From positions 25,546,001 through 25,610,000 of the forward strand of contig CM059432.1 of assembly GCA_030390025.1 (NCBI GenBank): a stretch of 64,000 nt of DNA. Reading direction: 5' to 3'. Below the pieces are notes generated by a model. That model made no database searches and had not been told where the DNA came from. It worked only from the letters and a program-made list of their open reading frames with translations. Every line of letters starts with the position of its first letter. Positions within the stretch are counted from its first letter, which is position 1. Shown here in pieces: positions 1 to 64,000 of the stretch. The position numbers and the translations under genes were made by a program. The DNA comes from Squalus acanthias. Taxonomy: Eukaryota.

Positions 1-1380
1 CCTATTGAGCACAGCAGAGCAAAATCCTCGACTGAGGAAAAAAAAGGACTGAAGGTCTATAGTGAAAAGAAAATAGTTGGGGCCAGCGAAACTGAAATTG
101 TAGAAGTTGCAGAGGGCATCAGTGAGTTCCAGATGTAGATGGATACAGACTGGACAAGGGGTGAAAGAAAGGCATCAAGTTAATTAGTTCAGTGGGACAA
201 GAGCAAGTAGGAAACAATTAGTCTACCAGAGCAGTCCTGGTTTTGTATCTTGGGAAGAAAGTAGAAATGGCCTGCATGGGGTTGGGAACTATGAGGTTGG
301 TGGCAATGGAGCAAAGATCTTCAGAAGAGATGAGATTGGTCACAGTCTGGGAAATAATGGCTTTTTGTTTGCGAGTGGGATCGTAGATCATAGTCCAGAG
401 GGATCATACAACAGTGCGCCTCCTTTGTCAGTAGGTTTGATGATGATGTTGGGGTTCGGACTGAGGTTACGATGTTCTGCGAGTTCAGAGGGACATAGAT
501 TAGAGTGAGCAAGGGGAGTGGAGAAACTGACACATGCCAATATCACGATGACAGTTCTCAATGAAAAGATAAAGGGAAGGCAAGAGGCCAGGTGATGGGG
601 TAAACAAAGATAGCGAATTCTGGAGACAACAGAAAGGGTCAGATGCACAGAGGTAAAAGTGGTAGAGGTACAGCTCAGAATCATATCAAGCTTAAATTTT
701 GTTGACATTTGGATGTAAGGGGAGGAAGCTAAGGCCCTTGATGAGGACGGATCATTCAGGGTCAAGGAGGAGAAGGTCAGAGGACATTGGGAAAATCCAT
801 AAGGAGTGAGAATGGAAGGGGAAATGGGGTTGGAGAAAAACAAAGAGAACAAGGGATCAGGAGGTAAGCTGGCATGCAAGAGTTGTTTTGAGTTTTTTGT
901 TAAAGCCCCAGATGACATAGAGGATGAAATGGATTTAAGTTAGAAAATAAAGTGAGACAATGGTGCTGCAAAGAGAAGTGAGGAACATACATGCAGCGAT
1001 GCATGATGGAGAGGGTGGATTTCATGGGAGAGCAATAGTTAGAGAAACATTGAATATCACAGAGATATTGGTGATCATGGGTAGTTCCAAAACAGGAAGG
1101 TTGAAGTTTGAACCAAAATCAATGCGGAATTAGTCGGAGCTGGAGAAAGGTACTGAGAAAAGAAAGGTGGCTGTGAAAGCGAGTCTTAGCAAACACATGA
1201 TCAAAAACCAGTAGGGAAGGGAATAGGAATGAAGATGAACAAGGCAAAAGAAACAAACAGAAATCAAGGTGAAGAGTCGAAGAGAACTTCTTCAAGACTG
1301 CCTTACATGAAAGGGAACTGGTAGTAAAATGAAATAATACAAGTAAAAAGCAAAATACTGCAGATAGTGGAAATCAATAG
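1..1380 (-). mobile_element. Decayed Penelope-like retroelement (N-terminal part of the RT region; runs off the window start)
   Basis: ORF 388..918 ends in NIIIKPTDKGG (PLE IxIKPADKGG motif). The minus strand at ~185-290 reads like a degenerate FYxLPKIxxxDCxGRxIVS...SCPTELI. 1345-1378 matches the reverse complement of the PLE terminus seen at ~2395-2426. Confidence 0.75.
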
Positions 1381-1769
1381 TTAAATAAATGCTGAGATAT
1401 AACTTGTCTCCAGTAGAAAGCCCCTTTCACTGCCTTATCTTCACATACAACAGACAGAACCACCAAGAAAGAAACTTAATGAGATCAACATGCTTCAGGT
1501 GTTGAATACACTGCACATACTGACAGATAGAAAGAATTGATTTTCCAGGTGTAATATAATTGAAGAGGGTCATTCATGAACTTGAATTACATTGCAATTC
1601 AATTTGGTTCCAGCCTTTTAATCACCCGTTATATTCATTATTCATTATAACAAGTATGCAATTACAGAAGGTAGTATCAAAGGTACGCTATAAGGCACAG
1701 TTCTGTCAATAACAAATGATTAGTTTCCCCAAAACTTCAGTGGAGAAGTACACATCTTCTGCTGTGCTG

Positions 1770-2040
1770 AGCCATTCAAACTAGCAGGTCTTATTTCCCA
1801 TCACCAGTCTGTGCTCAGCTAGCTAATCTCAGCTGGGGCTGCAGGTGGGGGACTAGAATTAGCATCAGCACTCCTGGATTAAGGGAGAGAGAAAATGGAC
1901 AGGTTTCCATTTCTGGTCACTTTCCAGTGACCCCTGCTTGAAATCGTGCATATGTGGATGCGGACAGGATCGGGCTCAGCTGTGGTGTCCTCTAAGGTGC
2001 AACGTCAAGTATCACACATAATACCTGAGGGAGTGGAGTG
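1770..2040 (+). mobile_element. Old SINE-like interspersed repeat fragment
   Basis: Recognised only from memory of a repeat (ctgtgctcagctagctaatctcagctgggg...cagtgacccctgct...ggacaggatcgggctcagctgtg). No second copy in the window. Confidence 0.3.
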
Positions 2041-2054
2041 CTATTGGCAATATG

Positions 2055-3244
2055 GAACATAGGAAACTGAGGAACATATTAACAGGAGTAGGCCATTCAG
2101 CCCTCAAGCCTCTTCCACCATTCAATTAGATCATGGCTGGTCTGTACCTCAATTCCATTTATCCATCTTTGCTCCCTTGATGCTCTTACCGAACAAAAAT
2201 CTATCTGAAAATTTCAATTGACTAAGCATCCACAGCTTTTGGGGGTACATATGTGTGAAAAACTCATCCCTGATTTCACTCTTAAATGGCCTAACTCTGA
2301 TTTTAAGATATAAAAATTGAAACGTTAACTCTGTTTCTCTCTCCACAGGTGCTGCATGGCTTGCTGAGTATTTCCAGCATTTTCTATTTTGATTTCTGAT
2401 TTGCAGCGTCCGCAGTATTTTGCTTTTCTAATTTTAAGATTGCACCCTCTTGTTCTGGATTCCCCCACCAGAGGAAATCGTTTCTCTGTATCTACCCTAT
2501 CAAATACCTTAATCATTTTAAACACCTCAATTAGCTCATCCAACAACCTTCTAAACGCAAGAGAATTAAACCAAGTTTATGCAACCTGTCCTCATAATTT
2601 AACCCTATAAGACCTGGTATAATTCTGCTGAGTCTGCGCTGTACCCCTTCCAAGGCCAATATATCTTTTTTCCACCTGTGCCCTAACTTTTAGGGATATG
2701 TGTACGAACACCTAAATCCCTTTGCTCCTCCACAGTTCCTAGTCTCCCAGTATTAAGAAAATAGTCTGATTTGTCTTTCTCGAATCCAAAGTATGACCTC
2801 ACACTTCCCCACATTGAACGTCATCTGCCACAGTTTTGCCAACTCAGTCTATTTATGTCCCATCTACACAACTTACTGCACCTTCTTACTTAGTGTCATC
2901 GGTAAAATTAATATGCAACTCTCTATTCCTTCATCAAAGTTATTAATGTATATGTTGAATAGCTGAGGCCCTCGTACAGATCTCTGAGGAAGACCAGTTG
3001 TCACATCCCCCAATCAGAGAATATTCCCTTTATTCCTACTCTCTGTCACCTACCTCCCAAACAGTTACCATAACACAAGGTTACTTCCAATTCTGTGTGC
3101 TTTCATTTTTGCTAATAATCTCTTGTGTGTATTCTTATCAAATGCCTTCTGAAAGTCCATATAAAGAACATCCATATGCACTTCCCCATCCACCATACCA
3201 GTGGCCTCATCAAAATATTCAACCAGATTAGTCAGACTTGACCT
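2055..3244 (-). mobile_element. Old degenerate CR1 LINE, 3' part; resumes at ~5468-5550 after a younger CR1 insertion
   Basis: Peptide remnants RPFKSEIRDEFFT, FPLVGESRTRGCNLKI and DVLYMDFQKAFDK; CR1-type 3' end near 2055-2150. Confidence 0.85.
2310..2426 (+). mobile_element. Mini Penelope terminal (pLTR) fragment carrying the 3' half of a hammerhead motif
   Basis: gaaacgttaactctgtttctctctccac...gctgagt.tttccagca matches the element at 26133-26140 + 29558-29624. Flanked by a 14-bp duplication tctgattttaagat (2296-2309) / tctaattttaagat (2427-2440). Confidence 0.75.
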
Positions 3245-5469
3245 CATAGAGTCATAGAGTTATACAGCCGTGTCTATTCTAATCCCATTTTCCAGCACTT
3301 GGTCCATAGCCTTGTATGCTATGGCGTTTCAAGTGCTCATCTAAATGCTTCTTGAATGTTGTGAGGGGTTCCTGCCTCTACCACCCTTTCAGGCAGTGAG
3401 TTCCAGATTCCAACCACCCTCTGGGTGAAAAAGTTTTTCCTCAAATCCCCTCTAAACCTCCTGCCCCTTACCTTGAAACTATGTCCCCTGGTTATTGACC
3501 CTTCTACTAAGGGGAAAAGTTCCTTTCTATACACCCTATCTATGCCCCTCATAATTTTGTACACCTCAATCAGGTCCCCCCTCAGCCTTCTTTGCTCTAA
3601 GGAAAACAACCCCAGCCTGTCCAGTCTCTCTTCATAGCTGAAGCGCTGCAGGCCAGGTAACATCCTGGTGAATCTCCTCTGCACCCTCTCCAATGCAATC
3701 ACATCCTTCCTATGGTGTGGCGACCAGAACTGCACACAGTATTCCAGCTGTGGCCTAACTAGCGTTTTGTACAGCTCCATCATAACCTCCCTGCTCTTAT
3801 ATTCTATGCCTCGGCTAATGAAGGCAAGTATCCCATATGCCTTTTTAACCACCTTATCTACCTGTCCTGCTGCCTTCAGGGATCTATGTACATGCACACC
3901 AAGGTCCCTCTGATCCTCCGTCCTTCCTAGGGTCCTACCATTCATTGTGTATTCCCTTGCCTTGTTAGTTCTCCCAAAATGCATCACCTCACACTTTTCA
4001 GGGTTAAATTCCATTTGCCACTGTTCTGCCCATCTAACCAACCCGTCTATATCATCCTGTAGCCTGAGGCTTCCCTCCTCGCTATTTACCACTCCACCAA
4101 TTTTTGTGTCATCTGCGAACTTACTGATTATACCTTCTACATTCATATCTAAATCATTAATGTACACTACAAACAGCAAAGGACCCAGCACCGATCCCTG
4201 CGGTACACCACTGGACACAGGCTTCCAGTCACAAAAACAACCTTCAACCATCACCCTCTGCCTCCTGCCACTAAGCCAATTTTGGATCCAATGTGCCAAA
4301 TTGCCCTGGATCCCATGGGCTCTTACCTTCTTGACCAGTCTCCCATGTGGGACTTTGTCAAAAGCCTTTCTGAAGTCATGTAGACTACATCAACCCTCAT
4401 CCATGCACCTAGTCACCCCCTCGAAAAATTCAATCAAATTGGTTAGACATGATCTCCCACTGACAAAGCCATGCTGACTATCCTTGATTAATCCTTGCCT
4501 CTCCAAGTGGAGACAATTCTGTCCCTCAGAATTTTTTCCAATAATTTCCCTACCACTGATGTTAGGCTCACTGGCCTGTAATTCCCTGGTTTATTCCTAC
4601 TACCCTTCTTGAATAATGCTACTACGTTAGCTGTTCTTCAGTCCCCTGGCACCTCCCCTGTGTTTAGAGAGGTTCTGAAAATTTGTGTCAGAGCCCCTGC
4701 AATCTCCTCCCTTGCCTCACACAGCAGCCTGGGATACATCTCGTCTGGGCCTGGGGATTTATCCACTTTTAAGCCCGCTAAAACCACTAGTACCTCCTCC
4801 CTCTCAATACTAATTTGTTCAATTATATCACAATCCCCCTGCCTGATTTCTATGCCTGCATCGTCCTTCTCCATAGTGAACACAGATACAAAATATTCAT
4901 TTAAAACCTCACCCACATCTTCCGGCTCTGCACACAGATTGCCAGTTTGGTCCCTAATGGGCCCTACTCTTTCCCTGGTTATCCTCTTGCCCTTAATATA
5001 CTTATAAAACACCTTGGGATGTTCCTTTATTTTGCCCGCCAGTCTTTTTTCATGCCCCCTCTTCGCTCTCCTAATTTCTTTTTTAAGTACTCCCCTGCAC
5101 TTTCTATACTCCTCTCGGGCTTCCATTGTTTTTAGTCCTTTGTATTTGCCAAAAGCCTCCCTTTTTTTTCCTAATCCATTCTTGTATATCCCTTGACATC
5201 CAGGGTTCCCTGGGCTTGTTGGTCCCACCCTTGACCTTTACGGGAACATGGTGGCGTTGTACTCTCTCTATTTCCTTTCTGAAAGACTCCCACTGCTTTG
5301 ATGTGGATTTTCCTACAAGTAGCTGATCCCAGTCCACTTTGGTCAGATCCTGCCTTATTGTATTAAAATCGGCCTTCCCCCAATTTAGAACCTTTATTTC
5401 TGGTCCATCTTTGTCCTTTTCCATGACTACCTTAAATCTCACCGAATTATGGTCACTGTCACCAAAATG
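3245..5469 (-). mobile_element. Young 5'-truncated CR1 LINE (ORF2 RT pseudogene) inserted into the older CR1
   Basis: ORFs 5104..5442, 4638..5228 and 3337..4299 (SGVPQGSVLGP, KFADDTK); (catagagt) tail at 3245; tgacct repeated at 3239-3244 and 5468-5473. Confidence 0.95.
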
Positions 5470-5644
5470 ACCTATGCTTCACAAATCAATACCGACTCTC
5501 TTTGATCAATTGATACCTGCCCGATGCTCAGTCACTCTATCCTGCGCATATACCTGATGATGGTTTGCTCACATTTTTTTGACTTACTTTGTGGATTCTC
5601 CCCTTCCACCCCCCTAACTACTTTAAATCATTCCTCACTGACCC

Positions 5645-5890
5645 TAAATATTGCTCAGGACTCTAGGAGAATTCTCCTGCTCTTCTTGAAATAATGCTAT
5701 GGGATCTTATACATTCACCTTTGGTTTAACATGTCATCCAAAAGACAGCACCTCCAACAGCACAGCAGTCCTTCAGTATTTCACTGAAGTGTCAGCTTAG
5801 ATTCTGTCCTGGAGTAGGGCTGTAAACCCACAACCTTCTCACTCCGAGGCGAGAGTGCTACCACTGAGCGTGACACTTAGCCAAGGCTGA
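5645..5890 (-). mobile_element. DeuSINE (SacSINE1/AmnSINE-like) fragment with tRNA-derived head
   Basis: Matches the more complete copy at 44711-45151 (ctcctgctcttcttgaaata...gggatctt...ccaaaagacagcacctcc...gcgagagtgctaccactgagc). Confidence 0.8.
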
Positions 5891-6884
5891 GGTGGTGCTG
5901 CTATAAGAGAGATGGTCACTTACTCGTGCAGAGACAGCAAGGACACTGACACCAAATGTAATGGCTAACAGCAGAGATGGGGCCATTTGTTTCTACCCAC
6001 AGGGTGCCGTGCACTCACTGCATCCACACAGACCAGCAATGTTGTTTTTTGCAATGTTGGTTGGCCTGGACAAACCTTTCTCCGCAGGTCCAGTAGGCAG
6101 AAATGAAAGTCACAGGCTCAGTTGTTGTTGTGTTGCTTCCATCTGTGGAACCTTCCCTGCAATGTGAATGGAATGGATCCCATAGCATCAAAATCCCAAG
6201 GTGATATGTAACTGCTTCAACTTAAAGCATTTCCGTTAAATCATAGATGAACATCGCTCAGAGCTATACTTGCCATTTTTTGCCAAACAGGCGGAGGTAG
6301 TATCATGGTTCTTCTCTGCTGATGAAAACTCATTCGCCTCCATTAGAAACTAATATCTCTGAATCATGGGGCACAGAAGGAAAGCAATAAAGGCTTCAAA
6401 ATGAAGAGCTATGGGGAACTCCATAAGCTGGAGGTTTCATAAAGATGCCTCTCCAAAGAGCAATACGCTGACAGTGGCCTCAGGGGGCGGGATTTTGCAG
6501 CTGGTAGAATTAATGACCAAATCAAGTGATATATGTGTAAGGTACTTAACGGGATTCAGAAAATAAACCAAAAAACAATACTTTCAGATATAACAAGGCA
6601 GGAGGACAGGAGGGCACAGGTTCAGGGATGTGAAGGGCAAGCTTAGGACAGACACAAGGAAGTATTTATTTACGTTGAAATTGATCAACAGCTAAAGTGG
6701 AGTTGCAAGACATGGTAATTGGGGTATGGGCATTGCATTCATTTATGGAACACCAAATTCTTGAATGGGAAGACGGTAGAGTTGATATTCTGGAAGCATA
6801 AGATCAAATAAGCCAAAGGGCCTTCTTCATCAAAATCTATCCTGTAAAGTAAGTAGAAAAATGTTCTTTTATTTAAGAAATATA

Positions 6885-7058
6885 GGGGTAGAAATTCATC
6901 TTGGGTGGCAGCGAGTAGCAGGCGGTACCGCCTGTTATGTGTCCTGCCCGATATACAGTTTCATTGAAGTCAGTGGAACTGAATATTGGCCAGGGCGTGA
7001 ACGCGGGCAATGCAATACCACCTGTTTTGTGTTAACCCCCATGTGAATTTCTACTCCA
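6885..7058. mobile_element. Short palindromic Harbinger-type MITE
   Basis: Terminal inverted repeats ggggtagaaattca / tgaatttctactcc, with internal symmetry. Confidence 0.6.
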
Positions 7059-9450
7059 TCGGCTCTTCGTGAATGTTTACATTTTTAGGAATTTCCTCTC
7101 GTAAGTTTAATTATCCAGTGCAAAAATGGATAAGTGGCAACTGTAACAGACAATGTTTGTGTGTGTCACTGTATTACGCGCAGTAAAATGGTGCAAGTCT
7201 CTGAACTTTAGCACTGTTTTAACAGCTACTTTAATGAGACCTAAAATTCAATGGAAAAGCAGGAACTTTCCAACTCTCTGAAAGCACCCTTACATGTACA
7301 GTGATAATTTATCTTGAAGTAAGTGACTGCTTTTGGTCTCCAGTTCTTAGCATTTTACTTATTAACCTCTGTCATCATTTCTAAACACAACAGATTTAAT
7401 ACGGATCTCTAAAAATAACTTTTTTCCCCCCTCAGCTTTAAATTTATTAGGTTTGAAGCCATTACTTATATTTGCATAATTGACATCATTATCTGTCAGC
7501 TTGCTCGGCTCAGGCTGACAGTCATTAAAAGATCATTATAAACAGGGCTGTAATGAGTTCATGAGGCCAAATGGCTGCATTTTAATCACCAGAGAATGAT
7601 AAGCTGGCGGTGGCCTAAGGGAGAGGGATCTCGTAGCTGGCGGAGTTAATGACCAAATCAGGTTAGGAAAATTCACCACCTGTGCCCGAGTGTACTGTGT
7701 AATTGAGACTGCAATTTGGAGAAGTCGGAGCTGGAATGGATATGTATGTCATTACTGAGGTCGCTGTTCAGGAATGGGACGGAAACGATCAGAGCCACAG
7801 GGAAGTTGCCCACCTTTATCAGCATTGCTGGAATGAGTACAAAAGGATTTTCTCTGTTATGCCCTCTCCCCTTCGGTAAATTGGTTTCTCAACTATGAAT
7901 GTTGTGCTTGTTTAAAGTACGGAATGTGAGCTGCTGAAGGGGCAGCAAGAATGGTTCTTGTACAAAACCAAAAAATATTGCACGGTGAAACAGTGAGGTG
8001 CTTTTTTGAGGTTAGGGTTAAGGCACATTGTTGAGGCATGGTATAAAGAGTTTTACCCTACGTCCAGACTATGTTCTATCTAGCTCTTGTATTGAAAAAA
8101 CCTGGGCAAAGGACCAAGGCAAATAGTGCAGGATATGACAAACCTGGGTTTTAATATAAGAATGAGGTAGACTTGGGGAGAGAGAGAAAGAGTAAAAGAA
8201 AGATCTAGCACTGACCTCAGGACACTAGGACATCCTTCTGGTACTTAGGAGTGCCCATCAAATATTTTGTGGGACAAGATGGTTCCTCAGTTGCTGGGTC
8301 CACTGAAATGTGATGTCAAGGCTGGCTATCGGTCATTAATGTTAATATAAGATATAAGGTTAGATAGGTACATGTCCGCTTCTCATTCTATGTTTTCTTA
8401 TGTTCTTAGTACAGATAGTGGAACATTCCCGGTGATCCAGGATCTATCCTCTATTAAACTGGGAGAGCCCGCTGCTAACATTATGTGCAAAAAGTGCAAA
8501 GATTATGCCATGTCCTGCTAATGCCATACTTGAGCCAACAAAAGGAATCCCTCTCCAAAAACAAGTGATGTTTTTAGTAAAACGCTAGTCAGTCTCAACC
8601 CAGTTCCTTGTGAGTGTGGAGCCAACAGCACAAAAGTATCCCAATTTACCATCGAAGAGCTCATTTTATGAGTTTGTGCAAGCAGGAAGAAAAATCATGG
8701 TAGCTCAATGAGCAGCTCATACCTGATGTATGCTACCAGCTGGCAAAGCTTCCCACCAGTAGCGAAAACTCAGAAAATTACTCCCTGAAATTGGTAACTC
8801 CCCTCACAGGATAGCTGGTACAGAAAATGAGGAAATGTCACATTAGTGCAGTAAGAGGCATTGTTCTGAGGTTGAAGTTGCGGCACACTGTTGGGGCAGA
8901 GGATAGAGAGCTTTACTCAACATTTATGCTGCGCTGAACCTGATTTTGATGCTGCCCGAGAAACAGGAGGTACTCCACTTTCCAGCAGTAATATCCTTCA
9001 GCTGGACGAGCACAAAATTCCCATTTTCTTTCTGACAACAAAGCAATATAAATGGAGTCAACTATATAATTTCTTGTCATTGTCACCTCGCCTGTCTCCG
9101 TTTCTCTTTAAAGACCTCGTTATCTCTGTTTCGCAAACATTATTCAAAAACAAGTGACTGTTTCTGTAGCAGCAGTTGCACAAAAGTTTCCGAGATCTTA
9201 TAAAAAAGGCTGCATATAGTGACAGCACAAGTCCCGGCCAGAATGGAGATGATTGGGTAATTCCCCCATCAATCACGGCTGATGACCACACTGCTGTGAG
9301 TGACTGAGATTGATTTTATGCACATAGTTTGTATTATGTAACTATCCCCCGCTCACTTAATTCTGCTGGAGAAAAAATCCTGCTTTTATCGGGAGACTTT
9401 GCTATAGTTTCGGTCACGAGTTCCATTTGCTGTAGCTTGTAGACTCTGAG

Positions 9451-9560
9451 TTTGCTGAGTAAATAGACTCTGTTTGCTGTTTGCTGAGTAAATAGACACT
9501 GTTTGCTGTTTGCTGAGTAAATAGACTCTGTTTGCTGTTTGCTGAGTAAATAGACTCTGC
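9451..9560. repeat. 29-bp tandem repeat, ~3.8 copies
   Basis: Unit tttgctgagtaaatagactctgtttgctg starting at 9451, 9480, 9509 and 9538. Confidence 0.95.
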
Positions 9561-10062
9561 TGTAAATCCTGCCGTAAATCCTGCCCTGCCCCTAACTCAT
9601 TGGCTGACACAGTGCAACTCATCGGCTAACACAATGGTATCAATACTCGCTCTGTAAAAAACACACATACACAGGCAGGAACCCTTTGCTCAAGATTTTC
9701 TGAGCTTCATTCCCAATTAACGACTGTAAAACTGCATGGATGCCATAAACACAGTGGCTGCAGAAGCTCTGCTCAGAAAATGAATGCCTCACAAATCTCT
9801 TAACACCCTGTTGTACAAGATAACATGTGGAAGTTGCCTAATAGCGCTAATAAATAATTTAGAGAATTTCAGTACCTTGCTTCTCTACAGCATGCCTCAC
9901 GTAAGGAAAGCATGTGGCAGAAAAAAGGGTAGGCACTGAGCAAGACAAAATGGGAAATAAGCTTAGAGTTTTGGGGCTGAAAGGTTCAAGTTTTCAGTCA
10001 CACCTCCAAATTTCTTCCTTCCTGTCTATTTCACTTTATGCAGATCTGTGAAGCACCGAGAT

Positions 10063-10420
10063 AACAACTTGCATTTATATAGCGCCTTTTATGGCCTTAG
10101 GACATCCCAAAGCAATTTACAGCTAATGAAATACTTTTGAAGTGTAGTCACTGTAGTAATGTAGGAAACGCTGCAGCCAATTTACACACAGCAAGGTCCC
10201 ACAAGCAGCAATGTAAATGACCAAATCATCTGTTTTAGTGATGTTGGTTGGGGGATAAATATTTTCCAGGACATCAGGGAGAACTCTCCTACTTTTCTTC
10301 GAAATAGTGCCACAGTATCTTTTATGTCCACCTGAGAGGGCAGACGGGGCCTCGGTTTAATGTCTAATCCAACAGTCCCCCAGCACTGTGGTGTCAGCCT
10401 ATATTTTGTGCTCAAATCAG
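10063..10420 (-). mobile_element. DeuSINE, head missing
   Basis: acttgcatttatatagcgcc tail; Deu core cagcaaggtcccac...ttggttg.gggataaatatt...cacctgagagggcagacggggcctcggtttaa. Confidence 0.85.
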
Positions 10421-12333
10421 GGATCATCAGGGAAGCAATAAATCCAATTATACCAGTTAAGCATAGAGTAATGTAAGAGTAGCTTGGGCGGCAGGAGGGC
10501 AGTGAGCAACCAGGGAGGCCTTGAAAGTAGACCTCCAGCAGCAATACTTCAAAAATTATATGTAAGGAAAATGGTAACTTATGTACACTGTGTAAGGATG
10601 ATATTAGGTAAACCTGAGCATGGCTAGAGTCAAGGTGTATTTGTGCGTGTGTGTGTATATAAATATTGATAACAGGATCACTGCCTCTGACTGCACCCAA
10701 AGGCACACAATTATTTGTTTTGGCTTTAAAGAGTAAAAATCCATCTGCCAGAGTGCGAGAGAGAGGAGATATTTCTTCATTTCAGATTCTATTGTATTCA
10801 GAGAGCCTGGCTTATATTAAAAGCAGAGCTGTGGTAAGAGTTTCTATGTGCTAGTCCTCTGCATTTAATCTAAATCAGGCTGTCTGAACACAGTGCTTTG
10901 TAAAATGAAGAGTTTTCAAGTATCGTATATACTTGTGTATAAGGTGACCCCCAAACGTTACACTCAATAAACTTGAAAAATTTGTGACTCTTGTGTGAGA
11001 CGAGGGTTAACATTACAGAGCTATTATCCAACAAAATTCTCATCTTCATGTCAGCTTCCATCCACAAATGCATTTTCTCTGTTTCTCATTTCAACCTGAG
11101 CCTTCCTAGTCACTATTACTCAGTTCCTACAGTGCTATAATGTTTAAATGACAGCTCTCCCTCCGGACTTCAGTCTTGGCTTCTGTTGTTGTATCCTTTT
11201 CTGTACGTATCCAGCTGGGCTGTCTCCAATTTCAAGTCATCCGTGGAGGACCTGGACTGAACTCAAGTAGGAAAGTTGCTATTTAAGTATCCCAGTGCTG
11301 GAAGAGGAGAGCAACCCATTGACATCTGATAGGAACGCATTTCTATACTGTATTGTTTTTGGAGAAGCTACCTTATGATGAGGCAAGCCAGCCAGAAAGG
11401 AAGCGTGCAGAATATGAACTGTGTATAAGCTCACTCTCCACATTTTCCCTCAAACAAACATAACTTTCTAGTCTTATATACAAGTATATAGTCAGGTCAG
11501 TACGCAGCATTTAGAGTCGTGCTTGAAGGATGTAAGTACCAAGCAATGTAACACAAACCTTTTAGGACTTAGCGTCAGTATTATACCAGTCCTCTTTGTG
11601 GCCTCTGAGATTGAGGCTGCCAATTGCTGAAACTTATTGCCAATTTTGTGCTGTGATTTTGGGCTGCCTACTCTTTTTAAACCTTGATGATGTTTTCTAT
11701 AATGAGCTTTGATCTATTGCCAAGGTTTCTCAATCATAATTTTTTTTTTTACTCGCTTGTTTAAATAATGAACATTGTTGGTATCTTTGGAGCACCAATT
11801 GGAAGGAGCTACTGAGCTCAGCAGTGTGATCATACAGAGATAAAGTGAACTCCAGGCCATGGCTTTTCAAATCTGGACCCTGGATCCTGGAGGGTCCACT
11901 ATAGAATCCCAGGGGTCCTAAGACAGGTTATTAAATTATGATTGCCATCAGATTTCTATATCGTTCTGTATTTTTTGCCTTACTAGCCCATCACCTCTGT
12001 TGCTGTATACTAATAAAACAATTGTCTACAATGAGAGCACTGTTTTCCTTTAAATCACTCACAGCCTTTTGTTAATTAGGACAGTGGGTCTCCAGGATTT
12101 CGCCAATATTTTCTGATGCTCTTTATCTACTTCTGTAATTTTAGAGATCCCAAGAGCGTGGTAATATTTTCAGTAGATTACCAGGAGTGAGTTAATATAT
12201 TCAGGAATTCCTTGGGAATATGTTCATATTTTCAGGAGATCTCCAGGAGTCTATTTTTTTTCAGGACTCCCCAGGAGTTTAATATGTTCACAGATTCCCA
12301 GGGATGTATTGATACTTTCAGCGATCCCTAGGC

Positions 12334-14310
12334 GTGTGTTAATATTTTCAGGATTCTCTGGCAGTGTATTAATATTTTCAGGATTCTCTGGGAGTGTGTT
12401 AATATTTTCAGGATTCTCTGGGGGTGTGTTAATATTTACAGGATTCTCTGGGAGTGTGTTAATATTTTCAGGATTCTCTGGGAGTGTGTTAATATTTACA
12501 GGATTCTCTGGGAGTGTGTTAATATTTTCAGGATTCTCTGGGAGTGTGTTAATATTTACAGGATTCTCTGGGAGTGTATTAATATTTTCAGGATTCTCTG
12601 GGAGTGTGTTAATATTTCAGGATTCTCTGGGAGTGTGTTAACTATTTGGATTCTCTGGGAGTGTGTTAATATTTACAGGATTCTCTGGGAGTGTGTTAAT
12701 ATTTTCAGGATTCTCTGGGGGTGTGTTAATATTTACAGGATTCTCTGGGAGTGTGTTAATATTTACAGGATTCTCTGGGAGTGTGTTAATATTTTCAGGA
12801 TTCTCTGGCAGTGTATTAATATTTTCAGGATTCTCTGGGAGTGTGTTAATATTTACAGGATTCTCTGGGAGTGTGTTAATATTTACAGGATTCTCTGGGA
12901 GTGTGTTAATATTTTCAGGATTCTCTGGGAGTGTGTTAATATTTTCAGGATTCTCTGGCAGTGTATTAATATTTTCAGGATTCTCTGGGAGTGTGTTAAT
13001 ATTTTCAGGATTCTCTGGGAGTGTGTTAATATTTTCAGGATTCTCTGGGAGTGTGTTAATATTTACAGGATTCTCTGGGAGTGTGTTAATATTTTCAGGA
13101 TTCTCTGGGAGTGTGTTAATATTTACAGGATTCTCTGGGAGTGTGTTAATATTTTCAGGATTCTCTGGGAGTGTGTTAATATTTACAGGATTCTCTGGGA
13201 GTGTATTAATATTTTCAGGATTCTCTGGGAGTGTGTTAATATTTTCAGGATTCTCTGGGAGTGTGTTAATATTTTCAGGATTCTCTGGCAGTGTATTAAT
13301 ATTTTCAGGATTCTCTGGGAGTGTGTTAATATTTTCAGGATTCTCTGGGGGTGTGTTAATATTTACAGGATTCTCTGGGAGTGTGTTAATATTTTCAGGA
13401 TTCTCTGGGAGTGTGTTAATATTTTCAGGATTCTCTGGGAGTGTGTTAATATTTACAGGATTCTCTGGGAGTGTGTTAATATTTACAGGATTCTCTGGGA
13501 GTGTGTTAATATTTTCAGGATTCTCTGGGAGTGTGTTAATATTTACAGGATTCTCTGGGGGTGTGTTAATATTTACAGGATTCTCTGGGAGTGTGTTAAT
13601 ATTTACAGGATTCTCTGGGAGTGTGTTAATATTTTCAGGATTCTCTGGGAGTGTGTTAATATTTTCAGGATTCTCTGGCAGTGTATTAATATTTTCAGGA
13701 TTCTCTGGGAGTGTGTTAATATTTACAGGATTCTCTGGGAGTGTGTTAATATTTTCAGGATTCTCTGGGAGTGTGTTAACATTTACAGGATTCTCTAGGA
13801 GTGTGTTCATATTTTCAGGTTTCTCTGGGAGTGCGTTAATATTTTCAGGATTCTCTGGGAGTGTGTTAATATTTTCAGGATTCTCTGGGAGTGTGTTAAT
13901 ATTTTCAGGATTCTCTGGGAGTGTATTAATATTTTCAGGATTCTCTGGGAGTGTGTTAATATTTTCAGGATTCTCTGGGAGTGTGTTAATATTTTCAGGA
14001 TTCTCTGGCAGTGTATTAATATTTTCAGGATTCTCTGGGAGTGTGTTAATATTTACAGGATTCTCTGGGAGTGTGTTAATATTTTCAGGATTCTCTGGGA
14101 GTGTGTTAACATTTACAGGATTCTCTAGGAGTGTGTTCATATTTTCAGGTTTCTCTGGGAGTGTGTTAATATTTTTGGGGTTCTCTGGGAGTGTGTTAAT
14201 ATTTTCAGGATTCTCTGGGAGTGTGTTAATATTTTTTGGGTTCTCTGGGAGTGTGTTAATATTGTCAGGATTCTCTGGGAGTGTGTTAATATTTTTGGGA
14301 TTCTCTGGGA
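12334..14310. repeat. 30-bp minisatellite, ~66 copies, with degenerate units extending left to ~12090
   Basis: Unit gtgtgttaatatt(t/a)caggattctctggga-like repeated head to tail with no unique spacers. Confidence 0.99.
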
Positions 14311-14427
14311 CTGTTAATATGATTACACTTGCAGACAGAACAGAAGTGTTTTGCAAAACGGGCACCTAATCTGTGTTTAATGTTTCCAGTGTGATTGTAC
14401 CATGAACATTAGATACATTATACTAGA

Positions 14428-17212
14428 TTATCACAGAGACATGGTTGAGGGAGGGGCAGGACTAGCAGCTCAATATTCCGGGGTATAGACTATTCAGGCG
14501 AGACAGAGGGGGGTGTAAAAGAGGAGGGGGTGTCTCAATATTAATCAAGGAGTCAATTACTGCTGTAAGGAGGGATGATATCTTAGCAGGTTCCTCTAAT
14601 GAGGCCATATGGGTAGAACTTAAAAACAAAAAGGGGGCAAGCACATTGCTGGGAGTGTACCATAGGCCCCCAAACAGTCAGGGGGAGATAGAGGAACAGA
14701 TATGTAGGCAAATCTCAGAGAAGTGTAGAAATAATAGGGTAATAATTATAGGGGATTTCAACTTCGCCAATATTAACTGGGATAGTCAGAGTGTGAAAGG
14801 CTTAGAGGGTGCGGAATTCTTAAAGTGCATCCAGGAGAGCTTTTTGAGCCAGCATGCAGAAAGTCCTACAAGAGAGGGAGCGGTACTGGACCTAATTCTA
14901 GGGAATGTAGCCAGGCAAGTGGTAGAAGTGTCAGTAGGAGAGCATTTTGGTGACAGTGACCATAATTCGGTGAGATTTAAGGTAGTCATGGAAAAGGACA
15001 AAGATGGACCGGAAATAAAGGTTCTAAATTGGGGGAAGGCCGATTTTAATATGATAAGGCAGGATCTGGCCAAAGTAAACTGGGATCAGCTACTTGTAGG
15101 AAAATCCACATCAGAGCAATGGGAGTCTTTCAGAAAGGAAATAGAGAGAGTACAACACCAACATGTTCCCGTAAAGGTCAAGGGTGGGACCAACAAGCCG
15201 GGGGAACCCTGGATGTCAAGGGATATACGAGAATGGATTAGGAAAAAAAGGGAGGCTTTTGGCAGATACAAAGGACTAAAAACAGTGGAAGCCCTGGATG
15301 AGTATAGAAAGTGCAGGGGGGTACTTAAAAAAGAAATTAGGAGAGCGAAGACGGGGCATGAAAAAAGACTGGCGGGCAAAATAAAGGAAAATCCCAAGGT
15401 GTTTTATTAGTATATTAAGGGCAAGAGGATAACCAGGGAAAGAGTAGGGCCCATTAGGGACCAAAGTGGTAATCTGTGTGTAGAGCCGGAAGATGTAGGT
15501 GAGGTTTTAAATGAATATTTTGCATCTGTGTTCACTATGGAGAAGGACGATGTAGGCATAGAAATCAGGCAGGGGAATTGTGATATACTTGAACAAATTA
15601 GTATTGAGAGGGAGGCGGTACTAGCGGTTTTAGCGGGCTTAAATGTGGATAAATCCCCAGGCCCAGATGAGATGTATTCCAGGCTGCTGTGTGAGGCAAG
15701 GGAGGAGATTGCAGGGGCTCTGACACAAATTTTCAGAACCTCTCTAAACACAGGGGAGGTGCCAGGGGACTGAAGAACAGCTAACGTAGTAGCATTATTC
15801 AAGAAGGGTAGTAGGAATAAACCAGGGAATTACAGGCCAGTGAGCCTAACATCAGTGGTAGGGAAATTATTGGAAAAAATTCTGAGGGACAGAATTAGTC
15901 TCCACTTGGAGAGGCAAGGATTAATCAAGGATAGTCAGCATGGCTTTGTCAGGGGGAGATCATGTCTAACCAATTTGATTGAATTTTTCGAGGGGGTGAC
16001 TAGGTGTGTGGATGAGGGTAATGCAGTTGATGTAGTCTACTTGGACTTCAGAAAGGGTTTTGACAAAGTCCCACTTGGGAAACTGGTCAGGAAGCTAAGA
16101 GCCCATGGGATCCAGGGCAATTTGGCACATTGGATCCAAAATTGGCTTAGTGGCAGGAGGCAGAGGGTGATGGTCAAAGGTTGTTTTTGTGACTGGGAGC
16201 CTGTGTCCAGTGGTGTACCGCAGGGATCGGTGCTGGGTCCTTTGCTGTTTGTAGTGTACATTAATGATTTAGATATGAATGTAGGAGGTATGATCAGCAA
16301 GTTCGCAGATGACACGAAAATTGGTGGAGTGGTAAATAGCGAGGAGGGAAGCCTCAGGGTACAGGACGATATAGACGGGTTGGTTAGATGGGCAGAACAG
16401 TGGCAAATGGGATTTAACCCTGAAAAGTGTGAGGTGATGCATTTTGGGAGGACGAACAAGGCAAGGGAATACACAGTGAATGTTAGGACCCTAGGAAGGA
16501 CAGAGGATCAGAGGGACCTTGGTGTGCATGTACATAGATCCCTGAAGGCAGCAGGACAGGTAGATGAGGTGGTTAAAAAGGCATATGGGATACTTGCCTT
16601 CATTAGCTGAGGCATAGAATATAAGAGCAGGGAGGTTATGATGGAGCTGTACAAAATGGTAGTTAGGCCACAGCTGGAATACTGTGTGCAGTTCTGGTCG
16701 CCACACTAGAGGAAGGAAGTGATTGCATTGGAGAGGGTGCAGAGGAGATTCACCAGGATGTTACCTGGGCTGGAGCGCTTCAGCTATGAAGAGAGACTGG
16801 ACAGGCTGGGATTGTTTTCCTTAGAGCAGAGAAGGCTGAGGGGGGACCTGATTGAGGTGTACAAAATTATGAGGGGCATAGATAGGGTGTATAGAAAGGA
16901 ACTTTTCCCCTTAGTAGAGGGGTCAATAACCAGGGGACATAGTTTCAAGGTAAGGGGCAGGAGGTTTAGAGGGGATTTGAGGAAAAACTTTTCACCCAGA
17001 GGGTGGTTGGAATCTGGAACTCACTGCCTGAAAGGGTGGTAGAGGCAGGAACCCTCACAACATTCAAGAAGCATTTCGATGAGCACTTGAAACGCCATAG
17101 CGTACAAGGCTACAGACCAAGTGCTGGAAAATGGGATTAGAATAGACACGGCTTGATGGTCGGCGCGGACACGATGGGCCGAAGGGCCTCTTTCTGTGCT
17201 GTATAACTCTAT
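14428..17212 (+). mobile_element. 5'-truncated CR1 LINE (APE-RT ORF2 pseudogene), same family as 3245..5469
   Basis: ORFs 14646..15410 (GVYHRPP, GDFN, SDHN), 15528..15773, 15840..16610 (RT) and 16719..17042. The tail ctat|gactctat is split by a MITE. Confidence 0.97.
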
Positions 17213-18092
17213 GGGGGAAAAATTCAGTTGGTTGCGCCTCCCGTTAGCGCCTTAAGAGGGCGCAAAACAACTAGCGCCCGGGCGCGGCGATGTTTACGCC
17301 GCTCGTGAAATTTACTAGACATTTTGCGGCGGCGCTAAACACTACTGCCACGATCTCCTGCGCCGGCAGATCGTGACGTCAGTCGAGTGCGCAATGCCCC
17401 GGTATCGCCCCGGAGCGGATATTGAGTGGCGCCCCCTGCCTTACCGCCTGCCGCTAGCAATGACAGGTTGAGGGGAGTGTTTTGCAGTCAAGAAGGGACT
17501 GGGGGAGCGCTATTTAATGGCGACCGCTTCCTGCCTTTTATTGTTGGTGACATTTTTGAACCATGCATTCTGAGAGAGAGAGAGAGACTTCTGGAGAGAT
17601 TTAACACTGTGTGAAGGAGTTTTGGGTACTGAGCAGCACTTTGCAGGTTCATTTTGAATTGCCCTTCCTTGTATCGATTTAGAAGAGACTGTGGGGGCTG
17701 CACTCTGAGCTCTTTCCCTGGTACTCTCCATTGTTCTTTCCAGCAGATTTAATGTGCAGGTCTCTCCAGGCTGAGATTCAAGGCTGCAATGAGCAGGATG
17801 TGGATGGAAAGCAAGATCAACCCTCCCCTTTAAGAACTGGCCCACGCCATTGTGTGTGTGTTCCATTGCTGACTGACATCACATGAGCTTCGCCAGCGCT
17901 CTGAGGTAGCGCCTCGCTCCTTGGCCTTTGCGCCTTAAGACAGGTGTGAAGCGCCTGATTTAGCGCTCCAATCACCTCCAGGGGCGATAAAAGTCAAGTT
18001 TGCAGTCGGAGGCGATAATTAGCGCCAGGCGCTAATCTTTGCGCCCGGCCGATAATTGCGCCCCAAATGGGGCGATACTGAATTTCTCCCCC
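17213..18092. mobile_element. PIF/Harbinger-type MITE inserted in the CR1 tail
   Basis: TIRs GGGGGAAAAATTCAG / CTGAATTTCTCCCCC; TSD TAT at 17210-17212 and 18093-18095; CpG-rich subtermini with repeated agcgcc motifs. Confidence 0.9.
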
Positions 18093-18196
18093 TATGACTC
18101 TATTAGAGGAAGGACATGTAAAATGCTAAAATAGCAGCAGTCCGTCACTGTCATACTTCAAAAAGGAGGCCAGGGTCCAAGTATATTTGAGATTAC

Positions 18197-19054
18197 AGCC
18201 GCGATTTTGCCGGCGCTCAGAGGGCGGGTTTGGAGGTGGGTCAGAGGTTAAATTCATTTTGATTGACGGTGGGTTCCGCCTCCAAGCAGCTTTCCCAAGT
18301 GTCGGTCCCCGATTTGCGAATGGTCCCGACACCTAATGGCGGGAAGCGGATTAAAGGCCATTACCTGCCCATTAACAGATACTTGCCAGTAGTTTTCAGC
18401 CTGTTTTGAGATTTTCCCGCTTCTGGGTTGGGATTCCCGATGTCCAGACACCATGCCAGGTAAGTGTGGCGTGTTGTGAGTCGGGTGTAATGTTTGTGGA
18501 ATGATGACAGCTGCAGAAGTGGTGTGAAGGATCCAATGTTGCACATGGTAAGTTTCAAAGCAAAGGAAATGTTGGGTACTACATTTTTAAAACATTTACA
18601 GATTTCTTTAGCTTACAAGTTTTTAAATCCATGTCCAGTGCCACCTCATTGTGAGAACGTCTCTCACCAGTGACAGATCGCTTCTGTCACCTCACCTGTA
18701 GCTGCCATCTATTCCAGCCTATGAAGGGAGTCATTGGAGAGCCTGGGTGCAAGAGGTCACCTTTGTGCAGTGATTGTCAGTGTTTTCAGCACTTCAATGC
18801 TGTCAAACACTGAGAAATCAACTGTCAAAATAAAATTGTGTGTGGTCCCTTTAAGGAAACCGGCAGTTGACGCGTCATCAAATGACGTCATCAGACCCGC
18901 TTCCTGTTAATTAGCTGGCAAGCCCGCAGGGCGGGCTTAACAAGATCAATAAAGGTAAAACCACGTCTGTGGAGCGGATGCAGCTGGGATGGGACTGGAA
19001 GCCGGAAACCAGCTGTCCCGCACCCAACCCGACACCGATGACAAAATCGCTGAC
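18197..19054. mobile_element. Degenerate Harbinger-type MITE
   Basis: Ends gccgcgattttg / caaaatcgctgac; ggcgggtttggagg subterminal motif shared with other MITEs in the window. Confidence 0.6.
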
Positions 19055-19057
19055 TAA

Positions 19058-19901
19058 GTGCTGGATTTTGATACTGGGGTCGGGTTGGTGTCGTGAATCC
19101 CACTTTTTGGCTTGTAGACCCGCCTCCATCGACTTGTGGCCAACCCACTGTATTTTCACTTGATTGACCTTGTTGAGCCCGCCCAGTGGGCTCAGCAGGC
19201 CAATTAATGGCCACCCGGCAACAGGTGATGTCACAGATTGACATTTCATCTGTCAAGAGCTTTTGACAGATGAAATATCAACATTTGACAGCTCTGTGAA
19301 GCTGTCAAACACTGACAATATGATTTCTAACTTGAGTCCTTCCTCTCAGGCTGAGTTAGAAATCATTCCAGCACAGAAAACAGAAGGCTGCAGTTTTTGA
19401 CAGCACCACGGCTTTTCTGCTTTCTGTGCCGGTGAGATTTCTGACTCCCGAGACCTGAAGGGCTGACACCTGCAGGAGGAAGTTAAGGTAAGTAAAACTT
19501 TTTCCCACACTTTGCACTTACCTTACACACTTACCTCTGCACACATGCACCCATCACTCACCTGCCCACCGGACATATCGACCCCTCCAACCCCTGCAGA
19601 CCCACGGTCCACCCCGATAACTTGGCGTGGTTGGCACCTGTCGGGAAGCCCACATTTCAGCGATTGAAATAGGGATTAGGCAAAAAACTGCCTGTTAACT
19701 ACCTGTTAACAGGCAGTTAATTGTCACTAATCCCTTCCCGCCTCAGGGAGTCGGGTCCCAGCACAGGTCGGGTACCCGCCGACAGCGAAACTGGCATGGA
19801 GGCGGGTTGGGGGCGGGATGGGGTCGGGACCCCCGAATCTGCAACTTTAACCCCCCACACGCCTCCAAACCCGACTCCACGGGTCACTGAAAATCCAGCC
19901 C
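19058..19901. mobile_element. Harbinger-type MITE abutting the previous one
   Basis: Ends gtgctggattttg / gaaaatccagccc. The right ~110 bp closely matches 63570-63679; the interior is related to 34599..35443. Confidence 0.75.
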
Positions 19902-20059
19902 ATAGAGTATGTTGCTTTATCTGTAAATTTTTCAAAATATAGAGAGGCATTGTTCTAGGTGCTAATCAAGTTGTGCATGGCTAAACCATTAAGAGATGTG
20001 CAAGACCAGGATGAGTGCTCATTAGCATGGAGTGCAAACATCCATTGTGTCATTGAACC

Positions 20060-20510
20060 TGTGCACTAGTTTTTAGTAATTTGTGTATGTGGACTCTAAA
20101 CTCTCCTTGTTCCTCCGCAGTGCTTAGTTTTTCACCATTTAGAAAATATTCTGATTTGTCTTTCTTGGAACCAAAATGGATATTCTCAAACTTCCCTACA
20201 TTGAACTCCATTTGTCATTGTTTTTCCCACTCACTTAGTCTGTTTATGTCCCTTTGTAACTTCCTCATCCTATCCACACAGCAAACTGCACCTCCTAACA
20301 ATGTCACCTGCAAACTAGGATATACAACTCTCTATTCTTTCATCTAAGTTACTAATATATATGCTGAAAAGCTGAGGCCCCAGTACAGATCCATAGGGAA
20401 CATTACTTGTCCCATCCGGCCAATCAGAAAACAAACCTTTTATCCCTACTCTCTGTCTCCTACCTGCCAACCAATTACAGACTGTTTCCAATTCCGTGCA
20501 CTCTTATTTT
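20060..20510 (-). mobile_element. Old CR1 RT fragment
   Basis: Degenerate similarity to the CR1 RT segment in 2690-3100. Confidence 0.7.
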
Positions 20511-21056
20511 TACTTAAAAAACCCTGAACGAGAGTTTAACTTGGCAAGGGAGGAAGAAATCTGAAAGGAGATCATGCCAGGCTTTGGCAATCACATTTAT
20601 AAGATACAGCAAGATACGACTATTATGATAGTTAGTTAATGTAGGTTCACAAATACGCATAACATCAAGTGCTTGAATATTGCTAACCTCTGCATTTTAT
20701 TCAAACTCCTTGGAGAATATGTCGAATGATCATTGTCTTCTTGTATTTTTAGTTCATTAATTTTATTGCTTTTCCAAGTCTCATGCTGATATTGGGTAAA
20801 CATCCATCATTGGATGATGCATTTTCCAAAGTCAGTAGTTCCTAAGTTCAGTGTTCCTATCTATGCCAATGATTCATGCACATCCAATGAGACTATTACT
20901 CTTATAGAGTCAATCTGCAAATTACACCAGCTGTGAACCTGAGTTTCTGGCACCAACATTCAAGGGCCACGATCAACCAATCAGATGGAATTGGAGGTGT
21001 CTCCAGGGAATAAACAAGAATATCCACAAGCTCAGTTCAGTAAAGACTAAGACCAT

Positions 21057-21620
21057 ATCATAGAATCATAGAATGGTTACAGCACAGAAGGAGGCCATTC
21101 GGCCCTTTGAGCCTGTCTATGTCCTCTTGAAGTCTATCACTATCCTCCTCACTGTTCACTGTACTTCAAAGTTTTGTGTCATCTGTAAATTTTGAAATTG
21201 TCCCCTGTACACCCAAGTCTAAGTCATTAACATAGATCAAGAAAAGCAGTGGTCCTAGTACCAAACCCTGGGGAACACCACTGTATACCTTCCTCCAGTC
21301 CGATAAACAACCGTTCACCATTACCCTCCGTTTCCTGTCACTTAGCCAATTTCGTATCCATGCTGCCACTGTCCCTTCTATTCCATGGGCTTCAACTTTG
21401 CTGGCAAGCCTATTATGTGGCACTTTATCAAACGCCACATTGCCCTCATTAACCCTCTCTGCTACCTCAACGAAAAACTTAATCAAGTTAGTTAAACATG
21501 ATTTGCCTTAAACAAATCTGTGCTGGCTTTACTTAATTAATCCACACTTGTCCAAGTGACTATTAATTTTGTCCCGGGTTATCGTTTCTAAAAGCTTCCC
21601 CACTACCAAGGTTAAACTAG
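21057..21620 (-). mobile_element. Internally deleted CR1 fragment
   Basis: (catagaat) tail; ORF 21166..21486 contains SGVPQGLVLGP and KFTDDTKL. Confidence 0.9.
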
Positions 21621-21654
21621 GTATTGGGGAAGCTATGTTATAAATTAAAAATGG

Positions 21655-21766
21655 TGGGGGTGAAATTGGTAGTCAGTTATAACACAAAACAGGTAATAGT
21701 GAGTCGGCAGATGGTTTTACACCTCGCTCAATTTTTTTTTCCATTGGGAGACCAATTTCACCCCCA
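21655..21766. mobile_element. Short Harbinger-type MITE
   Basis: TIR gggggtgaaattggt / accaatttcaccccc. Confidence 0.65.
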
Positions 21767-21784
21767 GTGAGTGATCTCCTGCAT

Positions 21785-23746
21785 CTTGGGAACAGTTTAA
21801 GATAGAGCAAAGGAGGGCAAAGGGCTTAATCAAGAAGGGCAAAATAGCTTACGAAAGCAAGCTGGCGGAAAATATAAAAACTAACTCCAAAAGCTTTTAT
21901 AAGTATATCAAGAGGAAAAGACTGGTGAAAACCAAAGTTGGTCCATTGCAGTCAGATACGGGGGAATATATAATGGGAAATAAGGAAATGGCAGACCAAC
22001 TAAATGCATACTTTGGGTCAGTCTTTACGAAGGAAGACACAAAAAACCTCCCTGGGATATCGGGAAAAATAGGGACATTGGCAAAGGAGGAACTGACGCA
22101 AATCAATATCTCTAAGGATATGGTGTTAAGGAAGCTAAAGGGATTGAAGGCGGACAAATCCCCAGGGCCTGATAACATGCATCCTAGGGTACTGAAGGAG
22201 GTGGCCCTAGAGATAGCGGATGCACTAAGCATGATTTTTCAGAATTCATTAGACTCGGGAACAGTGCCCATGGATTGGAGGGTAGCTAACGTTACCCCAC
22301 TATTCAAAAAGGGGGGTAGGGAAAAAGCAGGTAATTACAGACCTGTAAGCCTTACATCAGTTGTGGGCAAAATGCTGGAGTCCATCATTAAGGATGAAAT
22401 AGCCGAGCACTTAGCAAATGGGGACAGGATAGGACAGAGTCAACATGGATTTACAAAGGGTAAATCGTGCTTGACTAATCTATTGGAATTTTTTGAGGGA
22501 GTAACTGGTAAAATAGATGGGGGAGAGCCAGTAGATGTGGTGTACCTGGACTTCCAAAAGGCCTTCGATAAGGTCCCACATAAAAGATTAGCATGGAAAA
22601 TTGAAGCTCATGGGATAAAGGGGAAAGTATTGACGTGGATAGAGAACTGGCTGTCAGATAGAAAACAGAGAGTTGGAATAAACGGCTCATTTTCTGAATG
22701 GCAGGCAGTAACAAGTGGGGTACCACAGGGATCTGTCCTGGGTCCCCAGCTGTTCACAATTTATATTAATGACCTGGATCAGGGAGTCGAATGCAGCATT
22801 TCCAAATTTGCAGACGACACTAAACTAGGAGGGGGGGTGGGCTCAGAGGAGGAGACCAGGAAGCTCCAGAGCGATTTGGACAGACTGGGTGATTGGGCGG
22901 ATAAATGGCAGATGCACTATAATGTGGACAAGTGCGAAGTTATCCACCTTGGGTGCAGGAACGGGAGGGCAAATTATTATTTAAATGGCAATAAATTGGG
23001 AGAGGGGGAAGTACAGAGAGACCTGGGTGTTCTTGTACACCAGTCACTGAAGGCGAGCATGCAGGTGCAACAGGCGGTCAAGAAGGCAAACGGTATGCTG
23101 GCCTTCATAGCAAAAGGGTTGGAATACAGGAACAGGGATACCTTGCTGCAGCTGTACAGGGCACTGGTGAGACCACACCTCGAGTACTGTGTACAGTTTT
23201 GGTCGCCTCATCTGAGGAAAGATGTTCTTGCCATGGAGGGGGTGCAGCGGCGATTCACCAGGCTGATACCAGGAATGGCGGGATTGACCTATGAGGAGAG
23301 ACTATGTAGTTTAGGGATGTACACACTGGAGTTTAGAAGATTGAGAGGGGACCTCATAGAAGTGTATAAAATTCTGACAGGTCTAGACAGATTAGATGCA
23401 GAAGGAATGTTTCCCTTGGCGGGTGAGAACAGAACTAGAGGACACAATTTAAGGATAAGGGCTAAACCATTTAGGACAGAAATGAGGGGGAATTTCTTCA
23501 CTCAGAGAGTGGTGAACCTGTGGAACTCATTGCCACAGAGGGCAGTGTACGCCAGCTCATTAAATATATTTAAGAGGGAATTAGATATATTTCTACAGGC
23601 AAAAGGGGTTAAGGGTTACGGAGAGAAGGCGGGGACGGGATACTGAATTGAAGGATCAGCCATGATCTCATTAAATGGCGGAGCAGGCTCGAAGGGCCGG
23701 ATGGCCTACTCCTGCTCCTATCTTCTATGTATCTATGTATCTATGT
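21785..23746 (+). mobile_element. Young 5'-truncated CR1 LINE
   Basis: Uninterrupted RT reading frame; CR1 3' UTR and (ctatgtat)n tail. Confidence 0.97.
21925..23646 (+). CDS. CR1 ORF2 C-terminal part (reverse transcriptase domain), open frame of a truncated copy; expression not shown
   Basis: 573 aa with KSPGPD, NYRPVSLTS, QHGF, YLDFQKAFDKV, SGVPQGSVLGP and KFADDTK; no endonuclease domain. Confidence 0.8.
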   Translation: MKTKVGPLQSDTGEYIMGNKEMADQLNAYFGSVFTKEDTKNLPGISGKIGTLAKEELTQINISKDMVLRKLKGLKADKSPGPDNMHPRVLKEVALEIADALSMIFQNSLDSGTVPMDWRVANVTPLFKKGGREKAGNYRPVSLTSVVGKMLESIIKDEIAEHLANGDRIGQSQHGFTKGKSCLTNLLEFFEGVTGKIDGGEPVDVVYLDFQKAFDKVPHKRLAWKIEAHGIKGKVLTWIENWLSDRKQRVGINGSFSEWQAVTSGVPQGSVLGPQLFTIYINDLDQGVECSISKFADDTKLGGGVGSEEETRKLQSDLDRLGDWADKWQMHYNVDKCEVIHLGCRNGRANYYLNGNKLGEGEVQRDLGVLVHQSLKASMQVQQAVKKANGMLAFIAKGLEYRNRDTLLQLYRALVRPHLEYCVQFWSPHLRKDVLAMEGVQRRFTRLIPGMAGLTYEERLCSLGMYTLEFRRLRGDLIEVYKILTGLDRLDAEGMFPLAGENRTRGHNLRIRAKPFRTEMRGNFFTQRVVNLWNSLPQRAVYASSLNIFKRELDIFLQAKGVKGYGEKAGTGY

Positions 23747-24234
23747 AAAGGTACTGTACCTTTAGGTGGCCCTGTAAACATAATGTTATGTGACACATTG
23801 AAAATAGTGGAGTGCTACCTAACGTGGTGCCCTTACTGATCACTTTACTGAACTGTAAAAATTGCCAATTCACCCCTTTCAGGAAAAAAACACAGTCCCA
23901 TGCACCCATGGAATGTGCAAATAAGAAAATAGAAAAGCCATTAAAAAATGGTTCCCAATGTAAATTATTCAATGGCAGTGCAGAGAAGCACATCTGAGAA
24001 GTGTCTGATTATATTCACGTCCAGGCATCCTCCTGCATCCAGAAGAGCCTCAGAAACTCACCTCCTGTGTCTCCTTGAGGCTCCTCCAGCAGCACTAGTG
24101 GTGTCTCATTTATATTGCATTACTGCTGCCCATCATCGATTAAAGCAGTGGTTTTCAAACTCTTGTGTGTGTGAACTCCCTGCAGATATTGGTGCACACC
24201 CTGAAATCCTCTGTCCTAATTTCTGAAAGACAGT

Positions 24235-25998
24235 AGGCTGGATTTTCCCTGCGGAGGTGGGATGGCGGCGGGAGAGCTGGTTGGCGGGTTCCGGTCTCGC
24301 TCCTGTCTGCAGCCGCTCTCTGAAAATGATTTTCCATAGATTGGCCTTGTTAAGCCCGCCCTGCGGGGCTCCTGGTCAATTAAAAGGCAGCGGGTCTGAT
24401 GAAGTAATTTGATGATGTGTCATCAGCAGGTTTCCTTAAAGGGACCACAGCCACATTGATTTTGACAGTTGTGCTGTCAGTGGTCTGCAGCATTGAGGTG
24501 CTGCAAACACTGACAAGCACTGCACAAAGGTGGACGTCTGCACCCAGGCTCACGTATGACTCCCTCCATATGCTTATGGAGGGAGTCACAGCACACAGGG
24601 AGATTCTCTTCCCTTCCGAGGGCGGAAGGGACCTCCCCAGGAGATCAACTTAGTCTGGTTGCACATTGCACAGGAGGACACAAGCAGGGATGTCATCAGG
24701 AGTCCCTGGCTACAGTGGTGCAAACCTTTCAATGATCTCAATAGATCACGAAACGTTACTGCAATGCCACACTCAAACTCACCCTGCTGTACCACTCAAC
24801 ACATCCCAATCATTCTACCTTCCCTACCCTACTCCTGCACATCCTTACTCACACCAACTTACCTTGCATCTCCGCCCATCCCTCTCTATCTATATTATCA
24901 CTTCCCCATCTCACTAGCCACCCCTCACACTCACCCTCATCCTACTGCAAGCATACCAACTAACAACACACAAGGTTTAGCCAATGTTCATGTGAAGTTT
25001 CTGTTAATGTGTTGTCATACAGTGAAATCTATATTTTCAACACTTCACCTTATTGGACAGATCTGTGTGCACCTTGAGAAGTGTCTTAGTGAGTTCCAGT
25101 GCATGTTGAGACATAACTTCCCTCCTCCACCCCGCTATTGTGATGAGTGTGAAAGGAATTGCTTGGACATTATAGGGATGCTTTACAGTGCTGGTGTGGG
25201 ATGGTGTCAACCTGGCACATCATGTGGCAGGCAGGGTTTACAGCAACAAGTGAAGTAAATCTGGCCATGGTCACTGGCCTCTCGGGCAGCAATGTTGTCA
25301 GGTGTTGATGCCCTGTGTCCTATGCAGCATCAGGTTATGGTGGAGAAGGTTGGTGGTGTTGTTGGTATGCCTGGTGATGTTGGTGTTGGTGCTGATCGTG
25401 GAAGGATTCAGAGGACCAAGGTGTGATTTTTTCAAGGGCACCGATGTTGCTAGAATAGATGGCAGCTGCAGGTGAGATGACAGAAGTGATCTGTCAATGG
25501 TGAGAGAGGTTGTTCCAATGAGGTGGCACTGGATATACAGTTGGCTCTAAACACTTGCAAGCTAAAGCAATCTCTATATGTCTTACAAATGCAGTAACCA
25601 ACAGTTTCTGAGCTCGGAAACTGAACAGCTGCAACATGGCATCCTTTATATCACTTCTGTAGCTGTCAAGTTATCAGATAAATCAAAGCAGATTCATTCA
25701 ACTCACGCCAGAGTGAGCTGGCGTGTTCCCCGGGCAGCGGATAACCCATGGGGGAGCACGTAAAATTACAAGGTAGGCTCGAAATAGCATTAAATTGGCT
25801 GTTAATAAGCCATTTAAGCAGCTCAATGGTCTCCCCCGCTACTTGGTGTCGGGTCAATTCTGCACAGACAGACCCAACACCTGGGAGACTCGTGTGTAGG
25901 CGGGTGGACAGCGGGTTTCCTACCCGCTGTCAATCTTTGCTATTTTGACAGCGGACCCGCTCCAAAATCGCACTCTGAGCGCTGGCAAAATTCAGCCC
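24235..25998 (+). mobile_element. Non-autonomous PIF/Harbinger element with a decayed Myb/SANT exon
   Basis: Ends aggctggatttt / aaaattcagccc; TSD agt/agc. 24540-24750 encodes the frameshifted APRLTYDSLHMLMEGVTAHREILFP...HIAQE...WLQWCKPFNDL, similar to 29053..29292. Confidence 0.8.
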
Positions 25999-26107
25999 AG
26001 CGTCAACTACCCAAAGGGAAGCAGTGCTCTCATTGCAGAAAACATGTAAAAGAAATAACACGCTGGAAAGCATCTGTCTTATGACAGAATACAATAGCAA
26101 TAGCAAT

Positions 26108-26140
26108 AGTTCTGACGAAGGGTCATCGACCTGAAACGTT
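26108..26140 (+). ncRNA. Minimal type I hammerhead motif; the 3' strand of stem I is displaced to 29558-29561
   Basis: AGTT-CTGACGA-A-GGGTC-ATC-GACCT-GAAA-CG-TT then AACT: conserved core, stem II, palindromic AACGTT, stem I AGTT/AACT. Confidence 0.75.
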
Positions 26141-28280
26141 GGGATTGATTGTAATAGCCCTGAGGAGGCAGGTTTGGAGGCGGGTCTGTTGGGAAAATCG
26201 GGAAATATGGCTTCAGACATCCAACCCACCTCCATCCCGCCCCCACCCGATTTTCCTGAGTGTCTGTTCAGCCGCTCCCAAACTGACCCGTCTCCAACCG
26301 GTGGGACAGGTAGTTAAGGCAGTTAACAGCCTGTTAACTGCCTTGCTAATCCTATTTTCATAGTGGTTTCCCATTTTCCTGCTTCTGGCTCCTGTTTCCC
26401 GACTTGTCAGAAACAGTCCAGGTTCAAGGAGACGAGTTGCTGGAGGGCATAATTTGTATGCATTGGTGGAGCACATTAAAAGCGCCCCTGAAACATGGCT
26501 GACATTCAAATACAACAACTTTGCAGTTGTAGGTATGGGATAAGATTTTGCACATCTACTGACCTTGTGACTGTTCATGCTGACACCCATCTGCAGTGTG
26601 TCATGAATGGAAACATTTCAGGCCACTTCCACTGTACACTTGCAAGATTGTTACCTCAAATGAAATCTATAGCAAGGGGATGGGAAACATTTATGCCCTC
26701 TCATCCTGGTCCTCATAATTGGGGGAGTAGCAGCCGCATGGCTCACCACAGATCTTCCTGGGAAGAGGAGTAGGAGGAGGAGGAGGGGAGCCTTGCATGC
26801 CCTGTTGTGACCAATGTAGCATCCCTCCAGTTCACTGCTGCCCGTCAACCAGGATATGTACACTGCCATGCCACACTACCATAAGCTTACTCTTCGACCA
26901 TAGGTGGCCACCATATGGCTCTGTAATTGCAGGTGACACTTGTCCAATGTCATACTTCATCACTTTTACCATCAGCATTACAAATGCAAGTCACCCTGAG
27001 CCCTCAATGCGCTTTTGCCATTTCCCAGAACACATAGGCCACACAATCAACTGTTTGACATAATTTATCTTTAACACGTGACAAAATATACCAGCAAGAG
27101 TCAGAAAAAAAAGAAACATCACCCAAGTGGGTCTCCTTGTGAGTTTAGGTGCTTAATCTTTCTCTTACGCGTGCTTCTACGTGGTGCTTCCCCTGTGGCT
27201 TCAGCAGATGTAGAGGCACCTTGCTGACTAGGATGCTGCGCTTACTTAGACACCTTTGGCAGGCGTCCTCTGGGTTTGGGAGCCTGGGAGGGCTCTTCAA
27301 CAGTTTGCTCTTCCTGCGGCTGTGCAGGGGCTGAAATGGCCATCTCAGTTGTCTCTGCAAAGTGGGTCTCTGAGCGAGGGCTCTGCAGTGACATGGTCGT
27401 GTGAGCGCTTTGAGAGGAGCCCACAATTCCTTCTGTCCTGCCAACAACATCCCTCTCATGGGTCAACCACACCTCAGTGCTGGCAAGTGGCAGGAGAACA
27501 CCTTACTGCACTTCAGGGGGGACCATGAGGACCCGTATCCGCACTGGCAGTCCTCCTCAAAAGGACATCCATGAAGCTCTGGTCTCTCTGCTCAATAGCT
27601 GCCCATCGCTCCTCCAGAGATGTCATTCTATTCTGAACAGTCACCATGTTTTCCTGACTCTGGCAACTTATTTCCTCCATGGCCGTAGCTATCCTTTCCA
27701 CTGAGGTAGCCATCCTATCCATGGTGGTGCGTTCATGCGCCATTGCCTCCACCACGGCAATGCTGATGTTAGAGATGGACTCCTCCATTCTCCCCACACT
27801 CGCTCTAACTCTGGAGGCAAACCCTTCCAGAGACACCTGAACTTGTTCCTGTATTTCCCGAGACGCTCTTTTTCTGGATGGTCCCAGAGGCACAGCATCT
27901 GCATTCAGCTCAGCAGAGCTAGGAGAGTCCTGCGACCTCCACAGAGGACTCTCCACTGCTGTCGCTGTCTCCACCATCTGCTGATGCTCACTTGTGCGCT
28001 GTGATATACCAGGTGGCAACACTACTCGAACTCACGATGGCCCCACCGAGGTGTGCGTTGCTGCACTGGTGCTGGGTGCGCTGTGTCCTGGTGACGCTAG
28101 TCCCTCAGAGGCTTCAGGTTCCTCTGAGGAGATGTCCGGCTCTTCGTCCTGGATCGTGGGGAGGGGGGCACTCGATGGTCCTGTGGGAGAGTAAAGGCTT
28201 GAATTAGACATCTGATATTGATGTAGCAAAAATGAGAGGTCGCACAACACCAGGTTATAGTCCAACAGTTTTATTTGAAA

Positions 28281-28317
28281 TTATGAGCTTTCGGAGCGCT
28301 GCTCCTTCGTCAGGTAA
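28281..28317 (-). ncRNA. Minimal type I hammerhead motif (core intact)
   Basis: Minus strand TTAC-CTGACGA-A-GGAGC-AGC-GCTCC-GAAA-GC-TC-ATAA; one mismatch in stem I. Confidence 0.75.
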
Positions 28318-28320
28318 AGT

Positions 28321-28357
28321 TTACCTGAAGAAGGAGCAGAGCTCCAAAAGCTCGTAA
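28321..28357 (+). ncRNA. Minimal hammerhead motif with GAAA changed to AAAA (probably inactive)
   Basis: TTAC-CTGAAGA-A-GGAGC-AGA-GCTCC-AAAA-GC-TC-GTAA; stem I TTAC/GTAA. Confidence 0.65.
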
Positions 28358-30032
28358 TTTCAAATAAAACTGTTGGACTATAACCTGGTGTTGTGCGACT
28401 TCTCATTTTTGTCCACCCCAGTCCAACACCAGCATCTCCGCATCATTGATGTAGCAGACACATCCTTTTGAGCAGATGATACAAAGCGATTCTCTGTGAA
28501 CATCATATTCCATTGCTTTCTGAGAGGGATGAAACTCTATTATGTCACCAGCTTCCTCTTGTGTGCCCGTCTCTCCATCGCCCACTTTCCTGTCCTCGCC
28601 ACTGCCAACAATCTCGTTTGCTGCCTCCTCAGCACTGGTCAATGTTGCAAGGGTAGGTGTTCCTCCTCCAGTCAGTGCTCTCTCCCTCTTATTGTGGGCT
28701 ATCATTTCCTGCAAGGAGGGACACAAGTGGTGTTTCAGCCACAGTGATGGAGTGAGTGTGATTAACCCCTACCATAGAAGCATTGAGTGAGACGAAGATG
28801 GGGTAAGGTGCCAAGAGGCAGGTAGCTCCCTGCGCGTTGTTAGTTGTTGCCACTGCATGACAGTGACAGCGAGTCTAAGGGGTGCATAGGCAGGATGCTG
28901 AAGTGATTCAGTGCAGAGACAGAGATAGATAGGAAAGGGTGCAAGGGAAGTAAGAGTAAGGTGGGATGTGAAGGAGGAGGCTTACAACGCAGAGTGCTGG
29001 TGATGAGAAGAGAAGGGATGCAGAGTGAAGGCAAGTGAGATGTGATACTCACTTTTGATGTTCTCACAAGATCATTAACCTTTTTGCGGCACTGCATCCA
29101 AGACAGTGCATAAATGGACCTTGCGCTGACCTCCTGAGCAATGCACAGCCAGGCTGCCTTGGTCTGCTGAGGAGGCTTTCTCCAGCCGTCCGGAGGGAAG
29201 GGAATCTCCCTGTACCCTCTGACAGCATCCAAAAGAACTTGGAGGAACTCATCATTAAAACAAGGAGCTGCCTTGCCTCTGGAAGAAGTCATTGCTTTTA
29301 AAAGAAGTGCAGGAAACCACAATAGAAAGGCTCAGGCTGGATGACAACTTTAAAAGCAGCTGCTATTATGACGTCATCAGAGGCAGCCAGCCGACCCGAT
29401 CCCACTCATTGGACGAGCCAGCGCACCTCCATGAAATTAACAAGGTACTTTAATAAAAATTGCAACTCTGCAGCTGTTCCTGCCGGAAGCGGCTCCCGAA
29501 CCCGCCCACCACGCAACCCGACTCCAACCCGCCTCGGGAATTAAAATCGAGCCCGTTAACTCTGTTTCTCTCTCCACGATGCTGCCTGACCTGCTGAGTG
29601 TTTCCAGCAGTTTCTGTTGTTGTATCTTATGACAGAGACTTGCATTTATATAGTGACCTCAGTACGTCCCAGAGCGCTTTACGGCCAATGACGTATGCTA
29701 GAAAATAGATAAGTTTTTATATTGTTTTAATACAGAACGAAGACAGAACAGCTAATGGAGGCAGAATTGGTTTAAACTGTATGCTTGCAGATCTGATCTT
29801 TTGATCACAATGACACTGAGATAACATTGGAGAAGGATGAAACTTTAGGCAATGGGACAGGCTACTGACAAGGATATGCCCCTATGGTTGTGCGTGTTCA
29901 GCAATCTGTTTAACGGCCGAAGCTGCCCAACAAAATTAAACTCAGCAAGAATTAGACAATGTATGATTGTTTTTTAATATTTTATAAAGGAGGAACACAA
30001 AGCAAAACTCAGTTAGGAATTTTAGTTACCTT

Positions 30033-31536
30033 TAGTGGATGCATTGGTTGTCATTTTCCAAAATTCCATAGATTCTAGATGGTTCTCGTGGATTGGAAGG
30101 TAGCAAATGTAACCCCACTATTTAAGAAAGGAAGGAGAGAGAAAACGGGGAACTACAGACCAGTTAGCCTGACATCAGTAGTAGGGAAAATGCTAGAATC
30201 TATTATTAAGGACGTGGTAACAGGGCACTTAGAAAATAATAATAGGATTGGGCAGAGTCAACACGGATTTATGAAAGGGAAATCATGTTTGATGAATCTG
30301 TTAGAGTTTTTTGAGGTTGTAATTAGCAGAATAGATAAGGGGGAACCAGTGGATGTGGTGTATTTGGATTTTCGGAAGGCATTCGATAAGATACCATACA
30401 AGAGGTTATTACACAAAATTAGGGCTCATGGCTTTGGGTGTAATATATTAACATAGATTGAGGATTGGTTAACGGACAGAAAACAGAGAGTAGGAATAAA
30501 CGGGTCATTTTCGGGTTGGCTGGCTGTAACTAGTGGTGTACCGCAAGGATCAGTGCTTGGGCCTCAGATATTCACAATCTATATCAATGATTGGGATGAG
30601 GGGACCAAATGTAATATATCCAAGTTTGCTGATGATACAAAGCTGGGTGGGAATGTAAGTTGTGAGGAGGATGCAAAGAGGCTTCAAGGGGATATAGACA
30701 AGTTAGGTGAGTGAGCAGGAACATGGCAAATGGAATATAATGTGGAGAAATGTGAAGTTATCCACTTTGGTAGGAAAAATAGAAAAGCAGAGTATTTTTT
30801 AAATGGTGAGAGATTGGGAAATGTTGGTGTTCAGAGGGACCTGGGTGTCCTTGTACACAAATCACTGAAAGTTAACATGCAAGTACAGCAAGCAATTAGG
30901 AAAGCAAATGGTATGATGGCCTTTATTACAAGAGGATTTGTAAAGATGTCTTACTGCAATTATATAGGGCTCTGGTGAGACCACACCTGGAGTATTATGT
31001 ACAGTTTTGGTCTCCTTACCTAAGGAAGGATATACTTGCCATAGAGGGAGTGCAACAAAGACTGATTCCTGAGATGAGGGGATTGTCCTATGAGGAGAGT
31101 TTGAGTAGACTAGGCCTATATTCTCTAGAGTTTAGAAGAATGAGAGGTGATCTTATTGAAATATACAAAATTCTTACAGGGCTTGACAGAGTAGATGCAG
31201 GGAGGGTGTTTCCCCTGGCTGGGGTGTCTAGAACCAGTGGTCACAGTCTCAGAATAAGGGGTCGGCCATTTAGGACTGAGATGAGGAGAAATTTCTTCCC
31301 TCAGAGGGTTGTGAATCTTTGGAATTCTCTACCCCAGAGGGCTGTGGAGGCTCAGTCGTTGAGTATATTCAAGACAGAGATCGATAGATTTTTGTATATT
31401 AAGGGAATCAAGTGATATGGGGATAGTGCAGGAAAGTGGAGATGAGGTAGAACATCAGCCATGATCTTATTGAATGACGGAACAGGCTCGATGGGCCGAA
31501 TGGCCTACTCCTGCTCCTATTTCTTATGTTATGTTC
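30033..31536 (+). mobile_element. 5'-truncated CR1 LINE with stops and frameshifts
   Basis: ORFs 30079..30456, 30730..30978 and 30975..31415 carry CR1 RT motifs; CR1 3' UTR. Confidence 0.95.
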
Positions 31537-31744
31537 AAGGAGAGCTACCATGAATGGCCTGGGTAGCCAATCGCTCACGATTCCCAGGAAGTGCTTTACT
31601 CGCAAGTTTCTAGATTGCGTGTACTGGTCTGTATGTAGTCTTAAGATGAATGTTTTGAAACAATAATAAATAAAGTTAATTGGCAGATATATTATTGTCT
31701 CTAGCTTTCATGAGTCTGTTATTAAAAGGATAAGGTTTACCCAA

Positions 31745-32118
31745 CAAAGTACTTTTGAAGTGTAGTCACTGTTGTAATGTTGAAAACATGGCAGCCAATT
31801 TGCGCACAGCAAGGTCCCACAAACAGCAATGAGATAAATAACCAGATCATCTGTTTTAATAAGGTTGGTTGAGGGACAAATATTGGCCCTTCTTTATTGC
31901 CCCCTCATGGTGGATCTTTTACATCCACCATGAGGGGGTAGACGGGGCCTCGGTTTACCATCTCATCTGAAAAACGGCACCTCCAACAGTGCAGCACTCC
32001 CTCGGTACTGCACTAAAGCACCAGCCTAGGTTATGTGCTCAAGTCTCTGGAGTGGGGCTTGACCCATGACCTTCAGACTCAGAGACGAGAGTGCTACCAC
32101 TGAGTTAAGTTTGACACT
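31745..32118 (-). mobile_element. DeuSINE with tRNA-derived head
   Basis: Colinear with 44780-45151, including the head (ttcagactcagagacgagagtgctaccactgag). Confidence 0.88.
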
Positions 32119-32896
32119 AGACTCCATGAGATCCCCCGTAAGCTCTAGGGAACCTAGTCTGAAAACTTATGATGTAAAGTGGATTGTATAAAGTATATAT
32201 AAGATTGTGTGGCTTAACGGCACGATGTTGAAGAAGTTTGAAATAATAGCTTTGCTGCAGTGCTGTTTAAAGCAAAACAAATTGACAGTCGAGGCCCTTA
32301 AATTATTTTTAAAGTTGAACTCAACATCAGCTACTCTTAGCACAGCAATACCTACTCAAGAAGCGATGAATTAGGCCCTAATGGTTCAGCATGCCTGCAT
32401 ACCCCTCACTTTGCACTTAATGGTGACACTTGACTGAAATCGTGCTTAAAATCCTCTAGTGGAAAGAAACAACTCATTTTCAGTAAGAGTTCCTCCCACT
32501 GTCATTAGTGCCACTTCATTACATGTAATTGGAGCCTGGTCTGGCACTGTGGCACCAATGTAACTCGTCAGCGGAAATAAAAGTCAGGAAACCACTGTCG
32601 TAAACACTGATGGAGACAAGATTTTCTCTTCTTTGGTCTGATCTCACGCTGTCAATTTTTGTTGCAACATTAGAAGACATTTTGAACGTTTCAAGCTTAT
32701 GTGTTTGTTGACACTATTAACAATCAGCTGCAGGCATTGCTGCTGCAGATGCTGTTAAGCATGCTTGAATTGCACATTAGTACAAACAAGCAACAGCTAA
32801 CAAGTAATTTGAATGCCTTAAATTTAGGCTCTTGCAGAAGCAAAGGTTCTTTTTTGAATAAATATCACTCTGGTGGGGCATAAGAACATATTCAAC

Positions 32897-33063
32897 GAGG
32901 GTGAAATTGGTCTTTGGTATTTGCGAAAAACAGGCGATAGCGAATTGGCAGCCCATATTACACCTTTACTTTTCCATTGAAGTCCGTTGATGCAGAGTGT
33001 AAAATGGGCTGCCGATTCCCTATCGCATGTTTTGCGCTACCACCAAAGATCAATTCCACTCCC
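32897..33063. mobile_element. Short palindromic Harbinger-type MITE
   Basis: gagggtgaaattggtctttggt / accaaagatcaattccactccc, with internal inverted symmetry; related to 21655..21766. Confidence 0.65.
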
Positions 33064-34360
33064 AGAATCCAGGATGAGAAAATGCTACTTGGCTCATCGT
33101 TCATGTAAAATCAGAGAATCATACAGCACTGAAGGAGACCAAACTCCCATTTACCATGTACCCTAACTCTCTGAACCTAGCAACCAACATTACATATTTA
33201 AAAAAATAAACTCTGTAAATGTGAGCAATGGGCATTGTCATTTGAGAAAGTTCTAAAAATCATAAACATGCAGTTGAACTGTGAGGAGGAAAAGTAGATG
33301 CATGGGGTTACAAATACCCTTGTAAATCTGAGGTGTATTGGGAGCATAGAACTAGAGAACATGAATCTAAAATTAACAAGCCTCAAGCAAGACTTGAAAG
33401 ATTTTTATTTTCCTGTAGAGTTCTGGATATATGGATTAGACCCTTGGTTACTACATTTAATGCTGGTTCAATTAACACCTTTAAGAATACAGCTTGGATG
33501 AATGCCCAGTTAGGAACAGGATGGAGGATAACATGTGCTGAGAAAAATGATTGTAATTTACTCACCCCCTTATCTTTCTCATGTGTTTGGAATATGATGG
33601 TCTCAGAGCCATTGGGACCTTGAATAAAAGAGTTTCAGAAAATAAACTTTCCCTCAGGGGTGACTGAAGAGTGATTAGACGTGGGAACTCTAAATTGCTT
33701 TTCCTCTATCTAGCTCAGGAGCAATTAGGCTAATTGTAGCTCTTCATTCCCCTTCTCCCTCCTCGACCTCAACTAACACAGTGCAGACCAGTGATCAAAC
33801 CTGGGCCTTTCTTTGGCTGTACTTCTCCGTACTACAACATCAGGGGGATAGTGGATTAGTTAGAAGTGACTGAAACTCTGATTGAAAAAATGGAGAAAGG
33901 GGGAAAGCATTTCAATGACAACTTGCATCTACATAGTGCCTTTAACATAGAAAACATCCCGAGGCTCTTGACAAGGGAGAAGTGGGCATTCAGCGATAAT
34001 AGAAGGATTAGGAGAGATGGCCCGAAGCTTGGCTAAAAGAGGCAGGGAGAGAGGTAGCAATGCAAAGATCTTAGGAAGGGAATTCTGAAGAGTGAGGCTG
34101 AGACAGCTGAAAGCCCTTTCAACCAATCAAAGGTAAATTTAGCAAAACTGGTTCTCAAATAGTCTCTAAAAAAGATGAACAATTTGTGCCAGAAATCGCA
34201 TGTGCTCTGTAAGGGTTCCTCTTCTGGTCATAATTTACGTGACTTATTCCCAACTGACATGACTGGCTTCATGGATTTTTGGAAGGACTTCCCTGAAAAA
34301 AAACAAAAAAAGTGCAAAATAATAACGAGACAGATAAGGGAGTGAGTAAATTACACTTAT

Positions 34361-34545
34361 TGGGGGTAATTTTTACCTTCAATGCTTGGGCAGTAAACTG
34401 GTAGAGTGGATTGCCTGCCCATTGTAGAACTTGCCCAACTTTTGTTTCTATTGATTTCAATAGAAATTAAAATGGGGTGGGCTCTATAATCGGTGAGTGA
34501 TCTGCTGTACTTTTTTACTGCCCAGCAAAAACTAAAATTTACACC
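34361..34545. mobile_element. Short degenerate MITE
   Basis: gggggtaattttta...ttgggcagtaaa / tttactgcccag...taaatttacacc inverted ends. Confidence 0.5.
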
Positions 34546-34598
34546 TATTATCTGTAATTCCTTTTTTCCCTTTTTCATTCATCCCATTCCCAGTTATA

Positions 34599-35443
34599 GG
34601 GAGCGATTTTGCCAGCCCTGGGGAGGCGGGTTTGGAGGCGGGACTGCCAGGAAAATGGCAGAATCTGGGGGCGGGTACCCATCCCGCCCCCAACCCGCCT
34701 CCATGTTATCTTCCCAGGAGGTGGGTACCCGATCCGCGCTGGGTCCCGTCTCCTGGAGGCGGGAAGGGGATTACAGCCATTTAACTGCCTGTTAACAGGT
34801 AGTTAACATGCAGTTAAGAGGATTACCCCATTTTTCCAAAAGAGGCGCGGGCTTCCCGACGTCGGGAAACCCCACCAGGGTCACCGAGGCGAGCAGTGGG
34901 TCTGCGGAGGTGAGAGGGGTCCAAAAGTGCGCTGTGGAGGTGAGTGATGGGTGCAAGTGTGGAGAGGTAAGTATGTGAGGTAAGTGAAAAGTGTTAGAAA
35001 AAGTTTCCTTACCTTTGTTTCTTCCTGCAGGCTTCAATCGTTGGGGATCCGGAGGCTCCGGCATCTCCACGGCAGAGATGACAGAATGGCTGCTGCATTC
35101 TCCGATGCAACAGCCATCTGCTTTCTGCTCAGGAAATAGGTTTGGTGAGTCTTGAGTACAAGAACTCACCAAACAACAGAGAATGTCAGTGTTTGACAGC
35201 TTCTCAAAGCTGTCAAACGATGACAATTCATCTGTCAAAAATTTTTGACAGATGAAACGTCATACGCTGACGTTCTCTATCACCAGCTTCCCCTTAATTG
35301 GCCTGCTAAGCCCGTTGGACGGGCTTAACAAGGTCAATCAAGGGAAAATAGCGTGGGTTGGCCACAAGTGGATGGAGGCGGGACTGAAACCTGACAAGCA
35401 GCAGTCCCGCCTCCAACGTGCCCCCATTGGCAAAATCACCCCC
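34599..35443. mobile_element. Harbinger-type MITE
   Basis: TIR gggagcgattttgcca / tggcaaaatcaccccc; interior is an inverted relative of 19058..19901. Confidence 0.75.
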
Positions 35444-35809
35444 TCAGATGCGTTAAGTTAGATAGTTGGTATCACTCGCTTTAGTGCTGTATTCATGAAA
35501 CAATTCAAAGTACTTCCGGTGGCTTAGTAATAATGGAGGTGAGAATGATAATGGTAAGTGCATCTGTGGATGTCAAGTGAGGATGGAATTTGGTGCCAGT
35601 CGATGCCCACCAGGATGGAATAGTCCAGCAGCACCCACTATCTAGGTTCATTTTGGTGAGGCACTGAAAGTCTGTCAGCACCTGTAGATTTGTGCCCCAG
35701 CAGAGCAGCAGAAGAAAACTGGGAAAAGGAAAATGGTTGTAGTTGCAGTTTGTGAATGATTCCTTCGAGTTATGAATCTTTAGAAGCAAATCATAATGTT
35801 ATATCAATG

Positions 35810-36250
35810 AATAAAGCAGTCTGCTTGATCGGCACCCCATTCACCACCTTAAACATCCACTCCATCCACCACTGGCGTGCCGGGGCTGCAGTGTGTACTA
35901 TCCACAGGATGCACTGCAGCAACTCACCAAGGCTTCTACAACAGCACCGCCCAAACCCGTGACATCCACCACCTAGAAGGACAAGGGCAACAGGTGCATG
36001 GGAACGCCACCACCTCCAAGTTCCCCTCCAAGTCACACACAATCCTGACTTAGATTTATATTGCCGTACCTTCATCGTCACTGGGTCAAAATCATGGAAC
36101 GCCCTACCTAACCACATTGTAGGAGTAACTTCTCCAGATGGAATACAGCGGTTCAAGAAGAAGGCCCACCACCACCTTCTCAAGGAAAACTAGGGACGGG
36201 CAATAAATGCTGGCCTTGCGAGCAGCGCCAATATCCCCAGAATGAATATT
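35810..36250 (+). mobile_element. 3' end of a second LINE family (CR1/L2-group; clade not resolved)
   Basis: The same 3' sequence (…gcagcggttcaagaag…gggcaataaatg…) recurs at 39450-40030 and 43860-44150. Confidence 0.75.
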
Positions 36251-36812
36251 TTTTAAACATCCATAACAAAATAAGTGTTAAGGCAGAATCTAACTTGGCA
36301 CAGTTGAGATGTAAAAACACATCAGGTTGCCAATTAACCCTGGAATCAAAAGCCTTCTTTGGAGTTCAACAAAACTGTGAGGATTTTAATAACGGCACTG
36401 AATAATTCATGAATCGCTGGAATGTAATTGGGATCTGTAAATCTGCTTACATGGCCAGAAAGACACAGAACCAAAAGGAACATCTCTGAATTTGGCCAAA
36501 GTCCAGTTTCAACAGTGCAGGATCATTAAATAGGGTCACGCGTAGACGCCCAAGAAGAAATTTCCTCTGCCTTGCTCCCAAGTAGAACCCAAGTTACGAG
36601 CACAATATTGAGGTGGGGAGAGGGGGGAAATGTGCATCAATCCTTTTCCCTGTCCTGTACCCGACACATGCTGTCCCCAAATTTCCTCTATGACTTTTCT
36701 GGTGCCTGAAAAGGAGGCAGAAATTTAAATTACATGCAAATCACTGCCAAATAAGCCTGCACCCAGATTTCCTCCAATAGTGTCAGGTGCACATCAGGAG
36801 CAGACTGCCCCT

Positions 36813-38033
36813 TGTAGAGATTTCTGTATCTTTGGTAAACAGGATCGAGTGCAAACCAATATGGTGGGTATATTGTGTTTAATCGGAGTTTAGGACAGAA
36901 TATAACACACTAGTAATACAGCAAAATCATACGACCATGACAAGTAGCTGGTACTTGACCCAAACAGACAGACGGCTAGCGTACACAAACAACCCTTCTT
37001 ATTTGTCCTCCTTCTTGTCTCACGTTCTCTCTCTCTCTCTCTCTCTCTGAACTATCCAAGAGTGTTAGACTAAGGTCCACATGTGTCCACTCTCTGAAGA
37101 GTGTTAGACCACCAACTCACTCTTGGGAGCCCTCTGCTCTTCTATCTGATTCTAAGGGCTTTTCAGGTCTTGCTTTTATTCTCTTTTTAGGGGTGGGCCT
37201 GAGGTAGAATAATGGGCAAGACCATTTAACCTGTAGAGGTTCCCCTTAAAACAAGGTGCCCAATGGTATGTCAAGTTCTTTGTTTAAATTTACAAGCGAA
37301 GACCCTCCCTCAAGGGACAGTCTTCACAACCATTACACATGCTTTCTTGTTTATACGCTTTGAAGGCCAATCCTCTGGATCCCTCTTATCTCATCCGGCC
37401 TTTTCCTTCCAAAGCAATAGTCTCTTATCTCATCCTGTCTTGTGCCCCCTGGTGCAACCAGTGAGTGTTCCAGGCACAGCCTTGGGCCATTAAATCAGAG
37501 GCCCAAGCCAGAGCTGTCTTACTCAACCAGCCGCCATCCAAACTATCTCCCCTTAATCTAACAGACTATTCCATCCTGAGGTGGTACCTTATCTCCCATA
37601 AATTCCTTCTATTCTATGTCCTTTATACTAATTAACTTTTAATTATCTTCGCAAGCAGTTCTGTTAAACAAACTCCAAATTTTATCTTAGCATTATAATA
37701 TGGTTATTAGTAATAATGGAAGAAACATAGATTGGGCCTTCATTGGCCAAATTAAAGACACAACAACAGAGTCAAAATCCTAAACTTACAAACAACAGAC
37801 AGCTATTCTGTTGTTAGCTGACAAGGCCATACTTTGGGCCCCCGTGTGGGATGTTATACATCATCTAATCTAAATAATTAAAAACGCTGTCTCAAATTCT
37901 ATTTCAAGTTTCTCCAGTAAAACATAACTTATACATTAACCCCTTACTTGTCTCGAGCAGAAACACACAATCATTTAAACACAGTATTATTTGCGTAGCC
38001 ATATACAATTTTAGGCATCCCTAGTTTCTAACA
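36813..38033. mobile_element. Possible solo LTR (~1.2 kb)
   Basis: Starts TGTAGA, ends TCTAACA; flanks ccct/ccat (4 bp, 1 mismatch); no coding potential; internal (CT)n at ~37026-37048. Confidence 0.5.
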
Positions 38034-38719
38034 CCATGAAGCCCAGTGCTTCTGCTTCCTGAGCTGCCATTTAGGCACAGTCTGTGTTATGGATGAAGCT
38101 GGTATTGTCAGAGATGGTCTCTTTCTTTGGCTTTTTATTTGTTACTTGGGGAATGCTGAACACTGCTCGTTCTCTTACAGTTGGTGACGGGGGCCATGTT
38201 CAGTGTTGTGCTTTTGTGATATGCCTTACTGGAGGTAAACAAAGAATAACAACCACAAGCCCCTTTCGAGCTACTGAAGAAACATGCCTGACCCTTTCCT
38301 GAGCCACCGACGACTGTTTCATTACCACAGTGTAAAGATCCTCCCAACCTTGATTATTAAACTATTCCATCCTACCTTGAATTAAAAGAGAAACACAATT
38401 GCAAATTGTAGTGCTATGGGAAAAGAGCAGGGGAGTAGAAATAATTGGATAGCTCTTTCAAAGAGACAGCACAGGTGCAATGGTCTGAATGGTCTCCTTC
38501 TGTGCTGTATGATTCTAACTCAGATCAGCACCCTCCTCCTATTCTCACCGTCATTCTTCAAGCCCACGCTTATTTCTCCTATTCTGCACATTCAAAAAAC
38601 ACCAATATCAATACTTTGCCAAAAATGCTTTATTGAAACAAGTGTGTGACTATTATGTGTCCCCACTTGTTACCATGGTACTTCTGTGGAGTCTTACCTG
38701 ATGCAAAGGAAGATGGTCA

Positions 38720-40030
38720 ATCTTCACAATCCCAGGATGTTGCCTTTGGAGGGCCTGAAGACAGCATCCTTGGCACAACCAGCTGCTTCATTCATGTCAT
38801 GAGGTCGAAAATGGGCCTGTTAATGATTTCTCAATGTTCATCTTTATTCACAACTCCTCCAATAATAAAACAGCCCATGCCAGACTACAGCAGGGCCTGG
38901 GCAAAAAAGTGTAAAGTAACATTTGCACCAGGTAATGACCATCTCCAACAAAAAGAAAGCTCAAGCATCTTCCCCTGATCTTCCACAGCAATACCACCAC
39001 TGGGTCCCCCACTATCAACATATTGGTGTTAGTATTGACCAGAAGTTTAACTGGACCAGTCATATTAATAATGTGGTTACAAGAGCAAAGCAGAGGTTAG
39101 GTATTCTGCAACGAGTGGATCTTCAGTGCCTCTCTATCATCTATCATCAAAGTTAGGAGTGTGATGGGATATTCACCACTCACCTGGATGGGTGCAACCA
39201 CAATCATACTCAAGAGCAGAGGATTTCTTCCTGGTGTCTTGGCCAATATTTATTCCTTAACCAACATCACTAAGGCAGATTATCTGGTCATTATCACATT
39301 GCTGTTTGTGGGACCTTCCTGTGCACAAATTGGCTGATGCATTTCCTACATTACACCAGTGACTCCACTTCATTGGTTGTAAAGTGTTTTGGGACGTGCT
39401 GAGGTTGTAAAAGGCAGTATAAGAAAAGCAAGTCTTTCTATCTTTTTCAACATCAAGGACAGAGCAATCCACTTGATTGGCACTCCTGTCACTGAACTGG
39501 CGCACTGTGTCTGCAGTATGTATTATCTATAGGATGCATTGCAGCAACTTGCCAAGGTTACTTCAACAGAACCTCCCTCCCCTGCTACCACCGCCAAGAA
39601 GGACAAGAACAGTGAGATCCTGGGAACTTCAACCAACGTAACAAACACAGATTATCTGGTCATGTTTGTGGGACCTTGCTGTGCACAAATTTTGGCTGCC
39701 ACGTTTCCCACATTACAACAGTGACTCCACTTCATAAAGTACTTCATTGGCTGTAAAGCGCGTTGAGATGTCCGGTGGTCATGAAAGGCGCTATATAAAT
39801 GCAAGTCTTTCTTTCTTTTTCCAAGTCACAGCTGTCCTAACCTGAACTTATACCAGCATTCCTTCATCATCAGTGTGTCAATGTCCTGGAGTTCTCTGTC
39901 TAACACCATTGGGTGGAGCACCGGCAACACAAGAATTGCAGTGGTTCAAGGAGAAGGCCCAGCGCCATCTTCATAGGATGGGCCTTAAATGGAGTCTTTC
40001 CAGTGCTGCCCACATTCCAAGAACAAATAA
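38720..40030 (+). mobile_element. Decayed LINE of the second family, interrupted by two DeuSINE 3' fragments (~39219-39440, ~39640-39820)
   Basis: IGVSIDQKFNWTSHINNVVTRAKQRLGILQR (RT C-terminus). The SINE pieces are the reverse complement of 44711-44930. Confidence 0.8.
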
Positions 40031-40592
40031 AAATAAAATTGTTTGCTTTATACAGGAATGAGCTTCAGACTGGTTTATTTGGCAGACGTCCCATGCGGTA
40101 GCCCGGTAAGATTCTATTGCATAGAAACTTAATGCCATAGTGACAATGCTGGTTCTTGGACGATCCATCCCAGTCCATACTGCAGACACAGTCCGCCAGT
40201 GATGGAGATGTGAGTCAATCAGGCTGTAGTAGGTGGTGTAGCTCAGTCATTGTGCAGAGGCAGAGGCTCTCAGGTAGGAGTGGTGTGGTCTTTAAACACA
40301 AACCTTTGACATTGCTGACAGCAAAGCAACCCATGAGGTTTTGTCGGAACTGGAGGTGTGCCTTCACGAATTGGTCCTCCTCATCCAATTCATACAACAC
40401 TACGGGAAGAGCAAATAGATTCATGTGCTTCTAGATTTGTTAGGTACAACTTGGACTGCAGCAGGACTTGCCCAGATTGCAGAAATGATTGAAACAAAAA
40501 GTCAACATTGTAAAGGAAAAAGGAAGCAGGATGTTCTATTCACAAACAAAGAAATGCTCACTGCCAAAAATTTAAACTTCAAAACACTCCAT

Positions 40593-40910
40593 TGGGCTGA
40601 TTTTTCCACTTCATCGCTTAGGCAGTAAACTAGCGGAGCGAATCGTCCATGCATTATCGAACCCCCATTGATTCCAAAGCAGGGTAGGCACATTTCTTTA
40701 TCATGCACCTATGAAGTTCATCTGGGAACCTCATTTGCCTAAATATACTCTTTAAATGAGGCTCATGCATGCATGGAGCATGGCCTCTTTGTTTCCAGCC
40801 AGCGGAAAATTAGGTGCACCGTGAATCAGGCACATGATGTCGGGGGCCTGAATTTCTGATCTGCAGCCACCGCTAGCGAGGTTCCAGATCATCGGTTGAA
40901 AAATCGGGAC
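40593..40910. mobile_element. Degenerate MITE
   Basis: Ends gggctgatttttc / gaaaaatcggg. Confidence 0.45.
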
Positions 40911-42669
40911 TTATTTCTTGTGACCGTTCATTCGTGGCAGTTATTCTAAACCTTTCCTTCTCTCAGAAAAGGAACTGATAACATTAGCAATTCAGCCCAG
41001 CCATGTGGCATTCTTGAGGTGAGGGACTTGGCTTGTTTTTTTTTACGTCTAAATTGCTTTCTCTCCATTTTAACAAGCTGACCATCTACAGTAGCTGTGC
41101 AACATGGTTAATTTCTATTATTTCTTTGCCTGCTGCCTAACCTTACTTTCTGACAGCAGATGTGGCACCAGATTCATTTGAAAAGGTCAGGAGACACCTC
41201 CCCATCCCATTAGACCCATTAGTTGGTCTGACTACCAACTTCTTTCTCAACAGTCTGCTAAATTTCTTGCCATACCCTGAGTGGATAGTATGCATTAATG
41301 CATTTCAATGGAGTTATTCCCATAACACTTTTCCATTCGCCACAAGGAAAATCTATTCCCATGCAATTAGGTCTTGCTGGCATTGCCTGGATAAAAGGTA
41401 AATTTGGTCCACTGTTCCTCAATAAGCTAACCCAAAGTATAAAAGATGCATTGCTCTTAGCTCGTAGGCAAAAGGATCAGGGGAAGCTTCAATGCCTTTG
41501 CTGCTCTTTATTTTAAAGGCTTGTTTATTTTACTGAGACGCAGCAGGAGGCAGAGATAACTGTGCTAATGCTGTTATGACACCACAGAGTAACATATAAA
41601 AGGGCAAGCAAAATAAAACAGATGATAAATTATTTAAAGAAATTACAATTCTGCTCATCAAACTTTGGCTGAAAATTACCCAATTAGTAACAGAGCTGAG
41701 CGTTGTGACCTCAGGATAAGATTAAAGGAGCACGGAATTCAGATCCCATAATCCCAAACGTGAAAGTCAAATATAGACCAACACCCCATAAGATTGGAAT
41801 TGATGCCGTGCTGTATTATCATATGAACATTTGCTGCGTTTGTATCAAATCTCTTTATCTGACATTTTAATGGAGTTGTTAACCTGTTTCAAGTAAATGG
41901 TTAACCATCTCTGCTGAAGTTTTTCGATAAAGGAATTTAATATGAGCACAGTAAGCATTATTATGATAAAAGTACTCTGTCATTTCCAAGCTATAGACTT
42001 TGAAGGTTTTGATAATATAATCAGCTCACACTGCACCAACCAGGACCCTAATACATACAGGAGACACAGACCAGGGAATTAGATGCACACCATCATACCT
42101 GACTTTCTAGTTGATTAAAGGAAGGTGGGATTAAACAGTTTAAAGTTACTCTGGAAGAAATGTCAAGACTGATGTGCCTGCTCCTCCCCCACACAGATGC
42201 AGTGGGGGGGAATTTTAACCCCCAAAAATGGGTAGATTTGGGTCGGGTGGGAGGATAAAGTGGTAGAAATCTGAATCCTGACCCCAACCCGCCTCCAACC
42301 TGCCCATTTCTGGTTTTAACAGAGGTGGGACGGGCGCCTGGTGAGCAGCCAACTCGCTCCCAGGAGGCGGGTTGGCACTTCAAAATATTATAATGAGGCT
42401 ACGTTTGAATTCATTTTGAATCTCCATTTTAAATTTAACTCTGGGCGGCCAGGTTTCCCAGGGAACCCAGCAGCTAAAGGGAGGATGGACTGCTGGATTC
42501 AGGAGGTAAGTGCCTTTCCACTTACCTGCTCAATCCAGTGATCGATAGATTTTTGTTGGGTAATATCATCAAGAGATATGAAGCAGAGGTACAGATCAGC
42601 CACGATCTAATTGAATGGCGGAACAGGCTCAATGGACTGAATGAACTACTCATGTTCCTATGTTCCTAA

Positions 42670-43242
42670 TGGCCCGGATTTTGCGGTGGGTATGGCAGCA
42701 TACTCTCAGAGTACAGCGCCATACCTCCTTCGAAATCCACCGCAAGTTTGGGATTTCCGCAAGCGCTTACGCATGTGCTAAATCCTGATCTTGCGGTCTG
42801 TCAACGTACTCCAGACGTACGCCGCCGACCACAATTTTTGGCCCAATATGCATCTCTGGTGCATGCCTGCCCACAGACAGGGCCTTGCATTGAACAAAGT
42901 GAGCCACCTGGCGGGGCCTTGCTGCCTGGCCACCACAGACTCTCGAACCCGAGGGGTTACTGGCACAAGGCCCACCACCATCTTTTTTTGGGCACCCCTG
43001 GAACTGGGTGTCTCTCCGGCCAAACCACAGGAAAATGAGATGGGGATGGTCGGGAATGCCCCTGCCACCTGATTTAAATGTGTTCATGCAGCCTGCAACT
43101 ATTGCACCTCCCCCCCCTCAGAGGAAGCACAAGAGATCCCGGGGCCACATAAAAGAGGTAGAGAGATGGCGAAACAGGTCTCTGCCCTTTTTTTCCAATG
43201 AATTGCCATCTCTCGGGGCCAAAGACCATGAAAATCTGCCCC
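42670..43242. mobile_element. Harbinger-type MITE following a CR1 3' remnant (~42530-42667)
   Basis: Ends ggcccggatttt / aaaatctgcccc. Confidence 0.55.
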
Positions 43243-43859
43243 ATCTAGGTGCCAACTCTGGTTTGATGTATTCCTGGAGATTTCATCATGTGATATTTGA
43301 ACACACGGCATTTGATCACCTGACAGCACTCATGTGATGCTCAATCACATGACATTCGATCACGTGACATTTGCCCACTGTTTGTAAATGTTATTGCATT
43401 TACCTCAGTTGAGTGTCAAAGTTTCACTAAGCCACGAATAAAATATTTGACTTTTTGTTTTGTAGCAAGATGAATAACATAATTTATAAATTACAGAAAG
43501 AACACAAAAGAATAGAAAGATTTAAGGATAAGTAATGTTTAAATAAAAACAACTTCTCTGAAGTTTCTACAGTATCGACCACAATGATAAACACCGAGTA
43601 AATTCCACTTATTCAACAAAAACATCATCGATATAAATAACTTCTAACTAAAGTTTTCCTACCATTTTATGACTTTTACAATACACGGCAAGTTATAAAA
43701 ATAATAATTAAAACCGAAACCAAACCTTATTCAATTCACTGATTCCCACATCCCACCACTGAAGCCCAGCATCAGGGAAGTGAGACTCAGTCCTCAGGGA
43801 GAAGTACCAAAGCTTCCTGACTCCCATGGTAAAACGCATTATACAACAGCGCACATCAC

Positions 43860-44152
43860 AGGCAACCTCTACCACCTAGAAGGACAAGGGCAGCAAACAT
43901 ATGGAAACACCAACACCACCAAGTTCCCCGCCAAGTCACACATCATCCTGACTTGGAAATATATCGGCGTTCCCTCATTGTCGTTGGGTCAAAATCCTGG
44001 AACTCCCTCCCTAACAGCACTGTGGGAGTACCTTCACCACACGGACTGCAGCAGTTGAAGGCGGCGGCTCACCACCACCTTCTCAAGGGCAATTAGGGAT
44101 GGGCAATAAATGTTGACCTTACCAGCTACGCCCACATCCCGTGAATGAATAA
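43860..44152 (+). mobile_element. 3' end of the second LINE family
   Basis: Colinear with 35960-36250. Confidence 0.8.
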
Positions 44153-45636
44153 ACATGAACTCTGCCTCCTCCTGTTTGTGTTTCTCCCTCTCCCAGTTTG
44201 TGTTGCTCTCTCTCCCTTCCCCAGTTTGTGTTGCTCTCTCCCTACCTCCATTCCCCCAGTTTGTGTGGGGATAAGGATGCAGGCTGCAGGGAGGAGGGCC
44301 AGAATGCTAGCTATGGCACACTGGAGCAGGAGGCAGTCCAAGTGGGGAAGGAGCAGAATAGGAAGGCTCTAGGGATAGGGGATTCAATAATTAGGGTGAT
44401 AGATAGCGTCCTCTGCAGTCACACCGAGAGTCCAGGAGGATGTGTTGCCTACCTGGTGCAAGGGTAAAGGTTATCTCAGAGCAACTGGAGAGGAACTTGG
44501 AAAGAGATGGGGAAGATCCAGTTGTCATGGTCCATGTTGAGATCAATGACATAGGAAAGAAAAGGGAGGAGGTCCTGCTAAGGAATATGAGAATTTAAAA
44601 CTAAATTAAAAAACAGGACCTCATGGGTGGTAATTTCGGGATTACTACCCAAGCCACGTGTTAATTGGCATAGGGATAGACAGATCAGAAAGGTGAATGC
44701 GTGGCTGAAAGAAAGAAAGACTTGCATTTATATAGCATCTTTCACGACTACCAGATGTCCCAAAGCGCTTTACAGCCAATGAAGTACAGTCACTGTTGTA
44801 ATGTGGGAAATGCGGCAGCCAATTTACACACAGCAAGGTACCACAAACAGCAATGTGATAATGACCAGTTAATCTGTTTTTGTTATGTTGGTTGAGGGAT
44901 AAATATTGGCCAGGACACCAGGGATAACTCCCCTGCTCTTTTTCGAATAGTCCCATGGGATCTTTTACATCCACCTGAGAGAGCAGACAAGGCCTCAATT
45001 TAGCGTCTCATCCAAAAGACAGCAGCTCCGACAGTGCAGGCACTCCCATCAGCATTGCACTGGAGTGTCAACCTAGCTTTATGTGCTCAAGTCGTTGGAG
45101 TGGGACTTGAACCCACAACCTTCTGACTCAGAGGCGAGTGTGCTACCCACTTTTTTTTAATATACTTTATTGAACATTAAGAACATTTACAACATCATGA
45201 TCATTTCATTGTATCATACAAATCAATTCCGCCGCTCTGCACAGCCATTCCTCCATCACATTTTAACATCAAAACCTGAAGTTTAATTTGTCTCCCGTAA
45301 CATATATTAATCAATTGTACTTTAAAAATTGATTGTAAAATACTATCTTTAAATTCCTTTCTGAATAAAACATCCACAGAGCCTTATAATGATCTTTTAG
45401 CTTATATTTAAAATACTCTTTTAGATTGATTCTCCTCCCCTTAAAAAACAGAGCATTCCTTCTTTGCACAATCACGAATCTAGCCAAACTGAACATTAAA
45501 TTAATTGCTGCTCCGCTAGACACGGGCAGACTCTCCTGCAATCTCCATCTCAAAATTGAGTCCCACGGGATTCCCATTCTCGCTCTTCGGTCCCCACCCA
45601 GCAAAAAAACTTCACACAACTGTCGAACATAGTACT

Positions 45637-47027
45637 TGTAGGGGGTGGAGTGGTAGGGTCAGCCTCACCTCTGACTCAGTGAGTGGTTCGAATCGCTCCC
45701 ACGCCCCTGGTTCTAGACCTTGGACTTATTTAGGGATTGTGAACAAAGATGCAGTAGACAACAGGTTCCGATGAAAGAATTTTGACTTTATTAAAAGAAA
45801 AAGGTAACAAACTTAAAACACACTTAAATGCTTAAACACAGGTTGGGAACACACGGTACAGGCGAGAGAGAATTACAATATACAAAAACTCTTATCCCAC
45901 CCAATCCCACTTCACTAGCTAGGTTGGACTCTGGAGAACCAAGGATAATGCTCACCAAACGACTCCTTGGCAGTTGAGAGTTAGGGTTTAGAGTCTTTTG
46001 AGTAAAAGGTTTCATAAGGCCCTTGTTGCCGCGAGGTGTCCGATGGTCACTGAGGCGGTCACTCTGGTCTCTTGAACTGCTGGCCTTCTTTGTTGTACTT
46101 CTTTCTGTTGAACTCTGCCTCTGTTTAAACTGTCTTCTTCCAAGCTGTGGAACTGCCTTCTTGCAGAACTGTGGAACTCCTTGCTGCTTCTCTCCTCCTC
46201 CTGCTCGTGTCGTGTGGCTCCTGTAGCAGTGAGTAACTTGCTGAGTCTTGCTGGGGGGATAGGCCCTCAATTATATTGTTCAGGCCCATTGTATTTTTTG
46301 CGCCAAAACCGCTTTACTAAATCGGTTTCGTGTTGAAGTGATTTAGGTTTCAGTTGAGGCCTGTTCATTCCATTGTCTTAGGTTTTGGCGGGCTCGTTAA
46401 GTTTTGATGATTTTAACTTGGTGTTAAATTGTCCTGATGGCTTCCGATGTCATCCATTTAGGCAGGGCCTTTATCTACGCGCCAAATCTCATCCCTTTTG
46501 TCTTAGGTTTTTGGCGGGCTTGTTAATCTGTCCCTGTAGATACTTGGCTGATTGGTTTTTGATGGGGTAATGGGTGTACTGGATGTTTTATTGTTTTCAG
46601 GCTTCTAGCATCCTGTTTGGGCCTGGGGATTTCAAAAGGGGTCTTGGATTATTCATTTTTGGATGTGTATGTGAGGTTTTGGGTGAGGCTCTTCCTCCCT
46701 GGTTGGATTGCAGTGCAAACATTTCCCAGACAGCTTGACTGGGCCCCAATACTCAAAAGATGACCACTGCCTCACCACACCCTTTCCTGCAGCCTGTGGA
46801 GTTTCTGTGACTGCAGGTTTTCCCAATGGCCTTTTTAAAGGTATAGTATTTTTCCAAAGTCATTTTCCTCAGAGTTTTTCTTCCCTGATCCTTAAAAATG
46901 TCCAAAACTGAGGTTTTGACCTCAAATCACTTCATTTAGGTCCCATCATCCCAAATTTGTATAAAAATCCAAAAATCACCCCTTTAGGGTTCTGTTCGAG
47001 TTTCTGGGGGATTTTGTGAAGCCTACA
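45637..47027 (-). mobile_element. Solo LTR (1391 bp), Gypsy- or ERV1-like judging by the 4-bp TSD
   Basis: Termini TGTAGG...CCTACA; TSD TACT at 45633-45636 and 47028-47031; minus-strand AATAAA near 45790 and TATAA near 46272. Confidence 0.85.
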
Positions 47028-48646
47028 TACTTAAAATCATTTAACTGCAGACACAACACCAGTAAATGGGAGAGTCTCATCCCGTGTCCCACACACTGGG
47101 CAAGTTGCCCCCTCCACTCGTTCAATCTTACATAAGACCATCATGGTAAAAATCCGGTTATGAGCCAATTTGAAATCCAGTTCAATCCACTCTGGACATT
47201 TAAAATTCGCCCATACTTCCTTCCAAATCCTGTTGAAGTCCAGCTGTGGGTATATACTCTGCCAAAACTCCTGACCAGCAGGTGTCTTGAATCTCCATTC
47301 TCTAAACACCTCATAGAAATCTCGAGTATTACAGTTGTCAAATTGGACCAACTCTCCCCCTTTCTCCAGCAGAAAGCTTGGAAAAGCGGGACGCATTTTA
47401 CTTCCTTTGGAGATTTCCGCATTTATTTCTTCCATCCAATCCTGTGGCATTGCCCTCACAATCTTCTCATACATGATCCCTATTGCTTTTTCCTCTACCT
47501 CCTGATCCTCCTCCCACACCATGTCCCTCACCATCGCTTCCGGCAACCAACCTGGAATTACCTTATATAACACATCTTTCACACATATAATACCAGCTTT
47601 TATAAAAGCTTGATTAAATAATACCTCTCCTTCAATGTTGACTCACCTGTTCAAAAATAAGGGCTGTTCTAAAAATTCCTCAGCCCCCTTGGGCATAAAC
47701 TGCACACTTTTTAAAAATTGGGCCCAAGTCTCTACAACCCCCTTATAAAACCTAGGGAGAAGTTTAATTGATTTCAAAAGCATATTATTGTATTCCATAT
47801 ACAATATCCCCTGCCCTCCTATCCCACTTCATTTTTAAAAATGCTCAAAACAACTCTTCCAAAAACTTGTATTTGACTTCTGAAGAAATCTCTTCACCCA
47901 TTTGATTCTAAAGGATTTTTTCTTCAAATCAATATCTGGGAAATTGAGTCCTCCCTGATTTCTCCATCCAATGATGGTATTGTAAGCCACCAAGGCTGGT
48001 TTCCCTTCCCATAAAAATCTGACACAAGCCTCTCGGATGGACTTTTCTGCCCACTCAGGAATATCCTCCACCGTCAATAAGTACCATAGCTTAGATAGCA
48101 GGAGAGCGGACACCACTGTCGCTCTTCAATGCACTTACAACCACCTCCTTTCCCATCTTCCCAAAATCTTTTTAATTTTCATAACCTTTGGTTCCCAATT
48201 TAATCGATCCACTTCCTCCCTGTCTTTCTTGCACCCCATATGCACCCCCAGAACTTCCAAAACCTCCACCACCTTAAAGGGACTTTCCTCCAACCATTCC
48301 CCCCATATCCCTTCCTGCAACCAGGCATTGGGACGTACTATAATTCACTCTGGCTCCTGAAGCTCTACAATACTCCTCCACTACATCCATAGCTTTCTTC
48401 ACTGACTCCCCATTTCTCAACGTTAAGGTTGAGTCATCTGCATATTGGTGTATCACTGACACCAGCCCAGAACTGGGAACCGCAATCCCAACTACACCTT
48501 GTTTCTTTCGCATCATGTAACCTAATGGTTCTGCTACCAATGTGTACAACAATGGGCATGATGCGGAGATGCCGGTGTTGGACTGGGGTGGACAAAATTG
48601 AGAGGTCGCACAACACCAGGTTATAGTCCAACAGTTTTATTTGAAA

Positions 48647-48689
48647 TCACAAGCTTTCGGAGCTATCGATTTGCTCCTTCCTCAGGTGA
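48647..48689 (-). ncRNA. Minimal type I hammerhead motif
   Basis: Mirror image of 49706..49748. Confidence 0.8.
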
Positions 48690-49705
48690 AGTAAATTAGA
48701 TACAGAATCTCCAAAGCATATATAGCTGGAAAACAAAGCATGTGTACTTTACAATTGCAGACCAATAAATTAAATCATCCTGACTATCTGCCGAGGTGTG
48801 ATAAAGTTAATTAAGTCAGCCAGGAAGGTACCACATCAAAGACATAGCAAGATACAACTGAGACAATGAGGTGTAGTCGCAGGGGTTCTAACGTGTCAAA
48901 AGCTGCCGTCTGTATGTAAAACGAAAAGCTTTAACATTTTTTTACTTTTTTACTGGGAAAATTTTTACTTTTTTACTGGGAATCACATCTGTGAACAAGC
49001 TAACGACGACTCGAGTCCGGATCACGTCATGTATCGTGACATAAACCCAAGATCCCGATTGAGACCGTCTTTATGAGTGCGGAACTTGGCTATCAGTTTC
49101 TGCTCGATGATTTTGCGTTGTCGTGTGTTTCTAAGGTTGCCTTGGAGAACGCTTACCCGCAGATCCGAGGCTGAATGTCCTTGACTGCTGAAGTCAAGGA
49201 CATTCAGCAGTCAAGGACATTCAGCCTCGGATCTGCGGGTAAGCGTTCTCCAAGGCAACCTTAGAAACACACGACAACGCAAAATCATCGAGCAGAAACT
49301 GATAGCCAAGTTCCGCACTCATGAAGACGGTCTCAATCGGGATCTTGGGTTTATGTCACGATACATGACGTGATCCGGACTCGAGTCGTCGTTAGCTTGT
49401 TCACAGATGTGATTCCCAGTAAAAAAGTAAAAATTTTCCCAGTAAAAAAGTAAAAAAATGTTAAAGCTTTTCGTTTTACATACAGACGGCAGCTTTTGAC
49501 ACGTTAGAACCCCTGCGACTACACCTCATTGTCTCAGTTGTATCTTGCTATGTCTTTGATGTGGTACCTTCCTGGCTGACTTAATTAACTTTATCACACC
49601 TCGGCAGATAGTCAGGATGATTTAATTTATTGGTCTGCAATTGTAAAGTACACATGCTTTGTTTTCCAGCTATATATGCTTTGGAGATTCTGTATCTAAT
49701 TTACT

Positions 49706-49748
49706 TCACCTGAGGAAGGAGCAAATCGATAGCTCCGAAAGCTTGTGA
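49706..49748 (+). ncRNA. Minimal type I hammerhead motif
   Basis: TCAC-CTGAGGA-A-GGAGC-AAATCGATA-GCTCC-GAAA-GC-TT-GTGA: stem I TCAC/GTGA, stem II GGAGC/GCTCC, palindromic AAGCTT in place of stem III. Confidence 0.8.
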
Positions 49749-50803
49749 TTTCAAATAAAACTGTTGGACTATAACCTGGTGTTGTGCGACCTCTCAATTT
49801 TGTACAACAATGGGGACAGGGGACAACCCTGTCTCACTGACCTCTGTATCAGAAAATACTTGGATAAAAACCATTACATTTAACACAGCTAAATATGTTT
49901 GAATAAAAAATCCTTATCCACTAAATGAAATTTCCCCCCAAAACCAAATGCTTCCAAAACCTTCAATAAAAACTCATGAGAGACCCTATCAAAGGCTTTC
50001 TCTTGATCTATCTTTAATACATAAGCCTCCCTCCCACTCTCTTCCATGAGCTCTATCGCATCTCGGATTGAGACCACAGAGTCTGCGATGTCCCGGCCTA
50101 TGACTCCATAGGACTGAGAGGGCAAAACTAGCTGCGGCAACACCTCCTCTATACGATTTGCCATAACCCTCGCCAAGATCTTATAATCCACATTTAATAA
50201 TGTGATGGGTCTCCAATTCTTCAGATCCCTTCTATCCCCTTTATTTTTATAAGCTAAGCTTATGACACCTCTTCTCATAGATGGGGCCAGGCTTCCCTCA
50301 TTTTTAATTTCCTTAAAAACTCCTAAGAGCAATGGACTTAAAATCTCGAAAAATTCTTTGTAAAATTCTGCACTTAGTCCATCGGACCCTGGGCTTTCCC
50401 CCCCCGCTTCATTCCACTTATTGCTACTTTTATTTCCGCTAATCCTACTTCTTTGTCACACATGCTTCTCTCATCCACCTTTAAACCCTCTTCAATAAAA
50501 GCACTAACCTTCTCCATCACCAAATTGGAAATGTCTTCTTTTGTATATAACTCTTGATAAAAGCTGCTAGCCGCCTCTAAAATGTTCCCACTTTCATGAA
50601 TGATCTTCTCCCCAACCTTCAACTCTCCAATTAATGATAATCTCTGTCGCAGCTTCTCTTGCTGTAGAAAATATCTAGTGCATCTAGAACATAGAACAGT
50701 ACAGCACAGTACAGGCCCTTCGGCCCTCGATGTTGTGCCGAGCATTGTCCGAGACCAAGACCAAGCTATCCCACTCCCTATCATTCTGGTGTGCTCCATG
50801 TGC

Positions 50804-53560
50804 TTATCCAATAACCGCTTGAAAGTTCCTAAAGTGTCCGACTCCACTATCACAGCAGGCAGTCCATTCCACACCCCAACCACTCTGAGTAAAGAATCTA
50901 CCTCGGACATCCCTTCTATATCTCCCCCCATGCACCTTATAGTTATGCCCCCTTGTAACAGCTACATCCACCCGAGGAAATAATCTCTGAACATCCACTC
51001 TATCTATCCCCCTCATCATCTTATAAACCTCTATTAAGTCGCCTCTCATCCTCCTCCGCTCTAAAGAGAAAAGCCCTAGCTCCCTCAATCTTTCCTCATA
51101 AGACCTCCCCCCCAAACCAGGCAGCATCCTGGTAAATCTCCTTTGCACTCTTTCCAATGCTTCCACGTCCTTCCTATAGTGAGGTGACCAGAACTGCACA
51201 CAATATTCCAAATGTGGTCTCACCAAGGTCCTGTACAGTTGCAGCATAACCTCACGGTTCTTAAACTCAAACCCCTTGTTAATAAACGCTAACACACCAT
51301 AGGCCTTCTTTACTGCTCTATCCACTTGAGTGGCAACCTTCAGAGATCTGTGGATATGAACCCCCAGATCCCTCTGTTCCTCCACGTTCCTCAGAACCCT
51401 GCCGTTGACACTGTAATCCTTATTCAAATTTGCCCTACCAAAATGAATCACCTCGCACTTATCAGGGTTAAATTCCATCTGCCATTTTTCGGCCCAGCTC
51501 TGCATCCTATCAATGTCTCTTTGCAGCCTACAACAGCCCTCCACCTCATCCACTACTCCACCAATCTTGGTGTCATCAGCAAATTTACTGATCCACCCTT
51601 CAGTCCCCTCCTCCAAGTCATTGATAAAAGTCACAAACAGCAGAGGACCCAGCACCGACCCCTGTGGCACACCGCTGGTAACTGGTCTCCAGTCCAAAAA
51701 TGTTCCATCCACCACCACCCTCTGCCTTCTGAGATAGCCAGTTACTTATCCAATCGGCCAAATTTCACTCTATTCCACAACTCCTTACTTTCTTCATGAG
51801 CCGACCATGGGGAACCTTATCAAACGCCTTACTAAAATCCATGTATACGACATCAACTGCTCTACCTTCATCTACACACTTAGTTACCTCCTCAAAGAAT
51901 TCAATCAAATTTGTTAGGCAAGACTTACCCTTCACGAATCCGTGTTGACTATCCCGGATTAAGTTGCATCTTTCCAAATGGTCATAAATCCTATCCCTCA
52001 GGACCTTTTCCATTATCTTACCAACCACCGAAGTAAGACTAACCGGCCTATAATTACCAGGGTCATTCCTATTTCCTTTCTTGAAGAGAGGAACAACATT
52101 CGCCACTCTCCAGTCCTCTGGCACCATCCCCGTGGACAGTGAGGTCCCAAAGATCAAAGCCAAAGGTTCTGCAATCTCCTCCCTTGCCTCCCAAAGAATC
52201 CTAGGATATATCCCATCCGGCCCAGGGGACTTATCGACCCTCAGGTTCTTCAAAATTGCTAAAACATCTTCCCTCAGAACATCTACCTCCTCCAGCCTAT
52301 CCACCTTTATCACACATTCATCCTCAAAAACATGGCCCCTCTCCTCGGTGAACACTGACGAAAAGTATTCATTCATCACCTCTCCTATCTCTTCTGACTC
52401 CATGCACAAGTTCCCACTACTGTCCTTGACCGGCCCTACCCTCACCCTGGTCATTCTTTTATTTCTCACATAAGAGTAAAAAGCCTTGGGGTTTTCCTTG
52501 ATCCAACCCGCCAAGGACTTCTCATGCCCCCTCCTAGCTCTCCTAAGCTCTTTTTTTAGCTCATTCCTTGCTCCCTTGTACCCCTCAATCGACCCAACTG
52601 AACCTTGTTTTCTCTTCCTTACATACGCTTCCTTTTTCCTCTTGACTAGACATTCAACCTCTTTTGTGAACCATGGTTCTCTCACTCGGCCATTTCCTCC
52701 CTGCCTGACAGGGACATACCTATCAAGGACACGCAGTAATTGCTCCATGAAAAAGCTTCACTTTTCGTTTGTGCCTTTCCCTGATAGTTTCTGTTCCCAT
52801 CTTATGCTCCCTAATTCTTGCCTAATCGCATCATAATTACCCCTCCCCCAATTATAAACCCTGCCCTGCCGTATGGCCCTATCCCTCTCCATTGCAATAG
52901 TGAAAGTCACCGAATTGTGGTCACTATCTCCAAAGTGCTCTCTCACATACAAATCAAACACTTGGCCCGGTTCATTACCCAGTACCAAATCCAATGTGGC
53001 CCCACCTCTTGTCGGCCTATCCACATATTGTGTCAGGAAACCCTCCTGCACACATTGTGCAAAAACTATCTCATCTGAACTGTTTGACCTATAAAGGATC
53101 CAATCAATATTTGGAAAGTTGAAGTCACCCATGACAACTACTCTGTGACCTCCACACCTATTCATAATCTGCTCTGCAATTTCTTCCTCCACATCTCTAT
53201 TACTATTTGGGGGCCTGTAGAAAACTCCTAACAACGTGACCGCTCCTTTCCTATTCTAACTTCAGCCCATATTACCTCAGACGGCAGATCCCCCTCGAAC
53301 TGCCTTTCTGCCGCTGTTAAACTATCCTTGATTAACAATGCTACTCCTCCACCTTTCTTACCACCTTCCCTACTCTTACTGAAACATCTATACCCCGGAA
53401 CTTCCAACAACCATTCCTGTCCCTGTTCTAACCATGTCTCCGTAATGGCCACCACATCGTAGTCCCAAGTACCAATCCACGCTCCAAGTTCTCCTACCTT
53501 ATTCCGGATGCTCCTTGCATTGAAGTAGACACACTTCAAGCCACCTTCCTGTCTGCCGGT
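50804..53560 (-). pseudogene. CR1 ORF2 (APE + RT) with about four frame breaks
   Basis: NARSIRNK, ITETWL, GDFN, SDHN, KSPGPDG, SGVPQGSVLGP and FADDTK spread over successive ORF fragments. Confidence 0.9.
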
Positions 53561-53652
53561 ACATTCCTGCGACCTTGATACCCTCCTCAGTACCTCCCTA
53601 CACTCACCACTGGCTCCTGGACTACAGCCCTTTTTCCCATCCCCCTGACAAA

Positions 53653-54579
53653 TTAGTTTAAACCCCCCCGAAGAGCCGTAGCAAATTTCCCTCCCAGGAT
53701 ATTGGTGCCCCTCTGGTTCAGGTGCAAACCGTCCTGTTTGTACAGGTCCCACCTTCCCCAGAATGTGCTCCAATTATCCACATAACTGAAACCCTCCCCG
53801 CTACACCATCCCTGCAGCCACGTGTTTATCTGCACTCTCTCCCTGTTCCTCAACTCGCTAGCACGTGGCACCGGCAACAAACCAGAGATTACAACATGGT
53901 TTGTACTGGCTCTCAGCTTCCAACCTAGCTCCCTAAATTCCTGTTTTAAATCCCCGTCCCTTCTCCTACCTATGTCGTTGGTACCGATGTGTACCACGAC
54001 TTGTGATTGTTTCCCCTCCCCCTTGAGGATTCTGGAAACACGGTCCGAGACTTCACGGACCCTGGCACCCGGGAGGCAACATACCATCCGTGAGTCTCTT
54101 TTGCTGCCACAGAACCTCCTATCTGTCCCTCTGACTATTGAGTCCCCAATAACTATTGCTCTCCTGCTCTCCCCCCTTCCCTTCTGAGCCACAGGGACGG
54201 ACTCAGCGCCGGAGATCCGGTCAACGTGGCTTACCACTGGTAGGTCGTCCCCCTCAACAGTATCCAAAGTGGTATACTTGTTACTGAGGGGAACGACCAC
54301 AGAGGATCCCTGCACTGACTGCTTCCTCCTAGCCCCTCTCACCGTCACCCATCTATCTTCATTCTTTGGAGTAACTACATCCCTGAAGCTTCTATCTATG
54401 ACCACCTCTGCCTCCCGAATGATCCGAAGTTCATCCAGCTCCAGCTCCAGTTCCCTAACGCGGTTTTCGAGGAGCTGGAGATGGGTGCACTTCCCACAGG
54501 TGTAATCAGCAGGGACACCGACGGCGTCCCTCACCTCAAACATTCTGCAGGAGGAACATTTCACTGCCTCCCCTGCCAT
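53653..54579 (-). CDS. CR1 ORF1 protein (CxxC...CxxC zinc finger, coiled coil, SGNH/GDSL esterase-like domain)
   Basis: 308 aa with CSSC...CGKC, LENRVRELELELDEL, IGDSIVR, HIGTND and DGLHLN. Confidence 0.9.
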   Translation of the reverse strand: MAGEAVKCSSCRMFEVRDAVGVPADYTCGKCTHLQLLENRVRELELELDELRIIREAEVVIDRSFRDVVTPKNEDRWVTVRGARRKQSVQGSSVVVPLSNKYTTLDTVEGDDLPVVSHVDRISGAESVPVAQKGRGESRRAIVIGDSIVRGTDRRFCGSKRDSRMVCCLPGARVREVSDRVSRILKGEGKQSQVVVHIGTNDIGRRRDGDLKQEFRELGWKLRASTNHVVISGLLPVPRASELRNRERVQINTWLQGWCSGEGFSYVDNWSTFWGRWDLYKQDGLHLNQRGTNILGGKFATALRGGLN

Positions 54580-54783
54580 CCCCCCCAGCTAACTTGCGGA
54601 TTAAACTAGAACAAGAAAGAGCTTACCTGATATTCACTCACCCCCTTTAGGTTAGAGGAGGTGGAAGGGTGGGGGACACTACAAGTGTAGTGTCTCGGGT
54701 TTAGGAACCGCCCAACTTATATATAGGTAAAAATTAATCACCTACCCAGCAACCACTGCGTCCCGCACTATAAAAGCACTCAA

Positions 54784-54997
54784 CAGGTCCGCCTCCGCCG
54801 CTGCTCCTGCTGCTGCTCTGGGCCTCGCTGCCGCCTCGGGCTTACCTTTTGTACTCCGCTCTCCTCCGCTCCCTCACAGGTCCGCCGCCTCCGCCGCCGC
54901 GCTGCTCTAGGCCTCGCTGCCGCCTCGGGCTTACCTTTTGTACTCCGCTCTCCTCCGCTCCCTCACAGGTCCGCCGCCTCCGCCGCCGCACTGCTCT
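54784..54997 (-). repeat. 89-bp GC-rich monomer repeats (~2.3 copies) at the CR1 5' end
   Basis: cttaccttttgtactccgctctcctccgctccctcacaggtccgccgcctccgccgccgc recurs at 54841 and 54930. Confidence 0.9.
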
Positions 54998-55980
54998 CCA
55001 ATGCATCTCTAGCCTTTGCACGGAGAATGGCCCCTTTACATTTTTCAGCTTGCAATAATTCCCACTCCTCCTTTAACACCCGGAACTTAGTCTCAGCTCC
55101 CTTATCCCTTCCGTCAACTGCTTTACAGACATCCGTAAACCTTCTGTTTATATTCTCTTCTCGACGCCGGTTAGCTGCCGCTCTCTTTTTCCCATAACAT
55201 ATCGAAAAAACTTTTACCTCATATTTGAAATTGTCCCACCAAACTCTTCTTTCTTTCAAGAACAAAGGTTCCTTCTGAGCATTCTTTATTATATTTAAAC
55301 TCCCTTCTTTATAAGCAATTTCTTTCATGTATTGATTGTTTAAAATCCACACCCCTGAAACAATCTTAACTCTGCTGTTCCTAATTCTAAGAACCAAAGC
55401 CGAGTGGTAACTAAAAAATACTTTTTTTAGAATAAATCTCCATCACCTCAGAACTTAACCCTTCCCGCATTAACACAAAATCTATTCGGCTCTGTTTTAA
55501 AATAACACCCACCCAACTCCCTTTTTATGGGGTTCTGGTCCCTCCATAAGTCTCTCAAATTTAAATTTGCCATCATTTTTACAATCATCCCTCTGGAGTT
55601 ATCATCCTTAAAGGTCAACTGGGCTGAAATGTCCATCTGAGATAGAAATACATTAAAATCCCCCACTATACAAGGATTTTCCACCTCTGCCACTTCAGTG
55701 AATAACCCCCGAAAAAAATCGCGACGCTTGCAATGGTCGTTCGGTGCATAGATATTAAAGAGATCGCAATTAAATTCCTCCATTTTTACACTTAGCCATA
55801 AAAATCTCCCCTCAGTGTCCTTTGTCCACCAAGGCAACGTTCTCTTTTGTGGACGGACTCACCAAAACAGCCACCCCTCTACGGTTATTGTTTGCATAAC
55901 TTGCAAACACCTCTCCCTTCCAAACCTTCTGAACTCTTTCTAGGATATCCTCATCCCAAAAGGTTTCTTGCAGACACAAC

Positions 55981-56730
55981 GGGCTGGATTTTGAATGACC
56001 CATGGAGTCAGGTTTGGAGGCATGTGGGGGGTTAAATTTGCGGGGTCGGGGTTTCCGACCCCATCCCGGCTCCATCCCGCCTCCACGCAAGTTTGACAAA
56101 CTCAGTCACGGGGTTCCCGACTCCATCCCGCCTCCAAGAGGCGGGAGAGGCCATTAAAGCCCTTAACAAGCTCTAAATTGGCTCTGTAATGCCATTTTGA
56201 AACGTTTTAGCTAGTTTAACCCTTTTCTGACGTGAAGTACGCCTGGTGTGAAACACTCCAGTGAAACCTGGCGGGAGCACAAGTGGACAGCTGACGGTCC
56301 ACTATTACAACGGAGATGTGATGAAGGTGGTAGTAGTAGTATTAGGTCTGAAAGTCGCCGCTGCTGCATTGAATGTGTTCAGAGACTGCCTGGCCTTTGC
56401 TGTGAGAGGACTTGGATGCAAAAAAAATTCATTCTCATTCTCTCTCTCTTTTCTCCCCCCTGTCCCACATTTTACATCCAGGTCCACTCACATCAAAAGC
56501 AAGCCATGCAGGTCCTCTCTCACCAACAGTCTCTGAGACTAGGCAGTCAGCAATGATGACATCATCAGAGGCGACTTTCAGACTGAAACCACTAATTGGT
56601 TCATGGGTTCCCACATGCTGGAACTCAATTGCCCAATTAAGTGAAAATTGCATCATTCATCCACATTAATCTGGAGTCGGGGGGGAAACACGAAATGCGG
56701 ATTACACGACCCCAAGACAAAATCCAGCCC
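55981..56730. mobile_element. Harbinger-type MITE (750 bp) in the Tx1 endonuclease region
   Basis: TIR GGGCTGGATTTTG / CAAAATCCAGCCC; TSD AAC. Removing it restores GTDLLCLQET. Confidence 0.93.
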
Positions 56731-56860
56731 AACAAGTCCGTGCCTTTAAAACCCTGCAACAACTGAAGCAATTTCTTCTCACCCCTCAGTCCGTTCACAT
56801 TAATCGAGACCGATATAATCATGGCTCCGAAGAAGGGAAGTTTGCCTGATAATCTCCCCA

Positions 56861-58480
56861 TCATTTAATCTCTGGCCCTTCCCTCTCATGCTCCTTCCCA
56901 ACTTTTTGGCCAGCTGTTGCTTTTTCCTGCAGCCTCTGACTCTTTTTCACCTCCTGTTTGAACGTTCCCTGCTGTTTCAGCCTCTTCCTTGCATTAAGTT
57001 TGGGCCAAGGAGCTGCCCTTTCTCCCTCCTTCTGCCCCTCACTAACCTTTCCCTTTCCACATGATGCCACTTCACCCCCCACTTCCATGTCTCTGTCCCC
57101 CTCTAATTCCTCACTCTCAAGCTCTTCTGTAACCTTCTGTGCCTGCTCCCCGTCAGATACATAATCCTGCTCCCCGTCAGATACATCGTCTCCCATAGAG
57201 AGTCTTGCTGCTATCGCGGTTTCTCCAACAGTGCCGCTCCCTTCGACCTCATCTCCACCGCTGACCCTTGCTCCCTGATCCTTCTCTCTCTGGGACAATG
57301 GCGCACCTATATTGCTCCCTTCTGGTGTCTTTGTCTCACCGCTCCCGTCCTGCTGCCCCTTTAAGGCTCCTGCCTCTTGCACCCTCTCCTTGTCTTGCCC
57401 CCTCCTGCTCACCGAGATGTCCGACTCCCTATCTTTCTTTGGAGTACTTACATTTACCACGCACCCCGCTCCCACCTCCTCTCCCCCCGCAGACACCAGA
57501 TTCTTTAGGGAGAGCGGAACCATATTATGGCTCGACTCTGCCCTCGACCCGTGCTGCCTTCTGCTGTCTTTGTTCTTTTCCATTGTACTTGGTGTATTTT
57601 CCACCATCTCCATCCTGTTCTCTGCTCCGCAATTTTCTACCTCTTCCTGCGCTCTTTTCTCCTTCAGTTTACCAGCTGTGTCCTCCGACTGCTCCGCTCC
57701 TCCGGCCGTTTCACTCACACCTCCTTCTCCCATCTCCTCGTCACTCATAGAGCTTCCTTCTGCCTCACACTCACAGCGGGTGGGGTCTTTGTGACACACC
57801 CCACAGCTCTCCGCCTTGCAGCCACAAGCGATGTGTCCAGACTCGCCGCAATTATAACAGTACATGTCCGGACAGTTTCTTACAAGATGGTCGTGTCCAA
57901 GACAATAATCACAAACCTTCACTTGGTTATCATGCAGTACTCGGAAGTACTGCACTCCTTCCATTGTCTCGAATTTCATGCTGCACGGTAATGACTTCAC
58001 CCCCTCTGGGAACCGCACCTTTACGTAACGGATTCCATCTGCTACCCGTGTTCCTGGATAGTATCTCCTCTTTATTGCTGAACAAATTTTAATGTCCCAC
58101 AACTCCAACTTTTTGATTAGCACATCGTCCTCAATATAAACTGGCAAGTTTAAGAATGAGACCACCACCTCTTCCGAATATAGCAGAGATACCTCCAAGA
58201 ACTTATCGCCAACCTTCAAACTGAGTAAAAGTCTTTCCACCTCCTCTCGGCCACTGACCGTCACCTCGAACCCAACATTCGGCTTTGGTCGGCAGGCAAA
58301 GCAGCTTCCCTCGCCGCAGTCCTCAGGTACCGCCTGGATAATATCCCAAGCTCGTATCTCCTTATCCTCGCACTGAACCACCACCGTGTTTTCTTTTCCA
58401 ACCCTCCTGGGGTCCCGGCCCAAATCTTTGGGCCCTTTTCTTTCCCTTCCAACCACAGTTTCTCCCCTGATTAAATTCAT
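56861..58480 (-). CDS. Tx1-like ORF1 gag-like nucleic-acid-binding protein with zinc knuckles (ZCCHC3-like N-terminal half)
   Basis: 539 aa open frame; CDYCLGHDHLVRNC and CYNCGESGHIACGC (CX2CX4HX4C) plus a further Cys cluster; low-complexity acidic C-terminal half; directly upstream of ORF2. Confidence 0.88.
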   Translation of the reverse strand: MNLIRGETVVGRERKGPKDLGRDPRRVGKENTVVVQCEDKEIRAWDIIQAVPEDCGEGSCFACRPKPNVGFEVTVSGREEVERLLLSLKVGDKFLEVSLLYSEEVVVSFLNLPVYIEDDVLIKKLELWDIKICSAIKRRYYPGTRVADGIRYVKVRFPEGVKSLPCSMKFETMEGVQYFRVLHDNQVKVCDYCLGHDHLVRNCPDMYCYNCGESGHIACGCKAESCGVCHKDPTRCECEAEGSSMSDEEMGEGGVSETAGGAEQSEDTAGKLKEKRAQEEVENCGAENRMEMVENTPSTMEKNKDSRRQHGSRAESSHNMVPLSLKNLVSAGGEEVGAGCVVNVSTPKKDRESDISVSRRGQDKERVQEAGALKGQQDGSGETKTPEGSNIGAPLSQREKDQGARVSGGDEVEGSGTVGETAIAARLSMGDDVSDGEQDYVSDGEQAQKVTEELESEELEGDRDMEVGGEVASCGKGKVSEGQKEGERAAPWPKLNARKRLKQQGTFKQEVKKSQRLQEKATAGQKVGKEHEREGPEIK

Positions 58481-59402
58481 CTTGGGAACACTGTCCTCTG
58501 AGGACTCCGGACCCCTCAGCAGCCACCTGGCTGCTGTTTATGGGCCAAAAAGGCCCTAAAACCTGAAAAAAAAAACCACCACCAACTTTTTACAAGCTCA
58601 CTCCAACTCCCTGCAGTAATCAGGCAACCAGTAACACCTGCTCACACCTGCTACCCACTGAGCCACAGCTGACACGGTGACTGGTGTGGGAAGGAGGGGT
58701 TTCATTTCATGGGACACTGGCACCAGTACTGGAAGAGGAAGGAGCTCCAATTGAACTGGAATAGAACCAGAGTCCCAGCGGAAAGGACAAATAGGGCTGT
58801 GGATAGGACTTTAAACTAGTAAGACGGGGGAAGGGATGTATTGAAAAGAACATAAACGTGAAGATGAAAGAAATAGGAGTTGAGAGTAAATGTCAGACCA
58901 ATGTTAAGAATAAGGGTAACATAAGTGGTCAGGGAACAGATACAGTTGTGGAACATAAGTATAAAATGACTATTAAAAATAAAGTGATGGGACAATTAAT
59001 AAAAACAAATTAAATTGCCTGTAGCAATATACACAGCATCTAAAACAAAATGGGGGAACTGGAGGCAATAATTCACAGCGAGCAGCCAGATGTAGTAAGG
59101 ATAACTGAAACATGGCTTAATAAAGAACAGGACTGGTAGTTAAATATTGCAGGATCTAATGCATTTAGAAAGGATAAGGAAGGAGGGGGAGTGGGATAGC
59201 TGTATCAATTAGAGATAACACAATGAAAGTAGAATAAAAGGGACATAACAAACATTAAGATAGAAACGGAATCCTTATGGATTGAGACAAAGGATAAGAA
59301 GGGATCGATCACATTCATGGGGTAATCTACAGACTACCTAATAGTGAAAGGGAAGTGGAGAAAGAAATATGTAGGCAAATCTATGAAATGAGTAAAAGAC
59401 AT

Positions 59403-60141
59403 GGGGGGATAAATTTGTTTAATTTGTGCCTCCCGTTAGCGCCCTCTTAGGGCGTTAACGGGGATGCAAATTAAGTAGCGCCTGGTCCCTGCGCCGCTAA
59501 TGCCTCCCGTGAAATTCAGCGGGAGGTTAGCGGCGACGCTAACCATTAGCACTGCGCCGCCGGCGATGACGTCATTGCCATACGCAGCGCCCTGCTCGTG
59601 CCCTGGCTGTAATATTGGGTGGTGGCCCCCCCCGACTTCCTCCGGACGCTATGTCTGCTGGGGTCAGGGGGGTTTACCTGAGGCCGGGGCGGCGCTAGTT
59701 AAAGGGGAGGTGGCGAGCGTCCATTTTTGTTGCTGGCCGCCTGCCAGCACCTGCCCCTGCTGCTGTCCCCGGCCCTTGTGAGGCCCCCCCCCGTGGGATG
59801 CCGGCTGCTCTACGTGAGCCCGGCACTCCTCTTGAGTACTGGGCTTGTTTGCCGCCACTCCCGATCCCTGATGGACCAGCTGGGTGCCGGGACGCACTGC
59901 GCTAGGCCCCTCCCCTTTAATAAGGGGAGGAAGGCCTACAGTACCGCGGCGCGACGTGCCGCAGCGCCGCGATATTGGCTCGCAGCGCCCCAAGAGGGAC
60001 GGGGGGGGGGGGAGGGCGCTTCCAGTAGCGCCCCTCCTCCCTCTCGGGGTGCTACCTGGGAAAATCGGCCACGGGGGCGCTAACTAAAATTAGCCCCGGT
60101 GATGGTAGCGCCCCAAAGGGGGCGCGTCCCAATTTTTACCC
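59403..60141. mobile_element. GC-rich Harbinger-type MITE
   Basis: Ends ggggggataaattt / aatttttaccc; TSD CAT (59400-59402, 60142-60144); subterminal gcctcccgttagcgcc shared with 17213..18092. Confidence 0.8.
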
Positions 60142-60325
60142 CATAGAATAATAATTAGGGAGATTTGAATTGCTCCCAACTAAATTGACAAGAGGTAGAG
60201 AAAGGGAAAAAGGGAATGAGTTTTTACAGTGTGTTCGGAACTTCTTTCTTAACCAGTACGTAAGAAGCCCAACAAGAGACAAATCATTACTGGATCTAGT
60301 AATGGGAAATGAACCAGAGCAGATA

Positions 60326-62859
60326 ACATAGAAACATAGAAACATAGAAGATAGGAGCAGGAGCAGGCCATTCAGCCCCTCGAGCCTGCTCCGCCATTCA
60401 ATGAGATCATGGCTGATCATCCAAATTCAGTACCCTGTCCCTGCTTTCTCCCCATATCCCTTGATCCCTTTAGCTTCAAGAAATATATCGAACTCCTTCT
60501 TGAATATATTTAATGAATTGGCCTCTACTGCCTTCTGTGGTAGAGAATTCCACAGGTTCACCACTCTCTGGGTGAAGAAATTCCTCCTCATCTCAGTCCT
60601 AAATGGCTTACCCCTTATCCTTAGACTGTGACCCCTGGTTCTGGACTCCCCGGCCATCGGGAACATCCTGCATCTAGTCTGTCTAGTCCTGTAAGAATTT
60701 TATAAGTTTCAATGAGATCCCCTCTCATTCTTCTAAACTCCAGTGAGTATAAGCCCAATCGACCCAATCTCTCTTCATACGTCATTCCTGCCATCCCAGG
60801 TATCAGCCTGGTGAATCTTCGCTGCACTCTCTCCATGGCAAGAACATCCTTCCTCAGATAAGGCGACCAAAACTGCACACAATACTCAAGATGTGGTCTC
60901 ACCAAGGCCCTGTACAACTGCAGCAAGACATCCTTGTTCCTGTACTCGAACCCTTTCGCTACGAAGGCCAACATACCATTTGCCTTCTTAACCGCCTGCT
61001 GCACCTGCATGCTTACCTTCAGCGACTGGTGCACAAGGACACCCAGGTCTCATTGCACTTCCCCTTCTCCCAATCTATTGCCATTCAGATAATAATCTGC
61101 CTTCCTGTTTTTGACACCAAAGTGGATAACCTCGCATTTATCCACATTATATTGCATCTTACATGCTTCTGCCCAATCACCCAACCTGTCCAAATCATAC
61201 TGGAGTTTTTCGGCATCCTCCTCACGGCACACACTCCCACCCAGCTTTGTGTCATCTGCAAACTTGGAGATATTACATCCAATTCCCTCGTCTAGATCAT
61301 TAATATATATTGTGAATAGCTGGGGTCCTAGGACCGATCCCTGTGGTACCCCACTAGTCGCTGCCTGCCAGTCGGAAAAAGACCCATTTATTCCAACTCT
61401 TTGCTTTCTGTCTGCCAACCAGTTCTCTATCCAAGTCAATACCTTGCCCCCAATCCGATGTGCCTTAACGTTACACACTAATCTCTTATCGAAAGCCTTC
61501 TGAAAGTCCAAATACACCACATCCACTGGTTCTCCCTTATCTATTTTACCAGTTACATCCTCAAAAAATTCCAGTAGATTAGTCAAGCACGATTTACCTA
61601 TTGTAAATCCATGTTGACTTTGTCCGATCCTGTCACTGTTTTCCAAGTGGTCTGCTATTACATCTTTTATAATGGACTCTAGCATTTTCCCCACTACCGA
61701 TGTCAGGCTTACTGGTCTATAATTCCCCGTTTTCTCTCTACCACCTTTTTTGAATAGTAGGGTAACATTAGCTACCCTCCAATCAATGGGTATTGTTCCA
61801 GAGTCTATAGAATTTTGGAAGATGACCAGCAATGCATCTACTATTTCTAGGGCCACTTCTTTAAGTACCCTAGGATGTAGATTATCAGGCCCTGGGGATT
61901 TATCAGCCTTCAATCCTGTCAATTTCCCTAACACTATTTCCCTACAAATACTGATTTCTTTCAGTTCCTCCCTCTCATTAGACCCTATGTTCCCCGACAT
62001 CTCTGGGAGGTTATTTGTGTCCTCCTTTGTGAAGACAGAACCAAAGTATGTATTCAAGTGGTCTGCCATTTCTTTGTTCCCCATTATAAATTCCCCTGAT
62101 TCTGACTGCAAGGGACCTACGCTTGACTTCAGCAATCTTTTTCTCTTCACATATCTATAAAAGCTTTTACAGTCAGTTTTTATGTTCCCTGAAAGCTTAC
62201 TCTCACACTCTATTTTCCCCCTCTTAATTAATCCCTTTGTCCTTCATTGCTGAATCCTATACTGCTCCCAATCCTCAGGTTTTCTGCTTTTTATGGCCAA
62301 TTTAGATGTCCTCTCCTTGGATCTTATGCTATCCCTAATTTCCTTTGTTAGCCACGGTTGAGTCACCTTTTTTGATTTATTTTTATGCCAAACTGGGATG
62401 AACAAATTCTGTAGTTCATCCATGCGATCTTTGAATGTTTGCCATTGCCTTTCCACCGTCAACCCTTTTGAGTGACATTCCCCAATCAATCCTACCCAAC
62501 TGGCGCCTCATACCATCGTAGTTTCCTTTATTTAAATTCAGGACCCCAGTCTCTGAGTCAACTACTTCACTCTCCATCTTAATGAAGAATTCTATCATAT
62601 TATGATCACTCCGACCCAAGGGGCCTCGCACAACAAGATTGCTAATTAATCCTTTCTCATTACATAATACCCAGTCTAAGATGGCCTGATCTCTAGTTGG
62701 TACCTCGACATATTGGTCCAGGAAACCATCCCGTATACACTCCAGGAATTCCTCCTCCACAGTATTGTTACTAATTTGGTAAGCCCAATCTATATGTAGA
62801 TTAAAGTCGCCCATGATAACTGCTGTGCTCTTATTGCACGCTTCTCTAATTTCCCTTTA
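60326..62859 (-). mobile_element. 5'-truncated CR1 LINE
   Basis: ORFs 62416..62814, 62244..62489, 61050..62150, 60621..61034 and 60427..60666; (aacataga)n tail. Confidence 0.96.
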
Positions 62860-62895
62860 AAGATGTAAGCGTGGGGGAACATCTAGCGATTGTAA

Positions 62896-63192
62896 CATAG
62901 AGTCAGAGGGCTGGATTTTGTCTTGGGGTCGGGTTGGGGTTGTGCAATCCGCATTTCGTGTTTCCCCCCCGACTCCAGATTAATGCCTGATGCAATTTTC
63001 ACTTAATTGGGCAATTGAGTTGGAGCATGTGGGATCCCATGAACTAATTAGTGTTTTGAGTCTGAAAGTCGCCTCTGATGATGTCATCATTGCTGACTGC
63101 CTAGTCTCAGAGATTGTTGGTGACAGAGGACCTGCCTGGCTTTTGATGTGAGTGGACCTGGATGCAAAAATTGGGGGGGGGGGGGGGGCGGG

Positions 63193-63232
<40 letters not shown>

Positions 63233-64000
63233 TTTGCAACCAAGTCCTCCCGGGCAGTCTCTGAAGACATTCAATGCAGCAGCATCAGAGGCGCCGTTCA
63301 GACCTAATACTACTACTACTACCTTCATCACATCTCCATTGTAATAGTGGACCTGCAGCTGATAGTCAGCTATCCACTTGTGCTCCCGTCAGGTTTCACT
63401 GGAGTGTGTCACACCAGGCGTGCTTCATGTCAGTAGAGGGTTAAACTAGCTACAGCGTTTCAAAATGGCATTACAGAGCCAATTTAGAGCTTGTTAAGGG
63501 CTTTAATGGCCTCTCCCGCCTCTTGAAGGCGGGACGGAGTCAGGAACCCCGCGACTGATTCTGTCAAAATTGCGTGGAGGCGGGATGGAGTTGGGATGGG
63601 GTCGGAAACCCCGACCCTGCAAATTTAACCCCCCACACGCCTCCAAACCCGACTCCATGGGTCATTCAAAATCCAGCCCATAGAGTCATAACGGCACAGA
63701 AGGAGGCCATTCGGCCCATCGAGTCCGTGCCGGCTCTCTGTAGAGCAATCCAGTCAGTCCCATTCCCCCACTCTATCCCTGTAGCCCTGCAAGTTTATTT
63801 CCCTCAAGTGCCTATCCAGTCTCCCCTTGAAAACATTGAGTGTCTCCGCTTCCACCACTTCCGTCGGCAGCGAGTTCCAGGTCCTCACCACTCGCTGCGT
63901 AAAAAAGTTTTTCCTCACGTCCCCCCTGTATCTCTTGCTCAAAACCTTAAATCTGTGTCCCCTAGTCCTTGTACCATCAACTAGTGGGAACAGCCTTTCC
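62896..64000 (-). mobile_element. 3' end of a CR1 LINE (tail split by the MITE; continues past the window)
   Basis: ORF 63754..63942 RKNFFTQRVVRTWNSLP; catagagtca|tagagtcata tail. Confidence 0.9.
62908..63679. mobile_element. Harbinger-type MITE, inverted sister of 55981..56730, inserted in a CR1 tail
   Basis: Same TIRs; flanks aga/ata inside (catagagt)n; internal G-run and (GA)n. Confidence 0.9.

Follow-up and report, generated by a model that had tools for sequence, protein, structure and literature searches.

The closest described systems are EN+ PLEs, which combine an ORF for RT plus a GIY-YIG domain at its C-terminus with partial tandem masters, 5' truncation, an inverted 5'-truncated copy, a 30-40-nt tail at one end, a TSD and a minimal hammerhead in the pLTR (PMC8557442, PMC3846280, PMC2377424). 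The succession of inverted arm, sense arm, tail and TSD has already been published (PMC8557442, PMC3846280). Minimal type I PLE hammerheads, which like those described here have a short helix I, an unpaired base before helix II and palindromic positions 15.2-16.2, are predicted to work as dimers, and in Schistosoma some have been noted as pairs on opposite strands, 100-700 bp apart (PMC4209133). The Anolis Poseidon element PAc, studied in vitro, uses two RT start sites that bound its tail; both target strands are cut and extended, the protein is a predicted dimer, and hammerhead cleavage is unnecessary (PMC11167929). Animal non-LTR retrozymes are also small, hammerhead-bearing and related to PLE pLTRs (PMC7229834; bioRxiv 10.64898/2026.07.22.740005); those in PMC7229834 have canonical hammerheads and circular RNA.

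The Squalus acanthias elements and their layout are of this known kind. They differ from EN+ PLEs, as far as the cited texts describe them, in a very large discrete class of 200-240-bp insertions whose inner edge is sharp, in the occurrence of hybrid arms and in the symmetry of the target. Two start sites bounding the tail, cutting and extension of both target strands and a predicted dimer would be points of likeness to PAc, whose start sites, however, lie within the ORF rather than in a leader ending at the ATG, and whose target preference is ATT rather than TG-N16-CA; PMC11167929 leaves the inverted arm unexplained. Copy ends here do not track the cleavage site of the hammerhead, a difference from the ribozymes of PMC4209133, and whereas retrozymes form head-to-tail tandems of unit-length monomers (PMC7229834; bioRxiv 10.64898/2026.07.22.740005), the sampled copies were single arms or head-to-head pairs. 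Searches of mostly open-access literature for accounts of the short class, or of PLEs that use twin priming or insert at symmetric targets, brought up no more than the works already cited.

The window, the whole 64,000-nt stretch of DNA analysed, contains four insertions (A-D), all of which were verified at these positions:

A, 2296..2309, + strand: left TSD, 14 nt with one mismatch (2300-2309, 10 nt, exact)
A, 2310..2316, - strand: 7-nt stub in inverse orientation that matches family 2 at d34-40, where the inner RT start site lies
A, 2318..2426, + strand: family-2 tailed arm beginning within the hammerhead (3' part only)
A, 2427..2440, + strand: right TSD
B, 26077..26088, + strand: left TSD, 12 nt, exact
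B, 26088..26107, - strand: 13 nt from the end of the family-2 tail in inverse orientation, then short slipped repeats
B, 26108..26140, + strand: family-2 tail-less arm, 5' part, from the breakpoint edge at d135, with the hammerhead core at 26112-26140
B, 29558..29624, + strand: family-2 tail-less arm, 3' part, terminating without a tail at the inner RT start site
B, 29625..29636, + strand: right TSD
C, 28217..28228, + strand: left TSD, 12 nt, exact, at a TG-N16-CA site
C, 28229..28319, - strand: inverted arm of the common haplotype, lacking a tail and containing the full hammerhead
C, 28320..28444, + strand: tailed sense arm (tail at 28410-28444) of another recurrent haplotype with three linked non-CpG differences
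C, 28445..28456, + strand: right TSD
D, 48543..48556, + strand: left TSD, 14 nt, exact, at a TG-N16-CA site
D, 48557..49194, - strand: tailed sense arm (d638 to d1) with ORF codons 837-892, 3' UTR, hammerhead (48685-48651) and a tail ending at the ATG
D, 49195..49202, + strand: 8-nt junction insert, templated by the arm via a 3-bp snap-back
D, 49203..49803, + strand: tail-less arm (d636 to about d36) with hammerhead at 49710-49744
D, 49801..49814, + strand: right TSD, overlapping the element by its first 3 nt

The first-pass annotation had reported four insertions of one architecture in two PLE families, with TSDs and with the hammerhead or its 3' half. This description holds, including the coordinates, save that the TSD of A is imperfect; A is the copy with the 3' part, and the others include the core. 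The inverted copy said to lead both C and D does so in C (91 bp, with 5 mismatches between the arms), but D is oriented on the minus strand, so that on the plus strand its tail comes first. The few-base inverted versions proposed for A and B fared unevenly: A has the 7-nt stub, a short match that may represent an aborted second cDNA, while the left inverted bases of B agree at 12 of 13 nt with the reverse complement of the family's commonest tail end and match B's own 3' end more poorly (6 nt). This piece of B could be an aborted tail-primed cDNA. The two arms of D (604 bp, 2 mismatches) both contain the last 56 ORF codons, so D is not a non-coding RNA element.

The element nested in B (26141..29554, 3.4 kb), which encloses C, has a 3-nt duplication, imperfect terminal inverted repeats and a Myb/SANT-like ORF below the Pfam cut-off, and appears Harbinger-like by these sequence features.

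Each of A-D is a copy, truncated at its 5' end, of one of two autonomous PLE families. An intact master (locus L031) is a partial tandem forming pLTRs, with a unit of 3141 bp and a single 892-aa ORF, the tail ending at its ATG. This ORF scored 34.5 bits for RVT_1, above the cut-off, and 21.5 bits for a C-terminal GIY-YIG domain, just below the cut-off of 22.6. Together with the inverted 5'-truncated copy and the one-sided tail of 30-40 nt, these are the features of EN+ PLEs. The linker of family 1 reads C-X4-C-X2-C, and the family's GIY-YIG motif contains two cysteines; Neptune/Nematis-type PLEs have a CX2-5CxxC linker between RT and EN and cysteines between GIY and YIG (PMC8557442), so by motifs, which do not tell Neptune from Nematis, family 1 would belong to this type. 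The family-2 protein was recognised solely by tblastn (33-37% identity), and no full family-2 master was recovered. The minimal type I hammerhead core in the pLTR, a predicted ribozyme found by pattern, shows compensatory pairs across subfamilies; an Rfam scan gave no hammerhead match.

Arm ends were compared across sampled copies, with the length-selected loci L001-L050, L121-L150 and L268-L270 left out of the size statistics and 138 inverted pairs used for haplotypes and tails. The layout was an inverted arm, a sense arm, a one-sided tail of ~35 nt and a TSD, and 135 of the 138 pairs had exactly one tail, none having two. Outer ends were bimodal, either tailed or at d30-49 in family 1 and at d1-5 or d27-42 in family 2. 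Tail-less arms were also inserted alone with a TSD (10/25). Arms of both families stopped not at the cut site but 0-10 nt upstream of the core of the hammerhead, which places most ends ~35-40 nt upstream of where the ribozyme would cut: 59 of 181 family-1 ends fell at d126-139 compared to 6 at d140-153, and 22 of 63 family-2 ends at d128-141. Near the cleavage site family 1 had a small excess (11/181, d94-101) and family 2 none. Genome-wide, successive palindrome spacing bins held 4,961, 7,877, 1,338 and 708 palindromes, the second being the hammerhead-edge bin, which supports a discrete size class as suggested. Truncation is thus not random but has a sharp edge just upstream of the hammerhead core, and the continuous truncation unrelated to the hammerhead that had been offered as the counter-case is not what the arm ends show.

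Exact TSDs of 12-14 nt flanked 67 of 81 family-1 pairs, while none of 243 shifted controls had a TSD of 9-21 nt, so these are not due to chance. Family-1 targets had a symmetric TG-N16-CA in 43 of 65 cases (controls, 2/385). Microhomology of ≥2 nt between target and element occurred in 36/59 and 34/59 cases at the two junctions, compared to 6% and 12% in controls. Where the two arms meet, overlaps of ≥4 nt were found in 13/40 junctions compared to 2% in simulation.

The truncated PLE copies were likely made by twin target-primed reverse transcription. A dimeric RT/GIY-YIG protein would nick both strands ~12 nt apart in the symmetric site; one nick would prime at the outer RNA start site beside the ATG, giving the tail, and the other ~35-40 nt further in, giving the tail-less arm. 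Both cDNAs would extend toward the RNA 5' end and run off, their 3' ends would be joined head to head through microhomology or short templated patches, and each cDNA would then serve as template for the other's second strand. In L1 twin priming, two target ends prime on the RNA and the cDNAs are joined via microhomology, leaving an inversion made of pieces from different stretches of the RNA. In the present copies, by contrast, the two pieces represent one stretch, begun at either of two fixed start sites. Tiny copies would arise because the priming sites are merely ~135 nt from an RNA 5' end, most likely the point just upstream of the hammerhead at which transcription begins, and read-through RNAs transcribed from tandem masters would give the longer arms. 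Against this model count the likeness of long arms described below and the following: TG-N16-CA was found at none of 26 family-2 targets; the centre of D can be written as a wholly intramolecular snap-back with slippage; and for PAc, which is of a different clade, PMC11167929 found that the target shares no homology with the RNA where synthesis starts.

At least a quarter of the tiny palindromes would join two cDNAs from two different RNAs: 16 of 62 short palindromes, C included, carried two subfamily haplotypes. A tentative extension, less likely than not, is that the dimeric enzyme carries two RNAs paired through the palindromic helix III of the hammerhead, much as a kissing loop joins retroviral genomes; it would cut a symmetric site, each start site would serve to prime a different RNA, and the two cDNAs would prime each other in place of second-strand synthesis. 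If true, the ribozyme would serve mainly to dimerise the RNAs, and the thousands of stubs would amount to a fossil record of where the RNAs had their 5' ends and how they were paired.

The edge itself is probably the RNA 5' end, set by transcription start. The sole sequence pointer to this, the initiator-like YYANWYY that both families have at that position, is also frequent nearby (5 and 8 occurrences in the surrounding 341 nt in the two families), which counts against the model. Twin priming with the edge as an RT stop or RNA processing site (a folded ribozyme, a bound protein or a 3' splice site) seems unlikely. In D. virilis an intron's 3' end falls on the 5' end of helix I of the hammerhead (PMC4209133) and transcription starts further upstream (PMC2377424), and the family-2 edge has a branch-point/pyrimidine/CAG-like sequence, all of which would suit this reading; however, the edge of family 1 lacks an AG, and no spliced or shared exon upstream of the edge was seen at the junctions, where most gaps were -8 to +4 nt. 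As to a stop, in none of 81 pairs did the tailed arm alone pass the edge, as would be expected of a template end more than of a leaky stop.

We give still less credence to the self-primed fold-back offered as one of two alternatives by the first-pass annotation and put forward earlier for PLEs (PMC3846280), in which a single cDNA snaps back and copies itself into the inverted arm. The centre of D, with its 3-bp snap-back and 14 nt copied, fits such an event, as do junction inserts of ≥7 nt copied from close by (7/12) and the likeness of long arms in length (rho 0.83; within 10% in 17/34 pairs compared to 3.1 when permuted) and haplotype (0/44 hybrids; about 6/42 by eye). With mixed short/long pairs also scarce (9 observed, 41 expected), long arms appear to derive from one template, compatible with fold-back or with one RNA copied twice. 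As a general mechanism simple fold-back fails, since the tail-less arm was the longer one in 40 of 81 pairs and 16 of 62 short pairs were two-haplotype, in such copies (C among them) right up to the centre. Its geometry fitted at most 25/81 pairs (11/33 among near-identical copies), a self-complementary 6-mer at the centre with equal arms occurred in 4/81, and neither the lone tail-less insertions nor the fixed outer end at d30-49 is explained by it. Fold-back may still help to join the cDNAs once twin priming has taken place.

An independent short lineage of non-autonomous, hammerhead-excised and circularised retrozyme-like RNAs mobilised by the PLE enzyme, the other proposal made beforehand, is very improbable: the short class is discrete and very abundant, family 1 has its small excess near the cut, and vertebrate non-LTR retrozymes have been proposed as PLE pLTR derivatives (bioRxiv 10.64898/2026.07.22.740005), but in neither family are unit ends set by the cleavage site, junctions vary from copy to copy, 10 of 24 short tailed ends extend into the ORF past the ATG, the haplotypes of short copies recur in longer, ORF-bearing ones, and the window holds no head-to-tail hammerhead tandem array. 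Among the copies sampled, no haplotype or junction private to short ones was seen.

The copies provide a record of how PLEs come to have an inverted end, a one-sided tail and a second strand, questions that PMC8557442 and PMC11167929 both name as open. Since this young family has an intact ORF and a minimal product of 135 nt, starts synthesis at two fixed sites and inserts at a symmetric target that is now defined, it makes the process directly testable in vitro.

All four hammerhead-bearing insertions (A to D) described in the first-pass annotation were present in the window, with target site duplications (TSDs) of 14 (1 mismatch), 12, 12 and 14 nt. Its division of them between two families of Penelope-like elements (PLEs) was borne out, A and B belonging to family 2 (F2) and C and D to family 1 (F1).

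2310-2426: insertion A
26089-26140 and 29558-29624: insertion B, in two parts
26141-29554: 3.4-kb element in B, with imperfect terminal inverted repeats and a 3-nt duplication
28229-28444: insertion C
28843-29331, minus strand: Myb/SANT-like ORF of the 3.4-kb element, a weak match under the Pfam cut-off
48557-49803, minus strand: insertion D

The 3.4-kb element, which we infer to be Harbinger-like, interrupts B within its hammerhead, and C is nested between two open frames of that element. The 3.7-Gb genome contains many LINEs that we take to be CR1-like; two copies lie in the window in opposite orientation (3266-5469 and 14943-17153, 95-98% alike). The window also holds a minisatellite (12154-14314; 30-bp unit, 72 copies, 91% matches), a 30-nt F2 tail fragment on the minus strand (1346-1375) whose partner arm was not found, and a 558-codon open frame (56861-58537, minus strand) with zinc-knuckle-like CCHC motifs, presumably resembling LINE ORF1.

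The F1 master, an intact autonomous element, is a partial tandem whose unit measures 3141 bp. In its open 892-aa ORF, RVT_1 scored over its profile cut-off and GIY-YIG slightly below its own. The ORF carries a C-X4-C-X2-C linker, matching a feature ascribed to Neptune and Nematis in the available text of PMC8557442. The end of the F1 tail coincides exactly with the ATG, and codons 837-892 occur in both arms of D. The F2 protein is 33-37% identical to that of F1. Exact matches numbered 7,416 for the 48-nt F1 tail junction and 20,478 for a 27-nt F1 piece; a 23-nt F2 piece gave 29,496 matches. The hammerheads of both families are minimal type I motifs, which an Rfam scan did not detect. Position 3 of helix I was C-G in 326 and T-A in 43 of 386 F1 motifs, and position 5 of helix II was C-G in 338 and T-A in 34; these base-pair changes are not independent events, since the set contains related copies and copies counted twice. 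Counted as d, in nt upstream of the tail's outer end, the core starts at d129 and is cut at d94/95 in F1; the F2 core starts at d131 and is cut at d103. Just after the F2 hammerhead (2323-2350 in A, and in F2 generally) lies a 3' splice site-like sequence of branch-point, pyrimidine tract and CAG, mostly followed by ATG.

The sample consisted of the exact-pattern matches that came first on contig C1 and therefore leans to young copies; length-selected loci were excluded from the statistics. The 217 F1 arms were grouped into 81 pairs; 25 tail-less and 23 tailed arms stood alone, and 13 cases were complex. The confirmed inner ends comprised 162 from pairs and 19 from lone arms next to a TSD, all other lone arms and the complex cases being set aside. 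Arm ends are BLAST ends, accurate to a few bases.

Outer ends fell at two fixed positions. Tailed F1 arms ended at the ATG and tail-less arms at d30-49; in F2 the ends fell at d1-5 (tailed) versus d27-42 (tail-less). Exactly one tail was found in 135 of 138 inverted pairs, none was recognised in 3, and no pair had two. One full-length insertion (L238), tail-less at both ends, was the single clear exception seen. An own TSD flanked 10 of the 25 lone tail-less F1 arms, which indicates that the inner position acts as a separate priming site. In vitro, a Poseidon protein cut and extended both strands and started at two sites that delimit the tail, according to the available part of PMC11167929. 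At the master locus (L031:6250-6315) the inner RT start site sits at the apex of a long predicted stem-loop with a 9-bp closing helix, recalling the stem-loop start site in that same text. A and B may be read by the same two-end scheme with one arm aborted, leaving A with 7 nt of the inner-site arm and B with 13 nt of inverted tail end.

Microhomology of at least 2 nt occurred at 36/59 and 34/59 of the two target junctions (controls, 6% and 12%), values that the TSD finder may slightly inflate. The F1 target was symmetric, with TG-N16-CA around the TSD at 43 of 65 distinct sites versus 2/385 controls; the targets of C and D both match, and none of 26 F2 targets did. One F1 target sequence, apparently within another repeat, was used repeatedly: no fewer than 6 of 70 sites, L120, L241 and L256 among them, had the TSD CCTCTATTTATRAA or a close variant of it, a hotspot created by the symmetric target.

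A discrete size class, raised as a possibility in the first-pass annotation, was found in both families, with a sharp inner edge at the hammerhead region. Among confirmed F1 inner ends (N = 181), 59 fell at d126-139, 6 at d140-153 and 11 at d94-101. Adding unconfirmed arms (N = 216) gave 75 and 5 in the first two intervals, and the ends of near-identical pairs (N = 66 ends) gave 23 and 1. In F2, 22 of 63 inner ends fell at d128-141, and no excess was found at the cleavage site among these 63. Genome-wide, inverted pairs numbered at least 4,961, 7,877, 1,338 and 708 at spacings of 86-116, 117-147, 148-178 and 200-230 nt, bins that omit 179-199 nt. Past the edge, truncation lengths ran continuously up to full length. 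In both families the edge sits 0-10 nt upstream of the hammerhead core and coincides with a match to the initiator-like YYANWYY consensus, a motif with 5 and 8 matches within 341 nt in the two families. We infer that the edge is the 5' end of the RNA, probably a transcription start. Each transcript would then have priming sites ~135 nt from its start, so that run-off stubs would be the commonest product; long arms would need read-through RNA from a tandem master. The available parts of earlier papers describe initiator-like motifs in pLTRs (PMC3846280) and, in D. virilis, an intron 3' end at helix I (PMC4209133) and a transcription start further upstream (PMC2377424). No common upstream exon was seen at the arm junctions.

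The first-pass annotation had proposed self-primed fold-back as one origin of the inverted arm. If a cDNA folds back on itself, its tail-less arm must be the shorter of the two. In 40 of 81 F1 pairs the tail-less arm was the longer one (by >10 nt in 33; opposite in 17), and 25/81 pairs were compatible with fold-back (11/33 among near-identical copies only). Two different recurrent haplotypes occupied the arms of 16/62 short pairs, C among them, versus 0/44 longer pairs (Fisher p = 0.0001, older subfamilies alone 0.013). In all 106 of these pairs loop II could be read in each arm, and 40 of the loci had been chosen as short or nearly so. Background arm-to-arm mismatch was 12/3,699 sites. Among 42 readable longer pairs inspected by eye, ~6 looked hybrid, so the contrast is weaker than 0/44 implies. 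Further observations also count against our reading of two separately primed cDNAs: arms in a young-biased set were concordant (26/1,731 sites versus 20.8% shuffled), arm lengths of long pairs were tightly correlated, and mixed short/long pairs were scarce (9 observed, 41 expected). Fold-back thus fails as a general explanation for the inverted arm, given the longer tail-less arms and the hybrids; as a joining step it stands, and it may serve long copies. Of 40 centres that were blunt or overlapping, 13 had an overlap of at least 4 nt (2% simulated), four pairs with equal arms were joined at a self-complementary 6-mer, as annealing of two like ends would give, and 7 of 12 larger junction inserts were templated locally. 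The centre of D, a 3-bp snap-back with 14 nt copied and then a 6-nt re-annealing, would suit either a junction with a second cDNA or slippage within a single molecule. Gene conversion may also have produced the hybrid arms.

The alternative of retrozyme-like RNAs was not supported, as arm ends did not follow the cut site, junctions varied from copy to copy, haplotypes of short copies recurred in longer ones, and 10 of 24 short tailed ends carried ORF bases beyond the ATG. Retrozymes are defined as tandem repeats in the available text of PMC7229834 and bioRxiv 10.64898/2026.07.22.740005; no hammerhead array was found within the 64-kb window. A stub may be re-mobilised now and then.

The available parts of earlier papers already describe the inverted-arm, one-tail layout (PMC8557442, PMC3846280, PMC2377424), propose self-priming (PMC3846280) and report opposite-strand hammerhead pairs (PMC4209133). 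In the literature searched, neither the run-off class nor hybrid arms nor a symmetric target was described; older papers and supplements may describe them. The four insertions are real and belong to a known class, ordinary in kind and informative in detail, and the copies of F1 and F2 render the mechanism of PLE integration testable.

Follow-up and report, generated by a model that had tools for sequence, protein, structure and literature searches.

The window, a 64-kb stretch, carries on its minus strand a decayed Tx1-like LINE that appears to be full length. It interrupts a tRNA-derived SINE head at tRNA position 14, in the same orientation as the SINE. A preference of its family for this site is likely (we put the probability of this reading at about 0.7) and would follow from a predicted ability of the endonuclease to recognise A-box/D-loop sequence and nick it. 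The best reading of the element is a target-preferring Tx1 LINE, from a lineage that targets tRNA and 5S genes, that uses SINE heads.

A LINE in the A box of a SINE head

The features of the locus, in the direction of the LINE, are as follows.

58660..58672, minus: first 13 nt of the tRNA-derived SINE head (tRNA columns 1-13, 5' half of the A box)
58649..58659, minus: target-site duplication, 5' copy (tRNA columns 14-24)
58481..58648, minus: LINE 5' untranslated region
56861..58480, minus: ORF1, 539 aa, open, with a CCHC zinc-knuckle region
56731..56822, minus: start of ORF2 (ATG 56822-56820), N-terminus of the APE endonuclease
55981..56730, no strand: MITE-like insert, 750 bp, with terminal inverted repeats and a 3-bp duplication
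55002..55980, minus: ORF2 endonuclease and linker, frameshifted
50686..55001, minus: nested full-length CR1/L2-type LINE (GDSL-esterase ORF1, APE-RT ORF2)
49801..50685, minus: ORF2 linker and first part of the RT
48557..49800, no strand: near-perfect palindrome, 1,244 bp
47028..48556, minus: second part of the RT and C-terminal region of ORF2, with stops and frameshifts
45638..47027, no strand: solo-LTR-like insert, 1,390 bp, TG...CA ends and a 5-bp duplication, defined by its boundaries
45269..45637, minus: C-terminus of ORF2
45152..45268, minus: 3' untranslated region, AATAAA at 45166-45171, A7 tail at 45152-45158
45141..45151, minus: target-site duplication, 3' copy
44708..45140, minus: remainder of the SINE (B box, body, (TTTC)n tail)

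The sequence-only reading had taken 45141..58675 as a LINE inserted at the A box of a SINE head in the same orientation. Both repeats do lie on the minus strand and the structure holds, except that only ∼5,768 bp (5.77 kb) of the 13,497-bp span (45152-58648) is LINE proper, the remainder being four nested inserts, each with its own duplication. Self-BLAST and tblastn found no second copy of the LINE in the 64-kb window.

An exact 11-mer (plus-strand positions 45141-45151 and 58649-58659) adjoins the A-tail of the LINE on one side and its 5' end on the other. It has exactly two occurrences in the window, and the two ends have no longer word in common. The chance of an 11-bp repeat is ∼1e-4, given the base composition and 10 bp of slip allowed per side, and when pairs of 31-bp segments were drawn at random 20,000 times, 23 pairs shared an 11-mer. 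The duplication begins at tRNA column 14, in the 3' half of the A box. Its first A is ambiguous with the A-tail, and the AGCA at its end may reflect microhomology to the 5' end of the LINE; the 11-bp target-site duplication read earlier thus becomes one of 7-11 bp. An A-rich tail and a target-site duplication are both Tx1-type features.

When the pre-insertion site was rejoined in silico, ARAGORN called a tRNA at a relaxed threshold of 80 and none at 90 or 100, and ungapped comparison with a tRNA-Asp gave 35 of 72 identical positions, a level reached by 2 of 2,000 shuffles. These data indicate that the head is tRNA-derived, with A and B boxes. ARAGORN found no tRNA gene in the 64-kb window itself. 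Two of the three SINE heads in the window (at 5869 and 32104) are intact and run uninterrupted across the insertion site, and the SINE remainder shows 71-82% identity to five other fragments in the window. The host is a putative DeuSINE. It is like the SacSINE1 and LmeSINE1 Deu-SINEs in its tRNA-like head, ∼450 bp length and simple-repeat tail (PMC5499810); whale shark SINE copies are reported at 97-463 bp (PMC5499810). Each insertion of this kind would split the two promoter boxes, A and B, and thereby silence the SINE copy that it hits.

The encoded proteins are Tx1-like

The N-terminal 27-50% of ORF1 shows 38-54% identity to 24 proteins, 22 of which have a precomputed zinc-knuckle Pfam domain (PF00098 or PF13696). 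The window ORF1 drew no match of its own in Pfam; it does share the invariant C/H columns of the homologues. ORF1 therefore has CCHC zinc knuckles, a trait of the Tx1 clade. Ten collinear segments of ORF2 match residues 46-1299 of a 1,301-aa APE-RT homologue, and the layout (N-terminal APE, RT, C-terminal cysteine-rich region) is that of the L1 group. Among solved structures the best relatives are L1 ORF2p (RT, E 1e-23; EN, E 3e-4), with R2 far weaker. One protein in the ORF2 tree (46% identity) is labelled 'Transposon TX1'. The ORF2 stop at 45311-45313 is private to the window copy: contigs of related organisms carry another letter at 45313 in 96-99.7% of depth.

Many 3' ends in related organisms run into the same SINE head

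No listed sequencing run contained half of the query words, and none of the listed runs was of RNA, which does not bear on expression. Junctions were therefore read in contigs from four related organisms (X1-X4; four runs, three studies) rather than from the source species. The SINE flank in the query was 26 bp, under the aligner's 31-letter bridging rule. Summed depth in the SINE-flank bin was 81,592, 7,870, 45,378 and 5,339 for X1-X4, or ∼2,220, 740, 2,300 and 630 single-copy units, values inflated by contig overlap; depth over the LINE body was 2,000-13,000 units. A single orthologous locus was rejected as the source, since each run would then show just one or two contigs, with the depth of a single copy. 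Flank/body ratios (13, 17, 18 and 31% raw; 25-83% after a crude edge correction) are not locus counts, and the raw values (0.13-0.31) fall on both sides of the criterion by which PMC4494074 calls a family target-specific (one type making up >20% of the flanks).

In 7, 8, 17 and 5 contigs of X1-X4 the tail is longer where it meets the duplication (T inserted behind 45150). Contigs with this extra T must span the junction, so at least 37 contigs cross from LINE to SINE. In X1 and X3, 27 contigs match the flank and the tail and have the LINE 3' end as their loose part, and record 1 of X1 and record 25 of X4 are junction-spanning among those listed. Contigs with any non-fitting part numbered 173 of 2,679, 226 of 2,882, 128 of 2,250 and 114 of 1,089 (X1-X4), and the share running on into unlike sequence was 0.

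Could these junctions reflect random insertion into an abundant repeat, with the flank depth supplied by SINE-only contigs that match the 26-bp flank? SINE heads are common, the aligner's minimum match length is unstated, and in X4 depth on the duplication (6,225 at 45150) exceeds that on the tail (2,713 at 45158), so part of the X4 flank depth may not be junction. Nevertheless, no loose end of an empty site (behind 45151) occurs among the 24 rows listed, with 458 more loose-end rows beyond the listing. Were 26-bp matches placed, 30-bp overlaps with random flanks would appear in thousands, against at most 114-226 partly placed contigs per run; were they not placed, flank depth equals junction depth. 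The 37 tail-insertion contigs must in either case cross the junction. With three sites in 64 kb, a random insertion has a ∼2e-5 chance of hitting this exact bond, and fewer than one such insertion is expected per genome for 2,000-13,000 copies. These data largely refute random insertion, which we regard as very unlikely.

Alternatively, one or a few chance LINE-in-SINE insertions may have been amplified as a composite, and many junctions would then stem from few events. Transcripts reading through into the SINE tail, a larger mobile unit carrying both repeats, or segmental duplication could each have done this. The evidence for further copies consists of 3' junctions only, as such hitch-hiking would allow, and the SINE tail could be a handle for another LINE's enzymes, tails of the SacSINE1 type being L2-derived (PMC5499810). 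However, the window copy keeps both SINE halves and the duplication and so is a direct insertion; tail lengths vary; the loose-end consensus of 6 X3 contigs (agreement 0.61) shows a SINE variant that differs in a D-loop letter; and relatives have the same targeting habit. Hitch-hiking is thus unlikely.

Targeting by the family is the reading we retain, in a weakened form. Loose ends before the tail with a mixed, partly non-SINE consensus (14+14, 11+16, 6+9 and 17 contigs, among those listed) represent off-target insertions, and site choice looks like a preference, not an absolute rule. Unrelated flanks at other copies had been named in advance as evidence against targeting; some do occur, whereas many 3' ends share the SINE head, far above chance.

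Relatives adjoin tRNA and 5S rRNA genes

An ORF2 tree (IQ-TREE) was built from 42 rows: 29 chosen loci, 12 proteins and the window element. An earlier tree held 90 loci plus the window element, three rows having been dropped for low coverage or no match. The 42-row tree includes U2-, U5- and 5S-flanked elements, but none of the named references Tx1L, Keno, Mutsu and Dewa and no L1 outgroup. Metagenome relatives were the best 80 of 495 in a ranking that took a stand-in as its query, and the clade is therefore thinly sampled.

In the 42-row tree the window element falls in a 17-row clade (support 100/99) with tRNA- and 5S-adjoining relatives. Six clade loci have DNA, and five of these adjoin a Pol III gene, among the relatives listed. 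In L002 and L084 the tail is joined to tRNA-Tyr and tRNA-Asp, respectively, at D-loop position 21/22; L082, L083 and L005 adjoin 5S rRNA, and L003 is without flank. Rfam was run on 40 of the 93 loci; it gave no match for the 5S piece of L005 or the tRNA halves of L002, which were identified by direct reading, 22 nt shared with L001, and ARAGORN on the joined flanks. A tRNA gene was found in only 2 of the 93 loci among the matches listed, and these rank first and third in similarity to the window element. Five U2-flanked loci and one U5-flanked locus lie outside its clade. The element is also outside the 5S subclade (97/95), its place within the 17-row clade not being fixed. Relatives are only 35-40% identical to it over ORF2, and its nick site is 7 nt away from that of the tRNA-targeting relatives. 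The earlier suggestion that the family targets tRNA D-arm/A-box sequence thus gains from the shared SINE-head junctions and from relatives in tRNA D-loops and 5S genes, as a preference that tolerates off-target ends.

Targeting could be real and yet guided by tethering to Pol III factors at the A and B boxes, as in Ty3 and the Dictyostelium TRE elements, rather than by the endonuclease reading sequence. The clade's identified targets (tRNA, 5S, SINE) are all Pol III genes with internal promoters, its insertions are all in sense orientation, and its nick sites share little beyond a following AG. Against this, the insertion lies at a fixed base within the promoter footprint and not at a distance, most old SINE copies are probably free of Pol III factors, and target choice in the Tx1 clade is ascribed to the endonuclease (PMC4494074). 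We consider tethering quite unlikely.

Under endonuclease recognition, as Tx1 biology suggests, a bottom-strand nick just before A14 or G15 would provide the primer from which the A-tail is reverse transcribed, and the target-site duplication would arise from a second nick at most 11 nt further downstream. The lineage may ancestrally have inserted in Pol III genes, and in sharks would land mostly in the far more numerous SINE heads. A broader picture, offered tentatively and at slightly less than even odds, is of a Tx1 lineage whose speciality is the internal promoters of Pol III genes, namely 5S rRNA (Mutsu-like), tRNA D-loop position 21 (L002, L084) and the shark SINE A box. A 7-nt shift of the cut would have exchanged hundreds of tRNA genes for a vast pool of SINE heads, and the family would have grown to thousands of copies, every one of them dividing a SINE promoter, and have produced an ORF1-only derivative.

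Comparison with known systems

Mutsu, which belongs to the Tx1 clade, resembles the window element in inserting within a Pol III gene, and the three 5S-adjoining elements of the 100/99 clade are Mutsu-like by target. Mutsu is a zebrafish LINE specific for the 5S rRNA gene (PMC3706591, PMC10946416), whereas the window element targets a tRNA-type SINE head outside the 5S subclade; the likeness is one of target, no named Mutsu sequence being in the tree. Tx1L in Tx1D and the crocodilian families Tx1-Mar, Tx1-8_Crp, Tx1-4_AMi and Tx1-9_AMi are likewise Tx1-type LINEs landing in other abundant mobile elements, but their targets are DNA transposons or LTR elements, and the text available from PMC4494074 names no SINE target. 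Dewa, which targets the spacer of tRNA-Leu arrays, and Keno, which targets U2 snRNA, are also APE-type LINEs specific for multicopy small-RNA loci (PMC3706591, PMC4494074, PMC4640811). Dewa, however, occupies a spacer outside the gene, whereas the window element lies inside tRNA-derived sequence in a window without a tRNA gene, and Keno differs in that the U2-flanked loci found fall outside the element's clade.

The Dada-tY/tK/tN/tR/tS DNA transposons insert in the tRNA A box at nucleotides 8-13, with 6-7-bp duplications (PMC8869645), next to the site used here (14-24). Dada has an unrelated DDE enzyme, in contrast to the APE, RT and A-tail of the window element, and the shared target is convergent. 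The word SINE is absent from the main text, as available, of PMC8869645.

Target-specific Tx1 LINEs are already known, and the SINE promoter is likely a new target for a known habit. The literature searched, which lay outside Repbase, Dfam and most subscription papers, yielded no account of a SINE promoter as a Tx1 target, of tRNA D-loop insertion by close relatives, or of insertion at D-loop position 21 as in L002 and L084. The clade links 5S, tRNA and SINE targets, and so provides a testable path for site change by an APE endonuclease, useful to work on site-specific gene insertion. The findings suggest that one class of mobile element inactivates, on a large scale, the promoters of another class, and that an element with a preferred target can still reach high copy number when that target is abundant. 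If the reading is correct, SINE promoters are the prey of this LINE, and the endonucleases of its lineage form a natural series in which target switching can be studied.

Nested inserts

Rfam gave no match in the whole window at gathering score, and a scan by E-value returned only hairpin-type matches in the palindrome and weak matches. A hammerhead fold in the palindromic insert found no support (z -0.56). The arms of the palindrome are identical at 585 of 586 positions, and a 14-bp duplication (48543-48556/49801-49814) flanks it. The nested CR1/L2-type LINE has a 7-bp duplication (50679-50685/55002-55008), and the 750-bp MITE-like insert has a copy at 62908-63687 with 84% identity.

Insertion site and structure of the element

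The LINE on the minus strand occupies a defined site within the tRNA-derived head of a SINE. An 11-mer, the longest word common to the two ends of the element, is found twice in the window (45141-45151 and 58649-58659). An A7 tail with AATAAA adjoins it at one end of the element, and the LINE 5' end adjoins it at the other. Based on composition, such a match has a chance of ∼1e-4, and 23 of 20,000 random window-pair draws had a common 11-mer. When the insert was removed in silico, ARAGORN called a tRNA in the pre-insertion site at a relaxed threshold of 80, and none at thresholds 90 and 100. This site is identical to tRNA-Asp at 35 of 72 positions (ungapped), and 2 of 2,000 shuffles were as good. 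The duplication starts at column 14 (i.e. tRNA position 14) of the SINE head. These data bear out the 11-bp duplication and the tRNA-derived head proposed in the sequence-only reading. Two SINE heads in the window (5869 and 32104) are intact, with sequence running uninterrupted across the insertion site. The SINE body extends to ∼44708, and by resemblance we take the host to be a SacSINE1-type Deu-SINE of a shark. The feature is real, and the window copy was inserted directly, with SINE columns 14-24 duplicated.

Features of the LINE and its nested inserts
45152-58648, minus strand: Tx1-like LINE, appears full length, ∼5,768 bp without nested inserts
LINE 5' region: 168 nt
ORF1: open, 539 aa, zinc knuckles
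45638-47027: nested solo-LTR-like insert, 1,390 bp, TG...CA ends, 5-bp duplication
48557-49800: nested palindrome, 1,244 bp, 14-bp duplication, arms 585/586 identical
Nested MITE-like element: 750 bp, 3-bp duplication
Nested CR1/L2-type LINE: 4.3 kb, 7-bp duplication

Aligned with an intact APE-RT homologue of 1,301 aa, ORF2 covers residues 46-1299 in ten segments; L1 ORF2p is the closest solved relative. The frame is disrupted by stops, frameshifts and the four nested inserts, every one of which has a duplication of its own. No second copy of the LINE was found in the 64-kb window.

The 3' junction in contigs of related organisms

The ORF1 region is partly present in 20 of the 24 runs listed (seven coded organisms), with at most 0.47 of its words. 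Contigs of four runs (X1-X4; four related organisms, three studies) were aligned to 45126-45637, which comprises 26 bp of SINE flank and the LINE 3' end. Depth over the LINE body is 2,000-13,000 times the median of eight long contigs listed per run, in units that are inflated by contig overlap and do not give a copy number. By contig depth, the family is abundant in all four organisms. The SINE-flank interval reaches 630-2,300 single-copy units, or 13-31% of body depth. Depth also drops at the right edge of the aligned interval, past which the LINE continues, and relative to that edge flank depth is 25-83%, a crude correction. An elongated tail at the duplication is seen in 7, 8, 17 and 5 contigs (X1, X2, X3 and X4, respectively), 27 contigs (X1 and X3) cover flank and tail with the LINE end as the loose part, and two contigs among those listed cross the junction. 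In X3, the loose ends include sequence of a variant SINE and of the B-box region of the SINE. The 3' junction at the SINE site recurs in related organisms, and the original suggestion fares better than the single insertion behind it permitted.

Could SINE-only contigs matching the flank account for its depth? The 26-bp flank is shorter than the 31-letter bridging rule of the aligner, and in X4 depth on the duplication exceeds that on the tail. However, if 26-bp matches were aligned, random-flank junctions (30-bp overlaps) should align by the thousand, and partly aligned contigs number only 173/2,679, 226/2,882, 128/2,250 and 114/1,089 (X1-X4). If such matches were not aligned, flank depth equals junction depth. 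Both branches favour site preference. Moreover, no empty-site loose end occurs among the 24 rows listed (458 further rows lie outside these), and the probability of random insertion at exactly this bond is ∼2e-5. We therefore regard the SINE-only explanation as very unlikely. Unrelated flanks at other copies, which the sequence-only reading set against its proposal, were seen in part: many 3' ends carry the same SINE flank, but mixed, partly non-SINE loose ends are present too (14+14, 11+16, 6+9 and 17 contigs in the rows listed), several with CCAC or ACCA beside the T-run. Alternatively, a few LINE-in-SINE insertions may have multiplied as a unit; because the evidence on other copies consists of 3' junctions only, some probability, albeit low, attaches to this composite amplification.

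Relatives and their targets

At least 93 loci of animal-type LINE DNA were collected from genome bins and metagenomes by ORF1 and ORF2 alignment scans (the metagenome share being the best 80 of 495 relatives). Six score 752-1,082 against the window element and all others ≤496. In a 42-row IQ-TREE tree, these six, the window element (placed to clade level only) and ten proteins without target information form a clade at 100/99, seen again in the first, larger tree at 0.987. Those targets that could be read in this clade are Pol III genes. In L084 (2875-7130), the tail is joined to tRNA-Asp column 21/22 within a tRNA array (496-499 bp), and the 5' end comes after the first ten tRNA bases. In L002 (810-7090), on a contig that may merge two loci, the tail is joined to tRNA-Tyr column 21/22, a Lys-like tRNA 5' half lies upstream, and ARAGORN calls a tRNA in the joined flanks at default. 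Both are Tx1-like elements that interrupt a tRNA gene at its D-loop end; only these two loci have a tRNA gene among the 93 listed. L082 (4420-4540) and L083 (2745-2845) are both joined to 5S rRNA but differ in the site. In L005 (68-98), a 5S 5' part lies upstream, and L003 is without flank.

In L001 (500-760), an ORF1 relative outside the tree, two copies lie in tandemly arrayed 5S. L001, L082, L083 and L005 are Mutsu-like elements, with more than one insertion site in 5S rRNA. Like other LINE contigs in the set, theirs represent animal DNA within bacterial genome bins. Among 40 Rfam-scanned loci, five are flanked by U2 and one by U5 snRNA genes, all outside the window clade; these Tx1-like, Keno-like elements (L036 (453-1025), L004, L007, L012, L042 and L085) fall in two separate clades.

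Comparison with published systems and proposed mechanism

Published Tx1-type targets include piggyBac, Mariner, Harbinger, LTR elements, microsatellites, U2 and U5, and NeSL-related LINEs target tRNA genes (PMC4494074, PMC8869645, PMC5499810, PMC3706591, PMC10946416 and PMC4640811, taken together). Of further Tx1-type elements, Mutsu targets 5S (PMC3706591, PMC10946416) and Dewa the spacers of tRNA arrays (PMC3706591, PMC4494074, PMC4640811), and Dada DNA transposons target the tRNA A box (PMC8869645); the window LINE differs in target from all three. The literature text searched describes no Tx1 family in a SINE head or tRNA D-loop; an entry in Repbase or Dfam may exist.

The endonuclease determines the target site of Tx1 elements (PMC4494074). 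A nick before A14 or G15 would allow reverse transcription primed on the A-tail, and a second nick ≤11 nt downstream would yield the duplication. Insertion would leave the A and B boxes of the SINE separated. Relative to the site in the tRNA-targeting relatives, that of the window LINE is displaced 7 nt upstream, and AG follows most nick sites in the clade, so that specificity may plausibly have shifted within one lineage. An alternative is that tethering to Pol III factors, as for Ty3 and TRE, sets the site, which we consider improbable. The window LINE probably works like a target-preferring Tx1 of a tRNA/5S-targeting lineage.

Internally deleted derivative and other repeats

Contigs in X2, X3 and X4 (7, 6 and 6) leave the LINE at 45333 for the ORF2 start region (∼56813-56842). 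This shared join points to a common internally deleted derivative, which would retain ORF1 and an in-frame mini-ORF2 of ∼25 codons (by eye), resembling non-autonomous L1 derivatives cited in PMC4494074.

The ends of the palindrome at 48557-49800 match 28217-28446 and have a hammerhead-like word pattern visible by eye, which suggests a young Penelope-like insert; a ribozyme there was unsupported by fold and Rfam. The nested CR1/L2-type LINE carries, at its 5' end, a GC-rich 89-bp tandem repeat (2.4 copies, 54783-54997). Elsewhere in the window, CR1/L2-type segments form an inverted pair (3266-5469 and 14943-17153, 96% identical), and 12154-14314 is a tandem repeat of 72 copies of a 30-bp unit (91% matches).

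Follow-up and report, generated by a model that had tools for sequence, protein, structure and literature searches.

A head-to-head Penelope-like element insertion in Squalus acanthias and the ends, arms and target sites of its family

The palindrome and its host site

The window, a stretch of 64,000 nucleotides of the Squalus acanthias genome (contig CM059432.1), was analyzed computationally, and the features of the palindromic locus within it were displayed in Table 1. The palindromic insertion at 48543-49814 was almost certainly real. This 1.2-kb unit is interpreted as a single recent insertion, 5'-truncated and head-to-head, from a young family of Neptune-type Penelope-like elements (PLEs), located inside a LINE.

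Table 1. Features of the palindromic insertion and of its host LINE (window coordinates)
Feature	Position	Strand	Remark
Target duplication, left copy	48543..48556	+	Exact repeat of 14 nt; stagger fits best as 12 bp (48545-48556), within TG-N16-CA target
PLE tail, 35 nt	48557..48591	-	One end only; terminates at the ATG with which the ORF of tandem copies begins
Left (tailed) arm, 601 bp	48592..49192	-	3' end of 5'-truncated element
Left-arm minimal type I hammerhead motif	48647..48689	-	Mirrors 49706-49748
Left-arm endonuclease domain, last 55 codons	49028..49192	-	Contains the sole arm-to-arm difference (E to K)
Centre junction	49192..49225	+	17-nt tandem duplication including the 10-nt "spacer" 49193-49202; unique in genome
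Right (tail-less) arm, 601 bp	49203..49803	+	Final 3 nt overlap target repeat
Right-arm endonuclease domain, last 55 codons and stop	49203..49370	+	Conserved E and N present; without GIY/YIG
Right-arm minimal type I hammerhead motif	49706..49748	+	Sequence motif, predicted cut after 49744
Private variant	49669	+	Common to both arms; 0 of 120 fetched loci
Target duplication, right copy	49801..49814	+	Best-fit 49803-49814
Host LINE reverse-transcriptase frame, post-insertion part	48301..48555	-	RVT_1, E 3.4e-5
Host LINE reverse-transcriptase frame, pre-insertion part	49892..50098	-	RVT_1, E 3e-8

As stated in the original prediction, the two inverted arms of 601 bp matched without any gap and with a single mismatch (49072/49323), and the 35-nt tail was confirmed at one end only, on the left side. 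An extension of 3 nt past a second mismatch (48591/49804) gave an alternative arm length of 604 nt. The proposed 14-bp target site duplication (TSD) was recovered as an exact 14-nt repeat on both sides, a length reached in 2 of 2991 random window pairs, but the true stagger was probably 12 bp. The right repeat copy began with 3 nt that also belonged to the element. The mirror symmetry ended at the element ends, and the flank was excluded from it. After removal of the insert and one repeat copy, the two host reverse transcriptase (RT) fragments shared one frame, and the host flanks matched Pfam RVT_1 consecutively, from profile position 49 to 102 and then from 127 to 187. In the contigs of four public runs, neither cover at 49196-49199 nor a piece bridging either outer junction with 31 letters on each side was found; such contigs drop words of this kind, and the insertion may be polymorphic.

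The 10-bp spacer reported at the centre of the palindrome did correspond to 10 nt between the arms, but these proved to be half of a perfect 17-nt tandem duplication. With the duplicated bases in place, the focal centre adopts a DNA hairpin fold, and we infer that it was produced by a copy of about 15 nt primed by 2 bp, followed by realignment on a 6-nt repeat. Among the family events described below, microhomology of at least 2 nt was present at 17 of the 27 centre junctions that were free of insertions, compared with 15% by chance, and the other 25 centre junctions carried extra bases or differences from the reference. Two other identities of the locus were rejected. The match to the miRNA precursor mir-10 in Rfam (37.4 bits) was below the gathering score of 47.5 and arose from the hairpin centre, and a MITE was not consistent with centres that varied between family events or with a 17-nt duplication junction that occurred once in the genome.

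Elsewhere in the window, two LINE copies about 97% alike were arranged in inverted orientation at 3266-5469 and 14943-17153 (RVT_1 matches), and a 30-bp tandem array of 72 copies with long open frames was located between them at 12154-14314. A GDSL esterase frame was also detected upstream of RT frames at 53656-54588 (minus strand). GDSL esterase occurs in ORF1 of some CR1/L2-type LINEs.

The element family and its hammerhead motifs

The 55-aa arm frame was adopted as a protein query against the genome, and 150 of 26,223 candidates were scored. At least 150 matches, all on one contig, were 100% identical to the query; the 150 matches were grouped into 121 clusters and 120 loci were fetched, six of which contained an open frame of 920-921 codons. 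The 892-aa ORF of the intact family copy L084 matched RVT_1 (E 1.4e-8), and its C-terminal GIY-YIG match (E 1.6e-4, 22.3 bits) was slightly below the cut-off of 22.6. In 14 aligned proteins, the CX4CxxC linker between RT and endonuclease (C34, C39 and C42) and the CCHH motif of the endonuclease (C77, C81, H101 and H117) were invariant, and the R, E and N of the endonuclease were also invariant in the family proteins. The combination of RT, CX4CxxC linker and C, C, H, H, R, E and N residues resembled the Neptune/Nematis-type PLEs, and a CX2-5CxxC linker is described as a mark of Neptune and Nematis, not of Penelope/Poseidon (PMC8557442). By its linker and CCHH motifs, the family is provisionally classified as a Neptune-type EN+ PLE, and a Poseidon-type label was ruled out by the presence of the CX4CxxC linker.

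The Penelope identity that had been proposed was supported, and so were the inverted ends, the tail, the target duplication and the minimal type I hammerhead. The GIY-YIG C-terminal frame proposed for each arm was upheld as far as its 55 aa were 100% identical to the C-terminus of the intact ORFs, but it started downstream of the GIY/YIG motifs and by itself gave no relevant Pfam match. Full-length copies followed a truncated 3' end, equivalent to a tandem pLTR, at seven loci (L037, L081, L084, L099, L109, L113 and L130), and in such tandem copies the tail terminated at the ATG of the next unit. Homologous proteins were detected in shark, turtle, urchin and tick, the closest named ones being from shark (82-91%), which points to a cartilaginous fish as host, and the endonuclease gave no match to PDB sequences at E<=1. 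Pieces of the endonuclease were annotated within the shark host-gene isoforms septin 5a, XRCC5, PPP1R12A and USP8 (P0008, P0014, P0017, P0020 and P0027), which would represent either exonisation or annotation error.

The CUGAnGA..GAAA motif expected in each arm was found as CUGAGGA..GAAA on each strand, and the expected cleavage position agreed with that in Table 1. In the right arm, stem I was formed by 49706-09/49745-48, the core by 49710-16, stem II by 49718-22/49732-36 and GAAA by 49737-40. The assignment to minimal type I hammerheads was consistent with the sequence features of PLE hammerheads (PMC4209133), including CUGANGA, GAAA..UH, an extra nucleotide after A9, G10.1-C11.1, a palindromic 15.2-16.2 and a 4-bp stem I. 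The Rfam hammerhead search, which had been recommended, gave no match at E<=5 over 3.5 kb or at E<=10 over 121 nt. Among 36 distinct copies, 98.1% of the stem cells were paired, one stem I pair was C-G in 24 copies and U-A in 12, and the changes in stem II preserved pairing; this covariation depends on one compensating pair, which may go back to a single inherited event, and most of the copies had been selected because their core was intact. Of 198 copies, 193 had an intact core, as did all 117 young ones, therefore its intactness was nothing special at the focal locus.

Forcing the hammerhead fold cost 74.8 kcal/mol in the full transcript, compared with 4.5 kcal/mol in one arm and 0.9 kcal/mol in the isolated motif. 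In read-through from either direction the antisense arm comes before the sense hammerhead, which is then paired base for base, so that a self-cleaving hairpin is unlikely. The suggested dsRNA hairpin was retained in part: if transcribed, it is predicted to be 98% paired, but the penalty above makes its self-cleavage improbable. Minimal hammerheads need a same-sense dimer, the monomer being without activity (PMC4209133), and two motifs on opposite strands cannot supply it. Folding of the hammerhead motif would be possible for a transcript initiated within one arm, at the modelled cost of a single arm. The double hammerhead was evaluated at -21.7 kcal/mol and the best dimer at -33.3 kcal/mol in predicted folds; a 6-nt palindrome in loop II (49723-49731) lets two copies pair, and the resulting dimer is predicted to be stabler than the double hammerhead. 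Dual hammerhead motifs on opposite strands have been reported at distances of 100-700 bp (PMC4209133), whereas the focal motifs, known as sequence, lie 1.0 kb apart in a perfect hairpin. For the anole PLE, hammerhead cleavage is described as requiring protein and as dispensable for insertion in vitro (PMC11167929). The hammerheads appear to be passengers of the terminal repeat and not to serve a function of the palindrome.

Inverted insertions across the family and their target

A natural copy of 3144 nt (L109) was used as the reference of a census, in which 123 events with at least 94% identity were counted on one contig; a few of these events were bystanders in the fetched stretches, and L149, without a match at that identity, was uncounted. 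The rarity implied by the original prediction was not borne out, as a head-to-head junction was found in 52 of the 123 sampled events, a fraction which is approximate because copies that extend at least as far as the focal breakpoint are favoured by the sampling and each two-armed event is hit twice. Among 41 clean two-arm events, 39 had one tailed and one tail-less end, two had two tail-less ends and none had two tails, and a duplication of 12-14 bp was present in 36. The 3' end of the 64 simple events was tail-less in 49, tailed in 12 and broken in 3. Tail-less ends were located at reference 3095-3108 and tailed ends at 3136-3155, some tailed ends passing the ATG by up to 11 nt. Target microhomology of at least 2 nt was observed at 27 of 37 tail-less ends and 19 of 37 tailed ends. 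Two of the 64 simple events carried an abortive, inverted stub of the tail, 10-11 nt long, at their 5' junction.

The longer arm was the tail-less one in 23 of 39 events and the tailed one in 11, with equal arms in 5; the surplus of longer tail-less arms was not significant by itself (p 0.058). Arm lengths agreed within 10 nt in 6 of 46 events compared with 0.8 expected (permutation, p 0.0002) and within 40 nt in 10 of 46 compared with 2.7 expected, and the focal copy was a member of this symmetric minority. In 37 events, the two arms of one event differed by 0.20% when symmetric (15/7543) and by 0.38% when asymmetric (71/18627), against 1.3-2.0% between events. Many asymmetric arm pairs had no mismatch at all, and no relation between asymmetry and arm divergence was found (Spearman -0.15, p 0.37, n 37).

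Loop-free perfect palindromes with a TSD were also observed at L126:772-5796, L137 and L062, with arms of up to 2.5 kb, and the arms at L126 contained one mismatch in 2482 bp. Palindromes with such arms are unusually long for a vertebrate genome. In older mini-insertions, seen as bystanders at L033, L042, L079, L094, L113 and L143, the arms ended at reference 2985-3063, scattered around the hammerhead (reference 3012-3054) with no single fixed point. The window itself contained an older mini-palindrome of the same superfamily at 28215-28458, 86-89% identical to the young copy, with a 12-bp TSD and one tail; its arms met just before the hammerhead, and its target fitted TG-N16-CA.

The target was determined from events with an 11-15-bp duplication, near-identical sites being counted once. 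TG-N16-CA was present at 28 of 35 distinct inverted sites and at 13 of 18 distinct simple sites, compared with a background of about 4%; because the inverted sites served to derive the motif, only the simple sites test it out of sample. The aligned sites suggested CTGNC-N12-GNCAG with a middle of 70% AT. TG-N16-CA was found in two of six older bystander events (only seven such events were found). The rebuilt empty site of the focal insertion fitted TG-N16-CA as 2+12+2 nt. A 12-bp stagger is therefore the preferred reading, with the additional matching bases attributed to microhomology. By a motif-based count, 22 of the 123 insertions, with differing truncation points, occurred at apparently one site of one abundant host repeat, presumably CR1-like, which is a strong hot spot (L054, L061, L064-L066, L069-L071, L080-L082, L086, L091, L092, L094, L099-L102, L127, L128 and L139).

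Origin of the inverted ends

The focal insertion was probably made by two-sided copying of one RNA from nicks about 12 bp apart in a mirror-symmetric target. The element enzyme, possibly acting as a dimer, would nick both strands of such a target, and the same RNA would be copied from each nick; the two copies would begin at different points, the tail end and a site some 35-40 nt further in. Both cDNAs would halt at nearly one point, owing to an RNA break or a joint stall. Their 3' ends may then be joined via two short microhomology-primed steps, leaving the 17-nt duplication, and host repair would complete the insertion. The tail-less end is regarded as a priming site because it was the usual 3' end of simple insertions (49/64). 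The low divergence between the arms of one event and their shared private variant point to one RNA, or to gene conversion. The positions of the tail-less and tailed ends agreed with the two internal start sites of the anole PLE, which in vitro cleaves and extends both strands from start sites that bound the tail, and for which a dimer is predicted (PMC11167929).

Self-priming has been proposed for such junctions (PMC3846280). In a fold-back of this type, a tail-primed cDNA snaps back and copies itself to the tail-less site, and the asymmetric members are derived by later central deletion. We consider this account unlikely for the focal insertion, even though the over-representation of equal arms is explained more simply by it, and zero-loop palindromes with 0.7- and 2.5-kb arms (L062 and L126), as well as the hairpin-type templated bases at the focal centre, are in its favour. 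Long palindromes do undergo central deletion, as in mouse transgene work. However, the second strand would have to stop exactly at the priming site of simple insertions, deletions would be required in most events, yet asymmetry was unrelated to arm divergence and many asymmetric pairs were mismatch-free, and the abortive tail stubs are not predicted. Fold-back of a tailed cDNA cannot yield a longer tail-less arm, and a tail-less cDNA offers no template for the tail; two RNA-templated starts are therefore required for most events, barring later trimming. This argument rests on the existence of longer tail-less arms, not on their surplus. The focal symmetric copy alone cannot separate two-sided priming from fold-back, and the preference rests on the family, the data of which speak more for cDNA synthesis primed at both nicks by a dimeric enzyme than for single-strand fold-back.

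It is very unlikely that the palindrome is a working source of dsRNA or small RNA with hammerhead self-cleavage. The predicted read-through hairpin is 98% paired on either strand, the hammerhead stems covary across the family, and rotifer Penelope copies yield small RNAs (PMC3846280), but the hammerhead fold is costly within the hairpin, and the two motifs, being on opposite strands, are unable to form a dimer within a single transcript. Moreover, the focal copy had no sign of selection, its intact core being shared by all 117 young copies, and of 15 long frames tested in the window, the nine with a Pfam match were all retroelement-type. More improbable still is a fold-back artefact of assembly or library, which a near-perfect palindrome could suggest; it is contradicted by symmetry limited to the element, by the target duplication and the continuous host frame, by tail asymmetry and end positions that obey the family rule, by a target fitting TG-N16-CA, and by the older, diverged example (86-89% identical to the young copy) within the same window. 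As a separate observation, a lone tail in direct orientation preceded a tail-less copy on its 5' side (L061:1856-1888), and neither two-sided priming nor fold-back explains it without a template jump or circular RNA.

Extended from the focal insertion to the family, the data lean slightly towards a Neptune-type PLE that integrates as a symmetric dimer. It would recognise a two-part dyad (about CTGNC-N12-GNCAG, with TG-N16-CA as its core), cut it at positions 12 bp apart and start cDNA synthesis at each of the two nicks, on one RNA, from opposite boundaries of the tail. In LINE-1 twin priming, a single RNA is primed by the two target strands, which produces an inversion with microhomology; the second-strand priming occurs far inside the L1 RNA and gives non-overlapping segments. 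Unlike LINE-1, the focal family is proposed to prime both strands at the 3' end, which duplicates the same sequence. Support in vitro comes from the PAc Poseidon element of Anolis (PMC11167929), the reported preference of which is ATT and not a dyad. Both have two start sites that bound the tail, but extension of both strands was obtained directly for PAc, whereas for the focal family, which is of another clade (Neptune-type), it is proposed from sequence. The RNA of PAc continues past the tail into the ORF, as it does in the focal family, where ends lie up to 11 nt past the ATG; the focal ORF starts at the tail end and not, as in PAc, in the hammerhead. ATT cleavage is reported in PMC11167929, and inverted insertions and TSDs are not discussed in its accessible text.

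The head-to-head PLE layout itself is already published (PMC3846280, PMC8557442), and a general scheme of inverted pLTR insertions for EN+ PLEs is given in PMC8557442. Pen2a_Av and Pen2_Av (PMC3846280) resemble the focal copy in a head-to-head inverted, 5'-truncated structure, a tail of 30-40 nt at one end, a TSD, insertion into a non-LTR element and a palindromic junction. Differently from these, both focal arms measure 601 bp and meet at a templated duplication of 17 nt, and the focal family is abundant enough for statistics, with a dyad target being seen. This target, TG-N16-CA, contrasts with the microsatellites reported for Naiad, Hydra and Chlamys (PMC8557442). In the openly accessible literature searched, neither a dyad PLE target nor a model that explains inverted PLE copies by two-sided priming was found.

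The single focal palindrome is an ordinary footprint; the value lies in its family, which is young, retains intact ORFs and shows numerous fresh insertions. The formation of inverted ends and tails in PLEs is called still undefined in PMC8557442, and the family offers a defined substrate for the inverted-end question, with a TG-N16-CA target, a 12-bp stagger and two start sites. If the symmetric-dimer reading is true, one mechanism would account for inverted pLTRs, the one-sided tail and the narrow range of TSD length, and a retrotransposon would have a palindromic target like that of a transposase. Perfect palindromes as long as about 5 kb continue to arise in the genome, with consequences for assembly, for spurious miRNA and MITE calls and possibly for genome stability.
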